Shown here: positions 1 to 64,000 of the stretch, piece by piece
Numbering within the stretch: the first letter of the stretch is position 1
Layout: each line of letters starts with the position of its first letter
Notes under the pieces: model-generated
What the model saw: the letters and a program-made list of their open reading frames with translations, nothing else
What the model was told of the DNA's origin: nothing
Database searches by the model: none
Virus record (IMG/VR): IMGVR_UViG_3300008111_000002
Span: 145,837-209,836 of that record
Direction: 5' to 3' (one strand)
Length of the DNA stretch: 64,000 nucleotides
Made by a program: the position numbers and the translations under genes

Positions 1-1
1 C

Positions 2-547
2 AAAGAAATACAACAAGTTCGTCAAATATTTAGACGATCGGTTGGTTCTAGATCGGGTGGCGGCGGGGGTGGCACTGTATTTGAACCGTTCAATTTAGCC
101 TATACAAATACATACTTGTTATCATCTACTAATATGGGCGGACTAGCTACCTATGAACTGTTTGCTGGGTATCAAGAAATGGTCGGAAGAATGTTTGGTG
201 CATTTATGAACTTTCATTGGATTCCTCAAAGTAGAAAACTAGTATTACAACAACGACCTAGAAATAACGAAGAGCTTATGCTTTGGTGTTATAATACTAG
301 GCCCGATAGTTCAATAATCAACGATACCTATGCTAGTCAGTGGATTAAAGATTATAGTTTGGCTAACTGTAAAATGATACTAGGTCAAGCCAGAGAAAAA
401 TTTGCACAAATTGCCGGCCCAGCTGGCGGAACTAGTCTTAATGGCACTACATTAAAAACAGAAGCTCAGACTGAAATGGATAAACTAGTTGATGATTTGA
501 TGAAATTAGTTCCTGGCGGTCACGGCTATACATTTATTATTGGTTGA
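2..547 (+). CDS. neck/head-tail connector protein, T4 gp13-like (5' truncated by window edge)
   Basis: Frame is open from position 2 (KEIQQVRQIFRRSVG...). The C-terminus ..GQAREKFAQIAGPAGGTSLNG.. resembles T4-like neck proteins; structural context. Confidence 0.65.
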   Translation, partial: KEIQQVRQIFRRSVGSRSGGGGGGTVFEPFNLAYTNTYLLSSTNMGGLATYELFAGYQEMVGRMFGAFMNFHWIPQSRKLVLQQRPRNNEELMLWCYNTRPDSSIINDTYASQWIKDYSLANCKMILGQAREKFAQIAGPAGGTSLNGTTLKTEAQTEMDKLVDDLMKLVPGGHGYTFIIG

Positions 548-592
548 TTTTTTACTCTAGATAAATTATAATACTCTAGTCTAGGAGATATT

Positions 593-1291
593 ATGATTAT
601 AGGAATCTGCGGTTTTATTGGCAGCGGTAAAGATACTGTTGCAGACTATCTAGTAAACTTTCATGGCTTTAGACGAGAAAGTTTTGCATCTACACTAAAA
701 GACGCAGTATCCTCGGTATTCGGCTGGGACCGTACGTTATTGGAAGGGCGTACAAAAGCCGCTCGTGAATGGCGAGAACAGGTAGATCCTTGGTGGTCAG
801 AACGCCTTAACATACCCACACTCACTCCTCGCTGGGTACTACAGTATTGGGGCACAGAAGTATGCCGTAAAGGCTTCCACGATGATATTTGGATTGCAAG
901 TTTAGAAAATAAACTTAGAAACTCTAAAGATTCGGTGGTAATTTCAGATTGTCGTTTTCCTAATGAAATTAAATCTATACGAGATGCCGGTGGTATTATT
1001 GTATGGGTAAAACGTGGCGCATTACCTGAATGGTACGAATGGGCATTGAATGCAAATCGGGGCGAGACAGGTAATATGTCTTGGGCAACCAGCAAGCATA
1101 ATTTAGAAAAAGCGAGAATTCATGCTAGTGAAACTGCTTGGGTCGGTACTAAGTTTGATCACGAATTGGATAATGATTCTACTATTGATGAATTATATAG
1201 TAAAATTAGAAATCTGGTACAAGATCCCCCTGACGCCAACGAACGCCCTCTTTATGTAGGACTCTCTGACAGTTTGCACATACAGTCTTAA
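593..1291 (+). CDS. deoxynucleoside monophosphate kinase (T4 gp1-like)
   Basis: N-terminal P-loop GICGFIGSGKDT, FA..LKD, R.LQ..GTEV.R and ISDCRFPNE motifs. Confidence 0.88.
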   Translation: MIIGICGFIGSGKDTVADYLVNFHGFRRESFASTLKDAVSSVFGWDRTLLEGRTKAAREWREQVDPWWSERLNIPTLTPRWVLQYWGTEVCRKGFHDDIWIASLENKLRNSKDSVVISDCRFPNEIKSIRDAGGIIVWVKRGALPEWYEWALNANRGETGNMSWATSKHNLEKARIHASETAWVGTKFDHELDNDSTIDELYSKIRNLVQDPPDANERPLYVGLSDSLHIQS

Positions 1292-1538
1292 GATTATTTG
1301 GCCGACAATTGTTTAAATTTTCGTCTATATGATAAACATCAAACTGTTCTGGATGTTTACTGGTGTAACCACATTTATCACACTTGGATAATTTTTTATA
1401 TCCCGCTCTATACCATTTTGGTATAACATCATCATTGCCGTAAAGACAGGTTTCACACTTACTTCTATAGTAAGTTTTACCATTTTTATGGTAATTAACT
1501 GCTGCGGGCCGTAAACCACACTTACATAAGGGTCTCAT
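1206..1538 (-). CDS. HNH endonuclease with Zn-binding CxxC pairs
   Basis: CKC, CETC, CDKC and H..ENLNNCRPNNLKTVCANC..H (HNH signature). Confidence 0.75.
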   Translation of the reverse strand: MRPLCKCGLRPAAVNYHKNGKTYYRSKCETCLYGNDDVIPKWYRAGYKKLSKCDKCGYTSKHPEQFDVYHIDENLNNCRPNNLKTVCANCQRVLHKEGVRWRQGDLVPDF

Positions 1539-1604
1539 AAAAATATTTACCCTTTTTGGCCCCTTTTCTTCTGGTTGTAAGCTACCGTTTTTTCAAAATG
1601 GCAA

Positions 1605-1610
1605 TAAATA
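1605..1610 (+). promoter_or_regulatory. late-promoter-like TAAATA upstream of tail sheath
   Basis: TAAATA also lies just upstream of starts at 5714, 8150, 11044, 17592, 26314, 33474, 38489, 39556 and 41676; resembles the T4 late promoter TATAAATA. Confidence 0.6.
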
Positions 1611-1643
1611 TATTAGAGTATTTAATACCGGGAGATTTATCAG

Positions 1644-4600
1644 ATGGCAACATTAAATTCACCAGGCGCATCAGTAACCGTCATTGACGAAAGTTTCTAT
1701 ACGCCAGCAGAGCCAGGTACAGTTCCACTAATAGTAGTGGCTACCGGACAGAATAAAACAAATGGCGCAGGCACAGGCACAGCCGTAGCGACCACAAAAG
1801 CAAATGCAGGTAAAGCATTTAAAATTACCAGTCAAAGAGACTTAGTTGATAACTATGGGGTTCCTTTCTTTGAAAAAACAGTAAGTGGAACACCAGTACA
1901 TGGATCTGAAAGAAACGAATACGGTCTTTTATCAGCGTACAGCTTATTAGGTGTATCCAATGCTGCTTTTATTGTAAGAGCAGACATTGATTTAACTCAG
2001 CTTGCTGGAAGCACAACAGCCCCGGGAGCGAACCCTGACAATGGTGACTGGTGGTTAGATACTGCCAACACCGCATGGGGTATTTTTGAATGGAATGGAA
2101 ACGCAGCCAGCACAACAGGCGGTCAGAAATTTGCATCAAAGACTCCAATTGTGTTAACATCAGATGATAACGTTAATCTTGAAAATAGTGGTTCATATGG
2201 TCGTGCTCCAAAATCAAGTGTTGGAGTTCCGGGCGACTATGCTGTAGTTGCAGAAATGAATGAGACCTACACTGTTGATAAAGAATCTGTAAAGATTTTT
2301 TATAAGAGAGATACCACTTTATTAGGTGGCGATGCTTGGGTACTAGTTGGTTCTACTGCATGGGCTGCTAGTCATGCTACAGTAAAAAGTACAGTAACAA
2401 GCCCATCAATTACAGCTGGACAAACATTTTTAATTAACGGTGTAACTGTAACAGCTACTGGCACTGATGCAACATCTTTAGTAACAGCAATTAATGCACT
2501 TAACATCAACGGCGTAACCGCAGCAAAAAGCTTTGATAGAGTATATCTATACACAGATGCTACTAACGACGATAATGTTGGCGATTCTGCTAGATCAAAT
2601 GCAATTATTATTGCCAGTGGCGGCGGAAATTCTGGAACAATCTTAACAGACGTTGGACTTACTGCTGGTACCTACTACGGTCCACAGTTACAAATGAGTC
2701 CACATACACAGGTTCCTGAATTTAGATCAGACGACACAAATCCACGACCAAGCGGTAGTGTATGGATCAAAACAACAGAACCAAATATTGGATCTCGTTG
2801 GAGATTAAAACAATGGAGCAGCGGTACAAGTCTATGGACTGCTAAAGAATCTCCATTATATGCAACAACACATGCAGCTATTTTTAATTTAGATAGAACA
2901 GGCGGTGGCACAAATATTCCGGTCGATACAGCATTTATTCAATATAATTCAACAGAAGATTTTGGATACGATAACACTCCACAGACAGCAACTTTCCGTG
3001 TATGGAAAAGAAAAGTTGCTGGACAAACTAGAGTAGTATCTGCTCCTGTTGCAGCAAATACATTTATAGCTGGAACAAATACTTTTACTATTCGAGAAAT
3101 GGTAAAAGGTCAGTTAGCTCTTGACACAGCAAAAACTGTAACATTTACAGCAACCGCGGGTGCTTCTGATTCTGACAGAATCGCTACTGCAATTAATGCT
3201 TTAGGATTAACACAGGTTGAAGCAAGTGTAACCAGTGCAAATGAAGTTGTAATTGTCCACAAAACAGGTGGAGATATTAGATTCACCGACGGAACGAATG
3301 TTCCATTGGGTAAAATCTTTACAGCATTTAACCAATCGGCATTAACAGGTACAGCTAATTTATATTCTTTAGTTGGTATTGGTACCGGTGGTACTTTCTT
3401 AGCAAGTAACTGGTTACCATTGTTTAACGCATCGAATGATTTTAAATCTAAGAGATCTGCGCCGTTAAACGAGCCAGCTGACGGACAACTATGGTTTAAT
3501 CCTAGTTTCAGCGATGTAGACATTATGACACATAACGGTACATCATGGAAAGGTTACAAAACAGTATTTCCAAATACTGACCCAGCAGGTCCAATTGTTG
3601 CAGCTTCAAAACCAACAACACAAAGTGACGGCACTGCATTAGTAGACAATGATTTATGGATTAGTACAGCAGATGCTGAAAACTTCCCAACTATCTACAG
3701 ATATAATAATAATACTAAGGAATGGGTATTAGTAGATAAAACTGATGATCAATCAGAAGAGGGTGTTGTGTTTGCTGATGCACGTTACGGTTCAAGCGGT
3801 GCTACAGGAAACGTAGCAGCAAGTATTGTGACATTGTTAACAAATGATTTTGTTGATCCAGATGCTCCAGATCCAGCAAACTATCCAAGAAGTATTTTGT
3901 TATACAACACAAGACGTAGCAGTGGCAACGTTAAAAAATACAGAAATAATTATATCGATACAACTAAAGACAACACACGTTATCTAGGTCAATCTATGGC
4001 TGCTTACGCAACTGATCGTTGGGTAACTGCAAGTGGTAATCAAGAAGACGGTAGTGGAACTTTTGGACGCATTGCTCAGCGTCAAGTAGTTGTACAGGCA
4101 CTTAAAGCTGCTGTCGATACAAGTCAAGAAATTCGCGACGAAGAGCGTCGTAACTTTAATTTAATTGCTTGTCCGGGGTATCCTGAGCTATTAAGCAATC
4201 TAGTTAATTTAAATCTTGATCGCGGTGTAACATCATTTGTTCTTGGGGATAGTCCACTAAGACTAACAGCAGATTCAACTAGTTTAACCAACTGGGGAAC
4301 TAATGCTAACGGTGCATTAGACAACGGTGATAAGGGACTAGTAAGCTACGATGAATACAGTGCAGTTTGGTATCCAAACGGATTCACTACAGATCTAAGC
4401 GGTGTGAACGCAGTGGTACCAGCAAGTCACATGATGTTACGTACAATTGCTTTAAGTGATCAAGTAAGTTATCCATGGTTTGCACCAGCTGGTACAAGAC
4501 GTGGCGGTATTACAAATGCAACAGCAGTTGGTTATATTGATAGATCAACTGGAGAATTCCAACAAGTAGCATTAAACGAAGGACAGCGAGATACATTATA

Positions 4601-5000
4601 TGATATTAAAGTAAATCCAATCGCGTTCTTTAACGGCGTTGGGCATGTTGCATATGGTCAAAAAACTCGTGCAAGAAATGCAAGTGCATTAGATAGAATT
4701 AATGTAGCACGTTTAGTAGTTTACCTACGTAGTCAATTAAGTAAATTGGCTCGCCCGTACGTGTTTGAACCAAACGATAAAATTACTCGTGATGAAATCA
4801 AACAAGCATGTGACAGTCTATTACTTGAACTAGTAGGTTTAAGAGCAATCTATGACTTCGCAGTTGTGTGTGATGAATCTAATAACACTCCAACTAGAAT
4901 TGATAGAAATGAGCTTTATGTAGATATTGCAATCGAACCAGTGAAGGCCATTGAGTTTATCTACATTCCATTACGTATCAAAAATACAGGGGAGATTTAA
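1644..5000 (+). CDS. gp18: contractile tail sheath protein
   Basis: N-term SPGASVTVIDES, C-term WFAPAGTRRG, YGQKT, LDRINVARL, FEPND, IAIEPVKAIEFIYI. Confidence 0.93.
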   Translation: MATLNSPGASVTVIDESFYTPAEPGTVPLIVVATGQNKTNGAGTGTAVATTKANAGKAFKITSQRDLVDNYGVPFFEKTVSGTPVHGSERNEYGLLSAYSLLGVSNAAFIVRADIDLTQLAGSTTAPGANPDNGDWWLDTANTAWGIFEWNGNAASTTGGQKFASKTPIVLTSDDNVNLENSGSYGRAPKSSVGVPGDYAVVAEMNETYTVDKESVKIFYKRDTTLLGGDAWVLVGSTAWAASHATVKSTVTSPSITAGQTFLINGVTVTATGTDATSLVTAINALNINGVTAAKSFDRVYLYTDATNDDNVGDSARSNAIIIASGGGNSGTILTDVGLTAGTYYGPQLQMSPHTQVPEFRSDDTNPRPSGSVWIKTTEPNIGSRWRLKQWSSGTSLWTAKESPLYATTHAAIFNLDRTGGGTNIPVDTAFIQYNSTEDFGYDNTPQTATFRVWKRKVAGQTRVVSAPVAANTFIAGTNTFTIREMVKGQLALDTAKTVTFTATAGASDSDRIATAINALGLTQVEASVTSANEVVIVHKTGGDIRFTDGTNVPLGKIFTAFNQSALTGTANLYSLVGIGTGGTFLASNWLPLFNASNDFKSKRSAPLNEPADGQLWFNPSFSDVDIMTHNGTSWKGYKTVFPNTDPAGPIVAASKPTTQSDGTALVDNDLWISTADAENFPTIYRYNNNTKEWVLVDKTDDQSEEGVVFADARYGSSGATGNVAASIVTLLTNDFVDPDAPDPANYPRSILLYNTRRSSGNVKKYRNNYIDTTKDNTRYLGQSMAAYATDRWVTASGNQEDGSGTFGRIAQRQVVVQALKAAVDTSQEIRDEERRNFNLIACPGYPELLSNLVNLNLDRGVTSFVLGDSPLRLTADSTSLTNWGTNANGALDNGDKGLVSYDEYSAVWYPNGFTTDLSGVNAVVPASHMMLRTIALSDQVSYPWFAPAGTRRGGITNATAVGYIDRSTGEFQQVALNEGQRDTLYDIKVNPIAFFNGVGHVAYGQKTRARNASALDRINVARLVVYLRSQLSKLARPYVFEPNDKITRDEIKQACDSLLLELVGLRAIYDFAVVCDESNNTPTRIDRNELYVDIAIEPVKAIEFIYIPLRIKNTGEI

Positions 5001-5003
5001 TAA

Positions 5004-5657
5004 ATGGCAATTACCTCATTAAACAAATACACAGTACCGTTAGCTAGTAATCAATCTAGCTCTACGCAAGGTCTGTTAATGCCAAAACTCAAGTATCGCT
5101 TTAGAGTGATACTACAAGGATTTGGTGCAACTGGTTCTATTTCAACAGAACTGACCAAGCAGGTAATGGACATTACCAGACCAAAAGTTAGTTTTGAAGA
5201 AATGGAAATTCCTGTATACAATTCTAAAGTTTATCTAGCAGGAAAGTATACTTGGGAAACAATGACATTAACTTTAAGAGATGATGCTAGTGGCAACGTT
5301 CAACGTCTAGTTGGCGAGCAAATTCAGAAACAATTTGACTTTATGGAGCAAGCCGCAGCACGTTCTGGTATTGACTATAAGTTTACAACTAAGATTGAAA
5401 TCTTAGATGGCGGCAATGGTGCAAGTGCTCCAACTACTTTAGAAACTTTTGAAGTATACGGTTGCTTTATTCAAAACGCAGATTACGGCGAGATGAATTA
5501 CGGAACTAACGAACCTGCAACAGTAGCATTAACTATTAGATTTGATAATGCCGTACAATACAAAGGCGGTCAGATCGACGGTATTGGTCGTGCAATTGGT
5601 CAGCGTGTTGCTGCTGGCGCTGGAAGTACTGGCGGTGGTTCAGCAACAGTTGGTTAA
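5004..5657 (+). CDS. gp19: tail tube protein
   Basis: Directly follows the sheath; KYRFRV, RPKVSFEE, GKYTWETMTLTLRDD, YGCF tube motifs. Confidence 0.9.
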   Translation: MAITSLNKYTVPLASNQSSSTQGLLMPKLKYRFRVILQGFGATGSISTELTKQVMDITRPKVSFEEMEIPVYNSKVYLAGKYTWETMTLTLRDDASGNVQRLVGEQIQKQFDFMEQAAARSGIDYKFTTKIEILDGGNGASAPTTLETFEVYGCFIQNADYGEMNYGTNEPATVALTIRFDNAVQYKGGQIDGIGRAIGQRVAAGAGSTGGGSATVG

Positions 5658-5675
5658 TTAAGACTGTAGCAATAA

Positions 5676-5708
5676 TAAAAAGCCCAGAGCAACTTCTGGG
5701 CTTTTTTA
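5676..5708. terminator. intrinsic (probably bidirectional) terminator
   Basis: AAAAAGCCCAGAG-caa-CTTCTGGGCTTTTTT hairpin with A/T tails after the tube gene. Confidence 0.85.
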
Positions 5709-5724
5709 TTCAATAAATAAATGT

Positions 5725-6852
5725 ATGGCAAATAAATTCACACGTTTCTTAAATGGTATTGTTAACGGAGCAACAAATCCAAAAGGCAACATGGCCAACT
5801 GGAGGCATGCTACTCGAATCTTTGTTGATAATAACTATGCATTGGCGCCAAGAACAAAATTCATGTTCTTTGTGCAATTTAATATTAGTAATGAAGCAGT
5901 TGGCGCGACCTCATTTAATGAAAGACACAGCGGAGAAGTAGGTCTATTAGTAAAAACTGCAGATTTACCAAAATATGCTTTTGATCAAGTTATTAAAAAT
6001 CAATATAATAGAAAAAAGATTTTATATAAACAAATTAACTATGAACCTATAACTATTACTCTTCACGATGATAATACTGGTGTTGTTAATGCTATGTGGG
6101 CATTATATTACGGAACCCATATTGCTGATAGATTAGCACCGACTGCTGCATATACCACTGATCATTATCGTCCTGCTGCTCAAGACATGGAGAATTATAA
6201 TTATGGAATGGATAATCGATATTTTTCTCCCTTTTTTAATAGTATTTCAATTTATACAATGAGTCGTCGAAGATACAACGGATATACATTAATTAATCCA
6301 AGAATTACAAATTGGTCGCACGGCAATCTTTCCTATGCAGAAAGTGGAACTGCAGAAAGTCAAATGACTCTTTCATATGAAGCTGTTCAATATAGTTCTG
6401 GTCAAGTATTTCAAGATGTTCCAGATGGTTTTGCCAAAGGTGCATACTATGACTTGGTACCTAGTCCGTTAAGTGTTGCTGGCGGTGGCGTCAGTAATTT
6501 GTTTGGCGATGGCGGAGTTTTATCAGGAATGGAATCAGTATTTGGAGATGTATCAAAAGGCAATATTTTTACTAAAAAAGGCGGATTTTTAAATACCGCT
6601 ATTGCCGCAATTAATACTGCAAAAAATCTAAGTAATTTGACTAAAGAAGGTTTAGCAGCAGAATTTGCAAATATTTTATCATCACCCGGAGGATTTGATG
6701 CTGCCGTTAATACCGTAGGAGGTATTGTTGGAACAGTATTTCCTAAAAATGCCGGAACCAGTCCATCAAATAACGACGGAGTAGCATCGCCAAGAACCAT
6801 TGCAACTGCTGCATTTACCGGAGCTCCTGTGACATCACCATCAGGAGAATAA
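5725..6852 (+). CDS. tube-related baseplate protein (gp48/gp54-like tube cap/initiator)
   Basis: Tube-fold motifs KTADLPKY..., YEPITITLHDD, MTLSYE; Gly-rich C-terminus; follows gp19. Confidence 0.55.
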   Translation: MANKFTRFLNGIVNGATNPKGNMANWRHATRIFVDNNYALAPRTKFMFFVQFNISNEAVGATSFNERHSGEVGLLVKTADLPKYAFDQVIKNQYNRKKILYKQINYEPITITLHDDNTGVVNAMWALYYGTHIADRLAPTAAYTTDHYRPAAQDMENYNYGMDNRYFSPFFNSISIYTMSRRRYNGYTLINPRITNWSHGNLSYAESGTAESQMTLSYEAVQYSSGQVFQDVPDGFAKGAYYDLVPSPLSVAGGGVSNLFGDGGVLSGMESVFGDVSKGNIFTKKGGFLNTAIAAINTAKNLSNLTKEGLAAEFANILSSPGGFDAAVNTVGGIVGTVFPKNAGTSPSNNDGVASPRTIATAAFTGAPVTSPSGE

Positions 6853-6853
6853 T

Positions 6854-7222
6854 ATGCCAACTAATTTACCACCAAGACAATATACAGATACTGGTCAAGC
6901 AACAAAATTATTTTTTGATAGTTATGGAAGAGCACCTTTAGAATTCAATGCCAACGAAGTTGGAGCAGCGCAGGCATTTTTTGAAGAAAAAGGATTTGAT
7001 ATCGATGCCGCCGCGTTAACATCGGCTGTTCTTTTAAAACAGGCTAAGATTGATAATGTAAATGTATTTGAAATATTAGATACATTAAAAGGATTGAACA
7101 ATCTTCAGTTAAGTTCAATTGTTGCAGAAATTATTAATAATAATAGACCAGCAACATCCACTCTAGGTTATAGAGCAGTAAAAGTAACTAACGACTCTGT
7201 TAATAGAAATATAATACCATAA
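6854..7222 (+). CDS. hypothetical protein (structural module)
   Basis: 122-aa ORF tightly packed in the structural operon. Confidence 0.6.
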   Translation: MPTNLPPRQYTDTGQATKLFFDSYGRAPLEFNANEVGAAQAFFEEKGFDIDAAALTSAVLLKQAKIDNVNVFEILDTLKGLNNLQLSSIVAEIINNNRPATSTLGYRAVKVTNDSVNRNIIP

Positions 7223-7223
7223 T

Positions 7224-7667
7224 ATGTCGTCAAGATTTGCTCAAGGTAAATTTGAAATGAAAAATCCCGACAAATACATCGGGAAGAAAACTCCGCTAGC
7301 TCGTAGTAGTTGGGAATTTGTTTTTATGAAAATGTTAGATGAACATCCCGGAGTTGAACATTGGGCTAGTGAAAGTATACAAATACCTTATAGAGATCCA
7401 TTAACTGGAAAATATACAATATATGTTCCGGATTTTTTTGTTCAGTATACTGATAAAAGTGGAAAAAAACATGCAGAAGTGGTAGAAGTAAAACCCCAGA
7501 GTCAAACACTAAGAGAACACACTGGTAAGAGTCAATATAATCAAGCGCAATATGTTAAAAACTTAGCCAAGTGGGAAGCTGCCGTTGCTTGGTGTAAACA
7601 AAAAGGTATCAAGTTTAGAGTAGTAAACGAAGGCGATATTTTCCATCAGGGTAAAAAACGTAGATAA
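7224..7667 (+). CDS. head completion nuclease (T4 gp4-like, TnsA-N/PD-(D/E)xK fold)
   Basis: RSSWE, WASE.I.IPY, Y.PDF, EVKP..Q, N.AKW.AA..WC motifs. Confidence 0.82.
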   Translation: MSSRFAQGKFEMKNPDKYIGKKTPLARSSWEFVFMKMLDEHPGVEHWASESIQIPYRDPLTGKYTIYVPDFFVQYTDKSGKKHAEVVEVKPQSQTLREHTGKSQYNQAQYVKNLAKWEAAVAWCKQKGIKFRVVNEGDIFHQGKKRR

Positions 7668-7675
7668 GTATTGAT

Positions 7676-8152
7676 ATGACTAAAAAACTTGAAGACCTTT
7701 TTAACTTACCTGAAAAAAAAGATGAAAAATATGTTTCATCAGTACCTGCCGAACACGAGCAGGTAAAAGATTTAGATCGTAGCTATAAAGAAGTTGAAGA
7801 AATAACCAAATCATTACCTGAAATTAAAGAATTAGAAAATCTTGATGAAAAAGAATTAGACGATCTAGCTCAAAAAGCTGAACAAGCATATGATGATTTA
7901 ATGGATTTGGGCATGAATGTAGAAGTGCGATATGCTAGTAGAATTTTTGAAGTTGCTAGTAGTATGTTAGGACACGCAATTACTGCTAAATCTAATAAAG
8001 TTGAAAAGAAATTAAAAGCTATTGATTTACAGCTTAAAAAGTACAAAATAGACAAAGATACGCCAAGTTCAGAAAACGATGTATTAAATGGACAAGGATT
8101 TATTATTACAGATAGAAATGAGCTGATGAAAAAACTCAGCCAAAAGGAATAA
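7676..8152 (+). CDS. possible terminase small subunit (gp16-like)
   Basis: Helical 158 aa, FEVASSML segment and C-terminal FIITDRNELMKKL resembling the gp16 tail; upstream of terL. Confidence 0.42.
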   Translation: MTKKLEDLFNLPEKKDEKYVSSVPAEHEQVKDLDRSYKEVEEITKSLPEIKELENLDEKELDDLAQKAEQAYDDLMDLGMNVEVRYASRIFEVASSMLGHAITAKSNKVEKKLKAIDLQLKKYKIDKDTPSSENDVLNGQGFIITDRNELMKKLSQKE

Positions 8153-8160
8153 ATATACGT

Positions 8161-8736
8161 ATGAAAACTTTTAAAGAATATCTAGCTGAAAGCAAAAAAA
8201 TGTGGTCCTTTAGGATCAAAGTTGCGGGTGAGCTGCCCGAGGGCTTTCAGTCAACAGTTAAAGATCGTCTCCAAAAATTTGGATGCACACGATTTGATAA
8301 AACAGCTCAAACTCCAATACAGAAAAATGCTATTGATTTTCCGCAATTGGAAAACATAGAAGTTTCGATGTTTGAAGTTGAAACAGCATATCCTGTTACA
8401 CCTCCAGAAATTGCAAGCATTATTAAATCATGTGATTTGATCAAAGAAGAATATGTGTTGGTGAGATACACTACTGAAGAATTGGAACAAACAGTTGCTG
8501 GCGATGAATCTGGTAAATCTTTGTTAACAGACCCGTCATATAGCGAAGTTGCTAAGATTAAACATAAAGATTATTTTGGTGATGATTTTAATAAATCATT
8601 CTTAAAAGATTTAGAGAAAACAGCTAAAGCACGTAAAAAAGAATTGGGACATGACAAAGGTAAACCTGATGTTCTAGGATCAGCTCCCAAAGCTAAAGAA
8701 GATAAAGCCGGTGCTAAAAGCGCCGTGGGGAGTTAA
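8161..8736 (+). CDS. hypothetical protein with T4-type capsid-targeting-like N-terminus
   Basis: Begins MKTFKEYLAE, close to the T4 internal-protein CTS (MKTYQEFIAE); TAAATA at 8150. Confidence 0.6.
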   Translation: MKTFKEYLAESKKMWSFRIKVAGELPEGFQSTVKDRLQKFGCTRFDKTAQTPIQKNAIDFPQLENIEVSMFEVETAYPVTPPEIASIIKSCDLIKEEYVLVRYTTEELEQTVAGDESGKSLLTDPSYSEVAKIKHKDYFGDDFNKSFLKDLEKTAKARKKELGHDKGKPDVLGSAPKAKEDKAGAKSAVGS

Positions 8737-8737
8737 T

Positions 8738-9433
8738 ATGAACTTTAATGAATTATATAGAAAAATTGCAGATTTAGATAAACCGGTTGGCGAGGAGTGC
8801 GGAATGCCATCAGCAATGCCAAGTACACCTCCGGCAAACGAACCACCTCCTAGTATGAGCGTAAATTTAAATGCTCAGGGAATGGATAATATTTCAAATC
8901 TAATGAAATTAATTTCTAAGGTCAATCCAGATGTAGCTGGACCAAAAGTAGATGCTATGGTTGCTCCTCTACAAATTAATAAACCGGATGCAATGAATAA
9001 TGCAGAGTTAGATGACATTGATACCGATGATAACAAATTAGATATTGATGTCGACGGTGATAGTCAGCCAGACATTGCTCTTAAGAAGGGCGAAGCTTAT
9101 AGTAACCAACCTAATGAACAATATGCAGACATAGACGACATTACAGTTAATGCAGGTGGCGGAATGAATGGTCCAAAACATCCAAAAGATCTACGTGTAA
9201 AAGATCCATCACCTTACGAAAATGAAGCATACGAAAACGAGCCAGATGAAAAATATGATGATCATTTAAGAATCATTAAACATCTAGCAGGTGGTATGAA
9301 CAAAGAAAAAACAATGGTTAAGCACAGTTACAAACAAGGCGATAATCCAATGGCTATGCCAGAGAGCGAAGATCCTTTAGCAGCTATTAAAAATGATCTA
9401 CGTGCTCGTTTACAAGAATATAAGAATCAGTAA
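8738..9433 (+). CDS. acidic hypothetical protein, possible internal head/scaffold component
   Basis: ATG at 8738 after GGGAG; two internal repeats EAYSNQPNEQY / EAYENEPDEKY. Confidence 0.55.
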   Translation: MNFNELYRKIADLDKPVGEECGMPSAMPSTPPANEPPPSMSVNLNAQGMDNISNLMKLISKVNPDVAGPKVDAMVAPLQINKPDAMNNAELDDIDTDDNKLDIDVDGDSQPDIALKKGEAYSNQPNEQYADIDDITVNAGGGMNGPKHPKDLRVKDPSPYENEAYENEPDEKYDDHLRIIKHLAGGMNKEKTMVKHSYKQGDNPMAMPESEDPLAAIKNDLRARLQEYKNQ

Positions 9434-9447
9434 TAAGGATTGACCCC

Positions 9448-11037
9448 ATGAGCAAAAGTCTCGACGGGGTCTTAATCAAAAAGGCCCACAAACCTCAGCG
9501 TTACACTCTAGAAGAAATTAAACATCTAGAAGCATGTATGGATCCTATAACTGGTCCATTATACTTCTGTAAAACCTTCTTAAAAATTCAACATCCTGTT
9601 CGTGGTGCTATTGATTTTGTACCCTACGAATATCAAGAAAGATTAATAGACGCATATCATAATAACAAGCAGTGTATTGCTATGCTACCCCGCCAGATGG
9701 GTAAAACAACCTGTGCCACAGGTTACTTATTATGGTATACAATGTTTGTCCCAGAAGCACAGGTACTGATCGCTGCTCACAAGTACGAAGGTGCGCAGGA
9801 CATTATGAACCGTTATCGTTATGGTTACGAAAACTTGCCAGACTTTATCCGTGCTGGTGTGTATTCATATAATAGAAATACAATTGAATATGATAACGGT
9901 GCTCGTATACAAGCAACAACAACTACAGAAAATACCGGCCGTGGTAAATCTCTTTCGTTAATTTACTGTGATGAGTTTGCGTTTGTACAACCTCCTGAAA
10001 AAGCTAAAGAGTTTTGGACTGCACTATCGCCAACATTGTCAACAGGCGGTAAGTGTATTATTACATCAACACCAAACTCAGACGAAGATCAGTTTGCGTT
10101 AATTTGGACAGAAGCTAACAAAAAGTTTGACGAATTTGGAAATGAACAAAAGCTAGGAACTAATGGTTTTTACAGCTACTTTGCACACTGGAACGAACAC
10201 CCGGATCGCGATGACGATTGGGCAAGAGTAGAACGTGCAAAAATTGGTGACGAACGTTTTCGTAGAGAATTTGATTGCGAATTCTTAATCTTTGACGAAA
10301 CATTAATCAACGCAGTACGTCTTGCAGAAATGAAAGGTGTTGATCCTATTATGACAATGGGTCAAACACGTTGGTATAAAGATATTAATCCAAATGCTAC
10401 CTATCTAGTTGCTCTTGATCCTAGCCTAGGAACTGGTGGTGACTATGGTGCTATACAGGTATTTGAAATGCCCAGCATGGAACAGGTAGCAGAATGGCGC
10501 CATAATTTAACTCCTATTCAGCAACAGGTTAAACACCTTAGAGAAATTTGCAAATATATTCACGATCGTGGTGAGGAAAAAGGCGGAGTTCCGCAGCTAT
10601 ACTTTAGTGTTGAAAACAATACATTGGGCGAAGCTGCTCTAATAGTTATTAGAGATATTGGTGAAGAAAACTTTCATGGATTGTTTTTATCAGAACCTAT
10701 GCGTAAAGGACATGTACGCAAGTTTCGCAAGGGATTTAATACCACACACAAAACAAAAATTACAGCGTGTAGTCAACTTAAACACATGATTGAAACACAG
10801 CAAATGAAGTTAAATTCTAAACCTCTAATTTCAGAGTTAAAAACGTTTGTTGCACACGGTGTAGGGTTTGGCGCTAAAACCGGAGAACACGACGATTTAG
10901 TATCTTCAACTTTATTATGTGTGCGTATGGCCGGAGTTTTAGCTGACTGGGATCCACAAATTTACGAAAAAATGACTGAAAAAATTTCGGAAGAACAAAT
11001 GCCCATGCCATTTTATATGAGCACGGGCATATTCTAA
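9448..11037 (+). CDS. gp17: terminase large subunit
   Basis: PRQMGKTT Walker A, IYCDEFAF Walker B, ITSTPN, nuclease domain LDPSLG...HDDLV. Confidence 0.95.
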   Translation: MSKSLDGVLIKKAHKPQRYTLEEIKHLEACMDPITGPLYFCKTFLKIQHPVRGAIDFVPYEYQERLIDAYHNNKQCIAMLPRQMGKTTCATGYLLWYTMFVPEAQVLIAAHKYEGAQDIMNRYRYGYENLPDFIRAGVYSYNRNTIEYDNGARIQATTTTENTGRGKSLSLIYCDEFAFVQPPEKAKEFWTALSPTLSTGGKCIITSTPNSDEDQFALIWTEANKKFDEFGNEQKLGTNGFYSYFAHWNEHPDRDDDWARVERAKIGDERFRREFDCEFLIFDETLINAVRLAEMKGVDPIMTMGQTRWYKDINPNATYLVALDPSLGTGGDYGAIQVFEMPSMEQVAEWRHNLTPIQQQVKHLREICKYIHDRGEEKGGVPQLYFSVENNTLGEAALIVIRDIGEENFHGLFLSEPMRKGHVRKFRKGFNTTHKTKITACSQLKHMIETQQMKLNSKPLISELKTFVAHGVGFGAKTGEHDDLVSSTLLCVRMAGVLADWDPQIYEKMTEKISEEQMPMPFYMSTGIF

Positions 11038-11053
11038 ATTAACTAAATATAAT

Positions 11054-13546
11054 ATGGACTCAATGAAAAGCATTGCTACAGATTTATTTTATAAAATTCG
11101 CAGCCGTTTTACGGGTTTAAAACTTGGCGAAAGTATGGGCGCCATTACAATTAATCCCGAAGAAGCTGTGTTTTTTGATTTTGATTACATTGTTGATGAA
11201 CAGGCATTAGGTCATGTCAGCATTAGTTTAGCTGAACCAAGATCAATGAAAGTATACTTTAGCAATGGTATTACAGAAAATATGGATATCGTACAAAAAG
11301 AAAAATGGTACGATTTTTTAAGAGAATTAAGACAATTTGCAAAGCGTAGATTACTAACCTTTGATACTAGAGACGTTGCTAAAGACAATCTAGATCAAAG
11401 AGATTTTGCATTTTTAAGTCAATACAATCAAACAAAGACCGTCGGAGAATCAATTATGAGTGAAAGCAGCCTGTATGGCTCGAGAACAATTAGCTATCAA
11501 AACTTAATGGATACAAAGTTAATCATTAAACATAGTAAACCTATTCAAGATGAGCAAGTTGGTTCGAGAGCAAGAAACATTTCAGCATTATTTGTTGAAA
11601 ATCAAGACGGTGAAAGATTTAAATATCCGTTCATCCATTTAGCAGGTGCTCGTGCTATGCAACGTCATGTGGCTAACGGCGGAGTGCCGTACGATGAAAT
11701 TGGCAAGCATATTGTAGGAATGAGTGAGCAAATTGCTCAACTTAAAGGCTTTGGAAACTATGTAGTAAGAAACGATCTTTTAAATTCTGATACAAATTCA
11801 ATTTACGAAAAAAGCTCAGATGCATTAAACAGGCTACGCGAAGAACTTTCAAAATTATCAAAGCAAGCATTTTACGAACAATTTAAAACAAATTTTCAAT
11901 TACAAGATTCATTAGAAGTGCCGCAGGATGTTATAGAAGATTTTACAGAAAAATTCACTGTCAAAAATTTCAAAGAGGACATTAAGTCTGTGTTTCCAAT
12001 TTTATACAGACTTATGAAGGAAGAGTCCAAAATAGGCTATGACGACATAGTTGCTATGACAGGTAATGAAGAACTAGAAATAGAAGAAGATTTTGATTCG
12101 AATCTACTTGATCCGTTTGCCAAGTTTGAAAGTTGGGTAGCGTATCTTGGTGAAGACAGTGGAATCTTAAGTCAAGATCCAGATGAGAAAAAAATTGCAA
12201 TCAATGAACTTAACGAACTAACAACACAACATTTTCCTGCAGGCGAAAAGGGGTTAAATGCAATTAAAAGTTTAGAAGGCATAATCGAAGATCCAAGACT
12301 ATTTGCACAAATTAAAGAGGCAGCAGAACAAGACCCCGATACTTGTGTCAGGGGTCTTGTTAAAAATTGGTTAGAAGAAAATGCTCCAGATATACTAGAA
12401 GAATTAGACTTTGGCGATTTTCAAGACGAAGAGGACGTAGAAGATCCAATGCAATATGCTAACGATGCAGCAGATGCAGATGCTGTAGCATATGGACAAC
12501 GTGAAGATATTACTGCCGAAGCATCTAGTTCGGGAGATTACGAATTAGAAGTAAAAACACAAGTTTTCTTTGAAAGAGATGAAAACGGTAAGGCTGTAAT
12601 TTCTAAAATTATGTTAGGAGATACAGATATTACTGCAATTACTTCTCCAGAAGAAACCGCAGATTATATTGAAGACGGTGAAGAAAGTCCAGTAGAAGGT
12701 ATCGAATATATCAATGTTGATATTGATTATAGTGTTCACGGTGAATATCTACCTGCTACTTGGGGATATCATGGCGGATCTCCTGCAGAATATCCAGAAG
12801 TTGAAATTAATGAAATCACAGCGTTTGGTAATGGCAAATCAATAAAGATTGATTTTAATGATCTTGATGGCGATAATCAAAATTATCTACAAGAAAAAGC
12901 TGAAGAAGAAGCTTCAGAAAATGGTTCCGATGACGGCGACTATGATGATTACGATCGCTACGAATCCGTTGAAACATCAAAAGGACTAGAAGAAAAACAA
13001 TCAAATGTAAACGAATTAGCACAATTCATTTATTCATTTTATGACAAAGAGTCAGGCACATTCCCTAAAGGCCCAGAAGGCGTCTGTACTATGGTAGGCA
13101 AGAAGTTTGGTGAGCAAGCAGAAAGTCTAGCAAGACGTTTAGTAGAAAAATTAGCACCGCAGCAACAGTCATCGGTAAATCCAGATTTAGATCGAATTAA
13201 AGAATTATCAGGAATGCACCAACAAGAAGCGGCAGTTGTCGAAGGAAGTGTACATGGCTGGAACGTCGCTAAATGGTATGCAAAAACTGGCGACCAGCTA
13301 AAACTTACCAAGTGGTTGCGTAAAGAAGCAGGGTTAGATAAAAATGCACCTGTATATTTTGACGATGCTGATTTAGTATATATTGATCAAACTATTGTTC
13401 CTGAAGCTTTAGTTAACCCTAAGTTAAAGATGCAAGATCTTTTAGATGCAGTCAAACAAGCAGCCCAATCTCCGAACGAACAAGAATCGATCGAAAATGC
13501 TACTCCTGAATTAGAAAGTATCAAAAGATTAGCAGGCATGCGATAA
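11054..13546 (+). CDS. large acidic hypothetical protein (830 aa)
   Basis: Long ORF after TAAATA (11044); modular, very acidic central part. Confidence 0.7.
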   Translation: MDSMKSIATDLFYKIRSRFTGLKLGESMGAITINPEEAVFFDFDYIVDEQALGHVSISLAEPRSMKVYFSNGITENMDIVQKEKWYDFLRELRQFAKRRLLTFDTRDVAKDNLDQRDFAFLSQYNQTKTVGESIMSESSLYGSRTISYQNLMDTKLIIKHSKPIQDEQVGSRARNISALFVENQDGERFKYPFIHLAGARAMQRHVANGGVPYDEIGKHIVGMSEQIAQLKGFGNYVVRNDLLNSDTNSIYEKSSDALNRLREELSKLSKQAFYEQFKTNFQLQDSLEVPQDVIEDFTEKFTVKNFKEDIKSVFPILYRLMKEESKIGYDDIVAMTGNEELEIEEDFDSNLLDPFAKFESWVAYLGEDSGILSQDPDEKKIAINELNELTTQHFPAGEKGLNAIKSLEGIIEDPRLFAQIKEAAEQDPDTCVRGLVKNWLEENAPDILEELDFGDFQDEEDVEDPMQYANDAADADAVAYGQREDITAEASSSGDYELEVKTQVFFERDENGKAVISKIMLGDTDITAITSPEETADYIEDGEESPVEGIEYINVDIDYSVHGEYLPATWGYHGGSPAEYPEVEINEITAFGNGKSIKIDFNDLDGDNQNYLQEKAEEEASENGSDDGDYDDYDRYESVETSKGLEEKQSNVNELAQFIYSFYDKESGTFPKGPEGVCTMVGKKFGEQAESLARRLVEKLAPQQQSSVNPDLDRIKELSGMHQQEAAVVEGSVHGWNVAKWYAKTGDQLKLTKWLRKEAGLDKNAPVYFDDADLVYIDQTIVPEALVNPKLKMQDLLDAVKQAAQSPNEQESIENATPELESIKRLAGMR

Positions 13547-13564
13547 TATCATTTCCGCCTAGTT

Positions 13565-13590
13565 AAGGACTCTCCGGAGTCCTTTTCTTT
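13565..13590 (+). terminator. intrinsic terminator
   Basis: AAGGACTC-tccg-GAGTCCTT followed by TTCTTT. Confidence 0.8.
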
Positions 13591-13623
13591 TGGCAAAATT
13601 AATCAAAAAAACGTTGTTTTTTA

Positions 13624-13652
13624 TTGACATTGCTAAATAAAAAACGCATAAT
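13624..13652 (+). promoter_or_regulatory. sigma70 promoter for gp32
   Basis: TTGACA-17 bp-CATAAT, with TAAATA embedded in the spacer. Confidence 0.75.
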
Positions 13653-13707
13653 ATATATTGTGCGTAAGGCATACATTTTAAGGCAAAATAATAGGAGGCA
13701 AATTAAA

Positions 13708-14691
13708 ATGGCATCATTAGCAGAAATTCGTGCAAAACTTCAAGAAGCACAAAACAAATCTTCAGGAAACTCCACCGGCGGTGGCGACAACGCAATTTAT
13801 CCACATTGGAACATGCAAGAAGGCAAGGAAGCAGTAGTTCGCTTACTTCCAGACGGCGACAGCTCAAATACTTTCTTTTGGGTTGAACGTGCTATGATCA
13901 AATTAGAGTTCGCTGGTATCAAAGGCGAAACTGATAATAAGAAAATTCAAGTACAAGTACCTTGCGTGGAGATGTACGGTCCAAATGAAACATGCCCAAT
14001 TCTTTCAGAAGTACGTGGCTGGTTTAAGGACAAGAGTCTAGAAGAAATGGGTCGTAAGTACTGGAAAAAACGTTCATACATTTTCCAAGGCTTCGTTGTT
14101 GAAGATCCACTTAAAGAAGATAGTGTACCAGAAAATCCAATCCGTAGATTTATTATTGGTCCTCAAATTTATCAAATCATCCGCAACGGCTTGATTGATC
14201 CAGAAATCAATGAAACACCTACAGATTATCTACGTGGGTTAGATTTCCGTATTGCTAAAACCAGTAAAGGCGGCTTTGCTGATTATTCTACTAGTAAGTA
14301 TAGCCGTAGAGAACGTGCTCTTAGCGATGCAGAAAAAGCAGCAATTGATCAATATGGATTGTTTGATCTTAAGAGCTTCTTACCTAAGAAGCCAGGTGAG
14401 GTCGAACTCAAAGTAATCAAAGAAATGTTTGAAGCAAGTGTTAACGGCGAAGCATATGATCCAACTCGTTGGAGTCAATATTACAAGCCAGCTGGCATTG
14501 GCAGTGCTACTGGAGATCCAGTGGCTAAAGCAGTCAAACCTGCTTCAACAGAAGAAAGCTACGAAGAAGAACCAGCACCAGTAGCACCAGTTAAGGGTGT
14601 TAACGTAGCTGATGCTGCAAATTCTTCAGCAGAAGGTAACAGTCGTGCGCAAGATATTCTTGCCATGATTCGTAACCGTCAAAAGCAATAA
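13708..14691 (+). CDS. gp32: single-stranded DNA-binding protein
   Basis: ATG after AGGAGG (MASLAEIRAKL); VRLLP, CVEMYG...CPIL, YWKKRSYIFQG, G.DFRI.KT.KGGFADYSTS. Confidence 0.88.
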   Translation: MASLAEIRAKLQEAQNKSSGNSTGGGDNAIYPHWNMQEGKEAVVRLLPDGDSSNTFFWVERAMIKLEFAGIKGETDNKKIQVQVPCVEMYGPNETCPILSEVRGWFKDKSLEEMGRKYWKKRSYIFQGFVVEDPLKEDSVPENPIRRFIIGPQIYQIIRNGLIDPEINETPTDYLRGLDFRIAKTSKGGFADYSTSKYSRRERALSDAEKAAIDQYGLFDLKSFLPKKPGEVELKVIKEMFEASVNGEAYDPTRWSQYYKPAGIGSATGDPVAKAVKPASTEESYEEEPAPVAPVKGVNVADAANSSAEGNSRAQDILAMIRNRQKQ

Positions 14692-14703
14692 TAATAAAAT
14701 AAC

Positions 14704-14732
14704 GAGTATGGGTTCACGCCCATACTCTCTTT
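14704..14732 (+). terminator. intrinsic terminator
   Basis: GAGTATGGG-ttcacg-CCCATACTC then TCTTT. Confidence 0.7.
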
Positions 14733-14750
14733 GATTACAGGAAAACAATA

Positions 14751-14939
14751 ATGGCAAAAATAAATTTATCTAAAGTTGGCGAAAGTATCACATTCTATCG
14801 CTACGATAACGGTTTTATGATTGAAATCAGTGGCCGTAACAAAAAAGAAGAGTGGAAAACTCAAAAGATTTTGTGTAATACAGAGGACGAGTTATTGGCA
14901 CTAATTAAAGAAATAAACAGCTTGGAGTTAGATCAATAA
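14751..14939 (+). CDS. hypothetical protein
   Basis: 62 aa, coupled to uvsX (TAATG). Confidence 0.6.
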   Translation: MAKINLSKVGESITFYRYDNGFMIEISGRNKKEEWKTQKILCNTEDELLALIKEINSLELDQ

Positions 14940-16018
14940 TGGCAAAAGCATTTGATATTTCAAAATTTAGAAAATCAATTACTAAATCAATTGAAGGGCT
15001 TAGTATTGGTTTTAATGATCCCACAGATTGGATCTCAACAGGTAATTATGCTTTAAATTATCTAATCAGCGGAGATTTTCATAAAGGTGTTCCGTTAGGT
15101 AAAGTTACAGTATTTGCAGGTGAAAGTGGCGCTGGCAAATCTTATATTTGTTCGGGCAATCTTATCAAGGCAGCACAAGCACAAGGCATCTATCCAATCT
15201 TAATTGATTCAGAAAATGCTCTTGATGAAGATTGGCTAAAAGCACTTGGCGTGGATACTTCAGAAGATAAACTTCTTAAACTCAATATGGCAATGATCGA
15301 TGATGTAGCAAAGACTATTACAGAATTTGTTGCAGAGTATAAAGCAATGCCAGAAGAAACTCGTCCTAAAGTTTTGTTTGTGCTTGATTCACTTGGTATG
15401 TTGCTAACTCCCACTGATGTAAATCAGTTTGAAGCAGGTGACCTTAAAGGTGACATGGGTCGTAAGCCTAAAGCACTAACAGCACTTGTTCGTAACTGTG
15501 TCAATATGTTTGGTTCATTAAACATTGGCCTTGTAGCAACTAATCACACATACGCAAGTCAAGATATGTTTGATCCAGATGATAAAATTTCTGGTGGTCA
15601 GGGTTTTATCTATGCAAGTTCAATTGTAGTAGCAATGCGTAAATTGAAACTTAAAGAAGATGATGACGGCAACAAGATTTCGGAAGTTCGTGGAATTCGT
15701 GCTGCCTGCAAAGTAATGAAAACACGTTACGCAAAGCCTTTTGAATCAGTACAAGTGAAAATTCCTTATGAAACAGGTATGAATCCCTATAGTGGAATGG
15801 TAGACCTGGCAGAAGAAAAAGGTCTTCTAAAGAAAGAAGGTAACAGTCTTGTATATGTAACTAGCGACGGTGAAATTATCAAACAATTCCGCAAAGCGTG
15901 GGAACGCAACGAAAACAATGGTCTTGATAAAATCATGGCAGACGTTTCTAAAAACGGCGAAAATGTCTCATCTGAGATAATTAATAATGTTGAATTAGAA
16001 ACGGAGACATCTCAATGA
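14939..16018 (+). CDS. uvsX: RecA/UvsX-like recombinase
   Basis: FAGESGAGKS Walker A, IDSENALD, LDSLG, GRKPK, GGQGFIYASS. Confidence 0.93.
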   Translation: MAKAFDISKFRKSITKSIEGLSIGFNDPTDWISTGNYALNYLISGDFHKGVPLGKVTVFAGESGAGKSYICSGNLIKAAQAQGIYPILIDSENALDEDWLKALGVDTSEDKLLKLNMAMIDDVAKTITEFVAEYKAMPEETRPKVLFVLDSLGMLLTPTDVNQFEAGDLKGDMGRKPKALTALVRNCVNMFGSLNIGLVATNHTYASQDMFDPDDKISGGQGFIYASSIVVAMRKLKLKEDDDGNKISEVRGIRAACKVMKTRYAKPFESVQVKIPYETGMNPYSGMVDLAEEKGLLKKEGNSLVYVTSDGEIIKQFRKAWERNENNGLDKIMADVSKNGENVSSEIINNVELETETSQ

Positions 16019-16254
16019 AAGAAGACCTAATTGCCGATCTATGGAATGTGATTGTTGAGCACTTACCAGAAAAATCTAAAAGTATTGTTGCAACAGATTT
16101 TGTTAATACTTTATTAGATTATGGTATTAAGGATAGTACTATTGAATCTTTATTAGGAGTAGATCCCCATCTTGATCAAGCAATTGAATATGCAATTGAC
16201 GGTGAAGAAATTGAGGATTCTGAAGAAGAAGATTATTACGAAGATGAGGATTAA
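16015..16254 (+). CDS. acidic hypothetical protein
   Basis: 79 aa between uvsX and uvsY, overlapping starts/stops. Confidence 0.6.
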   Translation: MKEDLIADLWNVIVEHLPEKSKSIVATDFVNTLLDYGIKDSTIESLLGVDPHLDQAIEYAIDGEEIEDSEEEDYYEDED

Positions 16255-16709
16255 TGAACTGGTACGAAGCAGTTTCTAAAGATATCAGTAATATTCCGGA
16301 TGCAGTGGCATTTTTTGAAAAAGAATTGTTAGATGCAAAACTGGAATGTAAAATCTTTGGCAATATAGAAAAAAATAGTGCTGCAATGCCCGGTGTGGTA
16401 GAGAATCGTTTTAATCAATTACAGGAAATTGAAGGTATCCTCGAATATCTTAATATTGAATTAAGACGACTAAAAAGTCAACACTTTCGTAAATATCTTG
16501 AAAGCTATCAACGATCGTTGAGCAGTAGAGACTGTGAAAAGTTTGTAGACGGTGAGGCAGACGTTGTAGACTTTGAAAAAATTATTAACGATTTTGCATT
16601 GTTACGTAACAAATGGCTTGGTATTATTAAAGCACTTGATCAAAAGCAGTGGCACTTGACTAATATTATTAAGTTGCGTGTAGCTGGGTTAGAGGATGCC
16701 ACCTTGTGA
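16254..16709 (+). CDS. uvsY: recombination mediator UvsY-like
   Basis: Helical; FRKYLE.Y.R.LSSRD.EKFVDGEAD, KALD.KQW; position after uvsX. Confidence 0.8.
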   Translation: MNWYEAVSKDISNIPDAVAFFEKELLDAKLECKIFGNIEKNSAAMPGVVENRFNQLQEIEGILEYLNIELRRLKSQHFRKYLESYQRSLSSRDCEKFVDGEADVVDFEKIINDFALLRNKWLGIIKALDQKQWHLTNIIKLRVAGLEDATL

Positions 16710-17552
16710 ATTGTTAAACAATTCATCATGTGGAACTTCGTATGGATGGCCCTGATAAAACAGGGCTTTTTCTTGAGCACTACCGTCGTACCATTCGTCT
16801 AAATTATATTGACACCATGCAATGTGTTCATGCCACACATCTCTGTTAACTGGTTCTAACGGATCTCTCCAATTGTCTAATGTTCTTTCACATGCTATCC
16901 AAGTTGGACACGGGCCTAGACTAATAACTTTTTTTCCGTACCAAAATGCTTCAGCAGTAATTGCAGAACTATAACTGACAACTAAATCTGCCCATTCAAA
17001 ATCGCCGTCGATTCCAAACACGCCTTTAAATCCAACACTAGGATTTCCGTAATGTTGTACTCCCTTTTTACCAACCTTGTATCTAATTTTTACATTTGCA
17101 CCCCGTGATTCAAAAAATGTTTTTAATTTTTCAGACCATTGTGTAATATCAAATCCTGTGAAAATTCCTTGACTTTTTTTACTTGGAGCGATCAATACGT
17201 TTTTAATTTCTTTAACTTTCCAAGGCTGTTTTTCTAATCTAGTAGTGTTCCATCGAGAATAGGGAATTGATTTTAATTTAGTTGGTGCAAAAGAATTTAT
17301 ACTCACCCTGGCTGCTACTCTATGTTTTGAAACCCAAGATCCAAGATAAGGACGATTAATTGCTATATAGGGATTTTTTGCCGTCATCCATGGCCCAATA
17401 AATCCTATAGGATTAGCGGGCACTATTAATGGTATTCCTGGATCAGCAGTTGTTATATCATGTATATGAATTAATCTGCCGGTAAAACGTTCCCAACCTT
17501 TAATAAAAGGTTCGTCAAATTCATTAACGAGTATTTGATATTTTAATGCCAT
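16689..17552 (-). CDS. KpsS/KpsC-like (capsule-synthesis, GT-B) glycosyltransferase-like protein, paralogue 1
   Basis: ADLVVSYSSAITAEAFWYGKKVI motif shared with three other island genes; start chosen after minus-strand TAAATA at 17570-17575. Confidence 0.5.
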   Translation of the reverse strand: MALKYQILVNEFDEPFIKGWERFTGRLIHIHDITTADPGIPLIVPANPIGFIGPWMTAKNPYIAINRPYLGSWVSKHRVAARVSINSFAPTKLKSIPYSRWNTTRLEKQPWKVKEIKNVLIAPSKKSQGIFTGFDITQWSEKLKTFFESRGANVKIRYKVGKKGVQHYGNPSVGFKGVFGIDGDFEWADLVVSYSSAITAEAFWYGKKVISLGPCPTWIACERTLDNWRDPLEPVNRDVWHEHIAWCQYNLDEWYDGSAQEKALFYQGHPYEVPHDELFNNSQGGIL

Positions 17553-17602
17553 TTTTGTCCGCTCTTTAATATTTACCATTAACTGCTCTGATAAATATCA
17601 GC

Positions 17603-18295
17603 ATGAAAAACATTGTTTTAATTACTGGTGGTTTTGATCCAATACACTCCGGACACATATCATATATCAACGCGGCAAGAGAGCTCGGCGATTCGTTAAT
17701 TGTTGGAGTTAATTCTGACGAATGGCTACGTCGAAAGAAAGGGCAGAAGTTTATGCCTTGGGAAGAACGTGCAAGCATTGTAGCTAACTTATACAGTGTT
17801 AGTCGAGTGATAAATTTTGACGATAGCGATAATAGTGCTAAAGATGCTATCCGAAAAGTTAGAGCAATACATCCTAATGCTAATATTATCTTCGCCAACG
17901 GCGGAGATCGAACCAAAGAAAATATTCCAGAAATGGATCTACTTAAAGAAATGTTACACCTAGAATTTGTATTTGGTGTCGGTGGAGTAGATAAAAAAAA
18001 TTCTAGCAGTTGGATTTTACAAGAATGGAAAGCTCCCAAAACTGAACGCCCTTGGGGTTATTATCGTGTACTACACGAAAATGGCAAGGAAGTTAAAGTT
18101 AAAGAATTAACTGTGGAACCAGGACAATGCCTTAGTATGCAACGTCATCAAAACAGAGCAGAACATTGGTTTATTGCAGAAGGTACTGCAGAAATCTACA
18201 CAATTAATAGAAGCACAGATCAAGAATTAGTTGGAATTTTTCATAAACATCAAAGTTTACATATTAAAAAAGACGAATGGCATCAAGGACTGTAA
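17603..18295 (+). CDS. cytidylyltransferase-like (HxGH) domain fused to a C-terminally truncated ManC-type cupin
   Basis: GGFDPIHSGHISY, VGVNSDEWL.RKKG, FANGGDR; then ERPWGYY, LSMQRH.NRAEHW cupin that ends prematurely. Confidence 0.8.
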   Translation: MKNIVLITGGFDPIHSGHISYINAARELGDSLIVGVNSDEWLRRKKGQKFMPWEERASIVANLYSVSRVINFDDSDNSAKDAIRKVRAIHPNANIIFANGGDRTKENIPEMDLLKEMLHLEFVFGVGGVDKKNSSSWILQEWKAPKTERPWGYYRVLHENGKEVKVKELTVEPGQCLSMQRHQNRAEHWFIAEGTAEIYTINRSTDQELVGIFHKHQSLHIKKDEWHQGL

Positions 18296-18316
18296 CGAAA
18301 GTGATATAGAAAGAAA

Positions 18317-19003
18317 ATGAAAGATATAATTCCAGTTTTTATTGGTTACGATCCAAGAGAAGCAATCGCATATCATACATGTGTTAATAGTATTATTCGT
18401 AATTCGTCAAAGCCTGTAAGTATTGTTCCGGTGGCATTAAATTTATTTAAAGATTATTCTGAAACACATACTGATGGTAGTAATCATTTTATCTATACTA
18501 GATTTTTAGTTCCCTGGTTAATGGGTTGGGCTGGCCATGCAATATTCATCGATGGTGACATGATTGTACGTGGTGACATTGCCGAATTATGGGAAATGAG
18601 ACAAATGTCCTACGATGTAATGGTTGTTAAACACGATTACAAAACAAAAATGCCTGTAAAATATTTAGGAGCAAAAAATGAAGACTATCCTCGAAAAAAT
18701 TGGTCTAGTGTTATTCTGTGGAATTGTAATTCTTTTCCTAACCGGAAACTTACTCCCGAGTTTGTCCAACAATCCACCGGCAGTTTCCTCCACCGCTTCT
18801 CGTGGTTAGATGACGAACGTATAGGAGAATTACCTAAAGAGTGGAATTGGTTACCTGACGAATACGGTCCAAATCCAGATGCAAAGTTATTGCATTATAC
18901 GTTAGGAACACCCTGCTTTCATGAGTTTGCTGGTACGCCAATGGGCAATGAATGGCATAAAGAACGAATTCTAACTGAATACTGCCAACAAAGAGATATA
19001 TGA
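18317..19003 (+). CDS. GT-A glycosyltransferase (GT8-like)
   Basis: IFIDGDM DxD motif, RKNWSSVILWN, ELPKEWNWL, HYTLGTP. Confidence 0.75.
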   Translation: MKDIIPVFIGYDPREAIAYHTCVNSIIRNSSKPVSIVPVALNLFKDYSETHTDGSNHFIYTRFLVPWLMGWAGHAIFIDGDMIVRGDIAELWEMRQMSYDVMVVKHDYKTKMPVKYLGAKNEDYPRKNWSSVILWNCNSFPNRKLTPEFVQQSTGSFLHRFSWLDDERIGELPKEWNWLPDEYGPNPDAKLLHYTLGTPCFHEFAGTPMGNEWHKERILTEYCQQRDI

Positions 19004-19800
19004 GTTGGATTTTTTTAAACAACACTAAAAAATCTCAATATATAGAAATCTTTGCTAAAGGTTGCGGCAGTGAAGTAACTTCCTATGAAGATTTTGTATA
19101 CGAAAACAATACTAACCCGTTAGTAATTCGCGGTATACTTAAAGATAAATTAATTAAACGTTGCTGGGAAGATCAACGCACGTTTTATTATTTCGATACT
19201 GGGTATATTGGTAATGACGTATATAATAAAAACCCAAGTGGTTATAAATTTTGGCATAGAATAGTAAAAAATAATTTACAACACAGTGAAATTATTTCCA
19301 GGCCCGATGATCGTTGGCGTCGATTAGGGAAAGAAATAAAACCCTGGAAGACTCCTGGTAAAAGAATAATTATAGCTGCTCCTGACGAGAAACCTTGCAA
19401 GTTTTATGGAATAAATCTAGATCAATGGTTAGAAAATGTTATTAGTATGTTAAAACAATATACCGATAGACCTATTGTTATTAGACAACGACCTGCAGAT
19501 AGAATAGATCGAAAACAAAATATTCCATTAACTCAAGAGTTAGAAAATGATGCATTTGCATTGATAACATTCAATAGTGTTGCAGCAACAGAAGCAATTT
19601 TAAACGGGATTCCGGCATTTACATTAGCACCTGCTAATGCTGCAAGTCCTGTAAGTTTACAAGACTTAACCAAGATAGAAACCCCGTATTACCCTGATAA
19701 GGATAAATTATATTCATGGGTATGCCACATGGCTTATGGTCAATTTCATACTGATGAATTAAGAAACGGTACTGCTAAAAGAATTTTGGAAGAAACATGA
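19000..19800 (+). CDS. KpsS/KpsC-like glycosyltransferase-like protein, paralogue 2
   Basis: IVIRQRP, ITFNSVAATEAILNGIPAF. Confidence 0.5.
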   Translation: MSWIFLNNTKKSQYIEIFAKGCGSEVTSYEDFVYENNTNPLVIRGILKDKLIKRCWEDQRTFYYFDTGYIGNDVYNKNPSGYKFWHRIVKNNLQHSEIISRPDDRWRRLGKEIKPWKTPGKRIIIAAPDEKPCKFYGINLDQWLENVISMLKQYTDRPIVIRQRPADRIDRKQNIPLTQELENDAFALITFNSVAATEAILNGIPAFTLAPANAASPVSLQDLTKIETPYYPDKDKLYSWVCHMAYGQFHTDELRNGTAKRILEET

Positions 19801-20501
19801 AATTACATTTTATTACAAGTATATCAAAAACGTACTGGAACGATACTGCAAGATATTGCATTCCAACTTGGAAATTACCGGGTAAGACAACCATATACAT
19901 CGATCAACACGACGGAGATTTAGATTGGATAGTTGAAGTTCCCTTTCACAAAGAATTACTAAGTGTTCCAGAATTATCAAACAAAGAAGTAGGTAGATCT
20001 AAGGTAAGAAAATTTTGGGGCAAGTCGTGGGCGCAAATAGATGCAATCAGAAATAGGGGCGTAGATGAAAGAATAATCTGGATTGATTCAGATGTTGAAC
20101 AAATTGCAGATGTTGGAGAGGAAGATTTTAATTTTAATTTTTCAGAACCATTTGCAATGATGAATTCTGGTGATAACGAAGATTGTTGGGAAACTGGTTT
20201 AGTAATTTTTAATCAACAATACGGCAAATTAAATGTTGCGACTCGTTTATATGAAAAAGTATGGCGTGATGAGGAACAATTATTTGGTTTATTTAGACCA
20301 TATGATGCACACGTATTAGGTTATGTTGCAGAAGAGAGAACCTTTTTAAATTTATGTAATCAACCTTGTAAAAATATTGATGCGTTATCTAATTCTAGAT
20401 TTAGTAAATTTTTTAAACATTGGATTAATAAAGATAATAAAAAACTGTTGCAAGATCTAAAAACAACACAACCAAGTGAAAACAGTAGCGATATATCATA
20501 A
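19797..20501 (+). CDS. putative GT-A glycosyltransferase
   Basis: IIWIDSD DxD, ETGLVIFN; similar layout to 25094-25903. Confidence 0.5.
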   Translation: MKLHFITSISKTYWNDTARYCIPTWKLPGKTTIYIDQHDGDLDWIVEVPFHKELLSVPELSNKEVGRSKVRKFWGKSWAQIDAIRNRGVDERIIWIDSDVEQIADVGEEDFNFNFSEPFAMMNSGDNEDCWETGLVIFNQQYGKLNVATRLYEKVWRDEEQLFGLFRPYDAHVLGYVAEERTFLNLCNQPCKNIDALSNSRFSKFFKHWINKDNKKLLQDLKTTQPSENSSDIS

Positions 20502-21408
20502 ATCAGTTCCTAACGGAAAAAATTTAGAGAAGATACAACTTTTACAAAATTTTTCTCAAGGAGTTCGTGCAGCAGGTGATACTGTACTTGATGTAGATCA
20601 CTATAGTGTAGTTGCGGCCGATGTTGGAGTAATACAAGGATGGATATCTGGAAAACCAGATGCGCAACACACCATATTAAGAAATAATGTAATAACTCAA
20701 CAAAAATTTCTTAATAGATTTGTTGTATGTGCTGATAGTAATTTATTTCTTTATGCTAATACAGATAATCCATTGCATTATCTAAGATATAGTTTTAATG
20801 ACGTTTTTCCTAATCAAGGAATATATTGTGATACAGAAATAGATCCTATAAGATGGATTAAAATCTCACAAAATCTTAATATACATCTTAAACCATATAG
20901 AGCATACGGCGATCATATTTTAATACTATTACAACGCAACGGTGGTTGGAGTATGTCTGGATATGATGTACAAGATTGGGCTATATCTGTTATTGATACT
21001 ATACGATCTTTTACAGATAGACCCATAGTAATTAGAGCACACCCTGGAGATAAAGCAGCTAGAACTTATCTTAATCCAGACAGTCCGCATTGCAGAATTA
21101 AATTTTCTAAACGTGTAAGATTAAGTAATAATACTAGACTAACTGATGATTTAGTAAATTGTTGGGCTGCTGTAAATTATAATTCAAGTCCAGCAGTCGG
21201 TGCAGCAATTGAAGGAATTCCAATTTTTGTAACTGATCCTATTAGAAGTCAAAGTGCGGAAATTGCTAATAGAGATTTATCACAAATTGAAAACCCAATG
21301 TTACCAGATAGGCAAAAGTGGGTTGAAAGATTATCAATGTTTCATTGGAATTTTAACGAATTAAGATCTGGTGAATGCTGGTCGCATATGAGAAAATTTA
21401 TTTCATAA
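20476..21408 (+). CDS. KpsS/KpsC-like glycosyltransferase-like protein, paralogue 3
   Basis: IVIRAHP, AVNYNSSPAVGAAIEGIPIF. Confidence 0.5.
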   Translation: MKTVAIYHKSVPNGKNLEKIQLLQNFSQGVRAAGDTVLDVDHYSVVAADVGVIQGWISGKPDAQHTILRNNVITQQKFLNRFVVCADSNLFLYANTDNPLHYLRYSFNDVFPNQGIYCDTEIDPIRWIKISQNLNIHLKPYRAYGDHILILLQRNGGWSMSGYDVQDWAISVIDTIRSFTDRPIVIRAHPGDKAARTYLNPDSPHCRIKFSKRVRLSNNTRLTDDLVNCWAAVNYNSSPAVGAAIEGIPIFVTDPIRSQSAEIANRDLSQIENPMLPDRQKWVERLSMFHWNFNELRSGECWSHMRKFIS

Positions 21409-22222
21409 ATTCTTTTAACTCAGCTAATTGAATATCATAATTATTAACATTAAAACTAAAATCAGATCTAGTATTAATTAAAATTTTATTAACTGGTTTA
21501 GGTCCCTGGGTTCTAATTATTGTTTTATTTAAATTAAAGACCGAGTTTATTTTACATAATAAATCATATTTGTTAATTTTAACATTGTTATCAACTAAAT
21601 GGTATATTCCCGTTATTGTCGGATTTTGAATATACTGATCAATACATTTTGCTAATTGAAGAGTAGTAATACCATTCCACCAAGCATTATCCCATCCTTG
21701 TAATTCTTCATTAATATTGTTGTAGATAAAATTAAACAATCCTGTACCGTTCTTTTTTAATTCAGGACCAATTATACTCATTCTAAATGTAATATCTTTA
21801 GAATTGTTAATTTCACCAAAGGATTTTGATTTACCATATGAATTGGTTTCTGTATGTAAATCTGTCTCTATGTAGTTTCCTTGTTTGCCGTCAAACACGC
21901 AATCAGTTGACAAATGAATTAATTTTGTTTTAGAATCTTTAATTTCGTTTTCAATGCAATGGGGAAGCCAGGAATTAATAATTGCTGCTCTATCCGGACG
22001 ATCAATGCTATCCTTGACTAACAGTCCTATGCAGTTAATTATGAAATCAAAATCGTTTTTGGATTCATTAAAAAAAGATTTAGTAATTACAGTGTTTTCA
22101 ATATCTAGTCCATAATCGGCATTATTTCTAGCTAAAGTTTGAACAGTATATCCTTGAGATGTAAGATATTTTTTAATAACATGACCCGCCATGCCATTAG
22201 AGCCAACTATTAAAACTTTCAT
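21398..22222 (-). CDS. RmlD-like NAD(P)-dependent sugar reductase (extended SDR)
   Basis: GSNGMAG, INCIG, HLSTDCVFDG..G.Y.E, YGKSK. Confidence 0.85.
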   Translation of the reverse strand: MKVLIVGSNGMAGHVIKKYLTSQGYTVQTLARNNADYGLDIENTVITKSFFNESKNDFDFIINCIGLLVKDSIDRPDRAAIINSWLPHCIENEIKDSKTKLIHLSTDCVFDGKQGNYIETDLHTETNSYGKSKSFGEINNSKDITFRMSIIGPELKKNGTGLFNFIYNNINEELQGWDNAWWNGITTLQLAKCIDQYIQNPTITGIYHLVDNNVKINKYDLLCKINSVFNLNKTIIRTQGPKPVNKILINTRSDFSFNVNNYDIQLAELKEFMK

Positions 22223-23199
22223 ATAAATTTACCTTTCTCAAGCATATCTTTTATTTGATCTTTGTCCATTATCTTTGTTTTAGAAGAAAATTCAGGATAT
22301 GGAAAATTTTTATGATCTTGGTATCTAGTTGCTAATGCTTGATTATAACCTGCAGGTAGTGTAACAAAGTAATGTTCATCATAACAGTATGTTAATTGAG
22401 ATTCGTGATGTGATATTAACATTTCGTCTAATTTTTCGCCAGGTCTCATTCCAGTTTCAATTACCTGAACTTTTCCATATACATCCATTAATACTTCTGC
22501 AAGATCTTTAATATAACAAGATGGCATATTCATAACGAATGTTTCACCACCTATGCTATCAATAGATGCTTTAAACAATAAAAATATAGCCTCTTCTAAT
22601 GTTAAAAAGAATCTAGTCATTTTCATGTCTGTTATTGTTAACGGCCCACCAGATTTTATTTGTTCAATAAAATAAGGAATAACCGATCCGCTGGATCCCA
22701 TTACGTTACCGCCTCTAATACAAACAAATTTTGTATAATCGTTAAGATCATTTGCTTGGATTATAATTTTTTCGCCAACAGCTTTTGTCATTCCGTAAAG
22801 ATTAATAGGTTCGACTGCTTTATCTGAACTTACATCAATTACTTTCTTTACACGATTTTCAATGGCAGCATTGACTATATTAGTAGTACCGTTGATATTT
22901 GTTTTAATTGTTTCCTGAACATTTTCTTCACACACGGGCACATGTTTTAATGCAGCAAGATGGAAAATGTAATCAACTCCTTTAGTTGCTTGTCTTACTG
23001 TATCATAGTCTCTAACATCTCCTATTACAAATTTTAACTTAGGATTGTTAAATTTTCTTTTCATCAATACTTGTTGTAATTCTCCACGAGAAAAACAAAT
23101 AATTTCTGCAACTTCGTACTTTTTAAGAAGTAAACTGATTAAAGTCTGCCCCCACGATCCTGTTGCCCCACTAACAAAAATTCTAGTTCCGTTAAACAT
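22219..23199 (-). CDS. UDP-GlcNAc 4,6-dehydratase/5-epimerase (PseB/WbjB/CapE family)
   Basis: GATGSWG, FSRGE, HLAALKHVP.CE, SSDKAVEPINLYGMTK, RGGNVMGSSGSVIP, GMRPGEKLDE. Confidence 0.9.
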   Translation of the reverse strand: MFNGTRIFVSGATGSWGQTLISLLLKKYEVAEIICFSRGELQQVLMKRKFNNPKLKFVIGDVRDYDTVRQATKGVDYIFHLAALKHVPVCEENVQETIKTNINGTTNIVNAAIENRVKKVIDVSSDKAVEPINLYGMTKAVGEKIIIQANDLNDYTKFVCIRGGNVMGSSGSVIPYFIEQIKSGGPLTITDMKMTRFFLTLEEAIFLLFKASIDSIGGETFVMNMPSCYIKDLAEVLMDVYGKVQVIETGMRPGEKLDEMLISHHESQLTYCYDEHYFVTLPAGYNQALATRYQDHKNFPYPEFSSKTKIMDKDQIKDMLEKGKFI

Positions 23200-23752
23200 T
23201 ATTGTTCCTTAAAATTTCAATCATTTCGCTGTCATTGTATAGTTTTATAGTATTAATAAATTCTTTAAATTCGTAATATGATATATTTTGATATTCGAGT
23301 GGGGGATTTATTTTAGCCGCCGGTATACGAATAAATGTAAGACCGAAATTGTTATTCATAGTGTATATTTCAAAATTAGTTTCTTTTATAAAATACATTA
23401 GTAATCTAAAAGAATCAGAACAAAATTTTGACGAGGTATGTTTTAGCGATGGAGGAACCATGTCATGCATAATAACCCATTTATTAGCATGGTTAACTGA
23501 ATTATTAAAATCTTTGAGAACATATTCGTAATCATGATTTGCATCAATAAAAATAATATCAAACTTTTTTGAATTATCTATACTAGAAAAATATTCATCA
23601 GTTGTACCGGTAAACAATGCATTGCCGTTAATATCAACTGAAAATTTTTCTTTACAGTTTATAGATCGAAAGTTTTCATTTCTAAAAACACCAAGCTCTA
23701 AATAGGTATATTTTTCTATTTCTGGAATGTTATTAATTATTGAACAAGACAC
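23192..23752 (-). CDS. class I SAM-dependent methyltransferase (Methyltransf_24-like)
   Basis: YLELGV, FDIIFIDANH.YE.V..D, IMHD. Confidence 0.75.
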   Translation of the reverse strand: MSCSIINNIPEIEKYTYLELGVFRNENFRSINCKEKFSVDINGNALFTGTTDEYFSSIDNSKKFDIIFIDANHDYEYVLKDFNNSVNHANKWVIMHDMVPPSLKHTSSKFCSDSFRLLMYFIKETNFEIYTMNNNFGLTFIRIPAAKINPPLEYQNISYYEFKEFINTIKLYNDSEMIEILRNNNV

Positions 23753-24420
23753 TATTTTGCTCCTTTAGTTTGGATCCAACCTCTAGCCTTAGATGGTTGT
23801 ATAACAGAATGAGAAAAATCTAAAAATGTGTCATTGGTAACTGTACCCAAATCATATAAATGAGAATAATTTTCTTCTGCAATTTTTCTTTTAATAAATG
23901 ATGCTGATCGTTTTGCTTGCGGATGCCATTCTGGATGAGATTGATCTACCCATTTTGCCCAAAAATGTGGTCTTGATAGATCGTAATTCCAACTCGAATG
24001 AGACTTGTTATATACTGCTTCTTCGGTAATATACATCGATATATTTGCTTCCTTCATTCTTATATAAAAATCATCATCTTCATAACCGCCACCGACATAT
24101 CTTTCATCTAACATACCAACTCTACGAAATAATTCTTTTTTAAATCCAAAAAATCCAAAGCGATAAAGTGCAACTAGCCCGTACCCTTGCTTAATAAGTT
24201 CTACAATTTTTTGTATTTGTTCTTGAGTTGGACGAACCTTATCACTAAGCACAATTACTATTTCAGATGGACATTGAGATATACAACTATTAACTAATTT
24301 TGAAAACGAAGGATACCCTGTACCATCAAAATAATTAATTTCTTCTGGGGCTGCGCCGGTCTGTATTTCTGGATATATCCAAGGTTTGTTAGATATTACA
24401 TAACAGTTATAATCTTTCAT
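23752..24420 (-). CDS. GT2-like glycosyltransferase
   Basis: FRRVGMLDERYVGGGYEDDDF motif. Confidence 0.65.
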   Translation of the reverse strand: MKDYNCYVISNKPWIYPEIQTGAAPEEINYFDGTGYPSFSKLVNSCISQCPSEIVIVLSDKVRPTQEQIQKIVELIKQGYGLVALYRFGFFGFKKELFRRVGMLDERYVGGGYEDDDFYIRMKEANISMYITEEAVYNKSHSSWNYDLSRPHFWAKWVDQSHPEWHPQAKRSASFIKRKIAEENYSHLYDLGTVTNDTFLDFSHSVIQPSKARGWIQTKGAK

Positions 24421-25103
24421 TGATAGTTATCCCAAAATGTTGTTCTTGTTAAACTCTTTTTTCCATCTTTTTTAATCAATGCAATTCCCATAACATGACT
24501 ATGAATTTCAATAATTACATGATGTTGATTTATAGCATTGTCTGCTGGAAGATAGGTATTTTTATATGTATCCACAAGTTTTTTTGCTGCATGTGGCTTT
24601 AATGCATATCCACAACATCCCGGCATTGAACTTTGAAAATATGGTTCTGCTTTTGGATCTCCTTGTGGATCTTCAAGATACTGCCGATACTTTTCAGTCT
24701 TAGTTGGATGCCCTAATGCTAAAACTAGTACGTCTGTCCAATCAATTGGAATAAATGGTCTTCTTAAAACAATATCATCTTCCCATATAATAATTGGTTC
24801 ATTTAATTCTACACATTTTTGCCATAGTCTATAATGACTATAAAAGCATCCTTTAACACCAGGGGAACTTCCTTTTAAATTAGGAACAGCATCGGGATCA
24901 ATTTCAATATCTGGACCTTTAATGCCAAACGGATGCCAAGTTCTATGTTCAAGTTCCATCATTTTCACAGCATCGGTGCCATATGTTCCTTCAAACAACT
25001 CAACAGGCATATTGTATTCTTCTAATTGTTTTTGTAGGGTTAGTGCTGTTTCAAAAGATGATTGTATTTTAGAAAGACAAATGATAAAACTTTTCATTTC
25101 CAA
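24417..25103 (-). CDS. GT25-family glycosyltransferase
   Basis: FIICL, GVKGCFYSHYRLW, IIIWEDD, GYALKP.AAKKL, PAD. Confidence 0.8.
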   Translation of the reverse strand: MEMKSFIICLSKIQSSFETALTLQKQLEEYNMPVELFEGTYGTDAVKMMELEHRTWHPFGIKGPDIEIDPDAVPNLKGSSPGVKGCFYSHYRLWQKCVELNEPIIIWEDDIVLRRPFIPIDWTDVLVLALGHPTKTEKYRQYLEDPQGDPKAEPYFQSSMPGCCGYALKPHAAKKLVDTYKNTYLPADNAINQHHVIIEIHSHVMGIALIKKDGKKSLTRTTFWDNYQ

Positions 25104-25903
25104 TAATCCTCTTTTCTTTTAATTCTTAGATCTTTTTGATGACTGCGGCCATACTGTTTTCTTTCGCCTTTGAGGTGATCTAAGTATCCACCCCATTCGC
25201 AGTTTATTAACGGGTGACCTTCTCCTGTAATAACACCTTGACTCCAGTTGTGCTGTATTAAAAAAGGAAATCTTTTACGTACATCATCAAATACATAACT
25301 GTCATGCCATTCATCTAAGTTAAAGATTCCCGCTTCGGCTTTGTCATACATCCATTGAAATTGATTTAAAAAATTTCTAGTCATTTCAGAACGTAAATTA
25401 AGAGAATATAAACCACATTCTGAAAATTTGTTGTCTCTACCTAGGTAACACAGATCTTTATCGATTGGTATTAGACGCTGTATCTCACTTAGACTAATCG
25501 GACTATGACAAACCATATCTGCGTCCATCCATATTAACACATCTGCATCACAATTTTTAGCACAATGGAAGATAGTATAAACTTTATGAGCAAATCTTAT
25601 TGCATCCCATTTGAAAGGTTTATGACTGTCTTTTCTAGCAGCCAATCTTGGAAAACTTGAGATGTCTCCACTGGCATGGGGAACATTTTTCCAACGTTCT
25701 TTGAAGGCTGTGAGTTCAGGAACACCGGTATCGAGATCAATTAATTCAACATTAGCGCCTTGCGGTACATATGGGTTAACTCTTTCGGGATACAGGTATA
25801 ACTTTACTTCTTTTGGCCAATTGATCAAAAAAGATTCGATCATTTTTTTAGCATAAGACTTATAACCATCTTCATTAAATGTTGTAACTACTGCATATTT
25901 CAT
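25094..25903 (-). CDS. GT-A glycosyltransferase-like protein
   Basis: VVTTF, RFAHKV, LIWMDAD DxD, SECG, EWHDSYVFD, DHLKG. Confidence 0.6.
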   Translation of the reverse strand: MKYAVVTTFNEDGYKSYAKKMIESFLINWPKEVKLYLYPERVNPYVPQGANVELIDLDTGVPELTAFKERWKNVPHASGDISSFPRLAARKDSHKPFKWDAIRFAHKVYTIFHCAKNCDADVLIWMDADMVCHSPISLSEIQRLIPIDKDLCYLGRDNKFSECGLYSLNLRSEMTRNFLNQFQWMYDKAEAGIFNLDEWHDSYVFDDVRKRFPFLIQHNWSQGVITGEGHPLINCEWGGYLDHLKGERKQYGRSHQKDLRIKRKEDYWK

Positions 25904-26301
25904 TAGTTTGCCTTTTTCCAAAAATTTATACTTTTATGATTACCCAAACTTTCATAATTATATTGCCAAAGATGTTTTAAGATCTTTTTACCCACCGGTT
26001 CACCATGTATTAAAATGATTCCTGCTCTATTAAGGCTGGCAACTGGTGTGAAATTACCAATCTCCCATAGACATGGCTCATCCACTACTAGTAAATTAAA
26101 TTCTGGTAATGTTTTTATATCAGTAAAGTTTAGTCTTGGTATTAAATTTTTACTTTTAATCTCTGGTCGTTGAGTGTCATAGACAAACACCGTGTTGAAT
26201 CCTTCAAGAAGATCTGGAATATTAATAAAATTACTACCTAATACCACAGCGGTATCACGTTTTGTAATAATTGGTTCTATACGTTTTAAAAATTTACTCA
26301 T
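25903..26301 (-). CDS. hypothetical protein (Rossmann-like?)
   Basis: 132-aa ORF coupled to the downstream GT gene. Confidence 0.5.
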   Translation of the reverse strand: MSKFLKRIEPIITKRDTAVVLGSNFINIPDLLEGFNTVFVYDTQRPEIKSKNLIPRLNFTDIKTLPEFNLLVVDEPCLWEIGNFTPVASLNRAGIILIHGEPVGKKILKHLWQYNYESLGNHKSINFWKKAN

Positions 26302-26341
26302 TACGACAAGAATTAAATACTCTGTTATTTATTTTTAAAAA

Positions 26342-27175
26342 ATGCGCATAAAATTATATCGTGAAAATGGTGCTCTTGGCAGTAACGTGGTTTTTGACGC
26401 TTTAGAACAAGGTTTTAAACGTCTTGGACATCAAATTGTTGACAGCAACGAGGACATTCCGGTGATATGGAGTGTACTTTGGTTCGGCCGTATGCAGCCC
26501 AATCAACAAATTTACAATTTTTTTAAAAATAAAAATAAACCGGTAATGATAGTCGAAGTCGGTTCACTGAAAAGGGGAATTTCATGGAAACTTTCATTGG
26601 AAAATATCAACGGTGACGGAAAATTTAATCAAGAAAATCATTTACAAAAAAATAGACAAAAAGTTTTAGGTGTTGAGTTAAAAGATTTTCAAACAAACAG
26701 AAAACCCTCAATCCTATTATTGGGTCAACATGATCGCAGCCTCCAATGGGAAGGACTGCCATCAGTTAGTGACTGGATTTTTCAAAAAATTTCAGAAATT
26801 AGAAAATTTACCGATCGTACAATTGTAGTAAGACCACATCCACGTTGTCGTATTAATTATTTTTCAATACCAAATGTTGTTATCGAAACAACAAATCCAA
26901 TACCTAACACATATTCTGAATTTGATATTAATTTTTCTCATCACTGCGTAATAAATCATAATAGTGGTACCACAGTACAGGCAGCAATTAATGGAGTTCC
27001 ATTAATTTGTGATCCTAGTGCATTAGCACATCCGGTATCCTGTCAACTTAACGAAATAGAGACGCCATACCTCAAAGATAGAACACAGTGGTTTGAATAC
27101 ATTCTTCATACAGAATGGTTGTTGGACGAATTCATCCAGGGAACTCCACAAGAAAGGTTGATTTCATCGATGTGA
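26342..27175 (+). CDS. KpsS/KpsC-like glycosyltransferase-like protein, paralogue 4
   Basis: IVVRPHP, CVINHNSGTTVQAAINGVPLI. Confidence 0.5.
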   Translation: MRIKLYRENGALGSNVVFDALEQGFKRLGHQIVDSNEDIPVIWSVLWFGRMQPNQQIYNFFKNKNKPVMIVEVGSLKRGISWKLSLENINGDGKFNQENHLQKNRQKVLGVELKDFQTNRKPSILLLGQHDRSLQWEGLPSVSDWIFQKISEIRKFTDRTIVVRPHPRCRINYFSIPNVVIETTNPIPNTYSEFDINFSHHCVINHNSGTTVQAAINGVPLICDPSALAHPVSCQLNEIETPYLKDRTQWFEYILHTEWLLDEFIQGTPQERLISSM

Positions 27176-27192
27176 GATGCTATTATTTTAGC

Positions 27193-28392
27193 ATGACCAT
27201 CATCAGATATGTTGAAGACGTATTCATTGAATTTGCTCATGCAGTTGACCTGCGGCAAGTTTCTGTTCAGCCCCAGGACATACCAGCCATTAATAGTTTT
27301 CAGAATGTAATTCTCACAGGCAAACCGTTAACTAGAGCGCAATCTTCGTTTGTGTTGAAAATTTTAACCAAATACAAAATTGGCTCAAAGATGGTCGGTA
27401 TTGACTACCACGACTCAATTGACAATCCCACATGGCGCCATCCGTTTAGAGTTATTGACAACAGTCGAAGTGTATCTGTAGAGCAGGACGAAGATGGTGG
27501 TTTACAAATTTTGATGAAATTTCCATATCAAATTAAAGAACCATTTGAAAAGGAATTACCTAATTTAAAATCAATGTGGGATTCTACGTTAATGTCTAGA
27601 GTTATTAAACTAAAAGATGCTAACGTAATTGCCATTAGAGAATTCTGTGAAAAATACGAATTTGTGTTAGATCAAAGTTTCGTCGATTTGTGCGATTCAG
27701 TGGAAGAAATCTGGAATCAAGAAGAAAATTTTCTTCCACACTCTGTTGTCAAAAATAAGTTTGTAACATTGATTAATGCTAATGAAGATGCAAAAGAATA
27801 TTTTGAAATCAATAAAACAGACAGTTTAGAAGAAAACATGTTCCTAGCAAAGAGCATGAATTTTTGCCTAAAATTGGAAGAAAAAAATCCAACGTTAATT
27901 CAAAAAATTGCCACTGCTCACGACAATTACTTTTATACCAACGACATTAAAAATGTGTTTGAAATTTTAAAATCATTACCAACTGCAAAAGTAGCAGTGC
28001 TTGTTGATCGTACCTCCGAGACTCTAAACTTTGTTAAAAATTTTGTAAATTTTGCAGAAAATACAAATTTTCCAAAAAACAATATTCGTGTATGTTTTAG
28101 GCTAAGTGCCGAAGAGGATAAAGATTTAAAATTTAATCAATGGATCAAAGAAAATCAAATGAATGGTCCTGTGGACTCTGGAAGAATTTATATTTTTCGT
28201 CATAAGCCCGCAAAGTGGTTGTTTGCAGGAAAAGAAAATGTTAAAATTATAGTTACAAACAGTTTATTTACAAACACTAATATGAGCATTAGTCATTGGA
28301 TGGACTCACACCCGTGTGTGATTTTTGTTGGAGAACAAAAACCTGCAATGAGAGCATTGTCAACTAAGGAAAAAAAGATTGTCAACTTGTAA
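27193..28392 (+). CDS. hypothetical protein
   Basis: About 400-aa ORF overlapping the start of uvsW. Confidence 0.65.
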   Translation: MTIIRYVEDVFIEFAHAVDLRQVSVQPQDIPAINSFQNVILTGKPLTRAQSSFVLKILTKYKIGSKMVGIDYHDSIDNPTWRHPFRVIDNSRSVSVEQDEDGGLQILMKFPYQIKEPFEKELPNLKSMWDSTLMSRVIKLKDANVIAIREFCEKYEFVLDQSFVDLCDSVEEIWNQEENFLPHSVVKNKFVTLINANEDAKEYFEINKTDSLEENMFLAKSMNFCLKLEEKNPTLIQKIATAHDNYFYTNDIKNVFEILKSLPTAKVAVLVDRTSETLNFVKNFVNFAENTNFPKNNIRVCFRLSAEEDKDLKFNQWIKENQMNGPVDSGRIYIFRHKPAKWLFAGKENVKIIVTNSLFTNTNMSISHWMDSHPCVIFVGEQKPAMRALSTKEKKIVNL

Positions 28393-29833
28393 GTTAATAA
28401 TAAAAGACGAAGTCAACATAAAAATAGAAGGACTTGCTGTTGAAACTCGTAGAAAGATTGTCAACAAATTAAAATTTGATCTTCCCTACGCTCGTCACAT
28501 GCCTGCTTATAAATTAGGGCGGTGGGACGGAACAAAAACTTACTTTGGCATAGGCGGCAATGGGTATCTTGCACACCTAGATGTTATTCTTCCTATTATT
28601 GAAGAAAGCGGCTACGAGATTGAAGTAGACGACTTACGATTACATAAACAAATTTCTTTTGAAAGAGTCAACAAAAATTACTGGGCTGACAAAGGCAAGA
28701 CCTGGCCCAAAGGTCATCCATCTGCGGGTCAACCTATTGTATTACGTGATTATCAATACGATGTTGTTAATAAATTTTTAGAAAATCCTCAGGCATTACA
28801 GGAAGTAGCAACTGGTGCAGGTAAGACTATTACCACTGCTACACTCAGTCATCTTTGTGAGCCCTATGGTCGTACAATGGTCATTGTTCCTAACAAGTCG
28901 TTAGTTGTTCAGACTGAAGAAGATTATAAAAATCTAGGACTTGATGTTGGTGTGTACTTTGGTGATCGTAAAGAATTAGGAAAGACTCATACTATCTGTA
29001 CATGGCAAAGTTTAAATGTATTAGACAAAAATAGTTATGATGAAGACGTTCTTTCTTTAGCGGAATTTACTGAAGGAGTAGCAGCAATTATTGTCGACGA
29101 AGTTCATCAAGCCAAAGCAGACGTATTAACTAAACTATTAACACAAAATTTTAAAAACTGTGCTATTAGATGGGGACTAACTGGAACTATTCCTAAAGAA
29201 GCATGGGAGTTCCAAGGCATCTTAGCCAGCATCGGGCCAGTAATTAATCAAGTGTCGGCACACGATTTGCAAGAAAAGGGTGTGTTGGCAAATTTGCAAA
29301 TTAATGTTTTACAAACAACCGATGTTCAAGTATTTAGAAGTTTTCAAGAAGAATATAGCTTTTTAGTTACTGATGCAACTAGACTAACGTGGATGGCAAA
29401 TAAAATTAAAGAATTAGCACTAACAGGTAATACGCTGGTATTAATTAATAGGATTGACACAGGCAATCAACTAATTGAAAGAATACCCGAAGCGGTCTTT
29501 GTCAGTGGCGGTATGAAACTAAACGACAGGAAAGAAGAATATGATGAGATTAAGACAGCTGATAACAAGATTATTGTGGCGACTTATGGTGTGGCCGCTG
29601 TGGGTATTAATATTCCAAGGATTTTTAATTTGGTTCTTATTGAGCCCGGAAAGAGCTTTGTCCGCGTTATACAAAGTATTGGGCGAGGCATTAGAAGAGC
29701 GGAAGACAAAGACTTTGTCCAAATTTGGGACATCACGAGCACCTGCAAGTACGCCAAGCGGCATCTTACGGAAAGGAAGAAATATTACAAAGAGGCCAAA
29801 TACCCCTTTACATTAACCAAGGTAACATTATGA
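28379..29833 (+). CDS. uvsW: SF2 DNA helicase UvsW
   Basis: LRDYQ, ATGAGKT, IVDEVH, GLTGT, GINIP, QSIGRGIR. Confidence 0.9.
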   Translation: MSTCKLIIKDEVNIKIEGLAVETRRKIVNKLKFDLPYARHMPAYKLGRWDGTKTYFGIGGNGYLAHLDVILPIIEESGYEIEVDDLRLHKQISFERVNKNYWADKGKTWPKGHPSAGQPIVLRDYQYDVVNKFLENPQALQEVATGAGKTITTATLSHLCEPYGRTMVIVPNKSLVVQTEEDYKNLGLDVGVYFGDRKELGKTHTICTWQSLNVLDKNSYDEDVLSLAEFTEGVAAIIVDEVHQAKADVLTKLLTQNFKNCAIRWGLTGTIPKEAWEFQGILASIGPVINQVSAHDLQEKGVLANLQINVLQTTDVQVFRSFQEEYSFLVTDATRLTWMANKIKELALTGNTLVLINRIDTGNQLIERIPEAVFVSGGMKLNDRKEEYDEIKTADNKIIVATYGVAAVGINIPRIFNLVLIEPGKSFVRVIQSIGRGIRRAEDKDFVQIWDITSTCKYAKRHLTERKKYYKEAKYPFTLTKVTL

Positions 29834-30336
29834 GAATTTTAACATTAAACAACACGGCCTTTGATTTAAATGATCTGCCGGAAGAAGTAGAAGACGATGC
29901 TAGATTTAGCGTACTAGATAATAGCAATCCTTATGAACCAGATTTTTATTTTATGCCTCTTATTTTCTTAGAGTCATTTAACAGTCCAGCAATTCTATTA
30001 CGCATAGGAGAGCACGAAATACAAATGCCATTAGATTGGTGCATGGTAGTTGGAGATAAAGACTGTGGGCAAGACCCAGAAGTATTACCACTGACCAGTA
30101 TTAATGAACGAGGATTTGATGCATTAATCTTTAATCCTATTAAAGGATTTAAAATTGAATACAAGCCCATTGAAATTGTTAATATCTTTCAAGATGTTAG
30201 ATGGTATTTTCCTAAAATGAAAAATGGACAATTACTAACAGTACCAATTAGTGATGATCATAATCCACCTTGCGCATTTTTTGTCAAAGAAGTCAGTCGT
30301 CAAAGCGAAATTATTCAATTAGATAAAATTTTATAA
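29830..30336 (+). CDS. hypothetical beta-rich protein
   Basis: ATG at 29830 overlapping the uvsW stop. Confidence 0.6.
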   Translation: MRILTLNNTAFDLNDLPEEVEDDARFSVLDNSNPYEPDFYFMPLIFLESFNSPAILLRIGEHEIQMPLDWCMVVGDKDCGQDPEVLPLTSINERGFDALIFNPIKGFKIEYKPIEIVNIFQDVRWYFPKMKNGQLLTVPISDDHNPPCAFFVKEVSRQSEIIQLDKIL

Positions 30337-30563
30337 TGCCTATACCGTTTATGGACAACGAAAACTTTAAACGTAGATGTATTGGTTGGAAATTAAAGTA
30401 CAGTTTATGGCCACGACGCTGTCATTATACAAATAAAATATTATGGTTTACAATGGCCTATCACGGTGTTGGAATGATCTGTGGTCCCGGAGAACCTGTA
30501 TTTGAAGATAGATGGTGCGAACGAAAAGAGTATCTTTTTTTAAAGATTAAAGGAACAATATGA
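30336..30563 (+). CDS. hypothetical protein
   Basis: 75 aa, coupled. Confidence 0.5.
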   Translation: MPIPFMDNENFKRRCIGWKLKYSLWPRRCHYTNKILWFTMAYHGVGMICGPGEPVFEDRWCERKEYLFLKIKGTI

Positions 30564-30916
30564 AAGCAGGTAAAATATGGGGAGTAACAAAATTACTCGA
30601 AGCTAACGGTGTATTAGAATTTCATCGCATTGAAGCTAACGCCGGTGGGGTGTGTTCGAAGCACAAGCACAAATATAAATGGAATGGTTTCTTTGTTGAA
30701 AAAGGCAAAATGATCATCCGAGTGTGGAAAAACAACTACGACTTAATTGATGAGACACTACTAGAGGCAGGGCAATATACTAAGGTTGCTCCCGGTGAAT
30801 ATCATCAATTTGAAGCTGTAGAAGACACCGTAGCTTTTGAATTATATTGGGCAGAATTTGATCATGATGATATCGAAAGAGAAACTATAGGATACAAAAA
30901 TCATGGGACAACTTAA
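30560..30916 (+). CDS. cupin-domain protein
   Basis: KIWG, SKHKH, PGEYHQF, DDIER metal-binding cupin motifs. Confidence 0.75.
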   Translation: MKAGKIWGVTKLLEANGVLEFHRIEANAGGVCSKHKHKYKWNGFFVEKGKMIIRVWKNNYDLIDETLLEAGQYTKVAPGEYHQFEAVEDTVAFELYWAEFDHDDIERETIGYKNHGTT

Positions 30917-31157
30917 ACCTGGAGCAACTTATGTTTATGAATCACCGGATGGGGGAGAAACTGTCTATGCTAGAGAAATGGGTAGTACAGAGCGCCGTCT
31001 TATTGGCAAAAGTTACAAAGCAGTTCTTAAAGAAGAACTAAACAGCGAAGTTGAACTGTTCAAAAAAATTCACATGGCTGCAAAGAATGATCCTGTCTTG
31101 AAAGAAGCTGTAGAACGTGTTAAACTATTGTATCACTTAGGTAAAAAAGATGAGTAA
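30903..31157 (+). CDS. hypothetical protein
   Basis: 84 aa, YVYESPDGGETVYARE. Confidence 0.6.
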   Translation: MGQLKPGATYVYESPDGGETVYAREMGSTERRLIGKSYKAVLKEELNSEVELFKKIHMAAKNDPVLKEAVERVKLLYHLGKKDE

Positions 31158-31626
31158 ATTAGACCTATTCAAAGATATCATTCCAGCTGTTGATTCTGGC
31201 ATTAAAGATCTTTGGGACGCTTTAGAAGAGGATCAACAGAAAGAATTAAAAAAACTTTTGTTTGTTCTTGGACGCTGGATCAGCAGCCCAGTCTCTAGTG
31301 ATCCGGATGTTCAAGCTCACTATATTTTAACTGTTAACGAATATTATAATAAAAATTATTATAAGTTTTATAACCATCCTAAACTGTTATGGTTACTGTT
31401 AACTATGTGTGCTAATCCTAAAGGAAAAGTTGTTAGAAGAGAATATATAAAGTTATCTAGAAAGGCAGAAGGTTCTAGTAAAAAACATAAATTTTTATTA
31501 GATAGATATCCTAGCGCCAAGTTAGATGACGTTGAACTATTGGCTAAAATTTTAACTGACGACGAAGTTAAACAAATTGCCAAAGACATGGGACTTGATA
31601 ATAAACAAATCAAAGAACTTCTATAA
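31150..31626 (+). CDS. possible clamp loader small subunit (gp62-like)
   Basis: Size, N-term LDLF.DII.AV, N.YY...HPKL.W.LL, C-terminal LAKILT pattern. Confidence 0.5.
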   Translation: MSKLDLFKDIIPAVDSGIKDLWDALEEDQQKELKKLLFVLGRWISSPVSSDPDVQAHYILTVNEYYNKNYYKFYNHPKLLWLLLTMCANPKGKVVRREYIKLSRKAEGSSKKHKFLLDRYPSAKLDDVELLAKILTDDEVKQIAKDMGLDNKQIKELL

Positions 31627-32297
31627 TGTTTGTTTGTGAATACTGTAAAAAAGAATTTGTCAAAGAAAAGACTCTGTTTGTTCATGTATGTGAACAGAAG
31701 CGTAGACACTTGAACAAAGGAGAAAAACATGTACAGGCTGGGTTTATGGCCTATACCAAGTTCTATGAGGTAGCACAAAAAAATACTAAAAAAACTTTTG
31801 AAGACTTTGTAGAAAGCCCTTACTACACAGCATTTGTAAAGTTTGGCAGTTTTTTCGTTAACACAAATCCAATTTATCCAGAACGATTTATAGAATTTGT
31901 AATACGCAGTAATACAAAATTAGATGCGTGGTGTAGTGATAATTTATATGACATATACATTGCTGAGTTAATCAAACAAGAACCAGCAGATGGTTCTATA
32001 CAAAGAACTATACAAACAATGATGGACTGGGCTGATAAAAATAACTCAACTTGGGAACACTATTTTTTGTATGTGAATTTAAACAGACTAACACATGATA
32101 TAAAAGAAGGATTAATCAGTCCGTGGATGTTGTTAAATATTCAATCAGGAAAAGACGCACTGCAAAAAATGAATGATGAACAGTTGGAAATTATCAGTAC
32201 TATAATTGATCCACAATTTTGGAAACGTAAATTTAAAAACTATCCTGCAGATGTTGAACTAATTAAAGATGTTATCAAAGAAGCGAAAATATTATAA
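31626..32297 (+). CDS. hypothetical protein with N-terminal zinc-finger-like motif
   Basis: FVCEYCKKEF....L..H.C. Confidence 0.6.
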   Translation: MFVCEYCKKEFVKEKTLFVHVCEQKRRHLNKGEKHVQAGFMAYTKFYEVAQKNTKKTFEDFVESPYYTAFVKFGSFFVNTNPIYPERFIEFVIRSNTKLDAWCSDNLYDIYIAELIKQEPADGSIQRTIQTMMDWADKNNSTWEHYFLYVNLNRLTHDIKEGLISPWMLLNIQSGKDALQKMNDEQLEIISTIIDPQFWKRKFKNYPADVELIKDVIKEAKIL

Positions 32298-32524
32298 TGC
32301 CTAAGAAAAAACAAGAACCGGAAGTAGTAGAACAAGATCTAGCAGAAAACGAAGAACCTCTTTCTAGAGATGATTTAGATATCGAAGTTGCTGTTGGTAG
32401 CGAGGAACCTGTTGTATATGTAAAGTTCAGCGGCTTTGAGGACATTGAAGATGCTGAAGAATATGCAGAGTTTCTTGCAGAAACTTTACCACTATTGTTA
32501 TTTGAGTCAACAAGGTTACAGTAA
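32297..32524 (+). CDS. acidic hypothetical protein
   Basis: 75 aa, coupled. Confidence 0.55.
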   Translation: MPKKKQEPEVVEQDLAENEEPLSRDDLDIEVAVGSEEPVVYVKFSGFEDIEDAEEYAEFLAETLPLLLFESTRLQ

Positions 32525-33102
32525 TGCCAGATATTGATATTGACTTTGCAGATAGAACAAAAGCATTGGCTTTGTTCAAACATCACAGAGCCAGCAGAGT
32601 AGAAGATAACAAATTAGTAGTTCATAACACAGGTGTTTATTTTCATCCTGTGCCAATTGATGCAAGAACTAATCTTTCGTCAATACCATATGATCAAGCA
32701 GAAGAACAAGGATTTTTTAAAATTGATTTTCTCAATGTAGGAATCTATAAAAATATCAAAGATGAAAATCATCTTAAGACTTTAATGGAGACTGAACCAC
32801 TATGGGATTTACTGTTACAGGACGACTTCGTGAACTTATTGTTCCATGTGAATGGGCATGGGTCTATTCTAAGAGAGATGGAACCAAAATCTATAGAAGA
32901 ATTGGCAGCAGTACTGGCAATGATAAGACCCGCGAAACGTTATCTGATTGGGAAGCCATGGACTACGGTGATGAACGAGATCTGGACGAAACCAGAGAAT
33001 GACGAATACTACTTTAAAAAGAGTCATGCTACTGCGTATGCTCTTTCAATTATAGTTCAAATGAATCAAATTTGTGAAAGTATTAGTTACGGTTATAGTT
33101 AA
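32524..33102 (+). CDS. minimal family-C (DnaE/Pol III alpha-like) polymerase core
   Basis: MPDIDIDF, HNTGVYF, GFFKIDFL, LAMIRP, YFKKSHATAYAL match DnaE motifs in order. Confidence 0.85.
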   Translation: MPDIDIDFADRTKALALFKHHRASRVEDNKLVVHNTGVYFHPVPIDARTNLSSIPYDQAEEQGFFKIDFLNVGIYKNIKDENHLKTLMETEPLWDLLLQDDFVNLLFHVNGHGSILREMEPKSIEELAAVLAMIRPAKRYLIGKPWTTVMNEIWTKPENDEYYFKKSHATAYALSIIVQMNQICESISYGYS

Positions 33103-33470
33103 CCAGCTTTTCTAATTAATACTATGCTTCTACGTTTAATTCTTTTGGTGATAATTTGATTTAGACTTACGCAAGGCCCAAGCATTAATTTAACATCTTT
33201 GGTACTGAAATTTCTAATAGCGTATCTAAAAGGTTGTATTTCTTTAGCTAGAAAAATACTAATAGGAATTTGTCTATTTGATTCCCACCACCAAGCTTCC
33301 CCTAGTTCTAAAAATCTAGTTTTTTCTTCTTCGCTTTTTAAAGAAGTGTAATCATACATGCTAGTGATACTAGAGTCTTGATTAATAATAATGCCCACAT
33401 ATTCTTTGTCAACGTAGTTTATAACACTTATAAATGGGAAGTTTTGTTGTAAGTTTTCTGTTATTCTCAT
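33099..33470 (-). CDS. hypothetical protein
   Basis: 123-aa ORF convergent with the DnaE-like gene. Confidence 0.6.
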   Translation of the reverse strand: MRITENLQQNFPFISVINYVDKEYVGIIINQDSSITSMYDYTSLKSEEEKTRFLELGEAWWWESNRQIPISIFLAKEIQPFRYAIRNFSTKDVKLMLGPCVSLNQIITKRIKRRSIVLIRKAG

Positions 33471-33500
33471 AGGTAAATATTATTAATCAAAGGACCAATA

Positions 33501-34256
33501 ATGCAATTTAATCCAAGTTATTTATACGCAAACAAAGTGGACGTTTTCAGCGATCTTGGCTCCTGGCAAACTGAGAGGTATCGCAAAGTGTATCAACGCA
33601 CCCTAAAAATTTATCGCGGAGTCGATAATCCTATAGATTTTCAAGTTCGCAACTCTGATCAAAAACCCCAATCCATTGCTGGACAAACTGTGGTATTTAA
33701 TCTTTTTGCTTATGAGTCGCAAGAACTTATTATGTCCAGAGATTGTACAGTTGTAGATGCTGTTAAAGGTAAAGTATCTGTAACTATCAGTGAAGGAGAA
33801 GCATTAACGCTAACTCCTGGATTTTATACATTTTCTTTATATACTCTATCCAATGGTATTAAAAAACCATTGTACGGAGACAGCCAATTTGGCGCACTGG
33901 GTAGATTAGAATTAATTGGTAACGTGTATGGTAATGTTATACCTACAGATATCATAACAACTTTTAATACAGAAAGTACGTATAAAGTCAGCAGCATCAT
34001 TGATGCCAAACCGCATTTGAATAATAATTCTGCACTGCATACTTTTGCGTTCTATGGAACTGCATATAGTGGTAGTGTAGTAATTCAAGCAAGCATGGAC
34101 GAAAATACCACTACTGGAAATTGGATTGATCTAGCAACAATTCCATTAACCAATTCTTCAATATCATATAAAAATATAGAAGGCGTTTGGAGTTGGTTTA
34201 GAATCAAGCATACTCAAACTGCTGGAACACTTGACAAAGTATTGTATAGATATTAA
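33501..34256 (+). CDS. putative structural protein with Ig-like/BppU-N-like domain
   Basis: IYRGVDNPIDFQVRN...GKVSVTIS...LTPGFYTFS; TAAATA at 33474. Confidence 0.45.
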   Translation: MQFNPSYLYANKVDVFSDLGSWQTERYRKVYQRTLKIYRGVDNPIDFQVRNSDQKPQSIAGQTVVFNLFAYESQELIMSRDCTVVDAVKGKVSVTISEGEALTLTPGFYTFSLYTLSNGIKKPLYGDSQFGALGRLELIGNVYGNVIPTDIITTFNTESTYKVSSIIDAKPHLNNNSALHTFAFYGTAYSGSVVIQASMDENTTTGNWIDLATIPLTNSSISYKNIEGVWSWFRIKHTQTAGTLDKVLYRY

Positions 34257-34259
34257 AAT
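34231..34259 (+). promoter_or_regulatory. sigma70 promoter for the primase operon, embedded in the upstream CDS
   Basis: TTGACA-17 bp-TAAAAT. Confidence 0.65.
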
Positions 34260-34265
34260 GTATCT

Positions 34266-35282
34266 ATGACTCTGGTCTTAGATACCCTACGTACATTACT
34301 GCCATATAAAAGAAAGCAAACACCAAGTGGTTGGATTAGCTTTAATGCTCCCTGTTGTCATCATCGTGGTCACAAATCAGATGATAGACTAAGAGGCGGA
34401 GTCACATTTAATGAAGGTTTTGTATATCACTGTTTTAACTGTGGATTTTCTACAGGTTGGCAACCAGGTCGTCCAATATCTTTTAAATTACGAGAATTAT
34501 GTAGTTGGTTGGGTGCGTCAGATGATACTATAAAACGATTAATATTTGAAGCTTTAAAAACCGAACGACCAGATTATGTAAATCAACATTACACCCCTCC
34601 AGTTGAATTTACCAAAAAAGAATTACCAGAAGGTAGTTTGCCGTTAATAGAATGGATGCAGGAAAAATTAGATGTAGAAACTGAACAAAAAATATTGTTA
34701 GTGATACAATATCTTATTGATCGTGGATTTAATCCGTTGGCAGAAAACTTTTATTGGTCACCGTTAGCGGGTTATGACAATAGAGTTATAATTCCGTTTT
34801 TGTATCATGGTCAAACTGTAGGTAGTACTGCAAGACGCATTACACCTGGAAAGCCAAAGTATCTTTCAGATCAGCATCCAAACTTTGTATTCAATATGGA
34901 TGCACAGGCTAATGATAGAAAATATGTAATTGTCTGCGAAGGTCCATTTGATGCACTGGCAATTGGCGGTGTTGCACTTCTCACAAACGAAATTTCTGAA
35001 CAACATGCTAGGATAATTAATAGTCTATCCCGTCAAGTTATTTTCGTTCCAGATCAAGATAAAGCAGGTATAGCAGGTATCGATAAAGCTAGAGAATTGG
35101 GTTGGAGCGTAGCATTCCCTAATTGGAATAGCAGTATCAAAGATTGTGCCGATGCAGTGAAAGAATACGGAAAAATGTTTACTATTGTTGATATTATAAA
35201 GACATCAGTTAGTGGTAATATAAAAATTAATTTGATGAAAAATCAAATGATTAAAAGGATTAAAAATGTTCAGACTAATTGA
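34266..35282 (+). CDS. gp61: DNA primase
   Basis: Zn-binding FNAPCC..H...YHCFNCG; TOPRIM CEGPFDAL, PDQDKAG, KDCAD. Confidence 0.85.
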   Translation: MTLVLDTLRTLLPYKRKQTPSGWISFNAPCCHHRGHKSDDRLRGGVTFNEGFVYHCFNCGFSTGWQPGRPISFKLRELCSWLGASDDTIKRLIFEALKTERPDYVNQHYTPPVEFTKKELPEGSLPLIEWMQEKLDVETEQKILLVIQYLIDRGFNPLAENFYWSPLAGYDNRVIIPFLYHGQTVGSTARRITPGKPKYLSDQHPNFVFNMDAQANDRKYVIVCEGPFDALAIGGVALLTNEISEQHARIINSLSRQVIFVPDQDKAGIAGIDKARELGWSVAFPNWNSSIKDCADAVKEYGKMFTIVDIIKTSVSGNIKINLMKNQMIKRIKNVQTN

Positions 35283-35358
35283 AAAAATAAAAGAATACAT
35301 TAAAAGAAAACGTAGATTAAAAGAACTACGTAAAAGAGATCCGTTTATCTATAAATGA
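35266..35358 (+). CDS. 30-aa basic peptide
   Basis: MFRLIEKIKEYIKRKRRLKELRKRDPFIYK; stop overlaps the next ATG (ATGA). Confidence 0.55.
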   Translation: MFRLIEKIKEYIKRKRRLKELRKRDPFIYK

Positions 35359-36824
35359 TTACTTGGGGGATTTCGGCTAACAGTCACAATGCTGCACTTG
35401 CAGTATTTGATGAAGATCATTTAATATTTGCCAGTGAATCGGAAAGATTTAGCAAAATTAAAAATGATCCGCATCTACATCACGATTTAATTGACTACGC
35501 AAAAACTATTGCGGGCGAACCTGATCTAGTATGTTGGTATGAAAAGCCGTGGCTGAAAACCATGCGTCAAATATTTGCAGGACAAGATTTTGAATACAAT
35601 AGTGTTAAAAAATATTTGTCTAGGTACAGCATTAATGCCCCTATAAAAACATTTAGACATCATCACAGTCATGCAGCAGCAGGTTATTATACCAGTACAT
35701 TTAAAGATGCATGTGTTATTGTTATTGATGCAATTGGAGAATTTGAAACTTTATCAATTTGGAAAGGTCAAGGTAAGAATTTAACAAAAGTATATTCACT
35801 TTCTTATCCTGACAGCATTGGTTTATTTTACTCTGCAATGACACAACGATGTGGTTTAAAACCCAATGAAGAAGAGTACATTCTTATGGGCATGGCCGCA
35901 TATGGTGACTATTCAGTGTTATTGAGAGACGTAACAAAAGATTTTATACATTTTCCAACTGATTATAAACATCCTGTGTTGTTTAAACAAAATTTACATA
36001 GAGGATGCAACTGGTGGAAACCTGAACTACAATCTCCTAAGCAGTTATTTGATATTGCAGCCGCAACACAGAAGATGTATGAAATTTGTTTTGTTAGAAT
36101 TTTACAGTTCGCACAACAACTTGTTGAAAGTGAAAATTTAGTGTTAATGGGAGGCTGTGCTTTAAATTGCTCAGCTAATTCAAAAATCTTTGATTACTTT
36201 AATGATGCATGGATCATGCCTGCACCAGGGGATAGCGGATCAGCCATTGGTGCAGTGTTAGCACACAAAGGAACACGTATTAAATGGACAGGACCGTATT
36301 TAGGTTACGATATTAGTCCACGAAAATTAAACAGAGAAATTGTTGAATACTTACAGATAAACAAAATATGTGGAGTAGCTAGAGGCCCTGCAGAATTTGG
36401 TCCACGTGCATTGGGCAATAGGAGCTTACTGGCAGATCCCAGGGATCCTAGTATAAAAGATCGTGTAAACGAAATAAAGAAAAGAGAAACATTTAGACCA
36501 TTTGCGCCTGCTATATTAGAAGAACATGCCAACAGGTATTTTGTAATGCCTACAAAGAAAAGTCCATATATGCAATACACTGCATATTGTCTACAACCAA
36601 ATTTATTTCCTTCTATTGTTCACAAAGACGGAACCAGTAGAGTTCAAACAGTTGGTCCTAATGATAATCCTAAATTTAGAGAACTGTTAGAAATGTGGTA
36701 TGCTAAAACAGGATGCCCTATGTTGTTGAATACCAGTTTGAATATAAAAGGCGAACCTATAGTAAACGACCTAGCAGATTCAATGACTTGGGCCAGTACC
36801 TATGGTTTACCTGTTTTTAATTAG
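35355..36824 (+). CDS. carbamoyltransferase (NodU/CmcH/TobZ family)
   Basis: SERFSKIKND, HHHSHAAAG, DAIGE, SIGLFY, GGCALN, GDSGSAIG, EFGPRALGNRS, FRPFAP, LNTSLN. Confidence 0.92.
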   Translation: MITWGISANSHNAALAVFDEDHLIFASESERFSKIKNDPHLHHDLIDYAKTIAGEPDLVCWYEKPWLKTMRQIFAGQDFEYNSVKKYLSRYSINAPIKTFRHHHSHAAAGYYTSTFKDACVIVIDAIGEFETLSIWKGQGKNLTKVYSLSYPDSIGLFYSAMTQRCGLKPNEEEYILMGMAAYGDYSVLLRDVTKDFIHFPTDYKHPVLFKQNLHRGCNWWKPELQSPKQLFDIAAATQKMYEICFVRILQFAQQLVESENLVLMGGCALNCSANSKIFDYFNDAWIMPAPGDSGSAIGAVLAHKGTRIKWTGPYLGYDISPRKLNREIVEYLQINKICGVARGPAEFGPRALGNRSLLADPRDPSIKDRVNEIKKRETFRPFAPAILEEHANRYFVMPTKKSPYMQYTAYCLQPNLFPSIVHKDGTSRVQTVGPNDNPKFRELLEMWYAKTGCPMLLNTSLNIKGEPIVNDLADSMTWASTYGLPVFN

Positions 36825-36841
36825 AATGTATAATAATAACT

Positions 36842-38266
36842 ATGATTGACAATTACAGTCCCGAAACACAAAAAATATTCTTAGAAATGATGATGGCTGA
36901 TGCTGAATCTTATTTCAGATGTCAAAGCATCTTTGATCACAGTCTATTTGATCGACGTTATCAAGAATCTGCCGAATTTATTAAAGTATACGTTGATCAA
37001 TATCGAGCAATGCCAGAATATAACATGGTCAATGCTGCCTGTAACACAGATTTTAAAAAGCCAGACAGCGTTAAAGAAGGCCATGTAGATTGGCTATTGG
37101 ATAGTTTTGAAAAATTTGTAAGACACAAAAGTATTGAACGTGCAATCATTAATTCTGCAGATCTATTAGACAAAGGCGATTATGGATCTGTTGAAACTAT
37201 GATTAAAGAAGCAGTACAGATTGGTCTTGCTAAAGATATGGGCACTGACTACTTTGCAGATCCTAAATCACGATTAATGGGATTAAAAGATAAAAACGGA
37301 CAAATATCTACTGGCTGGAAAAATCTTGATAATAGATTGTTTGGCGGTATGAATCGTGGCGAGCTTAATATTTTTGCTGGTGGTAGTGGTGCAGGTAAAT
37401 CATTATTTCTTGCAAACCTTGGTCTTAATTGGGCAATGGCTGGATTAAATGTTGTCTATGTAACATTAGAACTTAGTGAAGCATTAGTTAGTATGCGTAT
37501 TGACAGTATGCTAACAGGAATTCCAACAAAAGAAATTTTTAAAGATATTGAAAACGTTGAAACCAAAGTTAAACTGATTGGAAAGAAGGCAGGTGCATAT
37601 CAGATCAAATATGTACCAAGTGGTAAAAATGTTAACGATCTAAGAGCGTATATTAAAGAATTTGAAATTAAAACAGAACGTAAGGTTGATGTTATCTTAG
37701 TTGACTACTTAGACTTACTAATGCCAATCAGCAGAAAGATTAGTCCTGCAGATTTGTTCATCAAAGACAAATATGTTTCTGAAGAACTGCGTAACTTTGC
37801 AGTTGAACGTAAAGCTATTCTAGTCACAGCCGCACAGTTGAATCGAGGTGCTGTAGAAGAAGTAGAATATGATCACAGTCATATCTCAGGAGGACTTAGT
37901 AAGATTCAAACTGCAGATAATGTGTTTGGTATTTTTACATCACGTGCTATGAGAGAGCGAGGACGTTATCAATTACAATTAATGAAAACTAGATCATCAA
38001 GCGGTGTAGGAATGAAAGTAGATCTAGAATTTAATTTAGAAAGTCTAAGGATCAGCGATCTACCCGAAGATGAACAAGAATCCAGTGGAGGTATGCGTCC
38101 TACTTCTGGAATATTAGATGACATAAAACGCAAAGCCACAGTAAAGGCCCATCAAGAGGACTCTGAACCAAATCCATTCCAAGGTGCTGCTGTACCTAAA
38201 GTAAGAGCCAATGTTGAGAGCACGAAACTGCGGGATCTGCTGAACAATATTGGTAATGAAGAATAG
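36842..38266 (+). CDS. gp41: replicative DNA helicase (DnaB/gp41-like)
   Basis: AGGSGAGKS, VTLELSE, VDYLDL, AAQLNR, QLMKTR. Confidence 0.9.
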   Translation: MIDNYSPETQKIFLEMMMADAESYFRCQSIFDHSLFDRRYQESAEFIKVYVDQYRAMPEYNMVNAACNTDFKKPDSVKEGHVDWLLDSFEKFVRHKSIERAIINSADLLDKGDYGSVETMIKEAVQIGLAKDMGTDYFADPKSRLMGLKDKNGQISTGWKNLDNRLFGGMNRGELNIFAGGSGAGKSLFLANLGLNWAMAGLNVVYVTLELSEALVSMRIDSMLTGIPTKEIFKDIENVETKVKLIGKKAGAYQIKYVPSGKNVNDLRAYIKEFEIKTERKVDVILVDYLDLLMPISRKISPADLFIKDKYVSEELRNFAVERKAILVTAAQLNRGAVEEVEYDHSHISGGLSKIQTADNVFGIFTSRAMRERGRYQLQLMKTRSSSGVGMKVDLEFNLESLRISDLPEDEQESSGGMRPTSGILDDIKRKATVKAHQEDSEPNPFQGAAVPKVRANVESTKLRDLLNNIGNEE

Positions 38267-38495
38267 AAGAGTAAAACTTTGTGATTGGACCCAAAGTCGT
38301 AGTATCGATACTGTTGATTTAAATTGGGTTAGAATAAGACAACTAATAGGATCGCCTAAAGTAGATTGGTTGTTAGATCAACCGCAAACTAAATGTCAAT
38401 TAGTAGTTGATAAACTCAACGAAAATATATCCTTAGTAGCTGAATTTTACGATGATGCTACATTAGTGCTTTACCATTTAACTTGGGCTAAATAA
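38256..38495 (+). CDS. small hypothetical protein (F/Y-x-L-x-W C-terminal family)
   Basis: Ends AEFYDDATLVLYHLTWAK. Confidence 0.5.
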   Translation: MKNRRVKLCDWTQSRSIDTVDLNWVRIRQLIGSPKVDWLLDQPQTKCQLVVDKLNENISLVAEFYDDATLVLYHLTWAK

Positions 38496-38498
38496 TGG

Positions 38499-38843
38499 AT
38501 GCGAGCAAAAGAGTTTATTTTTGAAAGAGAATTTTCTAAAAGAAAAAGTGCTACTCTAAGTACTACTTACGAGTATCCTTCTATGCCCAGTGCCGATGCC
38601 TATAGAATTTATAGATTTGGTATGGCTATGGCAAATCATACTATGGCCAATAAAGAAGGACCTACTGGTAATCATGCTGTTATTGTTGCTTATACCGATG
38701 GTGACGATGAGATTATCAAAGGTGCTGAAAAAACTACCGGACATAAAGGAAATCTAGCTGCGGATCGTGGAAGTCACGAACCAACAGATACCAACAACGT
38801 AAGTCCGGTATCTAAACTAAAACGTAACAAATACGGAGTTTAA
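38499..38843 (+). CDS. hypothetical protein with CTS-like N-terminus
   Basis: MRAKEFIFE start; TAAATA at 38489. Confidence 0.6.
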   Translation: MRAKEFIFEREFSKRKSATLSTTYEYPSMPSADAYRIYRFGMAMANHTMANKEGPTGNHAVIVAYTDGDDEIIKGAEKTTGHKGNLAADRGSHEPTDTNNVSPVSKLKRNKYGV

Positions 38844-38844
38844 T

Positions 38845-39558
38845 ATGTGGTTACGTGAGTTTGATTCTTCTAATAAAATTGTTACTGTTAACAAACGATT
38901 AAATCCTAAAATTTGGAATGATAGTGAACTTAATTCTGAAGTAACTAAAAAGCTATTAGAAATTGCTCGTGCATTTGAAGAATTTATTGGTATTGATCTT
39001 GATGTAATTGATTATACTATTACAGGATCTAATGCCAATTATACTTGGACTGAATACAGTGATTTGGACCTACATCTTATCATTCCGGGTACGCCCTCGG
39101 AAGAACAACGTGAACTTTTCAATGCTAAGAAAGCTCTTTGGGGCGAGCAACACAACATCACAATAAAAGGGTTACCTGTAGAATGCTACGTACAGGGCCA
39201 AGACGAACCTCATCACAGCACAGGCGTGTATAGCATTGCTCAAAATCAATGGTTGGTTGAGCCAAAGAAAGTCAAACCAAAAGTAGATGATGCTGCTGTT
39301 GAGGCCAAAAAAGATGCAGTCATGCATGATATCGAAACAGCTATGTTAAGCAAAGATCTCAACAAGCTACGTATAGTTAAAGAGAAAATTACCAAGATGC
39401 GTAAAGCAGGACTTGAACGTGCTGGCGAATGGTCAGTGGAAAACTTGGTATTTAAAATTCTACGTAATCTAGGCCTTATTGATCAAATCACAGAAAAGAT
39501 TCGTGAACTAGAAGATCAAGAACTCAGCCTGGAACAACAAACAAATATTCTAAACTAA
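38845..39558 (+). CDS. Pol-beta-superfamily nucleotidyltransferase
   Basis: TGSNANYTWTEYSDLDLH (GS...DxD) plus a downstream acidic residue in PVECYVQ. Confidence 0.75.
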   Translation: MWLREFDSSNKIVTVNKRLNPKIWNDSELNSEVTKKLLEIARAFEEFIGIDLDVIDYTITGSNANYTWTEYSDLDLHLIIPGTPSEEQRELFNAKKALWGEQHNITIKGLPVECYVQGQDEPHHSTGVYSIAQNQWLVEPKKVKPKVDDAAVEAKKDAVMHDIETAMLSKDLNKLRIVKEKITKMRKAGLERAGEWSVENLVFKILRNLGLIDQITEKIRELEDQELSLEQQTNILN

Positions 39559-39616
39559 ATATTTCTGCGTGTGAGGCGATCTGAGCTAGGCCTAAATCAA
39601 CTTTAAGGAGATTTAG

Positions 39617-40480
39617 ATGGCCAGAGGCAAAAAGCAAGAACAGGCAGCAACCCCTGAAAAGTCCGAAATGGACATGATTAAAGAGTTGCAGGATGAACTA
39701 CGCTTTCTAAGAGAACAGCGTACAGCCAAATCTGCTGATCCAGAGCAGGTGGCTAAACAACAAGATCTTATTGCTAAGAATACTCGTAGAGCCTGGGACT
39801 CAGAAGCTCTAGTGCAGTTCAATGTGGCTCAAGTTCAAGTAGCTCGTAGTATTGTTGAAGAAAACGTTACAGATGCCATGCAAAGTTACACTATTAATGC
39901 AGGCGGTAATCGTGAACTGATCATGCGTACTACAGACGATGTTTATCGCAATCGTATGATGATGTTGACACAATTACAACCTGCAACACCTATGCAGGCG
40001 TTATTCCAAGATTCAATGATTACCAAAACTAAGCTAGAATATCTGCATCATCGTAATCATGTTAATCAAGAAATGGTTACTATTATTCAAGAAATGGCCG
40101 CAGCTATTCGTGCAATTGGGGATGTGTCAGAGCGGTTCTATGCTATCAATGAATATATGGTTGAGCACTGTGACGAAGTCAGCGATGAAAATGCATTATG
40201 GTTTGATGGTGAATTACAGAACATGATGCAGTCAGCCACACAAGATGGTAACAGTCAGCGTGTAGAATTATCAGAAACAGAAACTGATATCCTTCTAAAA
40301 GCAGCAGAACTAAACCGTTTAGAAATTCGTGCTCTAGCAGGATTGGCTGATAGTTTAGGTGAACACCTACAAGAATGTCAGGATCACGGTAATGAACTAC
40401 GTGATGAAGTTATTAACTTGCGTGAAAAAGTTGACGGTACACAAAAACGTATCGCTAATCGTATTGCACCTTCAAAATGA
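39617..40480 (+). CDS. alpha-helical/coiled-coil hypothetical protein
   Basis: 287 aa, strong SD AAGGAG, heptad-rich. Confidence 0.65.
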   Translation: MARGKKQEQAATPEKSEMDMIKELQDELRFLREQRTAKSADPEQVAKQQDLIAKNTRRAWDSEALVQFNVAQVQVARSIVEENVTDAMQSYTINAGGNRELIMRTTDDVYRNRMMMLTQLQPATPMQALFQDSMITKTKLEYLHHRNHVNQEMVTIIQEMAAAIRAIGDVSERFYAINEYMVEHCDEVSDENALWFDGELQNMMQSATQDGNSQRVELSETETDILLKAAELNRLEIRALAGLADSLGEHLQECQDHGNELRDEVINLREKVDGTQKRIANRIAPSK

Positions 40481-40677
40481 TATTTCCAGACAAGCCTAGG
40501 CCTCCGTGGCAGTACGCCAAACCTAAGTCGACTACGGGCAAGGTCCCAGTGATCCTGCCTGTAGAAAAACCTAAAAAAGAACCTAAGCCTGCGGGGTATT
40601 ATCGTGAACGTATTGAATTTGCTGCAATTGTTATTGGCATGTATTTTTGGATACAATATTGGATTCAGTATCAATAG
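40477..40677 (+). CDS. small membrane-anchored protein
   Basis: Pro/Lys-rich N-terminus, hydrophobic aromatic C-terminus. Confidence 0.5.
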   Translation: MIFPDKPRPPWQYAKPKSTTGKVPVILPVEKPKKEPKPAGYYRERIEFAAIVIGMYFWIQYWIQYQ

Positions 40678-40901
40678 TATTTGATCGTTTGACACCTGAC
40701 TTGGTGTTGCCTTTTAGACGTTGGAGTCGTATTAGACGTATAAGAAATGCACTAAGAGGAATTCAAAGGTGTCATCCGGCGATCAAATTTAAAACTATAC
40801 GCAAGGATAATATTATTACTGTAGAATTTGAAACTGGGTCGATGTTGACCCAGTTTGCACTTTTGTGGCGAGCTGATTTGCCCGCTTGGCGTAGACTTTA
40901 G
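40647..40901 (+). CDS. small hypothetical protein (F-x-L-x-W family)
   Basis: VEFETGSMLTQFALLW. Confidence 0.45.
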   Translation: MDTILDSVSIVFDRLTPDLVLPFRRWSRIRRIRNALRGIQRCHPAIKFKTIRKDNIITVEFETGSMLTQFALLWRADLPAWRRL

Positions 40902-41584
40902 TCGTTACGTTGACCAAATAGCTGTAGAAGGCTAAGAAAGATATTGATAAAGTTCAAGTACAGACTTAGTGCGCCCCATACTTCCATCTTACCGTCATTT
41001 TCATAGCTGATCATCTGGCGAATGTTCTGTGTGTCGTAGGCAGTTAGTCCTAGAAAGATCACAATGGCAATTGCCGAAATCACCATCTGCATTACCGAGC
41101 TGCCAATAAAAATGTTAATAATGCTGGCAATGACAATGGCAATCAAACCCACAAACATAAACTGACCCATACTGGTCAAATCACGTTTGGTAAAATAACC
41201 ATAACCACTCATAACACCAAACAACACTGCTGCGGCCATGAATGCTGACACAATTGACCCCATGTTATAGACCACAAAGATCGTGGCAAAACTCAGACCC
41301 ATGATGGCAGCAAAACCATGTAGGAAAATCTGTAGGGTACTTTTGCTCATACGCTCGTAGGCAAAGCCTGCGGCCAAAATAGCTACCAGCGGAGCAAACA
41401 TCACTAGCCATTTTAAGGGTGTGCCAAACAGCAGAGCCATCAATGCAGGACTGCCAGCTACCAGAGCACTGACAATCATACTGGTCAACACAGCCAATCC
41501 CATGTGACCATAGACTCGACCCATGGCTGAATTGATTTCTCTAGCGGAACGGTAGATTCCCGTACCTAGTGTAGCGTCAAACAT
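40898..41584 (-). CDS. Bax inhibitor-1/YccA family membrane protein
   Basis: Seven hydrophobic segments, TKRDL..MG, YDTQ.I, AL.LYL.FINIF.SLL. Confidence 0.9.
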   Translation of the reverse strand: MFDATLGTGIYRSAREINSAMGRVYGHMGLAVLTSMIVSALVAGSPALMALLFGTPLKWLVMFAPLVAILAAGFAYERMSKSTLQIFLHGFAAIMGLSFATIFVVYNMGSIVSAFMAAAVLFGVMSGYGYFTKRDLTSMGQFMFVGLIAIVIASIINIFIGSSVMQMVISAIAIVIFLGLTAYDTQNIRQMISYENDGKMEVWGALSLYLNFINIFLSLLQLFGQRND

Positions 41585-41704
41585 AAAAAGACTCCTTGAA
41601 GTTAATGTAAGTATAGTTTAGCAGAAATATTTATAGTTGTCAATTGCAGATCAGGCAATTTTCTTGTAAAATTATTAAATACGCATATAACCAAAGGTAA
41701 CATC

Positions 41705-42142
41705 ATGTTAAGCATCATTACACAAATCACAGAAGAAATACAGGAACTGATCAAGGACGATCCAGTTCGTCCGGAAATTCCTCTAGAGCAGCGCATCAAT
41801 CAACAGAGTAAAATCTACGTGTTAAAAGACGACGGTACCGGTAAGGCCAGTGCTGTGGTATGTGTGAAATTTTTACCCAAAATCCCCGAATCAGTTGATG
41901 AACTGTTGAACACCATGAATGGCAGTTCTACCGCAGTGTTCTATACCATTTGGTCATATGCACAGGGTGCCGGACGAACATTGATAGAACAAGCTCAAGC
42001 AGAAATCAAACAGCACAATCCCGAAGTAACTACCTTTGTGACCCTAAGCCCCAAAACAGAAATGGCCCGCAAATTCCACCACAAAAACGGTGCCACTACC
42101 TACAGAGAAAATGCTGACTCAGTTAACTATCTTTACAAATAA
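41705..42142 (+). CDS. GNAT-fold protein resembling the malonyl-CoA decarboxylase catalytic domain
   Basis: AVFYTIWS..GAG..LI....P.V.TFVTLSP. Confidence 0.55.
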   Translation: MLSIITQITEEIQELIKDDPVRPEIPLEQRINQQSKIYVLKDDGTGKASAVVCVKFLPKIPESVDELLNTMNGSSTAVFYTIWSYAQGAGRTLIEQAQAEIKQHNPEVTTFVTLSPKTEMARKFHHKNGATTYRENADSVNYLYK

Positions 42143-42371
42143 CTAGACTGTGTTCGGGCCACTGCATGATCCACTGCAGACCGCAAAACTGATTGTGAAA
42201 CAGCAGATACCAATCTAAAGCAGTAGCTGATTCCATACCCCTCATGCTGACACTTCTGGGCCAATAGTCCACCCAAGACTGCCAGGAAATCAACAGCTCT
42301 TGTTGTGGTACAGCTAATTGTTGTGTATAGACAACTAACATAAAAATATTTACGCAGAAGTCTAAAAAAGA

Positions 42372-42408
42372 GCGCGAAGCGCCGCTAGATTTTTTTCTAG
42401 AGCGAAGC
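42372..42408 (+). other. two GAA-triloop mini-hairpins in non-coding DNA
   Basis: GCGC-GAA-GCGC at 42372-42382 and GCGAAGC at 42402-42408. Confidence 0.5.
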
Positions 42409-42518
42409 GACAGCGGTAGCGCAAGATCGGTAAAAGGTTTTTTAACTGGGAGTTATCAGAGTAGTTTATTCTACGCCGTGATCGTCAATCCAGCGTAGAG
42501 TCCACACTAGGCGAAATT

Positions 42519-42725
42519 CTATATGTAGTCTAGATTATGCTGCCTAACTAGATCTGGATAGGCTAATAGCATTAAAGACAGATACTGAGCAGGTATCCAA
42601 AAGTCTATGACATCGTTGCGTATGCTCATATAACCACCATGGCGCTGCACAAACTCCCATACGTCTTCATCATCGTAGGGTTCGTATACTGTGAGCCTAT
42701 AACAGTAATAAGTGGTGTCAATCAC
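42519..42725 (-). CDS. hypothetical protein
   Basis: 68-aa ORF preceded by minus-strand TAAATA. Confidence 0.5.
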   Translation of the reverse strand: MIDTTYYCYRLTVYEPYDDEDVWEFVQRHGGYMSIRNDVIDFWIPAQYLSLMLLAYPDLVRQHNLDYI

Positions 42726-42759
42726 ATGAATATTTAATGATAATTTTAAATACTAGTAT

Positions 42760-42990
42760 ATGCATATTGAGTTCATGTTGCCAACTGGAGCGGGTGGACA
42801 ATCAGCTCTATACTATAACACTGTACTGGATCAACATCTAGTAGAGTGGAGTCAATATTACCATTGCACATATACCAAAACACTGACCTATTATAGAGCT
42901 AGTATACAGCTGAACAGTGAGCAGGCGTATACACTGTTTGCACTGACTTGGACATGGTCTACACCCAAGTGGATTATCAAAGAAGATTAA
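42760..42990 (+). CDS. small hypothetical protein (F-x-L-x-W family)
   Basis: IQLNSEQAYTLFALTW. Confidence 0.5.
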   Translation: MHIEFMLPTGAGGQSALYYNTVLDQHLVEWSQYYHCTYTKTLTYYRASIQLNSEQAYTLFALTWTWSTPKWIIKED

Positions 42991-43030
42991 AGTCTTGCAG
43001 CTGAAAAAGGCTACAGCCCAAAAAAAATCT

Positions 43031-43265
43031 GCTGCGCAAAAATTTTTGAGGAGTACTTGAGTAGCCCAGCTGGCTGCTTTTTAACCCGCAAATAACATGT
43101 ATACTGCTGCTGAAAAAAGAGCCACTACAGAAATGACTACAAACAGTTGTATACAGATATACAAATACTTGAAAAAACCCTGGTCCATAAGCTGACTAGT
43201 ATACTAGAGAAAAGGCTGCAGGTCAAGTGTAAACCAGCTGCGCAAAAAATTTAGGTGGAGTACTT
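43031..43265. repeat. imperfect direct repeat pair
   Basis: GCTGCGCAAAAA(A)TTT..GGAGTACTT at 43031-43058 and 43237-43265. Confidence 0.65.
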
Positions 43266-43328
43266 TTCATTTCAGGGTGGTGATTTTGCTACCCCAGCTC
43301 CAAAATGTTGCGTATAAACAACACTATG

Positions 43329-43371
43329 CCCCCCATGCCCCTCGACTGAACCTCCCCACCACCGGCCCCCC
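43329..43371 (-). other. G-quadruplex-capable sequence
   Basis: Minus strand G6-8nt-G4-12nt-G4-3nt-G6. Confidence 0.5.
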
Positions 43372-43406
43372 TAGATTCCTCTCGAGTTCCTCAGAATCCT
43401 AAAGTC

Positions 43407-43435
43407 AAAAAAAATCCTACCTCTGGGGTAGGATT
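43407..43435 (-). terminator. terminator closing the leftward early region
   Basis: AATCCTACC/GGTAGGATT stem followed by poly-T on the minus strand. Confidence 0.8.
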
Positions 43436-43452
43436 CTCTGGTTCAGGCCACC

Positions 43453-43656
43453 TTATCTCAGTGCTGCCTCTAGCGCAGCTAGGACCTCTGTGCGCGGTGC
43501 GCTTTTGCGTAGCCCTAGCTCGTCACGTGCTATAGCTGTTGCTGACCTGCCCCTGCTGCTGCGGCGCAGTCCCATCAGCTCTAACTTGACTGCGGCCTTC
43601 AGTGCTGCTATGCGGAACAGTGCAATCTGCTCTGGTGTATTCAGTACAGTCATCAT
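43453..43656 (-). CDS. small basic hypothetical protein
   Basis: SD AAGGAG, 67 aa. Confidence 0.6.
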   Translation of the reverse strand: MMTVLNTPEQIALFRIAALKAAVKLELMGLRRSSRGRSATAIARDELGLRKSAPRTEVLAALEAALR

Positions 43657-43663
43657 CGTCTCC

Positions 43664-43741
43664 TTAGTAGGGGTATGCTGCGATGGCTATCATTACCATT
43701 GCTGTCAAGTACAACCAACCAATGCTTATACGCTTTTGCAT
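43664..43741 (-). CDS. 25-aa hydrophobic peptide
   Basis: MQKRISIGWLYLTAMVMIAIAAYPY, SD AAGGAG, directly under the promoter at 43783-43811. Confidence 0.5.
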   Translation of the reverse strand: MQKRISIGWLYLTAMVMIAIAAYPY

Positions 43742-43816
43742 TCTATCGCTCCTTGGTGTCACTGCGTTGTTGCAGTGTTTATAGTATACCCTCAGCTGCC
43801 CAAAATGTCAACCAAT

Positions 43817-44050
43817 TTACTCCGGTTTGAACACTAGATATTTGTGCTGTTTCAACAGCTGGATTGCCGCTCGGACCTCCCTGGCTCTGAGTTCCTGATA
43901 CTCTAGGTTCTCACGTGCGGCCTTCAGAGTCTGCTCCTCGTCCTGATGATTAAAGAAGTGGTGTGTGCTGATGTACCACCTCTTACCCTCGTCTATGATC
44001 ATCTTTATGGTGCCAAGGTTCTTGTACTGCTGGATCTCATTGACTTTCAT
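43817..44050 (-). CDS. hypothetical protein
   Basis: 77-aa ORF. Confidence 0.55.
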   Translation of the reverse strand: MKVNEIQQYKNLGTIKMIIDEGKRWYISTHHFFNHQDEEQTLKAARENLEYQELRAREVRAAIQLLKQHKYLVFKPE

Positions 44051-44127
44051 AGTGGCTTCTTTCTAGAATAAAAAAGCCCGGGGAGTCCCCTCAACCCGGG
44101 CAAGGGGATCCAATCCCCGGAGCAACC

Positions 44128-44310
44128 TTAACGATATCCCTTTTGACGTATCATCAGCGTGGCCACCCACATCAAGGCCACACCCACTAGGCTGACTGCT
44201 AGACTGCACAGCAGATCGTAATCCGTAGTGCTCTGCTCAATGCCGCCTACCCCGCCTGCGGCTAGGATGATACCCATGAATACAAAAAATGCTATGACTC
44301 GATCTGACAT
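44128..44310 (-). CDS. small two-TM membrane protein
   Basis: SD AAGGAG, own promoter, two hydrophobic helices. Confidence 0.6.
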   Translation of the reverse strand: MSDRVIAFFVFMGIILAAGGVGGIEQSTTDYDLLCSLAVSLVGVALMWVATLMIRQKGYR

Positions 44311-44547
44311 GTTCTGCTCCTTTGTTTAACTGTTTACAGTATAGCTTCTCCGGCCCAACCTGTCAACCAAAATTTAATTTAATCTGATTGATCTCTCGGA
44401 CCCGGCCCCGAGGTTTCTTCTGCAGATAGAACGCGAATCCTACGCGAAAGATCTTAACGAAATGCAGTCCGCCTACTCGCTTGTATGAAATCATCTGATC
44501 GCTCCTTGATTGAAAGGGGACTTACGCTGTCGCTGCCCCGAAACTGT

Positions 44548-44844
44548 TTAATAAACTTCGTCTGCGTAACCGTAGTCTTCGTCTGTGCCGTAGCCTGCGC
44601 TGGCCATTGCTGAATCAAAATCTCCGTCCATGCTTTCGTCCGGAGCACCCCAGGCGCACTCACGTTCCTGTGCGTTGGTCAACTCCCAATCTTCCTGAAT
44701 CTTTGCCTTGGCCAACTCCACGTCCCCGCCGCACAGTTCCAGCACATCGTTATAATCTGCTGCGTCCCAGCACTCGGCAACCCAGTGGCCGCCTGCTTCG
44801 TAGTTGTCCATTGCGAACTGTTGCAGTTGTTGGATTTTGCTCAT
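44548..44844 (-). CDS. acidic hypothetical protein
   Basis: SD AAGGAG, promoter with leader hairpin. Confidence 0.65.
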   Translation of the reverse strand: MSKIQQLQQFAMDNYEAGGHWVAECWDAADYNDVLELCGGDVELAKAKIQEDWELTNAQERECAWGAPDESMDGDFDSAMASAGYGTDEDYGYADEVY

Positions 44845-44923
44845 TTTGGGCTCCTTTGTTTAGTTCACTGCGTTTGTGCAGTGTCTAAAGTATAGCGCAG
44901 GTTGTCCAATTTGTCAACCAAAA

Positions 44924-45211
44924 TCAGCAGCGATTTGTCTGGTAGGGTTTTCTTTGATTTTTAGGGAGGTGTCCCGCGCACATCTTTTCAGCGGCACGAT
45001 CCCAGTGCGGAACCTGAGCGATCAAACTTTCTCCAGGCTTTGGATCCCACGGGCGGTCACGAGGATCTCTACGATTCTCTGCCACGATGGTTTCTAAGGC
45101 TGCACAGCCTGTTAATGCACAGAGGATGAGTGCTGTACCGCACCACCTGCCTGCTGATGATCCCAAAGTAGCTTTCTGGTTACCAGCGTGTTGACCTTGT
45201 TCTCTAGCCAT
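44924..45211 (-). CDS. possible lipoprotein (start uncertain)
   Basis: ALILCALTGC lipobox-like segment. Confidence 0.35.
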   Translation of the reverse strand: MAREQGQHAGNQKATLGSSAGRWCGTALILCALTGCAALETIVAENRRDPRDRPWDPKPGESLIAQVPHWDRAAEKMCAGHLPKNQRKPYQTNRC

Positions 45212-45375
45212 TTCAGTTCCTCTTCTGTGAGTGTGTCAGTGTCCTGCTCGCCCTGCAGTACCTTAATTATAGCTTGGGTTTGATCCTGTGTCAAGCTGTG
45301 ATATTCACTTTCAACCCACTGAGTCAACTGCCGTCCCAGCTGCTGAGTTCTTCCTATCTTGCGCCAATCATTCAT
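45112..45375 (-). CDS. hypothetical protein
   Basis: 87 aa, coupled to upstream gene. Confidence 0.5.
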   Translation of the reverse strand: MNDWRKIGRTQQLGRQLTQWVESEYHSLTQDQTQAIIKVLQGEQDTDTLTEEELKWLENKVNTLVTRKLLWDHQQAGGAVQHSSSVH

Positions 45376-45745
45376 TTGAGGTTGCCTTGATTAATTCATT
45401 GCCCTCGACTATGACCAAACGCACATTGTTCATCTTGCTCTTGAGATCATCTATAAGGCTGTCACGATCACGGCCTTGGCCAAGGAATGAATCATCATCC
45501 TTGCGAAAGGCGTAGAGCTGACCTTGGTGCTGCTCTAGAGTTACTTCAATGACTGTGAGTTCATCTTCGGGGGTGGGTTCTGTCTCGAGTTCATACTTCT
45601 TCATCTGAGCCTTGAGCTGCTGCTCAGTGATGCCCATGTCTCGCATTATGGACAACATGGTGAAACGAGAAAATGCGGCATGTAGTCTCCATCCTATTGC
45701 TACGCCCAGGACCAAGACCAAAATCGTTAGAGTTGCATCATCCAT
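45368..45745 (-). CDS. N-terminally membrane-anchored hypothetical protein
   Basis: MDDATLTILVLVLGVAIGW; TAAATA upstream on the minus strand. Confidence 0.6.
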   Translation of the reverse strand: MDDATLTILVLVLGVAIGWRLHAAFSRFTMLSIMRDMGITEQQLKAQMKKYELETEPTPEDELTVIEVTLEQHQGQLYAFRKDDDSFLGQGRDRDSLIDDLKSKMNNVRLVIVEGNELIKATSNE

Positions 45746-45806
45746 AATATTATTTAATCTATTTGTGTGTATAGTGCGGGCAGCGGGGCCTTGGGCCCCA
45801 ACTGCC

Positions 45807-46151
45807 TCAATCCAGCCTAGAACCAGCGTAGGCTTGGAATCCGTATTTCTTAAACACCTGTGCTGCGGCCTCTGCGCCTGCTTCCAGTGTGTCCACATTC
45901 TGGCAACCAAACTTACTTGGGTTCCACATCTGCAGTCCCCCTGAGTAGGCTGGGCGGATATCGCATTCTTTCAAGGCCTTGCCCAACTTGGTATTTCCCT
46001 TGACGCCGTGGATGGTAACCCAGGCGAAGCCACAGGCAAACTGATCCTGACCGCCCAACCTCTCTTGGAAGAACTTGGCTGCTGCCTGATGGGCTGCGGT
46101 CTGTGCCTCTTGAACCACTGCAGGGATCTGCTCTGGAGTTACTGTGATCAT
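45807..46151 (-). CDS. conserved-looking phage hypothetical protein
   Basis: CGFAWV...Q.V...EAGAEAAA.V...GSRLD pattern. Confidence 0.65.
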   Translation of the reverse strand: MITVTPEQIPAVVQEAQTAAHQAAAKFFQERLGGQDQFACGFAWVTIHGVKGNTKLGKALKECDIRPAYSGGLQMWNPSKFGCQNVDTLEAGAEAAAQVFKKYGFQAYAGSRLD

Positions 46152-46273
46152 TGTGCGGTCTCCTTCATGATGGTCTGTGTCTTGCCCACGGCCTTGTCAA
46201 TTGCTGAGGCCACGCCCGAGATACCAACTGTGGCCACGAACATGCCTGCCACGAACGCTATCAAGATTTTCAT
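46148..46273 (-). CDS. 41-aa signal/TM peptide
   Basis: MKILIAFVAGMFVATVG...; ATGA overlap with next gene. Confidence 0.55.
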   Translation of the reverse strand: MKILIAFVAGMFVATVGISGVASAIDKAVGKTQTIMKETAQ

Positions 46274-46371
46274 CGCTCACTCCTTGTTGTCTAAGTGTTT
46301 ACAGTATACTACCTTGCCTGCCCTTTGTCAACCAAAATAAAGACCCTGCTGTGTGCAGGGCCTTTGCTTAG

Positions 46372-46626
46372 TTAATTTACAATTATAATGTTATTTGTTG
46401 CTAGTTGCTGTTTTGCTGATTGTAATGCTTTGTTAATTGCTTGTGCTTTTTGTTGTGCAGTGTCTGTAATATTGCAAATGTCCCCGGTAGCGTAAACTGC
46501 GCTGCGTTGTGTTATGTGACTGTTATTGCAGAAGCTTACTAAAATGCGTAGTGTTTTTAGCTTTTTGTTTTGTACAATTTTAGCAAAAGCTTTTTGTGCA
46601 AGTATTGCGTTAGCGTAAGTTTGCAT
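46372..46626 (-). CDS. hypothetical protein, compositionally biased (Q/A/K/N/I; no Glu, Pro or Trp)
   Basis: SD AAGGAG, own promoter and terminator. Confidence 0.6.
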   Translation of the reverse strand: MQTYANAILAQKAFAKIVQNKKLKTLRILVSFCNNSHITQRSAVYATGDICNITDTAQQKAQAINKALQSAKQQLATNNIIIVN

Positions 46627-46698
46627 TGTTGCGCTCCTTTTTGTTTAACAGTGTGTATATAATAGCACCAGCTGTCCAAAAAGTCAACCAAAATGTTC

Positions 46699-46725
46699 AA
46701 TAACCCGGCACTGCGCCGGGTTATT
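46699..46725. terminator. intrinsic terminator
   Basis: AATAACCCGGC-actgc-GCCGGGTTATT perfect 11-bp stem. Confidence 0.75.
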
Positions 46726-46733
46726 GCTAACAG

Positions 46734-47009
46734 TTACGCATACAAGTAATTGTCGGTGCAATAGTGTACAGTTTTATAAAACTTGCTTTGTGCGTCGGTG
46801 TACATGTGCATAATTGTGTCGCAAAGTTGGACTGCATTTTTATTTTGCATAAACTGTACAAGTGCTGCGTAAATTGTAACAATGTCGGTGTGTTGCTCGG
46901 CGCAGACAGTGTTGTCGGCGTTGACGTCGACAGTGCGTAAGTATTTTGCAATGTCGGCTTGCAAAAGTTGTACAATAATTGCTACGTCGGCGTTAGTAAC
47001 TTTTTGCAT
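46734..47009 (-). CDS. hypothetical protein, compositionally biased
   Basis: ATG after GGAG (MQKVTNADV...). Confidence 0.6.
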   Translation of the reverse strand: MQKVTNADVAIIVQLLQADIAKYLRTVDVNADNTVCAEQHTDIVTIYAALVQFMQNKNAVQLCDTIMHMYTDAQSKFYKTVHYCTDNYLYA

Positions 47010-47139
47010 TGTTAGCTCCGGTAGTTGCACTGCGTTTTGCAGTGTTTAAATTATAGTACCAAAACGCCGGACTGTCAACCAAAAAATTAGTTGTTAAAAA
47101 AGCAACCGGGTCAGTTGGGGGGCGTGTGCCCCCCTCCCC

Positions 47140-47619
47140 TTACTCTGCAGTTACCACGCTGCCTAGTTTGATGTTAAACACAATGCTGTCGTCCCCCGCC
47201 CTAAACTCGCTTGCCAGTGCCGCTGCCTGCGCCTCATCCCTAGTAATCTCTACACCGTTGCGTGTGTAGCGTGGCGCTTTGCGTTCCGCAGTCTTGTCCA
47301 TTGTGCATCGCACATAGTATTCGCCCTTGTGTGCGATAATGTAGGGGAATACAGCCCACTCGCCCCATGGCAAACCTGCATTCTCTGCTGGCAGTTCGCC
47401 AGTTGCTCGCTTCTCAATCACTTCCTCAATCTCGTCGTATACCTGTCCGATGATTGCGGTAAACTCTGAACGCTTAACAATAGCGTCCTGTCCCTTGCGT
47501 ACCTTCAACATACGCTCCGTGACAAACTTGACTGGCTGTTGCTTCTTGCTCAACACCAAGTCCAACAGTTGTTGTGTGTTGTTGTCTGTGCCCTGAACTA
47601 CTAGTTGTGCTATTTGCAT
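47140..47619 (-). CDS. hypothetical protein
   Basis: 159 aa, SD AAGGAG, promoter. Confidence 0.65.
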   Translation of the reverse strand: MQIAQLVVQGTDNNTQQLLDLVLSKKQQPVKFVTERMLKVRKGQDAIVKRSEFTAIIGQVYDEIEEVIEKRATGELPAENAGLPWGEWAVFPYIIAHKGEYYVRCTMDKTAERKAPRYTRNGVEITRDEAQAAALASEFRAGDDSIVFNIKLGSVVTAE

Positions 47620-47843
47620 TTGTTGCTCCTTAGTTGCCTGCGTATCGCAGTATCATTAGTATATGGCCAGCACACCAAAATGTCAACCAAAATATCAAAT
47701 GTCCCATCAGTCCGTAGGGTTATTCATCATGTTCGTTCATCGTCATCATGCAGACATTCTAACACCGTTCGTCCATTTGGTCAAGCCAAAAAAAAGCCCT
47801 GAGCACGTAGCCCAGGGCCTGCCAATCCCGGGAGCGAATCGGG

Positions 47844-48140
47844 TTAGGCAGCAACAGTTGCCGCAGCAGCAGTACTTGCTGTAGCTGTGGCAGGGTTCTT
47901 CTTCGCGGTGTAGGCGATCGCAGCTTCCACAGCAGCATTGCCAGCACCAAAGCCACGAGCCACGAGTTCTTGAACGATCTCACCTTTGGTCATTGGCTTG
48001 CCAAGATCAACCAGCTCAACACCAGTGTGTCCGTTCTTGGCCAGAATCTTGATACGCATCTGGTCATTGGCGAAACGCAGCTTGGTCTTGCCGTTAAGGG
48101 TTGAAACACCTGCTACACTAAAACGCTTGTCAGTCGACAT
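47844..48140 (-). CDS. hypothetical protein with Ala/Thr-rich tail
   Basis: 98 aa, SD GAGAGG, promoter and terminator. Confidence 0.65.
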   Translation of the reverse strand: MSTDKRFSVAGVSTLNGKTKLRFANDQMRIKILAKNGHTGVELVDLGKPMTKGEIVQELVARGFGAGNAAVEAAIAYTAKKNPATATASTAAAATVAA

Positions 48141-48385
48141 AATAATTACCTCTCTGTGTGTGAATAAAAACTACCAACCAATTTGATAGCATTTTGAGTA
48201 TACTACCAAACCATTTGTCCGTCAACCAATTATTTTTCCAAATTGTTTGGAATTGGCAACAATTGCAATAGTTCTTCCACCCTGCGATGATCTGCATCGC
48301 CCGCCCCACCGCATTCGATGGAGAAGGCAAAATTAAATGTTCTTGCCATGCTGTTTCCCTATATAGTCGTATATAGCAGCGGGGC

Positions 48386-49012
48386 CTACTGGTCCACTAA
48401 CTTCAAGGCCTCGCCGCCTTCTTTGGTCCAGCGATAGAGATCCTCATCCATACGCTCTTCCTCTTCGTATTCAGCCAGGCTCTCGCTGATGGCAAAGAAC
48501 TCATCTAGATCTTCGGGCAAGGTATCCTTGGCACCCTGACTGTCACCCCAATCTGAGTAGCAGTCATCACAGCCGTTGTCCCATACACCAGCAAAGCACA
48601 TACCTGGTTCGTAGTAGTATGCACGAACTGTGTAGCCCTGTTCAACCAACTCCTCATAGACTCCTGTGGGAGGTGCCCAGGCTGAATCAAAACTTGCAGT
48701 CATCAAGTTACCATCAGGATGAATATCCAAGGTGCCATCCTGGCCACCTACATCCCATTTAGTTCCCCAACGGCCAGACTGGAATGAATACCAATCACTG
48801 TGACCAAACTTCTCTATGTTGCTCTTAACTCGTGCTTCGTGTGCGGCCTGTTCGTCTCCTCCCACACTGCCTGCCACGGTTTCAGTCAACTCCTTGGGTG
48901 TAGGAATCACATGGTGACAGAACTCGCCACGCTCGTAGGCTTCAGCCAGCGCCTTGATCTTGGCAGGATCCTCATGACCAATTTCTATAAAGTTGTTGCA
49001 CCAATTAGGCAT
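48386..49012 (-). CDS. DUF1281/YubB-like protein
   Basis: MPNWCNN, WY......WGTKWD, FDSAWAPP, YYEPG..FAG. Confidence 0.75.
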   Translation of the reverse strand: MPNWCNNFIEIGHEDPAKIKALAEAYERGEFCHHVIPTPKELTETVAGSVGGDEQAAHEARVKSNIEKFGHSDWYSFQSGRWGTKWDVGGQDGTLDIHPDGNLMTASFDSAWAPPTGVYEELVEQGYTVRAYYYEPGMCFAGVWDNGCDDCYSDWGDSQGAKDTLPEDLDEFFAISESLAEYEEEERMDEDLYRWTKEGGEALKLVDQ

Positions 49013-49013
49013 A

Positions 49014-49241
49014 CTAGGCTCCTCGAATCATGTTTAACAAACGATCGTTCTGTGCGTCTTGATATTGACGTTGCATCACTGTGTCGAAGCGATCAATCAT
49101 ACGATCCTCAATCCTCTGTGCATTCATGTCAAAGATCTGACTCACGGTCTTGTAGATCTTGTGCTGTGCCCACGGAGTAGTCTCGGGGTCCTCTAGCACG
49201 GCCATTGCACGACGAATGTAATCAAACTCTTGAGGTGTCAT
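49014..49241 (-). CDS. hypothetical protein
   Basis: ATG after GGAGCGAAC. Confidence 0.6.
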   Translation of the reverse strand: MTPQEFDYIRRAMAVLEDPETTPWAQHKIYKTVSQIFDMNAQRIEDRMIDRFDTVMQRQYQDAQNDRLLNMIRGA

Positions 49242-49306
49242 AGTTCGCTCCTGTTTAGTTAGTGTGTATATAATAACACACACTAACCAAACTGTCAACC
49301 AAAATC

Positions 49307-49666
49307 TTATACAACCTTGACCTTGCTATAGCCTGCGGACAACAATGCCAGAGCATCTTGTGCAGTTGCTGCCATAGTCACTACACGCTTACGGTTAATA
49401 TGGCCAGTAGTTGGATAGTAACGACCACCGCCATTGCCGATGGCATTGAAGTTACCACTACCAGGATTGAATCGATTATTGTTTCCCAGAATCCAACGAT
49501 TGAGGCGACCGTCCTTGATTGATCGAAGGTGATCACTGTTTTCGAGAATGTTCATTCTCTTAGACATATCCTCGCTCCAGTAACCAAGAGCGTTGGCCAC
49601 GTCTTTAGTATAGCACAGGGGATGAGCAGCGACGTATTCGCAAATCATCTGATTTTGACTTTTCAT
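49307..49666 (-). CDS. hypothetical protein, possible N-terminal winged HTH
   Basis: ICEYVAAHP..YTKDVANALG...SKRMNILE. Confidence 0.5.
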   Translation of the reverse strand: MKSQNQMICEYVAAHPLCYTKDVANALGYWSEDMSKRMNILENSDHLRSIKDGRLNRWILGNNNRFNPGSGNFNAIGNGGGRYYPTTGHINRKRVVTMAATAQDALALLSAGYSKVKVV

Positions 49667-49732
49667 GGGTTCTCCATAAAGTGTTGTTTAGTTCAAACAG
49701 TATAACAGGGGGTTGCCCCCCTGTCAACCAAT

Positions 49733-50086
49733 TTATGCCTCTGCAAATGCCTCCAACGCTGCCTGTGCCGCACCGTCCAGCATTACGCCATCTTGTGCTT
49801 TAATCTTGTCTGCAGTTACCTTTATGCGGTATGCGTCCATCTCTGCAGTCTTTGCTTCCATAGCAGGCCACACTACGTCTTGCGGGTTAAGGTAAGCACC
49901 TGTGTAGTCTACCTTGTCCTCTTTCAGTGTAATCTCGCCTGCCTTAATGCCTTCAAACACCATGCCCCATGTAGGCTGTTGCGGACGGCCAGTAGGGCCA
50001 AACAGTTCCACTGCCTTTGCCTGCAGTTTCTCTGTTGCAATTTCATTCAAGCGACGGAGAAAGTAATTGCGTTGTTCCTGTTCCAT
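49733..50086 (-). CDS. hypothetical protein
   Basis: 117 aa, SD AGGAG, hairpin promoter. Confidence 0.65.
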   Translation of the reverse strand: MEQEQRNYFLRRLNEIATEKLQAKAVELFGPTGRPQQPTWGMVFEGIKAGEITLKEDKVDYTGAYLNPQDVVWPAMEAKTAEMDAYRIKVTADKIKAQDGVMLDGAAQAALEAFAEA

Positions 50087-50108
50087 AATACGCTCCTAAA
50101 AAGTCTGT

Positions 50109-50160
50109 CACTGCAAAATTGCAGTGTGTGTATATTAACACACACTGCCCAATCTGTCAA
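50109..50160 (-). promoter_or_regulatory. promoter with -10 inside a 10-bp inverted repeat, plus leader hairpin
   Basis: CACTGC-aaaatt-GCAGTGTGTG-tatattaa-CACACACTGC...TGTCAA. Confidence 0.85.
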
Positions 50161-50165
50161 CCGTT

Positions 50166-50477
50166 TTATGCCTCAAAATTTTCTACAATCATAATACGTC
50201 CAGCCAGCAAGTCTTCTACCAGTTGCACTGCTCGCCGCTCTGTGCCGCCAATGTGCCAGTCATAGTGCCCCATGGGAGTGCCATACTCTTTCCAGTCGTA
50301 AATCGTTGCTACTGTGCCGTCGCTAAACTCAATGCACCACTCCTGCGTGGTCTTGTCGCCACCGCCCATCCCCTCCCCCAGCAAGTCCTGCAGCTTTGCA
50401 AAGGTGGTTCCTACATAGCCCTGCAGATGTGTGCCGTTGAACTTTTCTGCAAAGTAATCGTAAACTCGTGCTTCCAT
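50166..50477 (-). CDS. conserved-looking phage hypothetical protein
   Basis: LQGY..T..KL..LLG....DKT..EW.IEF.DG.VATIYDWK.....WHIGG. Confidence 0.65.
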   Translation of the reverse strand: MEARVYDYFAEKFNGTHLQGYVGTTFAKLQDLLGEGMGGGDKTTQEWCIEFSDGTVATIYDWKEYGTPMGHYDWHIGGTERRAVQLVEDLLAGRIMIVENFEA

Positions 50478-50495
50478 GTTGCGCTCCTAGTATGT

Positions 50496-50547
50496 CACTG
50501 CGTTATTGCAGTGTGTGTATAGTAACACACACTGCCCAAAATGTCAA
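50496..50547 (-). promoter_or_regulatory. promoter with -10 inside a 10-bp inverted repeat, plus leader hairpin
   Basis: CACTGC-gttatt-GCAGTGTGTG-tatagtaa-CACACACTGC...TGTCAA. Confidence 0.85.
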
Positions 50548-50550
50548 GTG

Positions 50551-50766
50551 TTAAATTGTGCTGTACTTTCTGTATTCCTTGCCGCCCACGTTGCTGTACC
50601 ACAGCCCGTTAGTTTTTTTGTAATAACCCTGCTTGTACCAGTTTTTAATCTGTGTTGCGTGTTGCTGTCTGCCCTGCTCTGCAATAGCTTGTTCCAACGT
50701 CATTGTAGCACCTGCTGCGTCTTGTGCTGCCTGCTGTGCTTGTTGTTGTGCGTGTAGTGCTAGCAT
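50551..50766 (-). CDS. hypothetical protein (no Pro)
   Basis: SD AAGGAG; Gln/Ala-rich. Confidence 0.6.
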   Translation of the reverse strand: MLALHAQQQAQQAAQDAAGATMTLEQAIAEQGRQQHATQIKNWYKQGYYKKTNGLWYSNVGGKEYRKYSTI

Positions 50767-50783
50767 AGCTTGCTCCTTAGTTG

Positions 50784-50835
50784 CACTGCGTTATTGCAGT
50801 GTGTGTATATTAACACACACTGCCCAAAATGTCAA
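50784..50835 (-). promoter_or_regulatory. promoter with -10 inside a 10-bp inverted repeat, plus leader hairpin
   Basis: CACTGC-gttatt-GCAGTGTGTG-tatattaa-CACACACTGC...TGTCAA. Confidence 0.85.
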
Positions 50836-50844
50836 CCAAAATGT

Positions 50845-51168
50845 TTATACTTCCATGCTTGCAAGTTCGTCTTCTTGCATACCCTGCTCTGTAAAGCGCA
50901 CACCAAACCCTAGTGCATCACTAATAGCACTTTCAAATGCACTGTCTGTGTATATGTCCCATGTGCTGTTGTGCGTTACATTAACCATAACGCTTACATT
51001 GTCGTCATAAGCATTTGTCACAATGCTAATGCCTGTCACACGCACTTGCCTGTCAGCCTCGCAGCCCCACAAGCCGTCGCCAGCTGTCCAAACAGTAAAG
51101 TCGCAGTCAAAGTCTTGTGCAGTGTAGTCGCCGTCAACCTCAAACCGTGTAAGTGTAAGTTTTTGCAT
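50845..51168 (-). CDS. acidic hypothetical protein (no Pro)
   Basis: SD AGGAG; 107 aa. Confidence 0.65.
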   Translation of the reverse strand: MQKLTLTRFEVDGDYTAQDFDCDFTVWTAGDGLWGCEADRQVRVTGISIVTNAYDDNVSVMVNVTHNSTWDIYTDSAFESAISDALGFGVRFTEQGMQEDELASMEV

Positions 51169-51242
51169 TGTGTGCTCCTGTGTGTCACTGCGTTAGTGCA
51201 GTGTGTATATAATAGCACCAGCTGTTCAAAATGTCAACCAAA

Positions 51243-51401
51243 TTATTCTGCGTAACCGTCTTCTTCCCAGCCCTCGTAGGTGGCATTAACTCCCGCAGAG
51301 TTTACATCAGTCATCCCAGCAATCTCGTCTGCTGCTTCTGCTGTGTCTGCTTCAACCTGTAAAGTATATGTTACAGTCTGTGTGTAATAAAATTTAGGCA
51401 T
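51243..51401 (-). CDS. small hypothetical protein
   Basis: ATG after AGGAGCGAG (MPKFYY...). Confidence 0.55.
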   Translation of the reverse strand: MPKFYYTQTVTYTLQVEADTAEAADEIAGMTDVNSAGVNATYEGWEEDGYAE

Positions 51402-51422
51402 CTCTCGCTCCTGTAAAATTAA

Positions 51423-51462
51423 ACAGCGTGTGTATAGTAACACACGCTGTCCAAACTGTCAA
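51423..51462 (-). promoter_or_regulatory. promoter with a covaried inverted repeat around -10
   Basis: ACAGCGTGTG-tatagtaa-CACACGCTGT...TGTCAA. Confidence 0.85.
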
Positions 51463-51467
51463 CCAAT

Positions 51468-51686
51468 TTAGGCAGGCTCTCCTGAGCGACCTTGATGAAC
51501 TCGGGCAGGTCCGCCGGCAGGCAGGTGGAGTTCGAGATCAGCTTCCATGACCACGTAATAGGCTTTGAGAACTTCTAGATTGTATTCATCGGGATTGGCC
51601 TTGATCGCCATCAGCTGCTCTGAAAAGGACTGATCTTTGGCATAGGCTTGAATTCTAATGATTTCGCTGGCTTTGGAAATGTCCAT
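51468..51686 (-). CDS. hypothetical protein
   Basis: SD AAGGAG, promoter. Confidence 0.55.
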   Translation of the reverse strand: MDISKASEIIRIQAYAKDQSFSEQLMAIKANPDEYNLEVLKAYYVVMEADLELHLPAGGPARVHQGRSGEPA

Positions 51687-51753
51687 TTGTTCGCTCCTTT
51701 GTTGCTATGTGTGTATTATAGCACTATGTGTCCAAAATGTCAACCAAAATAAA

Positions 51754-51779
51754 AGCTGTGGCATTTCTGCCACAGCTTC
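51754..51779. terminator. intrinsic terminator
   Basis: AAGCTGTGGCA-tttc-TGCCACAGCTT. Confidence 0.75.
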
Positions 51780-51838
51780 CTTAGTTGCTAAATCTTAATT
51801 AAAACTGTAAATTACGCCCTGTGCGCTCTCGCTTTTTA

Positions 51839-52090
51839 CTACGACTGTCGCAGCTCCTTGCGCTTGCGGATAATGGGCTTGTCTACTTTAACTGCAATTT
51901 TAGTCTTGCGGTAGTTAATGTGTATGCCTTGTGCGCTAAACACTTCCCCCAGCACTAGCTTCATACGCTCTGCGCGGAGTTTTTGCTTGTCTGTATACAA
52001 GCTAGCGTTGGCAATATTGCGCATACTTGCATCCTGCGCTGCCCACCACTTAACAGTTGCTTCTTTAGTATCCAGTTGCTTATAACGCAT
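51839..52090 (-). CDS. basic hypothetical protein
   Basis: SD AAGGAG, promoter with leader hairpin. Confidence 0.55.
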   Translation of the reverse strand: MRYKQLDTKEATVKWWAAQDASMRNIANASLYTDKQKLRAERMKLVLGEVFSAQGIHINYRKTKIAVKVDKPIIRKRKELRQS

Positions 52091-52265
52091 AACACGCTCC
52101 TTGGGTTACACTGCACATCGCAGTATCAATACTATAACACCAGTTGTCCAATCTGTCAACCAATAAAAACCCAGTAGGCAGTAAGGACAACGGCGTAGAT
52201 CACAAGTGCGGGGATGACCTGTGACATTGTGTCACTAACAATCCATTCCGCGTATTCTTTATCGT

Positions 52266-52718
52266 TCATGTGGGGATATCTCCTGTATGTATAGATTTAA
52301 GAAATGCAGTTAGTGTCCTACTACGTCCAACCATTAACTTCACTGGCCAGTTGTAGTTGACATGATAGTCCGTAAGGGTCATGACCACACTGTGTTTGAC
52401 TCCACCTTTGGGGCCAAGTACCTTTACTTCGTAGCGTTCGCGATGATTCCACGTTTCTTTCTTATTGGCTGACTTAACTTTAGTGGCAATGATAGTTTTG
52501 CCATTGTGAGTTGCTTGATACCCGCTAGAGGTAACCTCATGTGGAATCTGGTGCAGCATCTCACTGAGAGTGATCAGAGCAGCACGTTCTTGCTGCCTCT
52601 TGAGACGACCACCGATGCTGACTAGATCACTGGCTGTTAGGCCGCTGAGTAAGGCCATTGTGAGTATGCGCTCACGTGCATCTTTTTGCTGTTCAGTTAA
52701 ACGTGCCATCGTGTTCAT
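52266..52718 (-). CDS. hypothetical protein
   Basis: 150 aa in operon. Confidence 0.6.
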   Translation of the reverse strand: MNTMARLTEQQKDARERILTMALLSGLTASDLVSIGGRLKRQQERAALITLSEMLHQIPHEVTSSGYQATHNGKTIIATKVKSANKKETWNHRERYEVKVLGPKGGVKHSVVMTLTDYHVNYNWPVKLMVGRSRTLTAFLKSIHTGDIPT

Positions 52719-53001
52719 CCAATAAACGTGTTACTACTTTGTTCTTTCTAGTATATGTCTTTTTGACTTTCTTGTCAACCTTTTTGGTCTTAGGTTCAAA
52801 TTCTCTAAAGACATAATACTCTATCAAACAGTTGCGAATCATAATCGTGAGATCCAGGCCGCTGTTCTCAGGGACAATGAATCTGACCGGACATTTACCC
52901 CAACCTCCATATTCTAGAAAGTCGTAGTACCACTTCCTATGCTGCTTGTTAGCGGGGTCAAAGGCCACAAGCGGCCGGGCGAGGTATTCTAGTTTGCTCA
53001 T
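52693..53001 (-). CDS. hypothetical protein
   Basis: RPLVAFDPANKQHR.WY..F...WG.CP.RF. Confidence 0.6.
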   Translation of the reverse strand: MSKLEYLARPLVAFDPANKQHRKWYYDFLEYGGWGKCPVRFIVPENSGLDLTIMIRNCLIEYYVFREFEPKTKKVDKKVKKTYTRKNKVVTRLLDEHDGTFN

Positions 53002-53186
53002 GCGCCCCAGAATGGACTATATGGTTCGTCACATTCTACCTTAAAGTTCAGACCAGTATCTGAAATCAGCTGCTGTACGTGGGGCATGTCGTAGTCGTTC
53101 ATGACATGAATAGTTTCGCCATTCATATAGACATCATAGATGCCCATGTCCTCAAGCGAAGATAGGATCTCTTTGGGTTTGATCAT
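52998..53186 (-). CDS. hypothetical protein
   Basis: 62 aa, coupled. Confidence 0.5.
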   Translation of the reverse strand: MIKPKEILSSLEDMGIYDVYMNGETIHVMNDYDMPHVQQLISDTGLNFKVECDEPYSPFWGA

Positions 53187-53505
53187 TTGTACCTTTCAAT
53201 GCATTCATAATTCGTAGACGATCAAGATGTTCCCTAGTCGTCATTGGTTCAACCACCTCACGGACTGCTGCGCTAGTTGCCAACATGCCCTTGAGGAACT
53301 GTTGCATCTCCTTGGCCACCAGATGCTGCGATAAGTTGTTGCCTCCGTTGTAAAGGCAGTACAATCGCTGATAGCCAGGGCGATAACTCTCTATGTGATA
53401 GTTGGTCCCCAGGCTATCGTTCACCTGGGTAACCATCTCACGTATACCGTACTTGTTAATCCTCATGGTCATACCAGTTGCGAGGAAGCTTGTCTTCTTG
53501 CTCAT
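53152..53505 (-). CDS. hypothetical protein
   Basis: 117 aa. Confidence 0.5.
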   Translation of the reverse strand: MSKKTSFLATGMTMRINKYGIREMVTQVNDSLGTNYHIESYRPGYQRLYCLYNGGNNLSQHLVAKEMQQFLKGMLATSAAVREVVEPMTTREHLDRLRIMNALKGTNDQTQRDPIFA

Positions 53506-53940
53506 CCAAGTAGTCGTTGTACTCTTGCTCGTACTCCTGCCACTCTTCGTCCGTCATATCGTAGGTTTCAGGGTTGTTGAAGCCATCCATATTAGTCTCC
53601 TAGACTGTGTTGAACATGATCACAGTATACGACAGAGTCACGACTCTGTCAACCTATTTCACTTAGAAATCCCTGCAGCTTGTTCTCGGGAACATTGCGC
53701 AGCAGTTCTTCGATCGCAGTGAGGTCACCGCTCTCAACGTCAATGAGGATCTGCTCGAGGGCAGCATCAATCAAACCTTGATCTAGTTCCATGATGATTC
53801 CTTTCAGTCTGTGTGTGGAGGAAGGTCGTAGTCCGCTGGGTCTGCGGGAAACCTAGGTATGTTGTTGGGGTCCTTCATACAAACTCCTATGTTGTTTAGT
53901 GTTCGTATTATATGATAGAGTCACGACTCTGTCAAGAACT

Positions 53941-54513
53941 TTATTTGAAGCCCATGACCATGTAACGGTTAAAGCCCCAGTCAGGATATTGAAATCGTTT
54001 AGTACCTGTGAACAGTTGTTCCTTCAAAGGCCATGCAGCAGCAAAAGCCTCGTCTGACTCATAGCTGGCCACGTGATCTTCATGAGGCATATCGTTCCCT
54101 TGCAGCACTGTGAATGTATTCTCAGGGATGTTGTCGAACCACTGACGTGACTCTATGTGCTCTACGCTGGTGTTGATTATAATACTAGGCTGATGTCCCA
54201 ATGCCCACCAGTTGATGTTGTTGACGTCGTGCGTAACAGCTGAGAACTCTCCCTGCCAGTGCCACAGACGATTAACGTGTACCGCGATAGATTCGCATTC
54301 AGGATCTATGTCCCAACTGCGAACATGCTGGATGGGGATTCTACTTTGTGTGCGTAGGATGAAATTGGTAAGTGCATACCAGCCTGCGAAGATCTCTATC
54401 CTATGGCCCTGCAGCGGGGCCTGTATGTCATTGATGGAGAGTACCTGACTCAGCTTCTCAGCCAGCCAAATCTTACTGCCAATTTGACCGGATGAGAAGC
54501 TGTCCCAATTCAT
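53941..54513 (-). CDS. class I SAM-dependent methyltransferase-like protein
   Basis: GQI.SK.WL, IFAGWY, SWDIDP, INTSVEH. Confidence 0.6.
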   Translation of the reverse strand: MNWDSFSSGQIGSKIWLAEKLSQVLSINDIQAPLQGHRIEIFAGWYALTNFILRTQSRIPIQHVRSWDIDPECESIAVHVNRLWHWQGEFSAVTHDVNNINWWALGHQPSIIINTSVEHIESRQWFDNIPENTFTVLQGNDMPHEDHVASYESDEAFAAAWPLKEQLFTGTKRFQYPDWGFNRYMVMGFK

Positions 54514-55712
54514 TAGGCCTTCTCGTCGTAGATAACAGTCTGACCAAAGGGTGCTTCGTTATTACTGCCCTTGACAATGAACAAGGTATCGCAGTAGTCT
54601 TCATCACCCCAACCACCGCAGGGGTAGCCGTCTGTAAACATAATGAACTTCTTGGGCTGGATGTCGTTCTCTTTCATAAACTGCCAGTTGGCTTCAAAGT
54701 CCGTACCACCACCGCCTTGGAGATCATAAGTCAACAGTTCGTCGCCGTTGTCCTGCGTAATCTTCTGCGGATTGTAAACGTCTGTGTCAAAGCACCAGAT
54801 GTGAATGTTGTAGTCTGAATATTGATCCATGATGCCCTTGACTTCACTCAAGAACACCTTAGCATCAGCATCGCCAATTGAACCACTCATATCCAATGCA
54901 ATGGCCACGTCAATGGTCTCATCGTTCTTCATGCCTGGAAGGATAGCGCCACTGTGCATTGACTTACGATTAGGGCGAGTAAAGGAGTAGTCGTTGCGGA
55001 TGATGCTTTGAATGTTCATACGGATCAACTCACGCCAGTTCATCTTAGGCTCAGTGAGGTCTTTGATCAAACGCTGAATGCCCAACGGAGTCTTACCTGC
55101 ACCTGCGGCCGCGGCACTCTGAACCATAGCCTGCTTGATCTCATCGCGAATAGCCTGTGCTTCTTCTTTGGTAAGAACTGGAGCACCCTTGCCATCCTTA
55201 CCATCTTTGCCTGCACCCTGACCTTCGTGCTCTTGCTCGTTGATATGCTGGTCCAACAATTCGCCCAACTGATCCAGACTAATGGTCTTGACGTTCTTCA
55301 TCAGGTCGTCGTAGATCTCTTCCCAGGCCATGCCGCGATACTTGTTGTCTTGGCAAATCTTAACTTCAGTGATACGCTCGCCAATGCGGTCGTCTACAAG
55401 GATCTGGTTCACTGCGAAGTCTTGTGCGATGTTAGACATCTGACGATCACGCGAACCTACACGACCAAAGTGATCAAACACACAATGGCAAATCTCATGT
55501 GCGAACAAGAACTCTAGTTTCTTAACGCTGAGCTTCTCAACGAACTTGGTGTTGTAGTAGAAGTTGCGTCCGTCAGTTGCGGCTGTAGGGCACCAGTCGT
55601 CTGCACACTTGATCTGCATACGAGTTGCCATGTTACCAAAGAACGGTTGCTTCAGCAGAAGCCCTACACGAGCGGTAATGAGCTTTTCAACGATTGCGGG
55701 ATCTTCTTTCAT
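54513..55712 (-). CDS. DUF2201-type protein: N-terminal HExxH metallopeptidase-like domain plus C-terminal vWA domain
   Basis: TAATDG, AHEICH; MIDAS DMSGS, GGGGTDF, FTDG. Confidence 0.88.
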   Translation of the reverse strand: MKEDPAIVEKLITARVGLLLKQPFFGNMATRMQIKCADDWCPTAATDGRNFYYNTKFVEKLSVKKLEFLFAHEICHCVFDHFGRVGSRDRQMSNIAQDFAVNQILVDDRIGERITEVKICQDNKYRGMAWEEIYDDLMKNVKTISLDQLGELLDQHINEQEHEGQGAGKDGKDGKGAPVLTKEEAQAIRDEIKQAMVQSAAAAGAGKTPLGIQRLIKDLTEPKMNWRELIRMNIQSIIRNDYSFTRPNRKSMHSGAILPGMKNDETIDVAIALDMSGSIGDADAKVFLSEVKGIMDQYSDYNIHIWCFDTDVYNPQKITQDNGDELLTYDLQGGGGTDFEANWQFMKENDIQPKKFIMFTDGYPCGGWGDEDYCDTLFIVKGSNNEAPFGQTVIYDEKA

Positions 55713-55826
55713 ATGGGCTCCTTTGTCTAAGTATGTATATTATATGGCCTAGTGCCTATTCTGTCAACCAAAAAAGGTGAGTGAGGGACCCTGAACAAGT
55801 CCCCCACTCTAGCCATGGTGGAGGTC

Positions 55827-56903
55827 TTAATTCTCCATGGCCTTCAAAACATACTTACCGTATTTCTTGTGGAACTCATCAAAGTTCTTCATCTTTGTTG
55901 CGTCCAACGGCAAGTTGTAGTTAGTAAGGGCAGTCTTAGCACCCATCACAACCAACTCTGTTGGGAAGTTATCCATCATGTAGCGGAAGAAGCAGTCCGC
56001 CTGACTGTCCCAATTAGTAGCCTTCTTGTCTGCTTGATCTTTGAGCTCGTAGCACAAGCTCACAGTCAAGGAATACATGGCTGACACTTCCTTAATCTGC
56101 AGGTCCTTAACCTTGCCGCTAAGGATGTCGGGAGCCTTAGGCAGTTTACCAGCAATCTTACGATGTGCCATAAACTTAACAGCCAAGCCGTCACCAATAG
56201 CACCTGCAACCAAGTCAGTGAGCGTGTCAGTGTCAGTGTCATCGTCCTGCAGGAGATCGCTGACGAACACCCATGAACGAGGAGTTGCAAAAGCCTTAGA
56301 GCTGGACTTGGGATCAAAGTCATACAAGTCCTGCTTGGCAAAGCCTACATAACCAACAACCTCAGGATGGATCTTGTTAGCAGTAGCCCACTCTTGGAAA
56401 TCGTCAAAGTCAACTTTGGCTTCCAAGTGCAGGAAGCGGTTGGCCAACGGAGCAGGCATACGATAGGTAACACCCTTGTCGCCATCGCGGTTACCAGCCG
56501 CTACAATGTCCACGCCCTTGGGCAGGATGTATTGTCCTACACGACGGTTCAGAACCAACTGGTAGGCGGCCGCTTGGACTGCGGGAGGAGCGGAGTTGAG
56601 CTCGTCCAAGAAGATGATTGCACGGCTGTCTGGGTCAGTGGGCAATTCTGCTGGGGGTGCCCAAACCATTGTGCCTTGTTCTGCGTTGTAATAAGGGATA
56701 CCTTTGATGTCTGTAGGTTCCCAGAGTGGTAGACGAATATCAATTACTTCTCTCCCCTCGGAGTCGCCAATCTGCTTGACGATGTCACTCTTACCAATAC
56801 CGGGCGGGCCCCACAGGAACACCGGACGGCGCTTTTGAATTGCTTTTTGAATTGCCTTCTTGGCCTTCTTAGGACCAACCTGGCGAATAGAATTATCAGA
56901 CAT
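55827..56903 (-). CDS. MoxR-like AAA+ ATPase
   Basis: GPPGIGKS, FLDELN, AAGNR, LANRF, TPRSW. Confidence 0.9.
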   Translation of the reverse strand: MSDNSIRQVGPKKAKKAIQKAIQKRRPVFLWGPPGIGKSDIVKQIGDSEGREVIDIRLPLWEPTDIKGIPYYNAEQGTMVWAPPAELPTDPDSRAIIFLDELNSAPPAVQAAAYQLVLNRRVGQYILPKGVDIVAAGNRDGDKGVTYRMPAPLANRFLHLEAKVDFDDFQEWATANKIHPEVVGYVGFAKQDLYDFDPKSSSKAFATPRSWVFVSDLLQDDDTDTDTLTDLVAGAIGDGLAVKFMAHRKIAGKLPKAPDILSGKVKDLQIKEVSAMYSLTVSLCYELKDQADKKATNWDSQADCFFRYMMDNFPTELVVMGAKTALTNYNLPLDATKMKNFDEFHKKYGKYVLKAMEN

Positions 56904-56972
56904 TTAAGACCTCCAAAAAAAGTGTTTTGCTACTTGCTACTGACTGTGTCGTTCAGTTCATATATTATGCGT

Positions 56973-57623
56973 TCAAACTGCTGTCTTGTCAACGACAATC
57001 TTCACATAATTCAACTGTGTTGTATTGTCGCCACGCACGTTCTTGATCTTGCCCTTGATGGTATACTCACCGCCCACAGGCAGCTCTTTGTTGAACCAGA
57101 AGTCCACGAAGCTGTTGTTCATACGAGCGGTGATATGATATTTGTTGTAGTGAATGCTATAGCGTTGTTTGATTACCTGAATGTCACCCTCCACACGCTG
57201 ACCATCAGTGCCTGTTAGCTGATCGCTTTCACGGATCTGATCCATGAGCTGCTTGTTGGCATGATCCTTGAGCATGACGTAGGGGAGGCAGCTGACCACG
57301 CTGAGCTGATAGCTGTCTTTGGCCGAATCAAACTCCTCACGCTGAGTCAGCTTGAGCGCAGTGGTCTGAAAGTCGTTGATCTTGCCACTGAGCTGCAACA
57401 GAAGGTAACCAGTGAAGTGACGGCGAACTTCGCGGCCTTCAATGATATCATTCTCAGTTACGGGATTGGGTTCTTTGCCCATCAACCAGAACTTGACCAA
57501 GACCTTGTTGCAGCGAGTCTCGATCTTCTGAGTCTCAGTGTTGTAGACGTCGCTCTTGAAGTAGCCGCCGTTGATACGGTGTGCTGCAACTGCTGTACCC
57601 CAAACAAGATCTGCTGTTAGCAT
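56973..57623 (-). CDS. hypothetical protein, possible C-terminal OB fold
   Basis: C-terminal beta pattern ...YTIKGKIK...TTQLNYVKI. Confidence 0.5.
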   Translation of the reverse strand: MLTADLVWGTAVAAHRINGGYFKSDVYNTETQKIETRCNKVLVKFWLMGKEPNPVTENDIIEGREVRRHFTGYLLLQLSGKINDFQTTALKLTQREEFDSAKDSYQLSVVSCLPYVMLKDHANKQLMDQIRESDQLTGTDGQRVEGDIQVIKQRYSIHYNKYHITARMNNSFVDFWFNKELPVGGEYTIKGKIKNVRGDNTTQLNYVKIVVDKTAV

Positions 57624-57757
57624 TATCGCTCCTTGTGTCTAAGTATGTATATTATATGACCTCTTTTGGATTTTGTCAACCAAAAGAAAAGCCGCACTAG
57701 GCGGCTCAAAGAAATTCCCCGGGAGCGAATCGGATCTTTTACTTTGTGTAGTTCCTC

Positions 57758-58003
57758 TTAGGCGAACACGTTAGCGCGGCTACCAGTGATGTCACGAGCA
57801 GAAACGCTGTACTGAGCGCGGCCGTCTTTGTTCTTGTGCTTGCGAACAACAAGACCTGCTTGACGGAACTCAGTCATACGAGCGCGGAGATTCTTGATAC
57901 CGTAGGTGCTGTCAGCTTGCAAAGAGCTGAGGCTGTTACCTGTACCGCGGAGATGTGACTCCAAGAATTCCTTTTGAGTAGTTTTGATAGTTGTAAATGG
58001 CAT
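57758..58003 (-). CDS. small winged-HTH-like DNA-binding protein
   Basis: LESHLRGTG.SLS..QA...YGIKNLRARMTEFRQAGLVV. Confidence 0.55.
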   Translation of the reverse strand: MPFTTIKTTQKEFLESHLRGTGNSLSSLQADSTYGIKNLRARMTEFRQAGLVVRKHKNKDGRAQYSVSARDITGSRANVFA

Positions 58004-58095
58004 TTTAAGTTTCCTTTGTTAAATGGCTAACATTCGTTAGCGTCCTGTTATTATGCACTCTTGACCATCCCTGATCAAGAGTGCATTTTGCCAAT

Positions 58096-58284
58096 TTACT
58101 TCTTAACAGTAATATCTGAACGAATAAACATACCAATTACCAAAACAGCCAACCACGTCCAGAAGGTGAACGGAATGGCCAGAGTGGGGAACAGTGTGTT
58201 CAATGCCCAAATAACTGCCCAGGGGAACAGTACTATCAGAACCAATAGGGCAATAATAAACCCTGCGACACCAAGCTTGATCAT
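58096..58284 (-). CDS. small membrane protein
   Basis: Two hydrophobic helices, SD AAGGAG. Confidence 0.6.
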   Translation of the reverse strand: MIKLGVAGFIIALLVLIVLFPWAVIWALNTLFPTLAIPFTFWTWLAVLVIGMFIRSDITVKK

Positions 58285-58286
58285 AA

Positions 58287-59369
58287 TTAACTCCTTTTCA
58301 TAACAGTGACTTCTGCCATGCTCTTCCAATTAGTAGGAAAGCTCTTGCGCAGATCTGCACATTTTAGCACAGTTCTAAGGCTGAGTTCACGCAGACGATT
58401 CTTGTTCACGTGAATAAATTCTAGGATCTCGTCCTTGACACAGTCTTCAAACTCATAACTATCTAGCATTCCGTCCTGCGTGATCTGCTTGATCCTGAGC
58501 ACTTTCTCACGCTCAGTATCCATTTGGAGATCAATATAGTGACAGCGTGACTCTAGTGCCGCCAAGTGATCCTGAAGCTTCTTAGAGCGAACATTCTCAA
58601 ACTTGATGTTAGTGATAAAGATAGCGCCTGCTTTGAACTCAAACTTGTCCGGCACTCCCTCTGTGCGCAGTACACGGCTGTCAGTGTTCCACGAAATGGT
58701 TCGCTTACTGCCACTGTCCAAAGCCGCTTTGAGGATGTTCAAGCTCAAGTCATCTAGTAGCACTGAGTCGCAGTCATCAAACACCACGACATTGCCCTTC
58801 TCACTGTACTTGTAGAGCTTGCTATATAGACCCACTGCTGACATTGCGCCCTTGACAATCTCGTACTTGGGCTTGCGTTGTCCCATCATGTCAAACAGAT
58901 CGTCCTTGCTCAGTACTTCTTCAACACCAAACGATTTGCCTACACCCGGAGGGCCTGTAACAATCATTGCGCGAACTGTGCCTTCTTTCACGGCTTTGGT
59001 CATCTCTTTCAGTACATCAAAGCGACCCCGTAGGCGTTCAATGATCTGTTCATCAGTCTCGTGTGCAATCACTGCATCTGGAACTGAGTTCTGCACCAAG
59101 CTCATAACACCCTCTGGCTCTGTGCTCTTGACGGGTTCTGTAATAGCAGGCAGTTCACCCTCTACTACAGTATACGAACGTGGACCCTGGCAACGGATGC
59201 GGATATTACGCTCTGGGAATCCCTCACAGCTAGCACCGTTGACAGTAACATAGCCTGTGCCGTCACTGCCCACGCGAAACTGCTCTACCAATTCAAATCG
59301 CCGACCCGCAACTGAAGTGTCCTGTCCGCGGATTTTGTAAGTACCTTCTAGTATTTCAATAACAGCCAT
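58287..59369 (-). CDS. AAA+ ATPase with N-terminal extension
   Basis: TGPPGVGKS, VVFDDCD, LKAALD, FITN, ALESRC. Confidence 0.8.
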   Translation of the reverse strand: MAVIEILEGTYKIRGQDTSVAGRRFELVEQFRVGSDGTGYVTVNGASCEGFPERNIRIRCQGPRSYTVVEGELPAITEPVKSTEPEGVMSLVQNSVPDAVIAHETDEQIIERLRGRFDVLKEMTKAVKEGTVRAMIVTGPPGVGKSFGVEEVLSKDDLFDMMGQRKPKYEIVKGAMSAVGLYSKLYKYSEKGNVVVFDDCDSVLLDDLSLNILKAALDSGSKRTISWNTDSRVLRTEGVPDKFEFKAGAIFITNIKFENVRSKKLQDHLAALESRCHYIDLQMDTEREKVLRIKQITQDGMLDSYEFEDCVKDEILEFIHVNKNRLRELSLRTVLKCADLRKSFPTNWKSMAEVTVMKRS

Positions 59370-59435
59370 GCTCGCTCTCCTGTGTGTGTAAAGTCATTAT
59401 TATAGGGCCACTAGGGCCCTATGTCAACCAAAACC

Positions 59436-59903
59436 TTACCAGCTGCTACAGTATTCAAAATCCCAAGCTTCTGGCAGTTCCAAACAGTCGTTGACAATTT
59501 GGACTGTGGTCTCTAGATCATCGTAGTAGTATTGATCGTAGTCAGTGCTGCCAAAGAAGAATCCGCTGGCTGAGGGCAACAGAGTTGCTGCACGATCTCT
59601 GTTGGCCAGTACTTCTTCACAGAGCTGCTTGAGCTTGATCAACTGCTCCCTGCTGACGTAGTGAGGCTTACATTCGTCCTCGCCCCCCTGCACGTTGTCA
59701 ACGAACCATTGATGAATAGCATTGGCCTTGCGCCAGTAGCCGGCCTCAATGCGTACTTCTTTGACGCAGCTGTCTGCACCCGATCGATCCCGGCCCTTGA
59801 GTTCTGGGAACTGCTCTTGAATAGCTTCTGCACGTTCCTTGTCTGCTTCATCCATGTAACCGCTGATGTAGCGTTTACCGCTGAGATACATGTCTAAACC
59901 CAT
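59436..59903 (-). CDS. conserved-looking phage hypothetical protein
   Basis: MGLDMYL, GYWRKANAIH.WF, GFFFGSTDYD..YY. Confidence 0.7.
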   Translation of the reverse strand: MGLDMYLSGKRYISGYMDEADKERAEAIQEQFPELKGRDRSGADSCVKEVRIEAGYWRKANAIHQWFVDNVQGGEDECKPHYVSREQLIKLKQLCEEVLANRDRAATLLPSASGFFFGSTDYDQYYYDDLETTVQIVNDCLELPEAWDFEYCSSW

Positions 59904-59946
59904 GATTCGCTCCTAAGTAGTTTAAAGGAAGTACTAGTATACGATC

Positions 59947-60438
59947 TCAGCTGCCCGTTGTCAATCGGAGAACGCCTGGGCGGCCCTTGACCGGTTCAAA
60001 ACCTTCAATAAACATGTGATGAAGGTCGCCTGAATTTGTGATCAGATTGTTGGCCAACATGTACATGGTTCCCCAGGTACGACCCTGCAGTTCAGCTTCC
60101 ACAGGCTCAGGGCCCCAATGACCGTCATAGATCACAGTGTGATAGTCTTGATAGGGATGCTCTTGGTAGAGATCATCAACTTCGTAGATGCTCCAAACTG
60201 AGCCCAAATCAAATTCAACAGCAAACGAACGATAGTTCTCGTACTTGCGATCAAATGCTTCAGTGTCCTGATCATAGGCATGCTTTAGCCCCTGTTCAAA
60301 ACCCCTGATCACAGCCTGCAGCTGATCAGCGAGATTATTGTTGATCACTCCCGTGAGCTTTTGCTGCACTGTGCGCAGCTGGCAGAGAGTGTTGTGTACC
60401 GTGGTAAAGTCTTCGCCCTTGAGTGTAACAGTTTGCAT
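59947..60438 (-). CDS. hypothetical protein
   Basis: 163 aa. Confidence 0.6.
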   Translation of the reverse strand: MQTVTLKGEDFTTVHNTLCQLRTVQQKLTGVINNNLADQLQAVIRGFEQGLKHAYDQDTEAFDRKYENYRSFAVEFDLGSVWSIYEVDDLYQEHPYQDYHTVIYDGHWGPEPVEAELQGRTWGTMYMLANNLITNSGDLHHMFIEGFEPVKGRPGVLRLTTGS

Positions 60439-60439
60439 A

Positions 60440-60814
60440 TTAGACCTCTACAGTGTGTGAATGACGCAGCGACAGCATGAACAGACGTTGGCTTAACTGT
60501 GCTGCTGCCTGTTTGGCCTGCTGTAGCGCAGTACCGATTATATCCTCAGCTGTGCCATCTGTCAATACCTCGCGGGCATCACCATAGCAACAGCCACCTA
60601 GATACTCTGAGGCCAGCTCGTGATCATCTATCAGTACACGAACACGCAGCATGAACCAGTCATAGTAGCCCGTGTCAATCTGCTCACAGAGCTGACTGAT
60701 ATCAGTAACTGAGTCATCGAAACAGTCCCGAGGATGCATGTCTTCCCAGGTCTTGTCCACTATGATGTCAAAGCCATCCCGCTCCATGCGGGCCAATTGA
60801 TCAAAATGTCGCAT
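60440..60814 (-). CDS. hypothetical protein
   Basis: MRHFDQL..., EYLGGC.Y. Confidence 0.6.
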   Translation of the reverse strand: MRHFDQLARMERDGFDIIVDKTWEDMHPRDCFDDSVTDISQLCEQIDTGYYDWFMLRVRVLIDDHELASEYLGGCCYGDAREVLTDGTAEDIIGTALQQAKQAAAQLSQRLFMLSLRHSHTVEV

Positions 60815-61058
60815 ACAGTTCCACCTTTGGATCAAGCTTGAACAATTCGCCCTCAGCACCCTTTAACAGTGTGTAGCGGCGCTGTACTTCAGATCTGCTG
60901 AGTTCACCATCGCAGGTAAGATTCTCGGGACTCAGTGCTGCTGCAATGTGATCAGCAACACGTTGACGATCTTCAAAGGTCTCTAAGGTTAACAATTGCT
61001 GCTGGAAGATCTCGCGGAAGCGATTCTCCTGAGCCAAGTACTTGTTGAGGTATTTCAC
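60801..61058 (-). CDS. hypothetical protein
   Basis: GTG start after GGAGCGAAC; LSPENLTCDGELS. Confidence 0.6.
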   Translation of the reverse strand: MKYLNKYLAQENRFREIFQQQLLTLETFEDRQRVADHIAAALSPENLTCDGELSRSEVQRRYTLLKGAEGELFKLDPKVELYATF

Positions 61059-61134
61059 AGTTCGCTCCTGTAAACACTGCACATCGCAGTCTTAACAGTA
61101 TACGATCACAGATCCAAACTGTCAACCACAAAAA

Positions 61135-61156
61135 AACCCTACTGTACAGTAGGGTT
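61135..61156. terminator. perfect 22-bp palindrome/terminator
   Basis: AACCCTACTGTACAGTAGGGTT with poly-A on the left. Confidence 0.7.
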
Positions 61157-61167
61157 ATTCAAGCCCA

Positions 61168-61479
61168 TCAGCCGCGATCTATTTCAAGGTCGGGTTCATC
61201 GTCTAGGATCTTGTAGTCTGAAACGCGATCCCAGCGGAAACTGCGCCACTCGCCTTTGTCTAGATCCCACACGGGCTGCACATCAGGATTGGGTTCTTTG
61301 ATGCCTCGAGGATGCTGCGATCCTGGCACGTAGTCCAAATTTGTAGTGCCGCGCAGCACACGTTGCGACCCATCTGCTTTGGTAAACGTTACAGCAACTT
61401 CTCCAGCAGCCAATGCACGTCTAACCTGATCTTTAAATTCAGCTGCTTCTGCTAGCTGCATGTCTTCTACTACTCGCAT
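61168..61479 (-). CDS. WYL_2-like (Sm/SH3-fold) protein
   Basis: VTFTKADGSQR.LRGT, VWDLDKGEWRSFRWDRV. Confidence 0.75.
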   Translation of the reverse strand: MRVVEDMQLAEAAEFKDQVRRALAAGEVAVTFTKADGSQRVLRGTTNLDYVPGSQHPRGIKEPNPDVQPVWDLDKGEWRSFRWDRVSDYKILDDEPDLEIDRG

Positions 61480-61508
61480 AGTTATTCTCCAATTATATAT
61501 TTAACTGT

Positions 61509-61595
61509 TGGTGCCCGGAGCCGGAATCGAACCGGCACGCTGTCGCCAGCGAGAGATTTTAAGTCTCTTGTGTCTACCTATTTCACCATCCGGGC
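61509..61595 (-). tRNA. tRNA-Leu (anticodon UAA)
   Basis: GCCCGGATGGTGAAATAGGTAGACAC...AGAGA-CT-TAA-AA-TCTCT, long variable arm, GGTTCGATTCC, 3' CCA. Confidence 0.95.
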
Positions 61596-61598
61596 ATT

Positions 61599-61675
61599 TG
61601 GTGGGCCCCCCGGGACTTGAACCCGGACTCAACGGATTATGAGTCCGCTGCTTTAACCAATTAAGCTAAAGGCCC
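61599..61675 (-). tRNA. tRNA with CAU anticodon, probably Ile2 (lysidine type)
   Basis: GGGCCTTTAGC...GCGGA-CT-CAT-AA-TCCGT...GGTTCAAGTCC...CCA; no initiator C1:A72 or GGG:CCC stem; C4 and overall resemblance to Ile2. Confidence 0.85.
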
Positions 61676-61687
61676 TCAACAGCAGCA

Positions 61688-61716
61688 ACTATACAGTGTT
61701 AAAGGTCTTTTGTCAA
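61688..61716 (-). promoter_or_regulatory. sigma70 promoter for the tRNA pair
   Basis: TTGACA-17 bp-TATAGT. Confidence 0.75.
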
Positions 61717-61971
61717 TGGATTATTTGAGTCGTTCGCTCGGTCTTTGCTCACGACAAATTCTACGAATGTATCTAGACGATGCGCAACGATGTCAGGTGC
61801 AGCACGACATAAACAATCCAGATCAAAATCAGTGGGATAGTGACGCAGCAGTGCAGCAGCTTGTGTACGTATGATCTTGGGCACACCAGGTGTATTAATG
61901 CCCGCAGCTAGATCACTGAGAAATCGTCGCGATTCACGTATAGCACGATAGCGTTCGTCAGGTAATGTCAT
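61699..61971 (-). CDS. BPSL0761-like protein
   Basis: MTLPDERYRA......FL..L....TP.VPK.IR..A..LLRHYP. Confidence 0.65.
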   Translation of the reverse strand: MTLPDERYRAIRESRRFLSDLAAGINTPGVPKIIRTQAAALLRHYPTDFDLDCLCRAAPDIVAHRLDTFVEFVVSKDRANDSNNPLTKDL

Positions 61972-61977
61972 ATATGT

Positions 61978-62157
61978 TTATGTTGATAGGTATGTAGCAG
62001 CGGGGCCTTTGCGTGGCTTGATGTCATTGTCTCGTTCCCAGTGTATTTCTTCACGTAGTTGACCGTAGAAGTCACTGAGAGCCTGCAGGTATCCCACGTT
62101 ATAGCTCAGTATATTAGTAGCTATGAACACTAGTGTAATTAGAATTTTAGTTAACAC
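61978..62157 (-). CDS. 59-aa N-terminally hydrophobic protein
   Basis: GTG start, MLTKILITLVFIATNILSY...; TTGACA-18-TATAAT at 62186-62215. Confidence 0.45.
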   Translation of the reverse strand: MLTKILITLVFIATNILSYNVGYLQALSDFYGQLREEIHWERDNDIKPRKGPAATYLST

Positions 62158-62457
62158 GGTGGGATCCTAAGGTAGAGATACTGTTATTATATACGCATAT
62201 TTATGTGTGTGTCAATATTATGAATAGATATCTACATATATGTGTAGTATATACACAACACAGCAGCGGGGCCAGTTGACAGTGTGCGTATACTGTGTTA
62301 AACCCCCCTGAGTTGTGACTCTACGTTAAGAAATAGTCCAGGGAACCGTGGGAAAAAATAGGTCTTATGGTCCGTTATAGTGGGGTCCCTACTGTGAATT
62401 TTAGGCTATTTACAGCGTGTATAATGGTGGAGTGAGGGGTATACAAAAAATGGTCCC

Positions 62458-62507
62458 CTCTATAATTCTCTATAATTCTCTATAATTCTCTATAGTTCGC
62501 TATAATT
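62458..62507 (+). repeat. tandem 10-bp repeat, 5 copies
   Basis: CTCTATAATT x3, CTCTATAGTT, CGCTATAATT. Confidence 0.9.
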
Positions 62508-62810
62508 GTCTACTGTGCGTATACAGTTATAACTGTTGCAGCGGGGCCTAAGCAGAGTTCGTAGAACGAGCCTCCTATCGTCTTGGTTGATCTTGACAGT
62601 GTTTGTGCTGTTCTGCATTAGGTTTCTTGCACAGTTCTCGTATCTGTTGTTCTAACCTAATTCTCTTTGGTTCGTGTACAGTGTGATACATTACTATGTG
62701 TGCTGTAAAGTACATGACTGTGAATACCACAAGTGTTATAGTGTATTGATTCATATATTGCAGCGGGGCCTATACATGTTTTGGGTTTTATACTGGTTAG
62801 TGTTAACACT

Positions 62811-62839
62811 ATTATAACAGTTAACCAGTACTAGGTCAA
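62811..62839 (-). promoter_or_regulatory. sigma70 promoter firing into the ORF-poor repeat region
   Basis: TTGACC-17 bp-TATAAT, with the -10 flanked by ACTGGTTA/TAACCAGT. Confidence 0.65.
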
Positions 62840-62847
62840 TCAGTGAA

Positions 62848-63066
62848 TTATTTTGGTGTATAGCTGCCGTTGTGTGTGCTGTCGTAGTATTTGACATATA
62901 CACAGCGAGGACTTACTCTATATTGATCTATGTACCATGTGTGTTTAACGCGATCTCGCTCTCTAGTGCAGGCTTCATAGGATGAAAATGGTGCTTGTAT
63001 AACACCTTTGCTCTGTACTTGTCCCAGGGGTTCGTGTACATATAAGCTGATCAGTAGTACCCACAT
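62848..63066 (-). CDS. small secreted-like hypothetical protein
   Basis: MWVLLISL..., two Cys (ACT, RCV). Confidence 0.5.
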   Translation of the reverse strand: MWVLLISLYVHEPLGQVQSKGVIQAPFSSYEACTRERDRVKHTWYIDQYRVSPRCVYVKYYDSTHNGSYTPK

Positions 63067-63204
63067 CAGTATGTGCCCTCCAGTTGTTCCAGCCAGGTGA
63101 TCAGTGCTGCTGCTATTAATGCTAGGGGGATCACGAACTCTGCTTGATCAGTACGCATGGCCACAACCATCAACACTGCAAAGTATGACACTATCTGCCA
63201 CATG

Positions 63205-63423
63205 TTACTTTACTCCTTTCTTTCGATTTTTTTCTTCTATGCCTGACTGTATCATCTTCTTAAACAGCAGGACCACACGCTGTCGTTCCTTGTCTGCTAG
63301 GATCTGTATCAGCATCTGTTTCTCTTCGTAGCTGTTGGCGCCGTCAAGGAAGCCTTCGGGTACTGTGGGTTTGGGTTTTTTGGGCTTTAACTTGTTGAGT
63401 TTTTTTTGGAGATCTTCATCCAT
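63205..63423 (-). CDS. small basic hypothetical protein
   Basis: MDEDLQKKL... Confidence 0.55.
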   Translation of the reverse strand: MDEDLQKKLNKLKPKKPKPTVPEGFLDGANSYEEKQMLIQILADKERQRVVLLFKKMIQSGIEEKNRKKGVK

Positions 63424-63525
63424 GATTAACCTAAATCTCCTAGGGTTTCCAGCCAGTATATGGCCAGAGCTGTCAGTGCTGCCGTAGACCAAATCACTGT
63501 CTGTACAGCCCAAAACTGTGGCCAA

Positions 63526-63756
63526 CTATTCACTGCTCTTGTTGGGCAAGAACTCTGGGGTTGTTACGTCTATTTCAGTACGGGGCCATTCGTGTGCATA
63601 GTCTGTGATACGGTGCAGATCACGACTGCTGTTTGCTGGCTCCCGCAAGGGTATCAGCGTGTTGCGTACCTGCCCATTTTGAGTCTGCTGTATCTGTAGA
63701 TTCTTTCTAGTTGAGTCTAGACTGACACGCTGTTTGATAGTAATTGGACTGGCCAT
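63526..63756 (-). CDS. hypothetical protein
   Basis: TAAATA and GGGG SD upstream. Confidence 0.5.
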   Translation of the reverse strand: MASPITIKQRVSLDSTRKNLQIQQTQNGQVRNTLIPLREPANSSRDLHRITDYAHEWPRTEIDVTTPEFLPNKSSE

Positions 63757-63762
63757 GGTAAT

Positions 63763-63999
63763 TTACCCCTTTTGGGTATTTATCATAAACTTGGCTGCTT
63801 CTGCGTCCACTACACGCTGCCTTAATTCTGTGGTGCTGAACGTGTGATCTCTGCGGTTGTAGTAAAATTGGATATTGCGATCCATGCAGATTTTGCGTCC
63901 CGTGAACTCGCTATGCTCGTACTCTTGTCCCAGAATACGTATGTCTATGTCCGTGCTGAGTAGGATGTCTTCTAGTTCTCGCTCTGTGGCATAGGGTAT
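63763..63999 (-). CDS. TagD-like cytidylyltransferase, C-terminal part (5' end outside the window)
   Basis: IPYATERELEDIL...DIRILGQEY...FTGR.IC...YNRRDH.FSTTELR. Confidence 0.8.
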   Translation of the reverse strand: MPYATERELEDILLSTDIDIRILGQEYEHSEFTGRKICMDRNIQFYYNRRDHTFSTTELRQRVVDAEAAKFMINTQKG

Positions 64000-64000
64000 G

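What the first reader, a model, noticed from the sequence alone, without database searches (positions are those of the whole stretch)
45780..62770. Strand-polarised 11-mer GCAGCGGGGCC repeated seven times, independent of reading frame
Seen: perfect copies on + at 45780, 48376, 54411, 61997, 62263, 62538 and 62760. I noticed none in reverse orientation and none left of 45 kb. Inside genes it is read in different frames (APLQ versus GPAA). The last four are spaced 222-275 bp apart. Established: Chi and KOPS are short polar motifs for RecBCD/AddAB and FtsK. Inference: a polar DNA signal such as a Chi mimic protecting entering DNA, or a helicase/translocase loading site.
Basis: partly seen in the sequence, partly recalled or inferred. 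Interest (0 to 1): 0.66.

Follow-up and report, generated by a model that had tools for sequence, protein, structure and literature searches.

The report
Strand-locked 11-mer signal in jumbo-phage early genes
The repeated 11-mer is real and conserved in the early-gene block of a group of uncultured ~350-kb phages, where it looks like a local gene-control or DNA-organising signal and not a genome-wide Chi or KOPS type motif; what reads it is unknown.

Summary
All seven perfect + strand copies exist at the stated coordinates. None is on the other strand and none lies elsewhere in the 209,836-bp virus record (0.01 expected by chance). The window is the end of a jumbo myovirus contig. All copies lie in a 22-kb, higher-GC early-gene block transcribed on the minus strand, so the gene-sense form is GGCCCCGCTGC.

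The same box (GRCCCCGCTRY) occurs in 77 non-redundant related contigs: 280 sense copies, 0 antisense. Three 96-100% complete relatives of 353-383 kb hold only 3-5 copies each.

The layout is conserved:
- an array of 2-4 copies, 150-360 bp apart, brackets an iteron-bearing non-coding unit and small conserved ORFs;
- the array ends just upstream of a BPSL0761-family gene (42 of 45 loci);
- a further copy sits about 50-110 nt past the VWA gene stop.

In the window lineage that last copy lies inside a real 190-aa gene, coded as APL, or TPL where the box reads GAC.

It is not a hairpin, a terminator, a sigma70 promoter or a MotA-type box, and no phage RNA polymerase or sigma70-family factor was detected.

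Best reading (about 0.35): a recognition box for a sequence-specific factor controlling early-block units. Chi or KOPS is unlikely (about 0.03). The function is unproven.

The parts
62760..62770 (-). Box copy 1 of the array (sense form GGCCCCGCTGC). It lies about 35-45 nt downstream of the predicted start of the sigma70 promoter at 62839-62811 and 5 nt before the ATG of a 59-aa ORF.
62538..62548 (-). Box copy 2 of the array, followed by the non-coding iteron unit.
62263..62273 (-). Box copy 3 of the array, 47 nt upstream of the -35 of the consensus sigma70 promoter at 62215-62186.
61997..62007 (-). Box copy 4, the last of the array. It lies 25 nt before the ATG of the BPSL0761-family gene and inside the last codons (GPAA) of the 59-aa ORF 61978-62157.
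54411..54421 (-). Box copy inside the conserved 190-aa gene (read as APL), about 92 nt past the VWA stop.
48376..48386 (-). Box copy whose first G is the last base of the TAG stop of the 208-aa gene. A 39-aa ORF starts 26 nt after it.
45780..45790 (-). Box copy 17 nt after the stop of the 114-aa gene. Only here it forms the 3' half of a local hairpin (GGGGCC-CAA-GGCCCC). The next ATG is at 45745.
62458..62512 (-). 5.5 tandem 10-bp iterons (GAATTATAGA on the sense strand) between copies 2 and 3. Relatives carry AAAGTGTGA-type iterons at the same place, in one relative (L345) inverted.
61699..61971 (-). BPSL0761-family gene (90 aa, helical). It follows a box copy within 140 nt in 42 of the 45 related loci that hold the gene.
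62575..62754 (-). 59-aa ORF with a hydrophobic N-terminal stretch, between copies 1 and 2. It has no Shine-Dalgarno sequence. Relatives have other conserved small-ORF families in this slot.
53941..54513 (-). 190-aa gene of a conserved family (155 relatives). Its ATG overlaps the VWA stop (TAATG). It carries the box in a variable loop.
54513..55712 (-). VWA/DUF2201 gene. A box copy lies 40-110 nt past its stop in most related loci that reach that far.
55827..59369 (-). Conserved module between the array and the post-VWA copy: an AAA+ protein weakly like RFC (58287-59369), a winged-helix HTH_39 protein (57758-58003), a 216-aa protein (56973-57623) and a MoxR ATPase (55827-56903).
42500..64000 (-). 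Early-gene block. GC is about 48% against about 35% in the rest of the record. All genes are on the minus strand. It holds about 28 near-consensus TTGACA-17-TATAAT promoters, several directly behind intrinsic terminators.
61509..61675 (-). tRNA-Leu(TAA) and tRNA-Met(CAT), just downstream of the BPSL0761-family gene.

Best explanation
GGCCCCGCTGC (consensus GRCCCCGCTRY, always on the coding strand) is a cis-acting recognition box special to the early-gene block of one clade of ~350-kb jumbo myoviruses that depend on host RNA polymerase.

The most likely working: a sequence-specific protein, probably phage-encoded, binds the box on DNA in one fixed orientation. It binds at the borders of a few early units: directly after the preceding stop codon, and directly before the next ribosome site or sigma70 promoter. 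In this way it would switch those units as a set, apart from the ~30 ordinary sigma70 early promoters. The units are the small ORFs and the iteron unit of the array, the BPSL0761-family gene, and the genes after VWA.

Shown here: the box, its strict polarity, its conservation across 77 loci, its conserved places, and its maintenance even inside a protein-coding gene.

Inferred, not shown: that a protein reads it, that it is read as duplex DNA and not as transcript, and that the outcome is control of expression.
For: Real and non-random: 7 copies against 0.01 expected.

Conserved: 69 loci with 189 unique instances have 11 fixed or nearly fixed positions and only weak flanks. Across 77 non-redundant loci there are 280 sense and 0 antisense copies.

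Local, not genome-wide: 3-7 copies per large record, and 3-5 in genomes 96-100% complete.

Placement:
- Of 82 instances with a clear upstream ORF, 51 have the stop 1-45 nt before the box, 13 of them sharing the TAG. Only 6 lie deep in an ORF.
- A consensus sigma70 -35 starts 0-56 nt downstream in 51 instances. Only 4 instances have such a promoter within 60 nt upstream.
- Conserved small ORFs start 12-40 nt after a box, with no room for a sigma70 promoter.

Conserved layout: an array, then the BPSL0761-family gene, in 42 of 45 loci, plus a copy after VWA.

Selection acts on the nucleotides: the copy inside the 190-aa gene is kept in three lineages, and the residue follows the local box variant. 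It is APL with GGC in the window and L347, and TPL with GAC in L345.

Other DNA-type motifs accompany the box:
- iterons that differ between phages, and are inverted in L345;
- GTGCGTAT/ATACGCAC, enriched 19-fold within 80 nt, in both orientations;
- no consensus RNA fold in the unit between array copies.
Against: No reader protein is identified. The BPSL0761-family protein has no fold match, and it also occurs without the box in more distant phages.

Strict co-orientation with transcription is equally what a co-transcriptional or RNA signal would show. Because every gene of the block points one way, orientation relative to genes cannot be told apart from orientation relative to the genome end.

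The 10.5-bp periodicity of box-to-(-35) distances (p about 0.011 on 32 collapsed groups) can be explained by UP-element modules of fixed size.

Copies 150-360 bp apart, with ORFs between them, are unusual for an operator array.

No expression or binding data could be obtained.

Many instances are orthologous, so counts overstate the number of independent events. The loci were found with patterns that required two like copies.
Confidence: 0.35

Rival explanations
1. A co-transcriptional signal read on the non-template strand or on the nascent RNA, in the manner of RfaH ops or lambda nut. RNA polymerase transcribing the early block would meet the box, pause or pick up a factor, and then read through the many terminators of the block.
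For: 280 of 280 copies are in sense orientation. The box lies in transcribed intercistronic positions right after stop codons, as nutR does after cro (my own knowledge). Copy 1 of the window lies about 35-45 nt after a predicted transcript start. Transcription and ribosomes clearly pass through the box, since it lies inside the 190-aa gene and in ORF tails. The block has many intrinsic terminators that a processive complex would need to override. It is an 11-12-nt GC-rich asymmetric element like ops.
Against: There is no sequence likeness to ops or boxA and no attached conserved hairpin. No NusG, RfaH or N-like gene was sought or found. Where a promoter is adjacent, the box is upstream of it far more often than downstream (about 50 against 4), so transcripts from that promoter never contain it. 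Rfam finds nothing.
Confidence: 0.2
2. A polar DNA signal of genome mechanics: part of a replication origin (initiator or helicase loading, fork barrier), of packaging or terminal-repeat formation, or a site of strand-specific nicks as in T5 or phiKMV-type phages.
For: The array brackets a conserved unit with 4-5 phased iterons and alternating purine-pyrimidine palindromes. There are few copies per genome: a cluster plus distant single copies. In G006 and G007 the array sits at the head of the early block, in G006 where gene direction diverges. In 22 loci a divergent 68-aa gene lies just upstream. Arrays often lie within 0.1-3 kb of contig ends. The closest cultured relative, PA5oct, carries its small early genes in a 39-kb terminal repeat.
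Against: There is no AT-rich unwinding stretch or initiator gene next to the array. Spacing is far wider than in known iteron or terminase-binding arrays. Copies keep places relative to single genes, not to ends. No read-level data are available to show nicks, termini or coverage steps.
Confidence: 0.2
3. A phage-specific promoter or activator box of a second temporal class, serving the units that lack a sigma70 promoter.
For: Genes starting 5-35 nt after a box lack both a sigma70 promoter and a good Shine-Dalgarno sequence, while most other genes of the block have their own promoter. Box plus sigma70 promoter in tandem resembles early-plus-middle promoter pairs of T4 (my own knowledge). All copies are in sense orientation.
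Against: No T7-like RNA polymerase, beta or beta' homologue, or sigma70 region 2 was found in the record, in five large relatives, or in three genomes 96-100% complete. No -10-like or AT-rich element lies at a fixed distance; information content beyond +8 is about zero. The core is 10 of 11 G+C. Only 3-5 copies occur per complete genome. Distances from box to ATG vary from 5 to 77 nt.
Confidence: 0.07
4. A Chi mimic or KOPS-like orienting motif: the host's RecBCD/AddAB or a translocase reads it on entering DNA.
For: Strict polarity. The + strand form carries AGCGG, and it would face a nuclease entering from the array end in the orientation that Chi needs (my own knowledge of Chi). The clustering near one end of the block is also consistent.
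Against: It is not genome-wide: 3-5 copies per 350-380 kb. Eleven positions are selected, against 5-8 in known Chi sites. Copies are tied to particular gene borders. In G006, G007 and G012 the array is tens of kb from the contig ends. No low-GC bacterial genome carries such arrays.
Confidence: 0.03
5. A repeat with no function of its own: a scar or footprint of small mobile cassettes, or a recombination hotspot that shuffles early genes as the promoter-stem-loop cassettes of T4-type phages do.
For: The units between copies are very variable in length and content among relatives.
Against: Breakpoints of similarity between related arrays do not cluster at the boxes. 11 nt is too short for homologous exchange. 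The box is kept intact while its flanks diverge, and it is kept inside a gene with the residue following the box variant.
Confidence: 0.05

Closest known systems
Chi (RecBCD/AddAB) and KOPS (FtsK) polar motifs
   Same: Short, asymmetric and strictly strand-polar.
   Different: Those act through high genome-wide density and skew and are 5-8 nt long. This box is 11 nt, occurs 3-10 times per genome, lies only in the early block, and holds conserved places next to particular genes.
T4 MotA box and middle promoters; promoter-early stem-loop cassettes of T4-type phages
   Same: A phage-clade-specific short box in intergenic slots of an early region full of strong sigma70 promoters and terminator-promoter cassettes, often in tandem with an early promoter.
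   Different: No -10 element lies at a fixed 11-13 bp. The box is GC-rich. There are very few copies. No MotA/AsiA-like reader is known here. Similarity breakpoints do not cluster at the box.
RfaH ops element and lambda nut/boxA
   Same: An 11-12-nt asymmetric element on the sense strand of long transcription units, placed after a stop codon and repeated a few times.
   Different: The sequence is unrelated, there is no boxB-type hairpin, the box usually lies upstream of the adjacent promoter, and no cognate factor is identified.
Operator or iteron sets with a distant partner (lambda OL/OR, P4 ori/crr)
   Same: A cluster of like, non-palindromic sites plus single sites some kb away, next to other protein-binding repeats.
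   Different: Sites are 150-360 bp apart with ORFs between them, all in one orientation. Binding has not been shown.
N4 virion-RNA-polymerase hairpin promoters
   Same: GC-rich short element in tandem copies at the head of an early region. The neighbouring MoxR and VWA genes resemble N4 gp24 and gp25.
   Different: There is no inverted repeat or hairpin in or around the box. The phage is a jumbo myovirus, and no T7-type polymerase domain, the fold of the N4 virion polymerase core, was found.

Membership tests
Chi site | Frequent and strand-skewed along the whole replicon and host chromosome | tested here: not met
   7 copies within 17 kb of 210 kb. 3-5 copies in 353-383-kb genomes that are 96-100% complete. 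The host is unknown, so the host-chromosome part could not be tested.
Chi site | Core of 5-8 nt read by RecC or AddB (my own knowledge) | tested here: not met
   Eleven positions are conserved at 81-100% in 189 instances.
Chi site | Attenuates RecBCD/AddAB nuclease | not testable with these tools
   Needs a biochemical assay with the host enzyme.
KOPS / SRS translocase-orienting motif | Dense genome-wide skew that switches at the terminus | tested here: not met
   There are no copies outside the early block.
Single-subunit (T7-like) phage RNA polymerase promoter | A cognate polymerase gene in the genome | tested here: not met
   PF00940 is absent from the record, five large relatives and three complete relatives. 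The control genomes have none either, so sensitivity is unproven.
Single-subunit (T7-like) phage RNA polymerase promoter | About 20 conserved bp running into an AT-rich start region at a fixed distance | tested here: not met
   Only the 11-mer, four weak positions upstream and eight weak positions downstream are conserved, and the core is GC-rich.
N4-type hairpin early promoter | 5-7-bp stem with a 3-nt loop centred near -11 | tested here: not met
   There is no inverted repeat in or flanking the box. Folding energy upstream equals the control.
Sigma70 promoter or MotA-type middle promoter | A -10 hexamer at a fixed distance from the box | tested here: not met
   There is no information peak from +9 to +40. 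Candidate -10-like hexamers start 7-15 nt after the box in the window copies (read from the sequences printed). Consensus sigma70 promoters follow at 0-56 nt.
Intrinsic terminator | GC-rich hairpin followed by a T run | tested here: not met
   Only one window copy (45780) lies in a hairpin, and none has a T run. True terminators occur elsewhere in the block.
ops / nut antitermination site | Lies in the transcribed leader and recruits a NusG-family or N-type factor | tested here: inconclusive
   The box is sense-strand only and transcribed, but mostly upstream of the adjacent promoter. No factor gene was sought, and there is no sequence likeness.
Operator or iteron type protein-binding sites | Several like sites clustered at a control or origin region, bound by a specific protein | tested here: inconclusive
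   Clustering, conserved places and accompanying DNA motifs are met. Binding is not testable here.
Known RNA family (Rfam) or self-cleaving ribozyme | Match to a covariance model, or a conserved fold | tested here: not met
   Only the tRNAs score in 42-64 kb at E up to 1. The unit between copies has no consensus fold.
Coding repeat (collagen-like GPAG) | Period a multiple of 3, inside one long ORF | tested here: not met
   That is true of the GC-rich false hits (periods 15, 18, 33), which were set aside. In this clade spacings fall equally in all three residues mod 3.

The most novel reading that the evidence does not exclude
The box is the loading or recognition signal of a so far undescribed factor. 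Either the factor reprogrammes host RNA polymerase on the sense strand (an ops-like system owned by a jumbo phage that has no polymerase of its own), or the box is a polar DNA checkpoint at the genome end that enters first. In both cases it would be a new class of phage cis-signal, shared by a widespread uncultured clade.
Probability: 0.15. Interest if true: 0.75.

Novelty: new variant of a known kind. Interest (0 to 1): 0.45.

Why it matters
Jumbo phages of this kind rely on the host polymerase, and how they time their hundreds of small early genes is barely known. An invariant, strand-locked 11-mer that is kept even inside a coding gene, at 3-10 places per 350-kb genome and across dozens of environmental contigs, marks a control point that can be tested directly by end-mapping, pull-down or reporter assays. 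It is also a handy sequence tag for recognising the early block of this clade in metagenomes. It does not bear on Chi or KOPS biology.

Tried and rejected
- N4-like reading. The MoxR and VWA genes resemble N4 gp24 and gp25, but the best cultured matches are jumbo myophages, a relative carries both the VWA and the tail sheath genes, and the box is no hairpin.
- Chimeric assembly as the cause of the GC jump. The VWA-bearing relatives are all fragments of ~350-kb phages, and one of them also carries the tail sheath gene. The same block sits inside large contigs of box-bearing relatives.
- Sigma54, sigma32 or ECF promoter by eye: the spacing and letters do not fit.
- MotA-type box: no fixed -10.
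- Terminator: rejected.
- Rfam families: none.
- Cassette recombination at the box: no breakpoints there.
- Helical phasing between array copies: none that can be interpreted, and the sample is biased by the search pattern.
- Phasing of the box to -35: present but ambiguous.
- Concerted G/A change at position 2 as a sign of co-evolution with a reader: 17 of 77 loci are mixed, and the search patterns favoured pure loci, so no weight is placed on it.
- An apparent in-gene copy in G006 is GGCCCCGCTGA with poor flanks, probably a chance match.
- An analogous motif in the PA5oct terminal repeat: none.
- Host clue from bacterial genomes: only chance hits in GC-rich genomes, collagen-like genes and an unrelated REP-like repeat.
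- Fold of the BPSL0761-family protein: a confident model with no PDB match.
- Literature search for the letters: only unrelated primers.
- Not used: the large representative protein search, complex prediction, any genetic code other than table 11.

Full report
**1. Observation**

GCAGCGGGGCC occurs seven times on the + strand at exactly the stated coordinates and never on the minus strand. Dinucleotide shuffles give 0.01 copies. The window is the last 64 kb of a 209,836-bp IMG/VR virus record that CheckV rates 60% complete. The rest of the record has no copy, and no one-mismatch variant on that strand.

**2. Setting**

The record is a jumbo myovirus. It encodes a tail sheath, a DNA polymerase and giant fibre-like ORFs. 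At about 42 kb of the window GC rises from about 35% to about 48%.

From there to the contig end:
- all genes are on the minus strand and mostly small;
- there are about 28 near-consensus TTGACA-17-TATAAT promoters, all on the minus strand, several directly behind intrinsic terminators;
- there are two tRNAs, a MoxR ATPase and a VWA/DUF2201 gene.

So this is an early block read by host RNA polymerase, and the motif is always in gene-sense orientation as GGCCCCGCTGC.

The VWA protein matches jumbo myophages best: PA5oct at 46%, then Phosso, Atu_ph07 and RaK2-like phages. Related VWA-bearing contigs are fragments of ~350-kb phages, one of which also has the tail sheath. The block is therefore native to this phage group and not an assembly chimera. 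PA5oct uses host polymerase with TTGAC/TATAATA promoters and keeps its small early genes in a 39-kb terminal repeat.

**3. The element elsewhere**

The closest contigs (71-79% VWA identity) carry the same box or one-letter variants in the same orientation. Each has an array of 3-4 copies plus one copy just past VWA.

A scan of IMG/VR for two copies 205-235 nt apart returned at least 120 stretches. I removed the GC-rich collagen-like coding repeats. That left 69 loci with 189 unique instances.

The logo is cA.A GGCCCCGCTGC. The last letter is C in 81% and T in 16%. There is a weak C-poor, purine-rich, then T-rich flank at +1 to +8, and nothing further out.

A scan for the GAC form added a sister set. 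Together there are 77 non-redundant loci with 280 sense and 0 antisense copies of GRCCCCGCTRY.

Large relatives hold 3-7 copies, each set within 10 kb or less. Three genomes 96-100% complete, of 353-383 kb, hold 3-5 copies. A relative at 58% VWA identity has none.

**4. Anatomy**

Position relative to genes and promoters:
- Of 82 instances with a clear upstream ORF, 51 have the stop 1-45 nt before the box, 13 of them using the first G of the box in a TAG stop.
- A further 19 have the stop 11-40 nt after the box, and only 6 lie deep in an ORF.
- A consensus -35 starts 0-56 nt downstream in 51 instances. Only 4 have such a promoter within 60 nt upstream.
- Hairpins are not enriched upstream of the box.

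The array has a conserved order:
- box;
- a non-coding unit with an inverted repeat, 4-5 iterons of 10-11 nt, and the blocks CCATTT..AGCCTC..ACCACC;
- box;
- one or two small ORFs;
- box;
- usually a sigma70 promoter;
- a BPSL0761-family gene.

The BPSL0761-family gene follows a box within 140 nt in 42 of the 45 loci that hold it. The iterons differ between phages: GAATTATAGA in the window at 62458-62512, AAAGTGTGA in most relatives. In L345 they are inverted relative to the box. The unit has no consensus RNA fold.

The small ORFs form conserved families. They start 12-40 nt after a box, and some run through the next box, read as APL or GPAA. Transcription and ribosomes therefore pass the box.

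**5. The most telling copy**

In most relatives that reach past VWA, a box lies 40-110 nt past the VWA stop in an intergenic gap. In the window lineage a 190-aa gene abuts VWA with an overlapping TAATG. That gene belongs to a conserved family of 155 relatives aligned at full length. The box is still there, 92 nt into the gene, in a variable loop, read as APL.

In L347 the same gene carries GGCCCCGCTGT at the same place. In L345, where all eight copies begin GAC, the gene carries GACCCCGCTGC and the residue is Thr (TPL).

Selection therefore acts on the nucleotides at that place. An efficient terminator or RNA cleavage site would be hard to reconcile with a gene that has to be expressed.

**6. 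What it is not**

- There is no hairpin of the N4 type, no terminator and no Rfam family.
- There is no -10 element at a fixed distance.
- No T7-like polymerase and no sigma70 region 2 was found in the record or in three complete relatives. No beta or beta' homologue was found in the record or four large relatives.
- Similarity breakpoints between arrays do not fall at the boxes.
- For Chi or KOPS the distribution is wrong by orders of magnitude, and the element is too long.

**7. What it most likely is**

I commit, at about 0.35, to a recognition box for a sequence-specific factor that controls a small set of early units on DNA. The grounds are:
- few copies, in a cluster plus distant partners;
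- conserved places at unit borders;
- maintenance against coding constraint;
- company of other DNA-type motifs: iterons, and GTGCGTAT/ATACGCAC enriched 19-fold within 80 nt in either orientation;
- post-VWA copies preceded by a GTGTGGC..GCCACA inverted repeat that resembles the iteron core;
- in the window, GATAGAGATC 10 nt after the 54411 copy and its exact reverse complement 46 nt before the 48376 copy.

Box-to-(-35) distances cluster at 6-8, 16-19, 27-30, 37-39 and 47-50 nt. A Rayleigh test at 10.5 bp gives p about 0.011 on 32 collapsed groups. This can also arise if the box simply abuts UP-element modules, so I give it little weight.

The rivals are a co-transcriptional ops/nut-like signal (0.2), an origin, packaging or nick signal (0.2), a second promoter class (0.07), a functionless repeat (0.05) and Chi/KOPS (0.03).

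**8. Limits**

- Many instances are orthologous, and the loci were ascertained with patterns that required two like copies, so counts overstate independence.
- The position-2 G/A pattern (50 pure G, 10 pure A, 17 mixed loci) cannot be used as proof of co-evolution with a reader.
- Every gene of the block points one way. Orientation to transcription and orientation to the genome end therefore cannot be separated.
- The host is unknown.

Noticed in passing
window 42000-64000: GC jumps from about 35% to about 48% over a one-strand block with about 28 near-consensus sigma70 promoters, nearly all with a 17-bp spacer. Several sit directly behind intrinsic terminators whose T run merges into TTTTGGTTGACA, the same layout as the promoter-early stem-loop cassettes of T4-type phages.
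   Followed up: partly
window 62458-62512, and the first array unit of L099, L104, L112 and others: 5.5 tandem 10-bp iterons lie inside a conserved non-coding unit (inverted repeat CAGTAAGTGTGATTTACTG, iterons, CCATTT..AGCCTC..ACCACC in relatives). The iteron sequence differs between phages and is inverted in L345. No consensus RNA fold. Origin-like or operator-like.
   Followed up: partly
window 54391-54400 and 48433-48442: GATAGAGATC lies 10 nt after the 54411 box copy. Its exact reverse complement lies 46 nt before the 48376 copy. It shares ATAGAGA with the window's iterons.
   Followed up: no
within 80 nt of box copies in 69 related loci; window about 62290-62300 and 62515-62525: The alternating purine-pyrimidine word GTGCGTAT/ATACGCAC is about 19-fold enriched near the boxes, in both orientations.
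   Followed up: partly
window 42519-42725 (minus strand): This 68-aa gene lies at the far, downstream end of the block. In 22 relatives its homologue lies 350-750 nt upstream of the array on the opposite strand. The whole block therefore seems inverted or rearranged in this phage, or it is part of a terminal repeat.
   Followed up: no
window 61699-61971: The gene after the array belongs to the NCBIfam BPSL0761 family: more than 1000 metagenomic relatives, an invariant N-terminus MTLPDERYRA, a confident helical model and no PDB fold match. Weak tblastn matches occur in Synechococcus phages S-N03 and S-B68.
   Followed up: partly
window 61971, 45745, 62754; L345 3185, 14000: Genes that start 5-35 nt after a box lack a recognisable Shine-Dalgarno sequence. 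In L345 one sigma70 promoter ends 8 nt before an ATG, which would leave a very short or no leader. Translation without a leader, or by re-initiation, may be common in this block.
   Followed up: no
record outside the window: G000 77260-91155 (L012:260-14155, minus strand): A 4631-aa ORF with CBM_5_12, FG-GAP and T7 tail-fibre N-terminal matches, followed by a 1142-aa ORF. Probably giant fibre proteins.
   Followed up: no
record outside the window: G000 71-4447 (L008): A 1458-aa ORF at the very start of the record, with two stretches matching the ubiquitin-activating enzyme E1 FCCH domain (E 3.6e-20).
   Followed up: no
L264 (MAG contig JBJMGV010000061.1): An unrelated REP-like repeat, GGCCCCGCTGAACGCGGGCGTTAGG, occurs seven times on one strand of a bacterial MAG contig. 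It shares the first ten letters with the box by chance.
   Followed up: no
window 61509-61675: The tRNA-Leu(TAA) and tRNA-Met(CAT) pair lies next to the array. PA5oct lists Met(CAT) and Leu(TAA) first among its tRNAs. The Leu gene is 89% identical to one in EBPR podovirus 3.
   Followed up: no

What the first reader, a model, noticed from the sequence alone, without database searches (positions are those of the whole stretch)
49258..51462. Promoter -10 boxes placed in the loop of covarying 10-bp inverted repeats
Seen: GCAGTGTGTG-[8 nt with -10]-CACACACTGC at 50121, 50508 and 50796. ACAGCGTGTG-..-CACACGCTGT at 51423 carries two compensatory changes, and GTTAGTGTGT..ACACACTAAC at 49258 has others. 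Covariation favours a structure over a fixed operator sequence. One arm is shared with the leader hairpin, so the two folds are mutually exclusive. Inference: supercoiling- or ssDNA-dependent cruciform promoters, or hairpin recombination sites.
Basis: partly seen in the sequence, partly recalled or inferred. Interest (0 to 1): 0.74.

Follow-up and report, generated by a model that had tools for sequence, protein, structure and literature searches.

The report
Phage early promoter/stem-loop cassettes (PeSL-like)
Five early promoters of an uncultured freshwater jumbo phage have their -10 box in the loop of an 11-12 bp covarying inverted repeat, which is real but matches a composite promoter/stem-loop cassette (PeSL) already described in T4-type phages, not a new kind of cruciform promoter.

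Summary
On the minus strand, five near-consensus sigma-70 promoters (TTGACA, 17 nt, TAnTAT) at 49.2-51.5 kb have 11-12 bp inverted-repeat arms directly flanking the -10 hexamer. Three share identical arms and two have different arms with compensatory changes. They belong to an array of about 30 co-oriented promoter cassettes, each ahead of a small orphan gene, in a PA5oct-related freshwater jumbo phage. Among 996 distinct cassettes from 161 related loci, only 8 in 3 genomes have this palindrome, and their arms covary (pairwise p 0.0005-0.01). Within the same cassette subfamily, the hairpin can sit inside the spacer, around the -10, or be absent. The upstream spacer has evolved to match a conserved leader at least three times. 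The same architecture is present in RB49 (covarying 6-7 bp arms around TAATAT/TAAGAT) and in Aeromonas phage 25 (13 bp arms around TAATAT). It was published as the PeSL subclass 'overlapping the -10 box', read as a terminator/attenuator for upstream transcription and as a recombination point. That is my best explanation. A DNA cruciform role is untested and not excluded. Verdict: a new member of a known kind, of modest interest.

The parts
43741..62215 (-). Array of about 30 co-oriented early-promoter cassettes. Each has an A/T-rich lead-in, (GG)TTGACA, a 17-nt spacer, TAnnnT, a leader, AGGAG and a start codon, ahead of a mostly small orphan gene. It lies at the end of a 209.8-kb viral contig.
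   Evidence: No Pfam family in 10 of the ORFs.
51401..51467 (-). Cassette W2. The -35 is at 51457-51462 and the -10 (TACTAT) at 51434-51439. Arms are 51440-51450 and 51423-51433 (ACAGCGTGTGT / ACACACGCTGT), followed by a T-rich tail TTTAATTTT. The ATG is at 51401.
   Evidence: The RNA stem is 15 bp including 2 G.U. It is the only one of the five picked up as terminator-like.
50766..50840 (-). Cassette W1a. The -35 is at 50830-50835 and the -10 (TAATAT) at 50807-50812. Arms are 50813-50823 and 50796-50806. The leader hairpin CACTGC-N6-GCAGTG spans 50784-50801.
50477..50552 (-). Cassette W1b. The -35 is at 50542-50547 and the -10 (TACTAT) at 50519-50524. Arms are 50525-50535 and 50508-50518. The leader hairpin spans 50496-50513.
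50086..50165 (-). Cassette W1c. The -35 is at 50155-50160 and the -10 (TAATAT) at 50132-50137. Arms are 50138-50148 and 50121-50131. The leader hairpin spans 50109-50126.
49241..49303 (-). Cassette W3. The -35 is at 49293-49298 and the -10 (TATTAT) at 49270-49275. Arms are 49276-49287 and 49258-49269 (12 bp with one G.T). There is no leader hairpin.
   Evidence: The sense-strand RNA stem is 17 bp with 2 G.U. The DNA hairpins are worth -10 and -8.3 kcal/mol.
49699..49727 (-). Neighbouring cassette of the spacer class. A G-run/C-run hairpin (ACAGGGGG-gcaa-CCCCCTGT) overlaps the -35 and spacer.
   Evidence: Same design as the RB49 GN-loop-CN PeSLs.
51715..51780 (-). Neighbouring cassette of the upstream class. 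A canonical intrinsic terminator (13-bp stem plus T-run) is followed directly by ttttggTTGACA.
51168..51242 (-). Non-palindromic paralogue (TATTAT) between W2 and W1a. It has the same leader as W1 but a non-complementary spacer (5 of 12 pairs).

Best explanation
The five sites are composite promoter/stem-loop cassettes of the PeSL type. A strong host-RNA-polymerase (sigma-70) early promoter, a Shine-Dalgarno site and a stem-loop are packed into the roughly 60-80 nt between two small early genes. In this compact subclass there is no room upstream of the -35. The stem-loop is therefore built from the only free positions: the 3' half of the spacer and the start-site/leader region. This leaves the sequence-constrained -10 hexamer as the loop. 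The inner pairs come for free from the extended -10 (GTGT) and the ACAC start region. I infer that the hairpin acts as RNA on transcripts reading through from the co-oriented promoter upstream, as an attenuator/terminator or a 3'-end protector. This insulates tandem early units from one another. I also infer that the repeated cassettes serve as homology for shuffling the orphan genes. Shown here: the anatomy, the rarity, the covariation, the floating hairpin position, and the identity of design with RB49 and Aeromonas phage 25. Inferred: promoter activity, the RNA level of action, and termination.
For: Array of about 30 cassettes with 10-12 of 12 consensus matches, versus 23 expected promoter-like sites and 63 found. 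The nearest cultured relative by terminase is PA5oct at 54% identity. PA5oct depends on host RNAP and has TTGAC/TATAATA promoters. Cassettes in the window carry a strong hairpin upstream of the -35 with a T-run, in the spacer, or around the -10. The five palindromic ones start 10-15 nt after the upstream stop codon and have no other hairpin. Of 996 distinct cassettes, 8 have at least 9 of 12 pairs around the -10, against a bulk mean of 3.3 and a bulk maximum of 8. Permutation expects 0.86. Covariation: 6 pairs with double changes, and 0 of 500 shuffles reach the score. Pairwise p values are 0.005, 0.01 and 0.0005. The same TATTAT/leader subfamily has a non-complementary spacer in L139, a spacer hairpin in L145 and L169, or -10-enclosing arms in L055. 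RB49 PeSLs read directly show 6-7 bp covarying arms around TAATAT, TAAGAT, TAGCAT and TATCAT. Aeromonas phage 25 has 13-bp arms around TAATAT. The PeSL papers describe five stem-loop positions, including 'overlapping the -10 box', and one spacer-class stem-loop without a U-tract terminated as well as rrnB T1. Sense-strand RNA stems are extended by G.U to 15-17 bp in W2, W3 and L031. Spacer-class hairpins fold better on the sense strand in 89% of cases. Gene order differs among relatives, with similarity breakpoints inside cassettes and in register.
Against: Four of the five have no U-rich tail, so they are not canonical intrinsic terminators. Contigs from RNA libraries cross two of the cassettes completely (49211-49362 and 50746-50901, depth about 3). 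This means either incomplete termination or DNA carry-over. The L055 pair folds better on the antisense strand, so the G.U asymmetry is not uniform. Seven of 8 palindromic cassettes have a non-consensus TAnTAT hexamer, against 3% overall. RB49 and phage 25 show the same trend. An RNA-only role does not predict this link between hairpin and -10 quality. No transcript ends were mapped.
Confidence: 0.6

Rival explanations
1. DNA-level switch. Under negative supercoiling the 28-bp palindrome extrudes as a cruciform with the -10 hexamer single-stranded in the loop. This either silences the promoter, as in the Horwitz and Loeb 1988 promoter, or pre-melts a weak -10 for sigma-70.
For: The arms are perfect, 11 bp, with an A/T-only or A/T-rich 6-nt centre. 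Both DNA strands fold at about -12 kcal/mol with z-scores of -5 to -7. The -10 is exactly centred in all 8 cassettes. The hexamers of this class are non-consensus but keep T-12, A-11, A-8 and T-7 in three phage groups. Precedents exist for supercoil-extruded promoter hairpins in N4 and for cruciform repression.
Against: The -35 and -10 are at canonical 17-bp duplex spacing, so no structure is needed for function. The centring is explained by the promoter's own GTGT/ACAC consensus and by lack of space. The hairpin position floats within the same cassette subfamily. G.T pairs that extend the stem only on the sense strand occur in W2, W3 and L031. No extrusion data exist.
Confidence: 0.12
2. No selected function. 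The perfect palindromes are by-products of templated mutation (intrastrand template switching that 'corrects' quasi-palindromes) and of gene conversion among repeated cassettes, acting on a promoter consensus that is already partly self-complementary.
For: The non-palindromic paralogue at 51237 differs from W1 by a cluster of 5 changes confined to the upstream arm, all of which create pairs. The same holds for W3 versus L139. Three copies are identical in a 45-bp core although their flanking genes are unrelated. The class is rare, 8 of 996.
Against: There are at least three origins in one clade plus the same design in RB49 and Aeromonas phage 25. Pairing persists through further divergence between W1, W2 and L031. 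Other positions in the same cassettes carry clearly functional terminators, so a hairpin is an expected cassette part.
Confidence: 0.15
3. Operator for a dimeric phage or host repressor that shuts off a subset of early promoters by binding across the -10.
For: The sites have dyad symmetry over the -10. The inner half-sites (TGTGT ... ACACA) are similar among the window copies.
Against: The outer arm positions change on both sides while keeping complementarity, and the L055 arms have a different sequence. A protein would conserve half-site sequence, not pairing. The inner bases are already the family's extended -10 and start-region consensus.
Confidence: 0.05

Closest known systems
PeSLs (promoter-early stem-loops) of T4-type phages RB49/phi1, PST/T4 and nt-1/KVP40 (Arbiol et al. 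2010, PMC2839356; Comeau et al. 2014, PMC4122927)
   Same: Both are repeated intergenic cassettes in a region of small orphan genes. Both have an A/T-rich lead-in, a near-consensus sigma-70 promoter, a stem-loop whose position varies (upstream, over the -35, in the spacer, over the -10, downstream), and an SD plus start codon. In RB49 I read the -10-enclosing subclass directly. It has covarying arms (GGGGGTA/TACCCCC, GGGAGTA/TACTCCC, GGGGATA/TATCCCC, GGGTGTA/TACACCC) around non-consensus hexamers. Gene order differs among close relatives at cassette boundaries.
   Different: The host phage is an uncultured PA5oct-related freshwater jumbo phage, not a Straboviridae member. The arms are longer (11-12 bp versus 6-7 bp) and GT/AC-rich instead of G-run/C-run. 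The subclass is rare here (0.8%) but was called one of the commonest in phi1. Three copies share an arm with a separate leader hairpin. Terminator activity and mini-circles were not tested here.
Aeromonas phage 25 early promoter between nrdD and ORF059c (DQ529280; also Aes508, Aes012, phiAS4)
   Same: TTTACA, a 17-nt spacer, then TAATAT, with a perfect 13-bp inverted repeat enclosing the -10. It is 88% identical to W1 over 33 nt, including the GCAG...CTGC arms.
   Different: The loop is 10 nt (gtgt plus hexamer). It is a single site in the stretch examined. The BLAST E-value is 0.5, so the sequence likeness may be convergent.
Phage N4 early promoters for virion RNA polymerase (PMC4496689)
   Same: An inverted repeat at a phage early promoter centred near -11. 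The stem identity is free as long as pairing is kept.
   Different: N4 hairpins have 5-7 bp stems with a 3-nt loop, are read by a phage-encoded virion RNAP with SSB, and lack sigma-70 boxes. Here perfect sigma-70 boxes are present and no virion RNAP was found.
Cruciform-repressed E. coli promoter of Horwitz and Loeb 1988 (as cited in PMC6060812)
   Same: A sigma-70 promoter with an inverted repeat across the -10 region.
   Different: That was a laboratory-selected promoter shown to respond to superhelicity. Here nothing is measured.

Membership tests
PeSL cassette | Repeated intergenic motif concentrated in a hyperplastic region of small, co-oriented orphan genes | tested here: met
   About 30 cassettes lie only at contig 187.5-207.6 kb, all on the minus strand. 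Ten ORFs have no Pfam family.
PeSL cassette | Near-consensus sigma-70 promoter (TTGACA-N17-TATAAT) | tested here: met
   10-12 of 12 matches with a 17-nt spacer in every cassette. Activity was not measured.
PeSL cassette | A/T-rich stretch upstream of the -35 | tested here: met
   Lead-ins such as acattttgg, cataaaacgg and ctaaattgg.
PeSL cassette | Stable stem-loop at one of five positions, including overlapping the -10 box | tested here: met
   Upstream, -35/spacer and -10-enclosing classes are all present in the window. The design is the same in RB49 when read directly.
PeSL cassette | Shine-Dalgarno site and start codon at the 3' end | tested here: met
   AGGAG lies 5-9 nt before the ATG in all five.
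PeSL cassette | Stem-loop terminates or attenuates upstream transcription | not testable with these tools
   Only W2 has a U-rich tail. RNA-library contigs cross two cassettes, but depth is about 3 and DNA carry-over is possible.
PeSL cassette | Cassettes bound the units that are shuffled among close relatives | tested here: met
   Orthologues of the small genes sit in other orders and behind other cassettes. One metagenome joint reconstitutes an in-register 17-nt spacer. Recombination itself is not shown.
PeSL cassette | Host is a T4-type phage | tested here: inconclusive
   The terminase matches T4-like phages below 60% identity. The nearest is PA5oct at 54%.
N4-type hairpin promoter | Short stem (5-7 bp), 3-nt loop, no sigma-70 boxes | tested here: not met
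   11-12 bp stems with a 6-nt loop equal to the -10, and a perfect -35 at 17 bp.
N4-type hairpin promoter | Phage-encoded virion RNA polymerase | tested here: inconclusive
   The only giant ORF (4643 aa) matches a virion structural protein family and no RNAP. The contig is about 60% complete.
Intrinsic (Rho-independent) terminator | G+C-rich stem followed directly by a U-tract | tested here: not met
   Not met for W1 (three copies) and W3. W2 is partly met with TTTAATTTT.
Dimeric-repressor operator | Conserved half-site sequence | tested here: not met
   The arms differ among W1, W2, W3, L031 and L055 while staying complementary.
Supercoil-responsive cruciform promoter | Extrusion at physiological superhelicity that changes transcription | not testable with these tools
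   Only the hairpin energies of the separated strands could be computed.

The most novel reading that the evidence does not exclude
In several unrelated phage lineages a subclass of host-RNAP early promoters keeps a weakened -10 hexamer (TAnnAT) exactly in the loop of a covarying inverted repeat because the DNA hairpin or cruciform itself tunes the promoter. It would do so either by presenting a pre-melted -10 to sigma-70 or by silencing the promoter at high superhelical density. That would make these natural sigma-70 counterparts of the N4 hairpin promoters.
Probability: 0.1. Interest if true: 0.7.

Novelty: new member of a known kind. Interest (0 to 1): 0.3.

Why it matters
It extends PeSL-type cassettes from cultured T4-type phages to an abundant, uncultured clade of freshwater jumbo phages. 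There they appear to organise and shuffle the early orphan-gene region. It also gives a clean natural series for testing what a stem-loop around a -10 box does: the same leader occurs with no hairpin, a spacer hairpin, or a -10-enclosing hairpin. The link between this subclass and non-consensus -10 hexamers in three phage groups is not explained by the published terminator model. It is the one point worth an experiment.

Tried and rejected
- Megablast and blastn of 49-52 kb against cultured phages found no match.
- Two IUPAC scans of IMG/VR for the palindromic promoter gave nothing, or only two unrelated sequences without extended arms.
- Rfam found only the two tRNAs.
- Pfam found nothing for ten small ORFs.
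- An antisense promoter in the palindrome was rejected by eye. The plus strand has TATATT or TATAAT but no -35 and no TG.
- A strand-asymmetry test (sense versus antisense RNA energy) gave a mixed result for the -10 class: six cassettes favour sense and the two L055 cassettes favour antisense. It does not settle RNA versus DNA.
- Population variants in four public runs showed none inside the palindromes among those listed. Assembler contigs simply break at the repeated copies.
- A review of cruciforms (PMC3176155) held nothing on promoters of this type.
- An N4-like virion RNAP was looked for through the largest ORF and not found.
- A repressor operator was rejected because of the covariation.
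Full report
**The observation**

The variants at 51423 and 49258 are as described. All genes here run on the minus strand. On that strand each site reads (GG)TTGACA, 17 nt, then TAATAT, TACTAT or TATTAT.

The arms are 11 bp, so the loop is exactly the -10 hexamer. At 49258 the arms are 12 bp with one G.T. An AGGAG and an ATG follow 30-45 nt downstream. In the three identical copies the last six bases of the downstream arm (CACTGC) also pair with a GCAGTG further on. This forms a 6-bp leader hairpin worth -9.1 kcal/mol. Whenever the upstream arm is present, the 11-bp stem wins in the predicted fold.

**Context**

The window is the last 64 kb of a 209.8-kb IMG/VR contig estimated to be 60% complete. 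It encodes a tail sheath, a terminase and helicases. The nearest cultured relative by terminase is Pseudomonas jumbo phage PA5oct at 54% identity. PA5oct depends on the host RNA polymerase and has TTGAC/TATAATA promoters. Near-identical DNA is present in many lake and freshwater metagenomes.

The five sites belong to an array of about 30 near-consensus sigma-70 promoters. All are on the minus strand and confined to window 41.6-62.2 kb. Each precedes a mostly small gene with no Pfam family. The cassettes carry strong hairpins at different places:
- Canonical terminators with a T-run directly upstream of the -35: 61156, 57707, 55809, 51780, 46365.
- Hairpins over the -35 or in the spacer: 53935, 53652, 49727, 59427.
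- Hairpins around the -10: the five sites of the finding.

The five start 10-15 nt after the upstream stop codon and have no other hairpin.

**How unusual it is**

I fetched 161 related loci (2.16 Mb) through two conserved neighbouring genes and extracted 996 distinct cassettes. The number of complementary pairs among the 12 positions on either side of the -10 has a bulk mean of 3.3 and a bulk maximum of 8. A separate group of 8 cassettes has 9-12 pairs: the five in the window, two in L055 and one in L031. Permuting downstream arms among cassettes gives 0.86 cassettes with at least 9 pairs. A search for such palindromes around any TAnnnT, with no -35 required, returned only these eight plus one coding-region hit. 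So the class is real but rare, at 0.8%.

**Covariation**

On the alignment of the eight cassettes, 90% of cells pair and six pairs show changes on both sides. No shuffle of 500 reaches the covariation score. The set was chosen for being palindromic, so I also ran pairwise tests. They ask whether downstream changes fall opposite upstream changes with the complementary base. The results were p = 0.005 (W1 vs W2), 0.01 (W1 vs W3), 0.017 (W1 vs L031) and 0.0005 (W1 vs L055a).

Listing all cassettes with a TAnTAT hexamer showed how the palindromes arise. The leader (a[c/t]acaca...ctaac) is a conserved subfamily feature, and the spacer varies:
- Non-complementary in L139, which has the same leader as W3, and at window 51237, which has the same leader as W1.
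- Folded on itself (ACAGGT-aaa-ACCTGT) in L145 and L169.
- Complementary to the leader in L055.

The hairpin is therefore the recurrent feature and its position floats. The -10-enclosing version arose at least three times.

**What is known**

Arbiol et al. 2010 and Comeau et al. 2014 described PeSLs in T4-type phages. These are repeated cassettes in hyperplastic regions made of a strong sigma-70-like early promoter plus a stem-loop. [quoted passage not shown] G-T pairs occur in the stems. One spacer-class stem-loop terminated as well as rrnB T1. Recombination between cassettes shuffles orphan genes.

I read RB49 directly. Six cassettes have 6-7 bp arms flanking TAATAT, TAAGAT, TAGCAT or TATCAT. 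The arms covary (GGGGGTA/TACCCCC, GGGAGTA/TACTCCC, GGGGATA/TATCCCC, GGGTGTA/TACACCC), and one has a G.T in the sense orientation. A weak BLAST hit led to Aeromonas phage 25. There a TTTACA-N17-TAATAT promoter is enclosed by a perfect 13-bp repeat and resembles W1 at 88% over 33 nt. The window's 49727 cassette has the G-run/C-run spacer hairpin typical of RB49. The finding is therefore the published architecture in a new phage clade.

**Mechanism**

The promoter boxes are at canonical duplex spacing, so no alternative DNA structure is needed for initiation. The upstream arm is absent from the promoter's own transcript. It is present in read-through RNA from the co-oriented promoter 220-400 nt upstream, and no canonical terminator lies between 51780 and 49726. 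On the sense RNA the stems of W2, W3 and L031 extend to 15-17 bp through G.U pairs that the other strand cannot form. Spacer-class hairpins in the clade also fold better on the sense strand in 89% of cases. Together with the floating position, this makes an RNA-level role the best reading. That role would be attenuation, termination or 3'-end protection of read-through transcripts.

Several points weigh against it:
- Four of the five lack a U-tract.
- Two contigs from RNA libraries cross whole cassettes, though at depth about 3 and possibly from DNA.
- The L055 pair folds better on the antisense strand.

The exact centring on the -10 follows from constraint. The hexamer cannot be self-complementary, and the flanking GTGT (extended -10) and ACAC (start region) are already complementary.

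**What remains open**

Seven of the 8 palindromic cassettes have a non-consensus TAnTAT hexamer, against 3% of all cassettes, and all 8 have the TG extension. The RB49 and phage 25 examples also have non-consensus hexamers, while RB49 spacer-class cassettes have TATAAT or TATACT. A purely RNA-level role does not predict this.

It keeps alive, at about 10%, the reading that the DNA hairpin tunes the promoter. The precedents are N4 and the Horwitz-Loeb promoter. Both DNA strands fold at about -12 kcal/mol, but whether superhelical stress can pay for extrusion could not be computed here. A mutational origin by template switching and gene conversion is also plausible for how the perfect arms were made. 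The changes from the non-palindromic paralogues are clustered in the upstream arm only.

**Recombination**

Orthologues of the small genes occur in other orders and behind ordinary cassettes in relatives. In metagenome contigs, similarity to the window breaks inside cassettes. One joint (51724 to 49287 plus 7 nt) reconstitutes an in-register 17-nt spacer in a more abundant relative. This fits cassette-bounded shuffling but does not show where crossovers occur.

**Verdict**

The interpretation as a new cruciform promoter is not supported. The element is a new member of the PeSL kind. Interest is 0.3.

Noticed in passing
window 43741-61125, minus strand (cassettes at 61125, 52159, 51237, 50835, 50547, 50160, 47686, 47078, 44917, 43811): A conserved leader hairpin, (C)ACTGC-N5-6-GCAGTG, sits at the predicted 5' end of the mRNA in about ten cassettes. 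It is a candidate 5'-terminal stabilising stem-loop. On the plus strand the same hairpins score as terminator-like.
   Followed up: partly
window cassettes at 51462, 50835, 50547, 50160, 49298; L055:17505 and 17789; L176 (RB49); L178 (Aeromonas phage 25): Cassettes whose hairpin encloses the -10 have non-consensus hexamers (TAATAT, TACTAT, TATTAT; in RB49 TAAGAT, TAGCAT, TATCAT). Other classes have TATAAT or TATACT. The ratio is 7 of 8 versus 31 of 996 in this clade. This is not explained by the terminator model.
   Followed up: partly
L178:2990-3045 (Aeromonas phage 25, DQ529280, between nrdD and ORF059c): A T4-type early promoter (TTTACA-N17-TAATAT) is enclosed by a perfect 13-bp inverted repeat and is 88% identical over 33 nt to the window's W1 core. 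The same hit appears in Aes508, Aes012, phiAS4, 50AhydR13PP and avDM4.
   Followed up: partly
window 46600-52500 laid on runs X14 and X18: A relative far more abundant than the window's strain in run X14 (depth 188 versus about 12) has a different gene order. There the 49307-type gene is followed by a cassette and then the 51468-type gene. Several other joints also fall in cassettes.
   Followed up: partly
window 48265/48266: A 75-nt insertion relative to the window is seen in one RNA-library contig (X19) and one DNA contig (X14). It is a strain polymorphism inside or next to the small ORF at 48130-48330.
   Followed up: no
window 61509-61675, minus strand: A tRNA-Leu(TAA) and tRNA-Met(CAT) pair is driven by its own cassette promoter at 61716. 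PA5oct lists adjacent Met(CAT) and Leu(TAA) tRNAs as well.
   Followed up: no
window 54513-56903, minus strand: An HNH endonuclease-like gene (399 aa, phrog_1314) and an ATPase (358 aa, phrog_1297) sit inside the early array. The ATPase has more than 590 relatives at 73-88% identity in IMG/VR, so the clade is very common.
   Followed up: no
G000:C1:77263-91191 (outside the window; L177): A 4643-aa ORF matches a virion structural protein family (phrog_10938) and a head-closure family.
   Followed up: partly
window 35355-36824, plus strand: A Nol-like carbamoyltransferase (phrog_1601), an auxiliary metabolic gene, lies next to the DnaB-like helicase.
   Followed up: no

Follow-up and report, generated by a model that had tools for sequence, protein, structure and literature searches.

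We identified a block of five early genes, designated A to E, on the minus strand of an uncultured jumbo myovirus of 210 kb (IMG/VR record IMGVR_UViG_3300008111_000002), whose source looks like fresh water judging only from the organism names on two co-binned contigs. The stretch of DNA that was analysed, hereafter the window, is 64,000 nucleotides long, and all positions refer to it. Each gene of the block has its own consensus sigma-70 promoter, and the core of the block is an 839-nt run in which the sense (minus) strand contains no UC or CC (together YC), which is equal to the absence of GA and GG (together GR) from the template (+) strand. The features of the region, including a second group of depleted genes, are as follows:

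50441..51279 (-), run with no UC/CC in the sense strand, covering the 3' end of gene A, genes B and C, three promoters and the first 37 nt of gene D
51468..51686 (-), gene 'up', 72 aa, same promoter type but YC-rich (37 YC against 25 expected); it is absent from near-identical strains and so is a recent insert that marks the abrupt upstream edge
51434..51462 (-), promoter of gene A (TTGACA-17-TACTAT), where the purged block starts, directly after the stop codon of the unpurged gene 'up'
51243..51401 (-), gene A, 52 aa, 4 YC against 8.4 expected (one Pro codon)
51209..51237 (-), promoter of gene B (TTGACA-17-TATTAT)
51186..51203 (-), 5'-UTR hairpin of the B mRNA (CACUGC-loop-GCAGUG, -9.1 kcal/mol)
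50845..51168 (-), gene B, 107 aa, acidic (pI 4.1), 0 YC against 20.9 expected; the conserved core of the island in all relatives, with a confidently predicted fold that has no PDB match
50807..50835 (-), promoter of gene C (TTGACA-17-TAATAT), with the -10 box flanked by an 11-bp inverted repeat
50784..50801 (-), 5'-UTR hairpin of the C mRNA
50551..50766 (-), gene C, 71 aa, 0 YC against 12.9 expected
50519..50547 (-), promoter of gene D (TTGACA-17-TACTAT)
50496..50513 (-), 5'-UTR hairpin of the D mRNA
50166..50477 (-), gene D, 103 aa, 8 YC against 20.6 expected
50132..50160 (-), promoter of gene E (TTGACA-17-TAATAT)
50109..50126 (-), 5'-UTR hairpin of the E mRNA (-10 kcal/mol)
49733..50086 (-), gene E, 117 aa, 15 YC against 29.7 expected
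49706..49723 (-), G-run/C-run hairpin at the end of the A-E block, overlapping the next promoter and holding the first cluster of YC after gene E
47140..47619 (-), gene, 159 aa, partly depleted of YC (17 against 40)
46734..47009 (-), gene, 91 aa, 12 YC against 34 and 9 GR against 23, with the same 5'-UTR hairpin as B-E
46372..46626 (-), gene of a second class, 84 aa, with a transcript depleted of both YC (4 against 24) and GA/GG (5 against 18)

The preliminary description of this region had reported an 839-nt run without GA or GG among on the order of 150 G residues of the template strand, and this observation was confirmed. The run holds 168 G, with 0 GA, 0 GG, 69 GC and 98 GT, whereas TC (49) and CC (52) are common on the same strand, so that the gap is strand-specific. 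Of all 16 dinucleotides, only GA and GG have giant gaps in the window (859 and 873 nt, at the same place), and the longest gap for any other dinucleotide is 302 nt. With the local GR frequency of 0.081, an 839-nt gap has a log10 P of about -31, or about -26 after allowing for every start on both strands. We also applied a codon-aware null, which had been proposed beforehand as a test of the run, that keeps the amino-acid sequence and draws codons from 12 neighbouring early genes. It gave 0 YC against 20.9 +/- 3.8 for gene B and 0 against 12.9 +/- 3.1 for gene C, with D and E at about half or less of expectation and the flanking genes F and 'up' normal. Chance and base composition are therefore rejected. 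The further clean stretches at 50061-50274 and 49713-49828 were also found, and genes B and C lack Pro and use only AGY codons for Ser, as had been described.

Two points of the preliminary description needed correction. The bias does not fade outward on both sides but on the downstream side only (D 0.32, E 0.50, F 1.05 observed/expected), while the upstream edge is abrupt because the next gene, 'up', is YC-rich at 1.25. In addition, the promoters had been described as cruciform-type, but they are TTGACA-17-TAnnAT promoters with a palindrome around the -10 box and a 5'-UTR hairpin. This motif occurs at every unit, 16 such promoters were found on the minus strand of 45-62 kb, and the largest ORF in the window is the 1118-aa tail sheath, so N4-type hairpin promoters read by a giant virion RNA polymerase are rejected.

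The purge is selected. Gene B has 0 YC in nine distinct genes of 70-99% nucleotide identity: ACC is used for 0 of 112 Thr, GCC for 0 of 70 Ala, GTC for 0 of 78 Val, ATC for 0 of 53 Ile, TTC for 0 of 42 Phe and TCN for 0 of 46 Ser, and 97 of 97 C-initial codons follow a purine. The family has 4 Pro in 12,850 residues of 120 cluster representatives. C is held at 20%, against 22.5% in neighbouring genes, and is moved into AC and GC contexts, which are enriched 1.6-1.8 fold. Thr third positions go to A rather than T (ACA 77 against ACT 21), and Ser is kept as AGY. Neutral deamination decay, which would deplete TC/CC but with loss of C and gain of T at former sites, is thus rejected. The unit of the purge is the dinucleotide and not the codon, since UTRs, promoters read through from upstream and codon junctions are all clean. 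The cost appears to be per site: runs of 839 to 1422 nt have zero sites, and in gene E many synonymous YC present in its homologues are gone, those that remain sitting mostly at conserved Pro codons and the rest at a few Leu/Arg codons or codon junctions.

The pattern is gene by gene. Among the relatives examined (designated here by L numbers), unrelated genes downstream of B are also at 0 in L005, L007 and L008, only B is clean in L013 and L020, and genes with the same promoter type are normal. The homologue of the second-class gene 46372-46626 lies just upstream of B in L005, L007 and L008. This second class, which forms whole arrays in relatives, lacks GA/GG in the transcript as well as YC, and its proteins have no Asp, Glu, Gly, Pro or Trp. 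In the relatives, 500-nt windows hold 0 GR and there is no Shine-Dalgarno (SD) sequence, whereas the window gene 46372-46626 is only depleted and keeps an AGGAG SD. In 46372-47009 as a whole, 11 of 19 YC and 11 of 25 GR fall in YCGR, seen by eye mostly as YC-GAC at Asp codons of gene 46734-47009. No island lacking GR alone was seen.

In the array of relative L034, the transcribed parts are cleaner (YC 12 against 560 expected; GR 11 against about 260 in units 5-11) than the unconstrained spacers (about 0.1 observed/expected outside a G/C-run element). The purge does not stop at the terminators of this array, since the spacers beyond strong terminators are also purged outside a conserved G/C-run element, only three to five times less strictly, and the -35 boxes avoid the GA of TTGACA. 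Features of RNA stability travel with the purge. The 5'-terminal hairpin occurs only on B, C, D, E and 46734-47009, all of them depleted, and most leftover YC/GR in the relatives' arrays lie in G-run/C-run elements, one pair of which is predicted to base-pair. The first YC after B in L013 and L020 lie in the 3' arm of an inverted repeat seen by eye.

We found no near relative among cultured phages by megablast, and gene B had no tblastn match in 50,697 phage records. The closest terminase is that of Pseudomonas phage PA5oct at 54%, and the first 50 kb of that phage has no comparable gap, the longest being 187 nt. Structure models of B and of a 184-aa family purged on both strands were usable (pLDDT 92 and 78), but neither had a PDB fold match, B had no PDB sequence match, and there was no Pfam or PHROG match. 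Most early proteins have no family match, and an Rfam search of 42-64 kb returned only two tRNAs. Literature searches for a description of the phenomenon found none.

Our preferred explanation, which we hold tentatively, is that these messages must stay intact while an activity is present that reads single-stranded RNA two bases at a time and disables a molecule with a single hit. In this view, host RNA polymerase transcribes each gene from its own promoter with the + strand as template, and long-running selection has removed every UC and CC from the core transcripts. The activity could be an endoribonuclease or an RNA-modifying toxin of a host defence, or the phage's own host-shutoff enzyme. 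The purge would let a first wave of proteins be made regardless, chief among them the conserved acidic protein B, which may be the counter-measure, and neighbouring early genes of normal composition would be expressed once the activity is neutralised. The loss of GA and GG from the second class concerns the dinucleotide class read by CmdT-type mRNA ADP-ribosyltransferases, and CmdT provides a precedent, since it modifies GA in single-stranded RNA and blocks translation (bioRxiv 10.1101/2024.02.24.581662). The gene-by-gene pattern fits a local consequence such as mRNA survival. The analysis itself establishes the purge, its strand, its conservation under selection, its gene-by-gene pattern and its stronger grip on transcribed segments, whereas we only infer that RNA rather than DNA is the substrate, that one hit suffices, and who makes the activity.

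Several findings weigh against this reading. No enzyme with YC specificity on bacterial mRNA is known to us, and none was identified in the window. YC and GR are reverse complements, which hints at a DNA-level reader acting on either strand, and the purged spacers and -35 boxes of the L034 array are explained by an RNA model only through read-through or shared ancestry of the copies. It remains possible, though no more than tentative, that bacteria or these phages themselves have a so far unknown activity that disables single-stranded RNA at UC/CC, and a second one at GA/GG, and that a widespread clade of freshwater jumbo phages answers with naturally target-free early genes, going as far as proteins of 166-184 residues built from 15 amino acids and genes translated without an SD sequence.

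The best-surviving alternative, although unlikely, is Rho evasion. Each primary binding site of the Rho hexamer binds a 5'-YC dinucleotide (PMC12360218), so that a transcript with no UC or CC gives Rho nothing to load on and early transcription by host polymerase could not be terminated prematurely. The missing pair is exactly the ligand of Rho, Rho is present in every infection, which would explain steady selection, and it reads unstructured RNA, while leftover YC are concentrated in G-run/C-run elements that are at least partly predicted to pair. However, Rho binds cooperatively to many YC over 60-80 nt, so a few sites should be harmless, a lowered density should be enough, and a C-poor, G-rich composition would be expected. 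Instead, an absolute zero is kept in nine lineages and over up to 1422 nt, amino acids are sacrificed to achieve it, and C is not lowered. The genes are 160-350 nt long, each with its own promoter and strong SD, and Rho should hardly matter within them. Nor does Rho explain the loss of GA/GG from the same transcripts in the second class.

Somewhat less likely is an attack on DNA exposed by transcription, in which a single-strand-specific enzyme acting at YC, such as an APOBEC-like deaminase, a T4 endonuclease-IV-like dC-specific nuclease or a DarT-like ADP-ribosyltransferase, hits the displaced non-template strand of very heavily transcribed early genes, and both strands are purged where both become exposed. 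A single reader would explain both YC and GR and the order in which they are lost, with the sense strand first. It also fits the purge of spacers and -35 boxes in the AT-rich L034 array, with tolerance only for G/C-rich elements that would stay paired, and TC and CC are the classic contexts of ssDNA deaminases. On the other hand, early genes with equally good consensus promoters are not purged, including a YC-rich insert in the middle of the block, DNA damage would be costly wherever it fell, there is no C-to-T decay signature, and unconstrained spacers are less clean than ORFs. No YC-specific anti-phage ssDNA enzyme of this kind is known to us.

The interpretation favoured in the preliminary description was that the phage modifies G in GA/GG contexts and keeps the templates read first by host RNA polymerase free of modifiable G. 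Taken as a whole, that interpretation is partly supported, in that the strand specificity and significance of the run hold and one of its listed alternatives, evasion of a YC-specific RNase including a phage shutoff nuclease that spares its own mRNAs, is close to our own. The modification model, in which the modified base could be a DpdA-type 7-deazaguanine or another, gains no support here and seems doubtful, although it is not excluded. Its premise is sound, as the DpdA of CAjan modifies GA and GGC (PMC7544227) and phage iggy modifies GA (PMC10484667), and the strand that lacks GR is the template. The window also carries a sugar-nucleotide and glycosyltransferase cluster, a carbamoyltransferase and a weak T4 gp1-like dNMP kinase hit, so some DNA modification is conceivable. 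However, tblastn with CAjan DpdA, FolE, QueD, QueC and QueE found nothing in 767 kb from this phage and its relatives, and Pfam annotation of the window plus 10 kb on each side, about 84 of the 210 kb of this genome, showed no TGT or Que family. GA is absent from the template, but so is every GG whatever follows it and not only GGC. Moreover, 7-substituted deazaguanines lie in the major groove and are not known to block polymerases, and the -35 boxes of the window (TTGACA) keep a GA on the non-template strand. The model gives no reason to purge the non-template strand in the second class at the price of the SD sequence and five amino acids, and most early genes are not purged.

A very unlikely possibility is that the templates are oxidation-proof. 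The 5' G of GG and GA is the most easily oxidised guanine context (GG > GA > GC, GT), which matches the missing sites exactly, and their removal from the template strand, which would matter first, would keep lesions acquired by virions in sunlit water out of the first-read templates, with nearby G-runs as sinks. Conserved G-run/C-run elements do sit between purged units in L034 and L036. In the window, however, G/C runs of four or more are spread over the whole early region and not only beside purged genes, the template is pyrimidine-rich with no avoidance of UV dipyrimidine sites, the benefit per site seems too small to justify losing whole amino acids, and spacers are less clean than ORFs. 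A by-product of codon or tRNA preference or of selection for unstructured mRNA is close to refuted by the clean junctions and UTRs. The B, C and D mRNAs do fold slightly less stably than synonymous shuffles (z = +1.2, +2.7 and +1.3; control gene 0.08), but this effect is small, and dropping GA/GG as well as UC/CC gains nothing for folding. Restriction-site or CRISPR PAM avoidance, which would deplete both strands independently of the direction of transcription, is rejected by the strand specificity.

A complete, strand-specific, gene-by-gene purge of a dinucleotide in phage early genes appears to be undescribed, although target-site avoidance itself is familiar for restriction sites and for CpG or UA in animal viruses. 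If our reading is right, the purged genes act as a footprint that points to an unknown RNA- or ssDNA-directed activity with UC/CC specificity, marks out the proteins a phage must make first (candidate counter-defence proteins such as B), and gives a simple sequence signature for finding both in metagenomes. The second class shows that natural proteins can be forced into a 15-letter alphabet by a constraint on the nucleic acid, which bears on protein evolution and design. Even if Rho turns out to be the reader, this would be a new anti-termination strategy encoded purely in sequence composition.

Among known systems, the bacterial defence CmdTAC also disables mRNA at a dinucleotide, with CmdT ADP-ribosylating adenine in GA of single-stranded mRNA, including the GA of SD sequences (bioRxiv 10.1101/2024.02.24.581662). 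However, the mRNA of the run reported here keeps 49 GA and 52 GG, as well as AGGAG SDs, so CmdT-type attack cannot explain it. CmdT is triggered late, by capsid protein, and the authors of the CmdTAC study, which describes the one known dinucleotide-reading mRNA defence, judged escape by site loss implausible. Rho utilisation sites involve the same two dinucleotides on nascent single-stranded RNA, but many sites act together, complete absence is more than evasion requires, and there is no link to GA/GG. DpdA systems recognise a G followed by a purine, yet in the text searched the phages that carry them are not reported to have purged regions. APOBEC3 footprints in papilloma- and polyomaviruses affect the same dinucleotides in a strand-aware manner, but they are modest and come with C-to-T decay. 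In the MazF system, engineered mRNAs without the 3-nt ACA motif go on being translated while an endoribonuclease destroys the rest ('single-protein production'), whereas here the design is natural, conserved and at dinucleotide level. Animal RNA viruses avoid UA/UU and CpG, motifs at which the immune factors RNase L and ZAP, respectively, read single-stranded RNA, but those depletions are partial and genome-wide, while here the purge is absolute, confined to chosen early genes of a DNA phage and strong enough to remove amino acids. Finally, in the first-injected region of Autographiviridae, motif avoidance against Type I restriction (PMC12455610) likewise requires only the early part of the genome to lack the target until counter-defence genes are expressed, but that target is a specific double-stranded motif, whereas here it is a strand-specific dinucleotide that follows individual genes.

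Within window positions 50441-51279 we counted 168 G on the + strand, none of which is followed by A or G (69 GC and 98 GT), whereas TC (49) and CC (52) are common on the same strand. The preliminary description had reported that every G in this interval is followed by a pyrimidine, and that observation was confirmed. All genes here lie on the minus strand, and hence the + strand is the template and the finding is equivalent to mRNAs that contain no UC and no CC (together, YC; GA and GG are referred to as GR). Of the 16 dinucleotides, only GA and GG have giant gaps in the 64-kb window (859 and 873 nt, at the same place), and the longest gap for any other dinucleotide is 302 nt. The chance of an 839-nt gap is about 1e-26 after allowing for all starts. 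Based on a null model that keeps each protein and draws codons from neighbouring early genes, gene B is expected to have 20.9 +/- 3.8 YC and gene C 12.9 +/- 3.1, but both have none. Genes D and E are also low (8 against 20.6 and 15 against 29.7 expected, respectively), and the flanking genes are normal. C is not depleted (20% against 22.5% nearby), but is always preceded by a purine, with AC and GC enriched 1.6-1.8 fold.

The window is the last 64 kb of a 209,836-bp metagenomic viral contig from a T4-like jumbo myovirus, which carries a tail sheath, a T4-type terminase, gp13- and gp15-like proteins, a DnaB helicase and a sugar/glycosyltransferase cluster. Its terminase is 54% identical to that of Pseudomonas phage PA5oct, and no close cultured relative was found. 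We also found a sharp G+C step, since the structural and replication part (1-40000) is about 35% G+C and the block of small minus-strand early genes (42000-64000) is about 47%. Features of the window outside the purged genes are as follows.

593-1291: a weak match to T4 gp1-type deoxynucleoside monophosphate kinase, a gene class often found in phages that use non-canonical nucleotides.
16689-25921 and 35355-36824: a cluster of glycosyltransferases (GT8, GT25, GT7C-like), sugar-nucleotide epimerase/dehydratases and a methyltransferase, plus a NodU/CmcH-type carbamoyltransferase next to DnaB; the target could be virion proteins, the host surface or DNA.
49307-49666: a MarR-like gene at the end of the purged block.
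51468-51686 (minus strand): a YC-rich 72-aa gene with the same promoter type, inserted between purged units.
54513-56903: a MoxR-type AAA ATPase followed by a DUF2201 metallopeptidase-like/VWA protein among the early genes, each with its own consensus promoter.
61509-61675: tRNA-Leu(UAA) and tRNA-Met genes inside the early block.

Many of the early genes carry their own consensus promoter, TTGACA-17-TAnnAT, and 16 such promoters lie on the minus strand between 45 and 62 kb, against one elsewhere on that strand. These are host sigma-70 promoters and not N4-type hairpin promoters. The cruciform appearance noted in the preliminary description comes from an 11-bp inverted repeat around the -10 box and from a 6-7 bp hairpin at the start of the 5' UTR (-9 to -10 kcal/mol). 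The repeat (GCAGTGTGTGT / ACACACACTGC) is perfect and brackets the -10 box of several early promoters (50807-50835, 50519-50547 and 50132-50160), and it looks like an operator. The clean run covers the end of gene A, genes B (107 aa) and C (71 aa), three promoters and the start of gene D. No terminator was seen between these units by eye, and so everything in the run is probably transcribed. The block ends at a G6/C6 hairpin after gene E, and starts abruptly after the stop codon of the YC-rich gene 51468-51686. This gene is absent or replaced in near-identical strains (relatives L029 and L031), and so is a recent insert.

The purge is selected and conserved. Gene B has 254 relatives at the 90% cluster level in metagenomes and no known domain. 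In 25 viral contigs, B homologues of 57-85% amino-acid identity have 0 to 3 YC where about 22 are expected, whereas distant homologues (44-45%) are normal or only partly depleted (15 against 16 expected; 8 against 21). In nine distinct clean B genes (70-99% nucleotide identity), not one ACC, GCC, GTC, ATC, TTC, CTC or TCN codon is used, and all 97 codons that begin with C follow a codon that ends in a purine. In addition, 120 cluster representatives hold 4 prolines in 12,850 residues. Third positions move to A rather than T and Ser is kept through AGY, which is avoidance and not C-to-T decay. In three of the related contigs, L005, L007 and L008, unrelated genes downstream of B are also at zero, with runs up to 1272 nt, whereas in relatives L013 and L020 only B with its promoter and 3' UTR is clean, and the first YC afterwards lie in the 3' arm of an inverted repeat seen by eye. 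Compared with its homologues, window gene E has lost many of its synonymous YC, and most of those left lie at conserved Pro codons. Each site therefore carries a cost that is weighed against protein function.

We also found a second class of genes. Window gene 46372-46626 is depleted of both YC (4 against 24 expected) and GR (5 against 18) in the sense strand, and a homologue of it lies just upstream of B in L005, L007 and L008. Gene 46734-47009 is depleted of both in part. Across 46372-47009, 11 of 19 remaining YC and 11 of 25 remaining GR coincide as YCGR, a self-complementary motif, and by eye, mainly in gene 46734-47009, most of these are Asp codons GAC preceded by a codon ending in YC. 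In one relative (L022/L034), a tandem array of about 13 monocistronic units of roughly 590 nt (L034:4200-12500) is almost free of YC over 8 kb, and of both YC and GR over 5.5 kb. Each unit consists of a TTGCAT-17-TATAAT promoter, a 5' hairpin, a small ORF and a strong two-way terminator. A 184-aa protein family from that array is encoded without any YC or GR in relatives L036, L037 and L039, with 0 of about 54 and 0 of about 51 per 500 nt. These proteins, of 166-184 aa (L022:8997-9551, L036:9944-10507, L039:9992-10507 and L034:7000-12500), have no Asp, Glu, Gly, Pro or Trp and a pI of about 10, and are 58-71% identical to the L022 copy across six contigs. The L022 copy, the one gene that was read through, has no Shine-Dalgarno sequence. 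The family still gives a usable AlphaFold model (pLDDT 78), which returned no PDB fold match. We saw no island that lacks GR alone, so YC avoidance comes first.

In the L034 array, the transcribed parts (promoter start site to terminator) have 12 YC where 560 are expected, and in units 5-11 they have 11 GR where about 260 are expected, with most of the leftovers in the spacers between terminator and next promoter. A reading of this pattern as a purge bounded by transcription units needs correction, however. Of the spacer sites, 51 of 61 YC and 47 of 61 GR belong to a conserved G-run/C-run element, in which GCCCCA is predicted to pair with UGGGGC, and outside that element the spacers are still at about 0.1 of expectation. 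The array's -35 boxes are TTGCAT-like and avoid the GA of TTGACA, although all copies share ancestry. Even so, spacers with no coding constraint are three to five times less clean than ORFs, which places the centre of selection on what is transcribed. In the window, the 5' hairpin occurs only on B, C, D, E and 46734-47009, which are all depleted genes.

Four facts narrow the field of possible mechanisms. The unit is a dinucleotide on one strand, which excludes codon usage, restriction sites and PAMs. The purge is absolute and is paid for in amino acids, so one site is costly, and this favours a single-hit event (a cut, an adduct or a lesion) over a cooperative binder. It goes gene by gene among neighbours with the same promoter type, so the consequence is local to a gene's expression. 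It is strongest in transcribed sequence, and the leftovers in the relatives' arrays are concentrated in G-run/C-run elements that are at least partly predicted to pair. The reading that fits best, which we put forward tentatively, is that these transcripts are stripped of the targets of an activity that reads single-stranded RNA at UC/CC, and for the second class at GA/GG as well. While the purge and its conservation under selection come directly from the sequences, the activity itself is inferred, and the choice of RNA over DNA as its substrate rests on indirect arguments. The activity, whether of the host or the phage's own shutoff enzyme, would be present at the start of infection and would later be neutralised, which would explain why the other early genes can afford normal composition. 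A bacterial defence that disables mRNA at a dinucleotide exists (CmdT, at GA), and there are HEPN RNases with dinucleotide preferences. Steady, perfect conservation leans slightly towards something met in every infection. Protein B is acidic (pI 4.1), which is more typical of an inhibitor than of an RNase, although such a role is inference only.

Among the alternatives, Rho reads exactly 5'-YC and is the obvious specialist's guess. However, it binds many sites cooperatively, these genes are short with their own promoters and strong Shine-Dalgarno sequences, C is not lowered, and Rho says nothing about GA/GG. A YC-specific enzyme acting on DNA exposed by transcription would explain with one reader why the second avoided pair is the reverse complement of the first, and why spacers are purged. 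On the other hand, damage to DNA should matter everywhere, equally strong promoters drive unpurged genes, and there is no decay signature. The leading inference of the preliminary description was that the phage modifies G in GA/GG contexts and that the first-transcribed templates are purged of such sites. The preliminary interpretation was partly supported, in that the observation, its strand specificity and its significance hold, but this leading inference gained no support, although it is not excluded: its premise, that such phage modification of G occurs, is true, but no pathway genes appear in the 84 kb examined (about 40% of the genome was annotated) or in relatives, and it cannot account for the purge of the non-template strand. 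An oxidation-chemistry reading, in which the 5' G of GG and GA is the most oxidisable context, matches the motif but little else. The effect on mRNA folding is a minor side effect.

Literature searches found no description of this phenomenon. In kind it is target-motif avoidance, of which known examples include restriction sites, leading-region motifs, CpG and UA in animal viruses, and ACA-less mRNAs. Compared with these, the new features are the dinucleotide scale in a phage, the completeness of the purge, its strand and gene specificity, its conservation across a large environmental clade, and the extreme second class with its 15-letter proteins.
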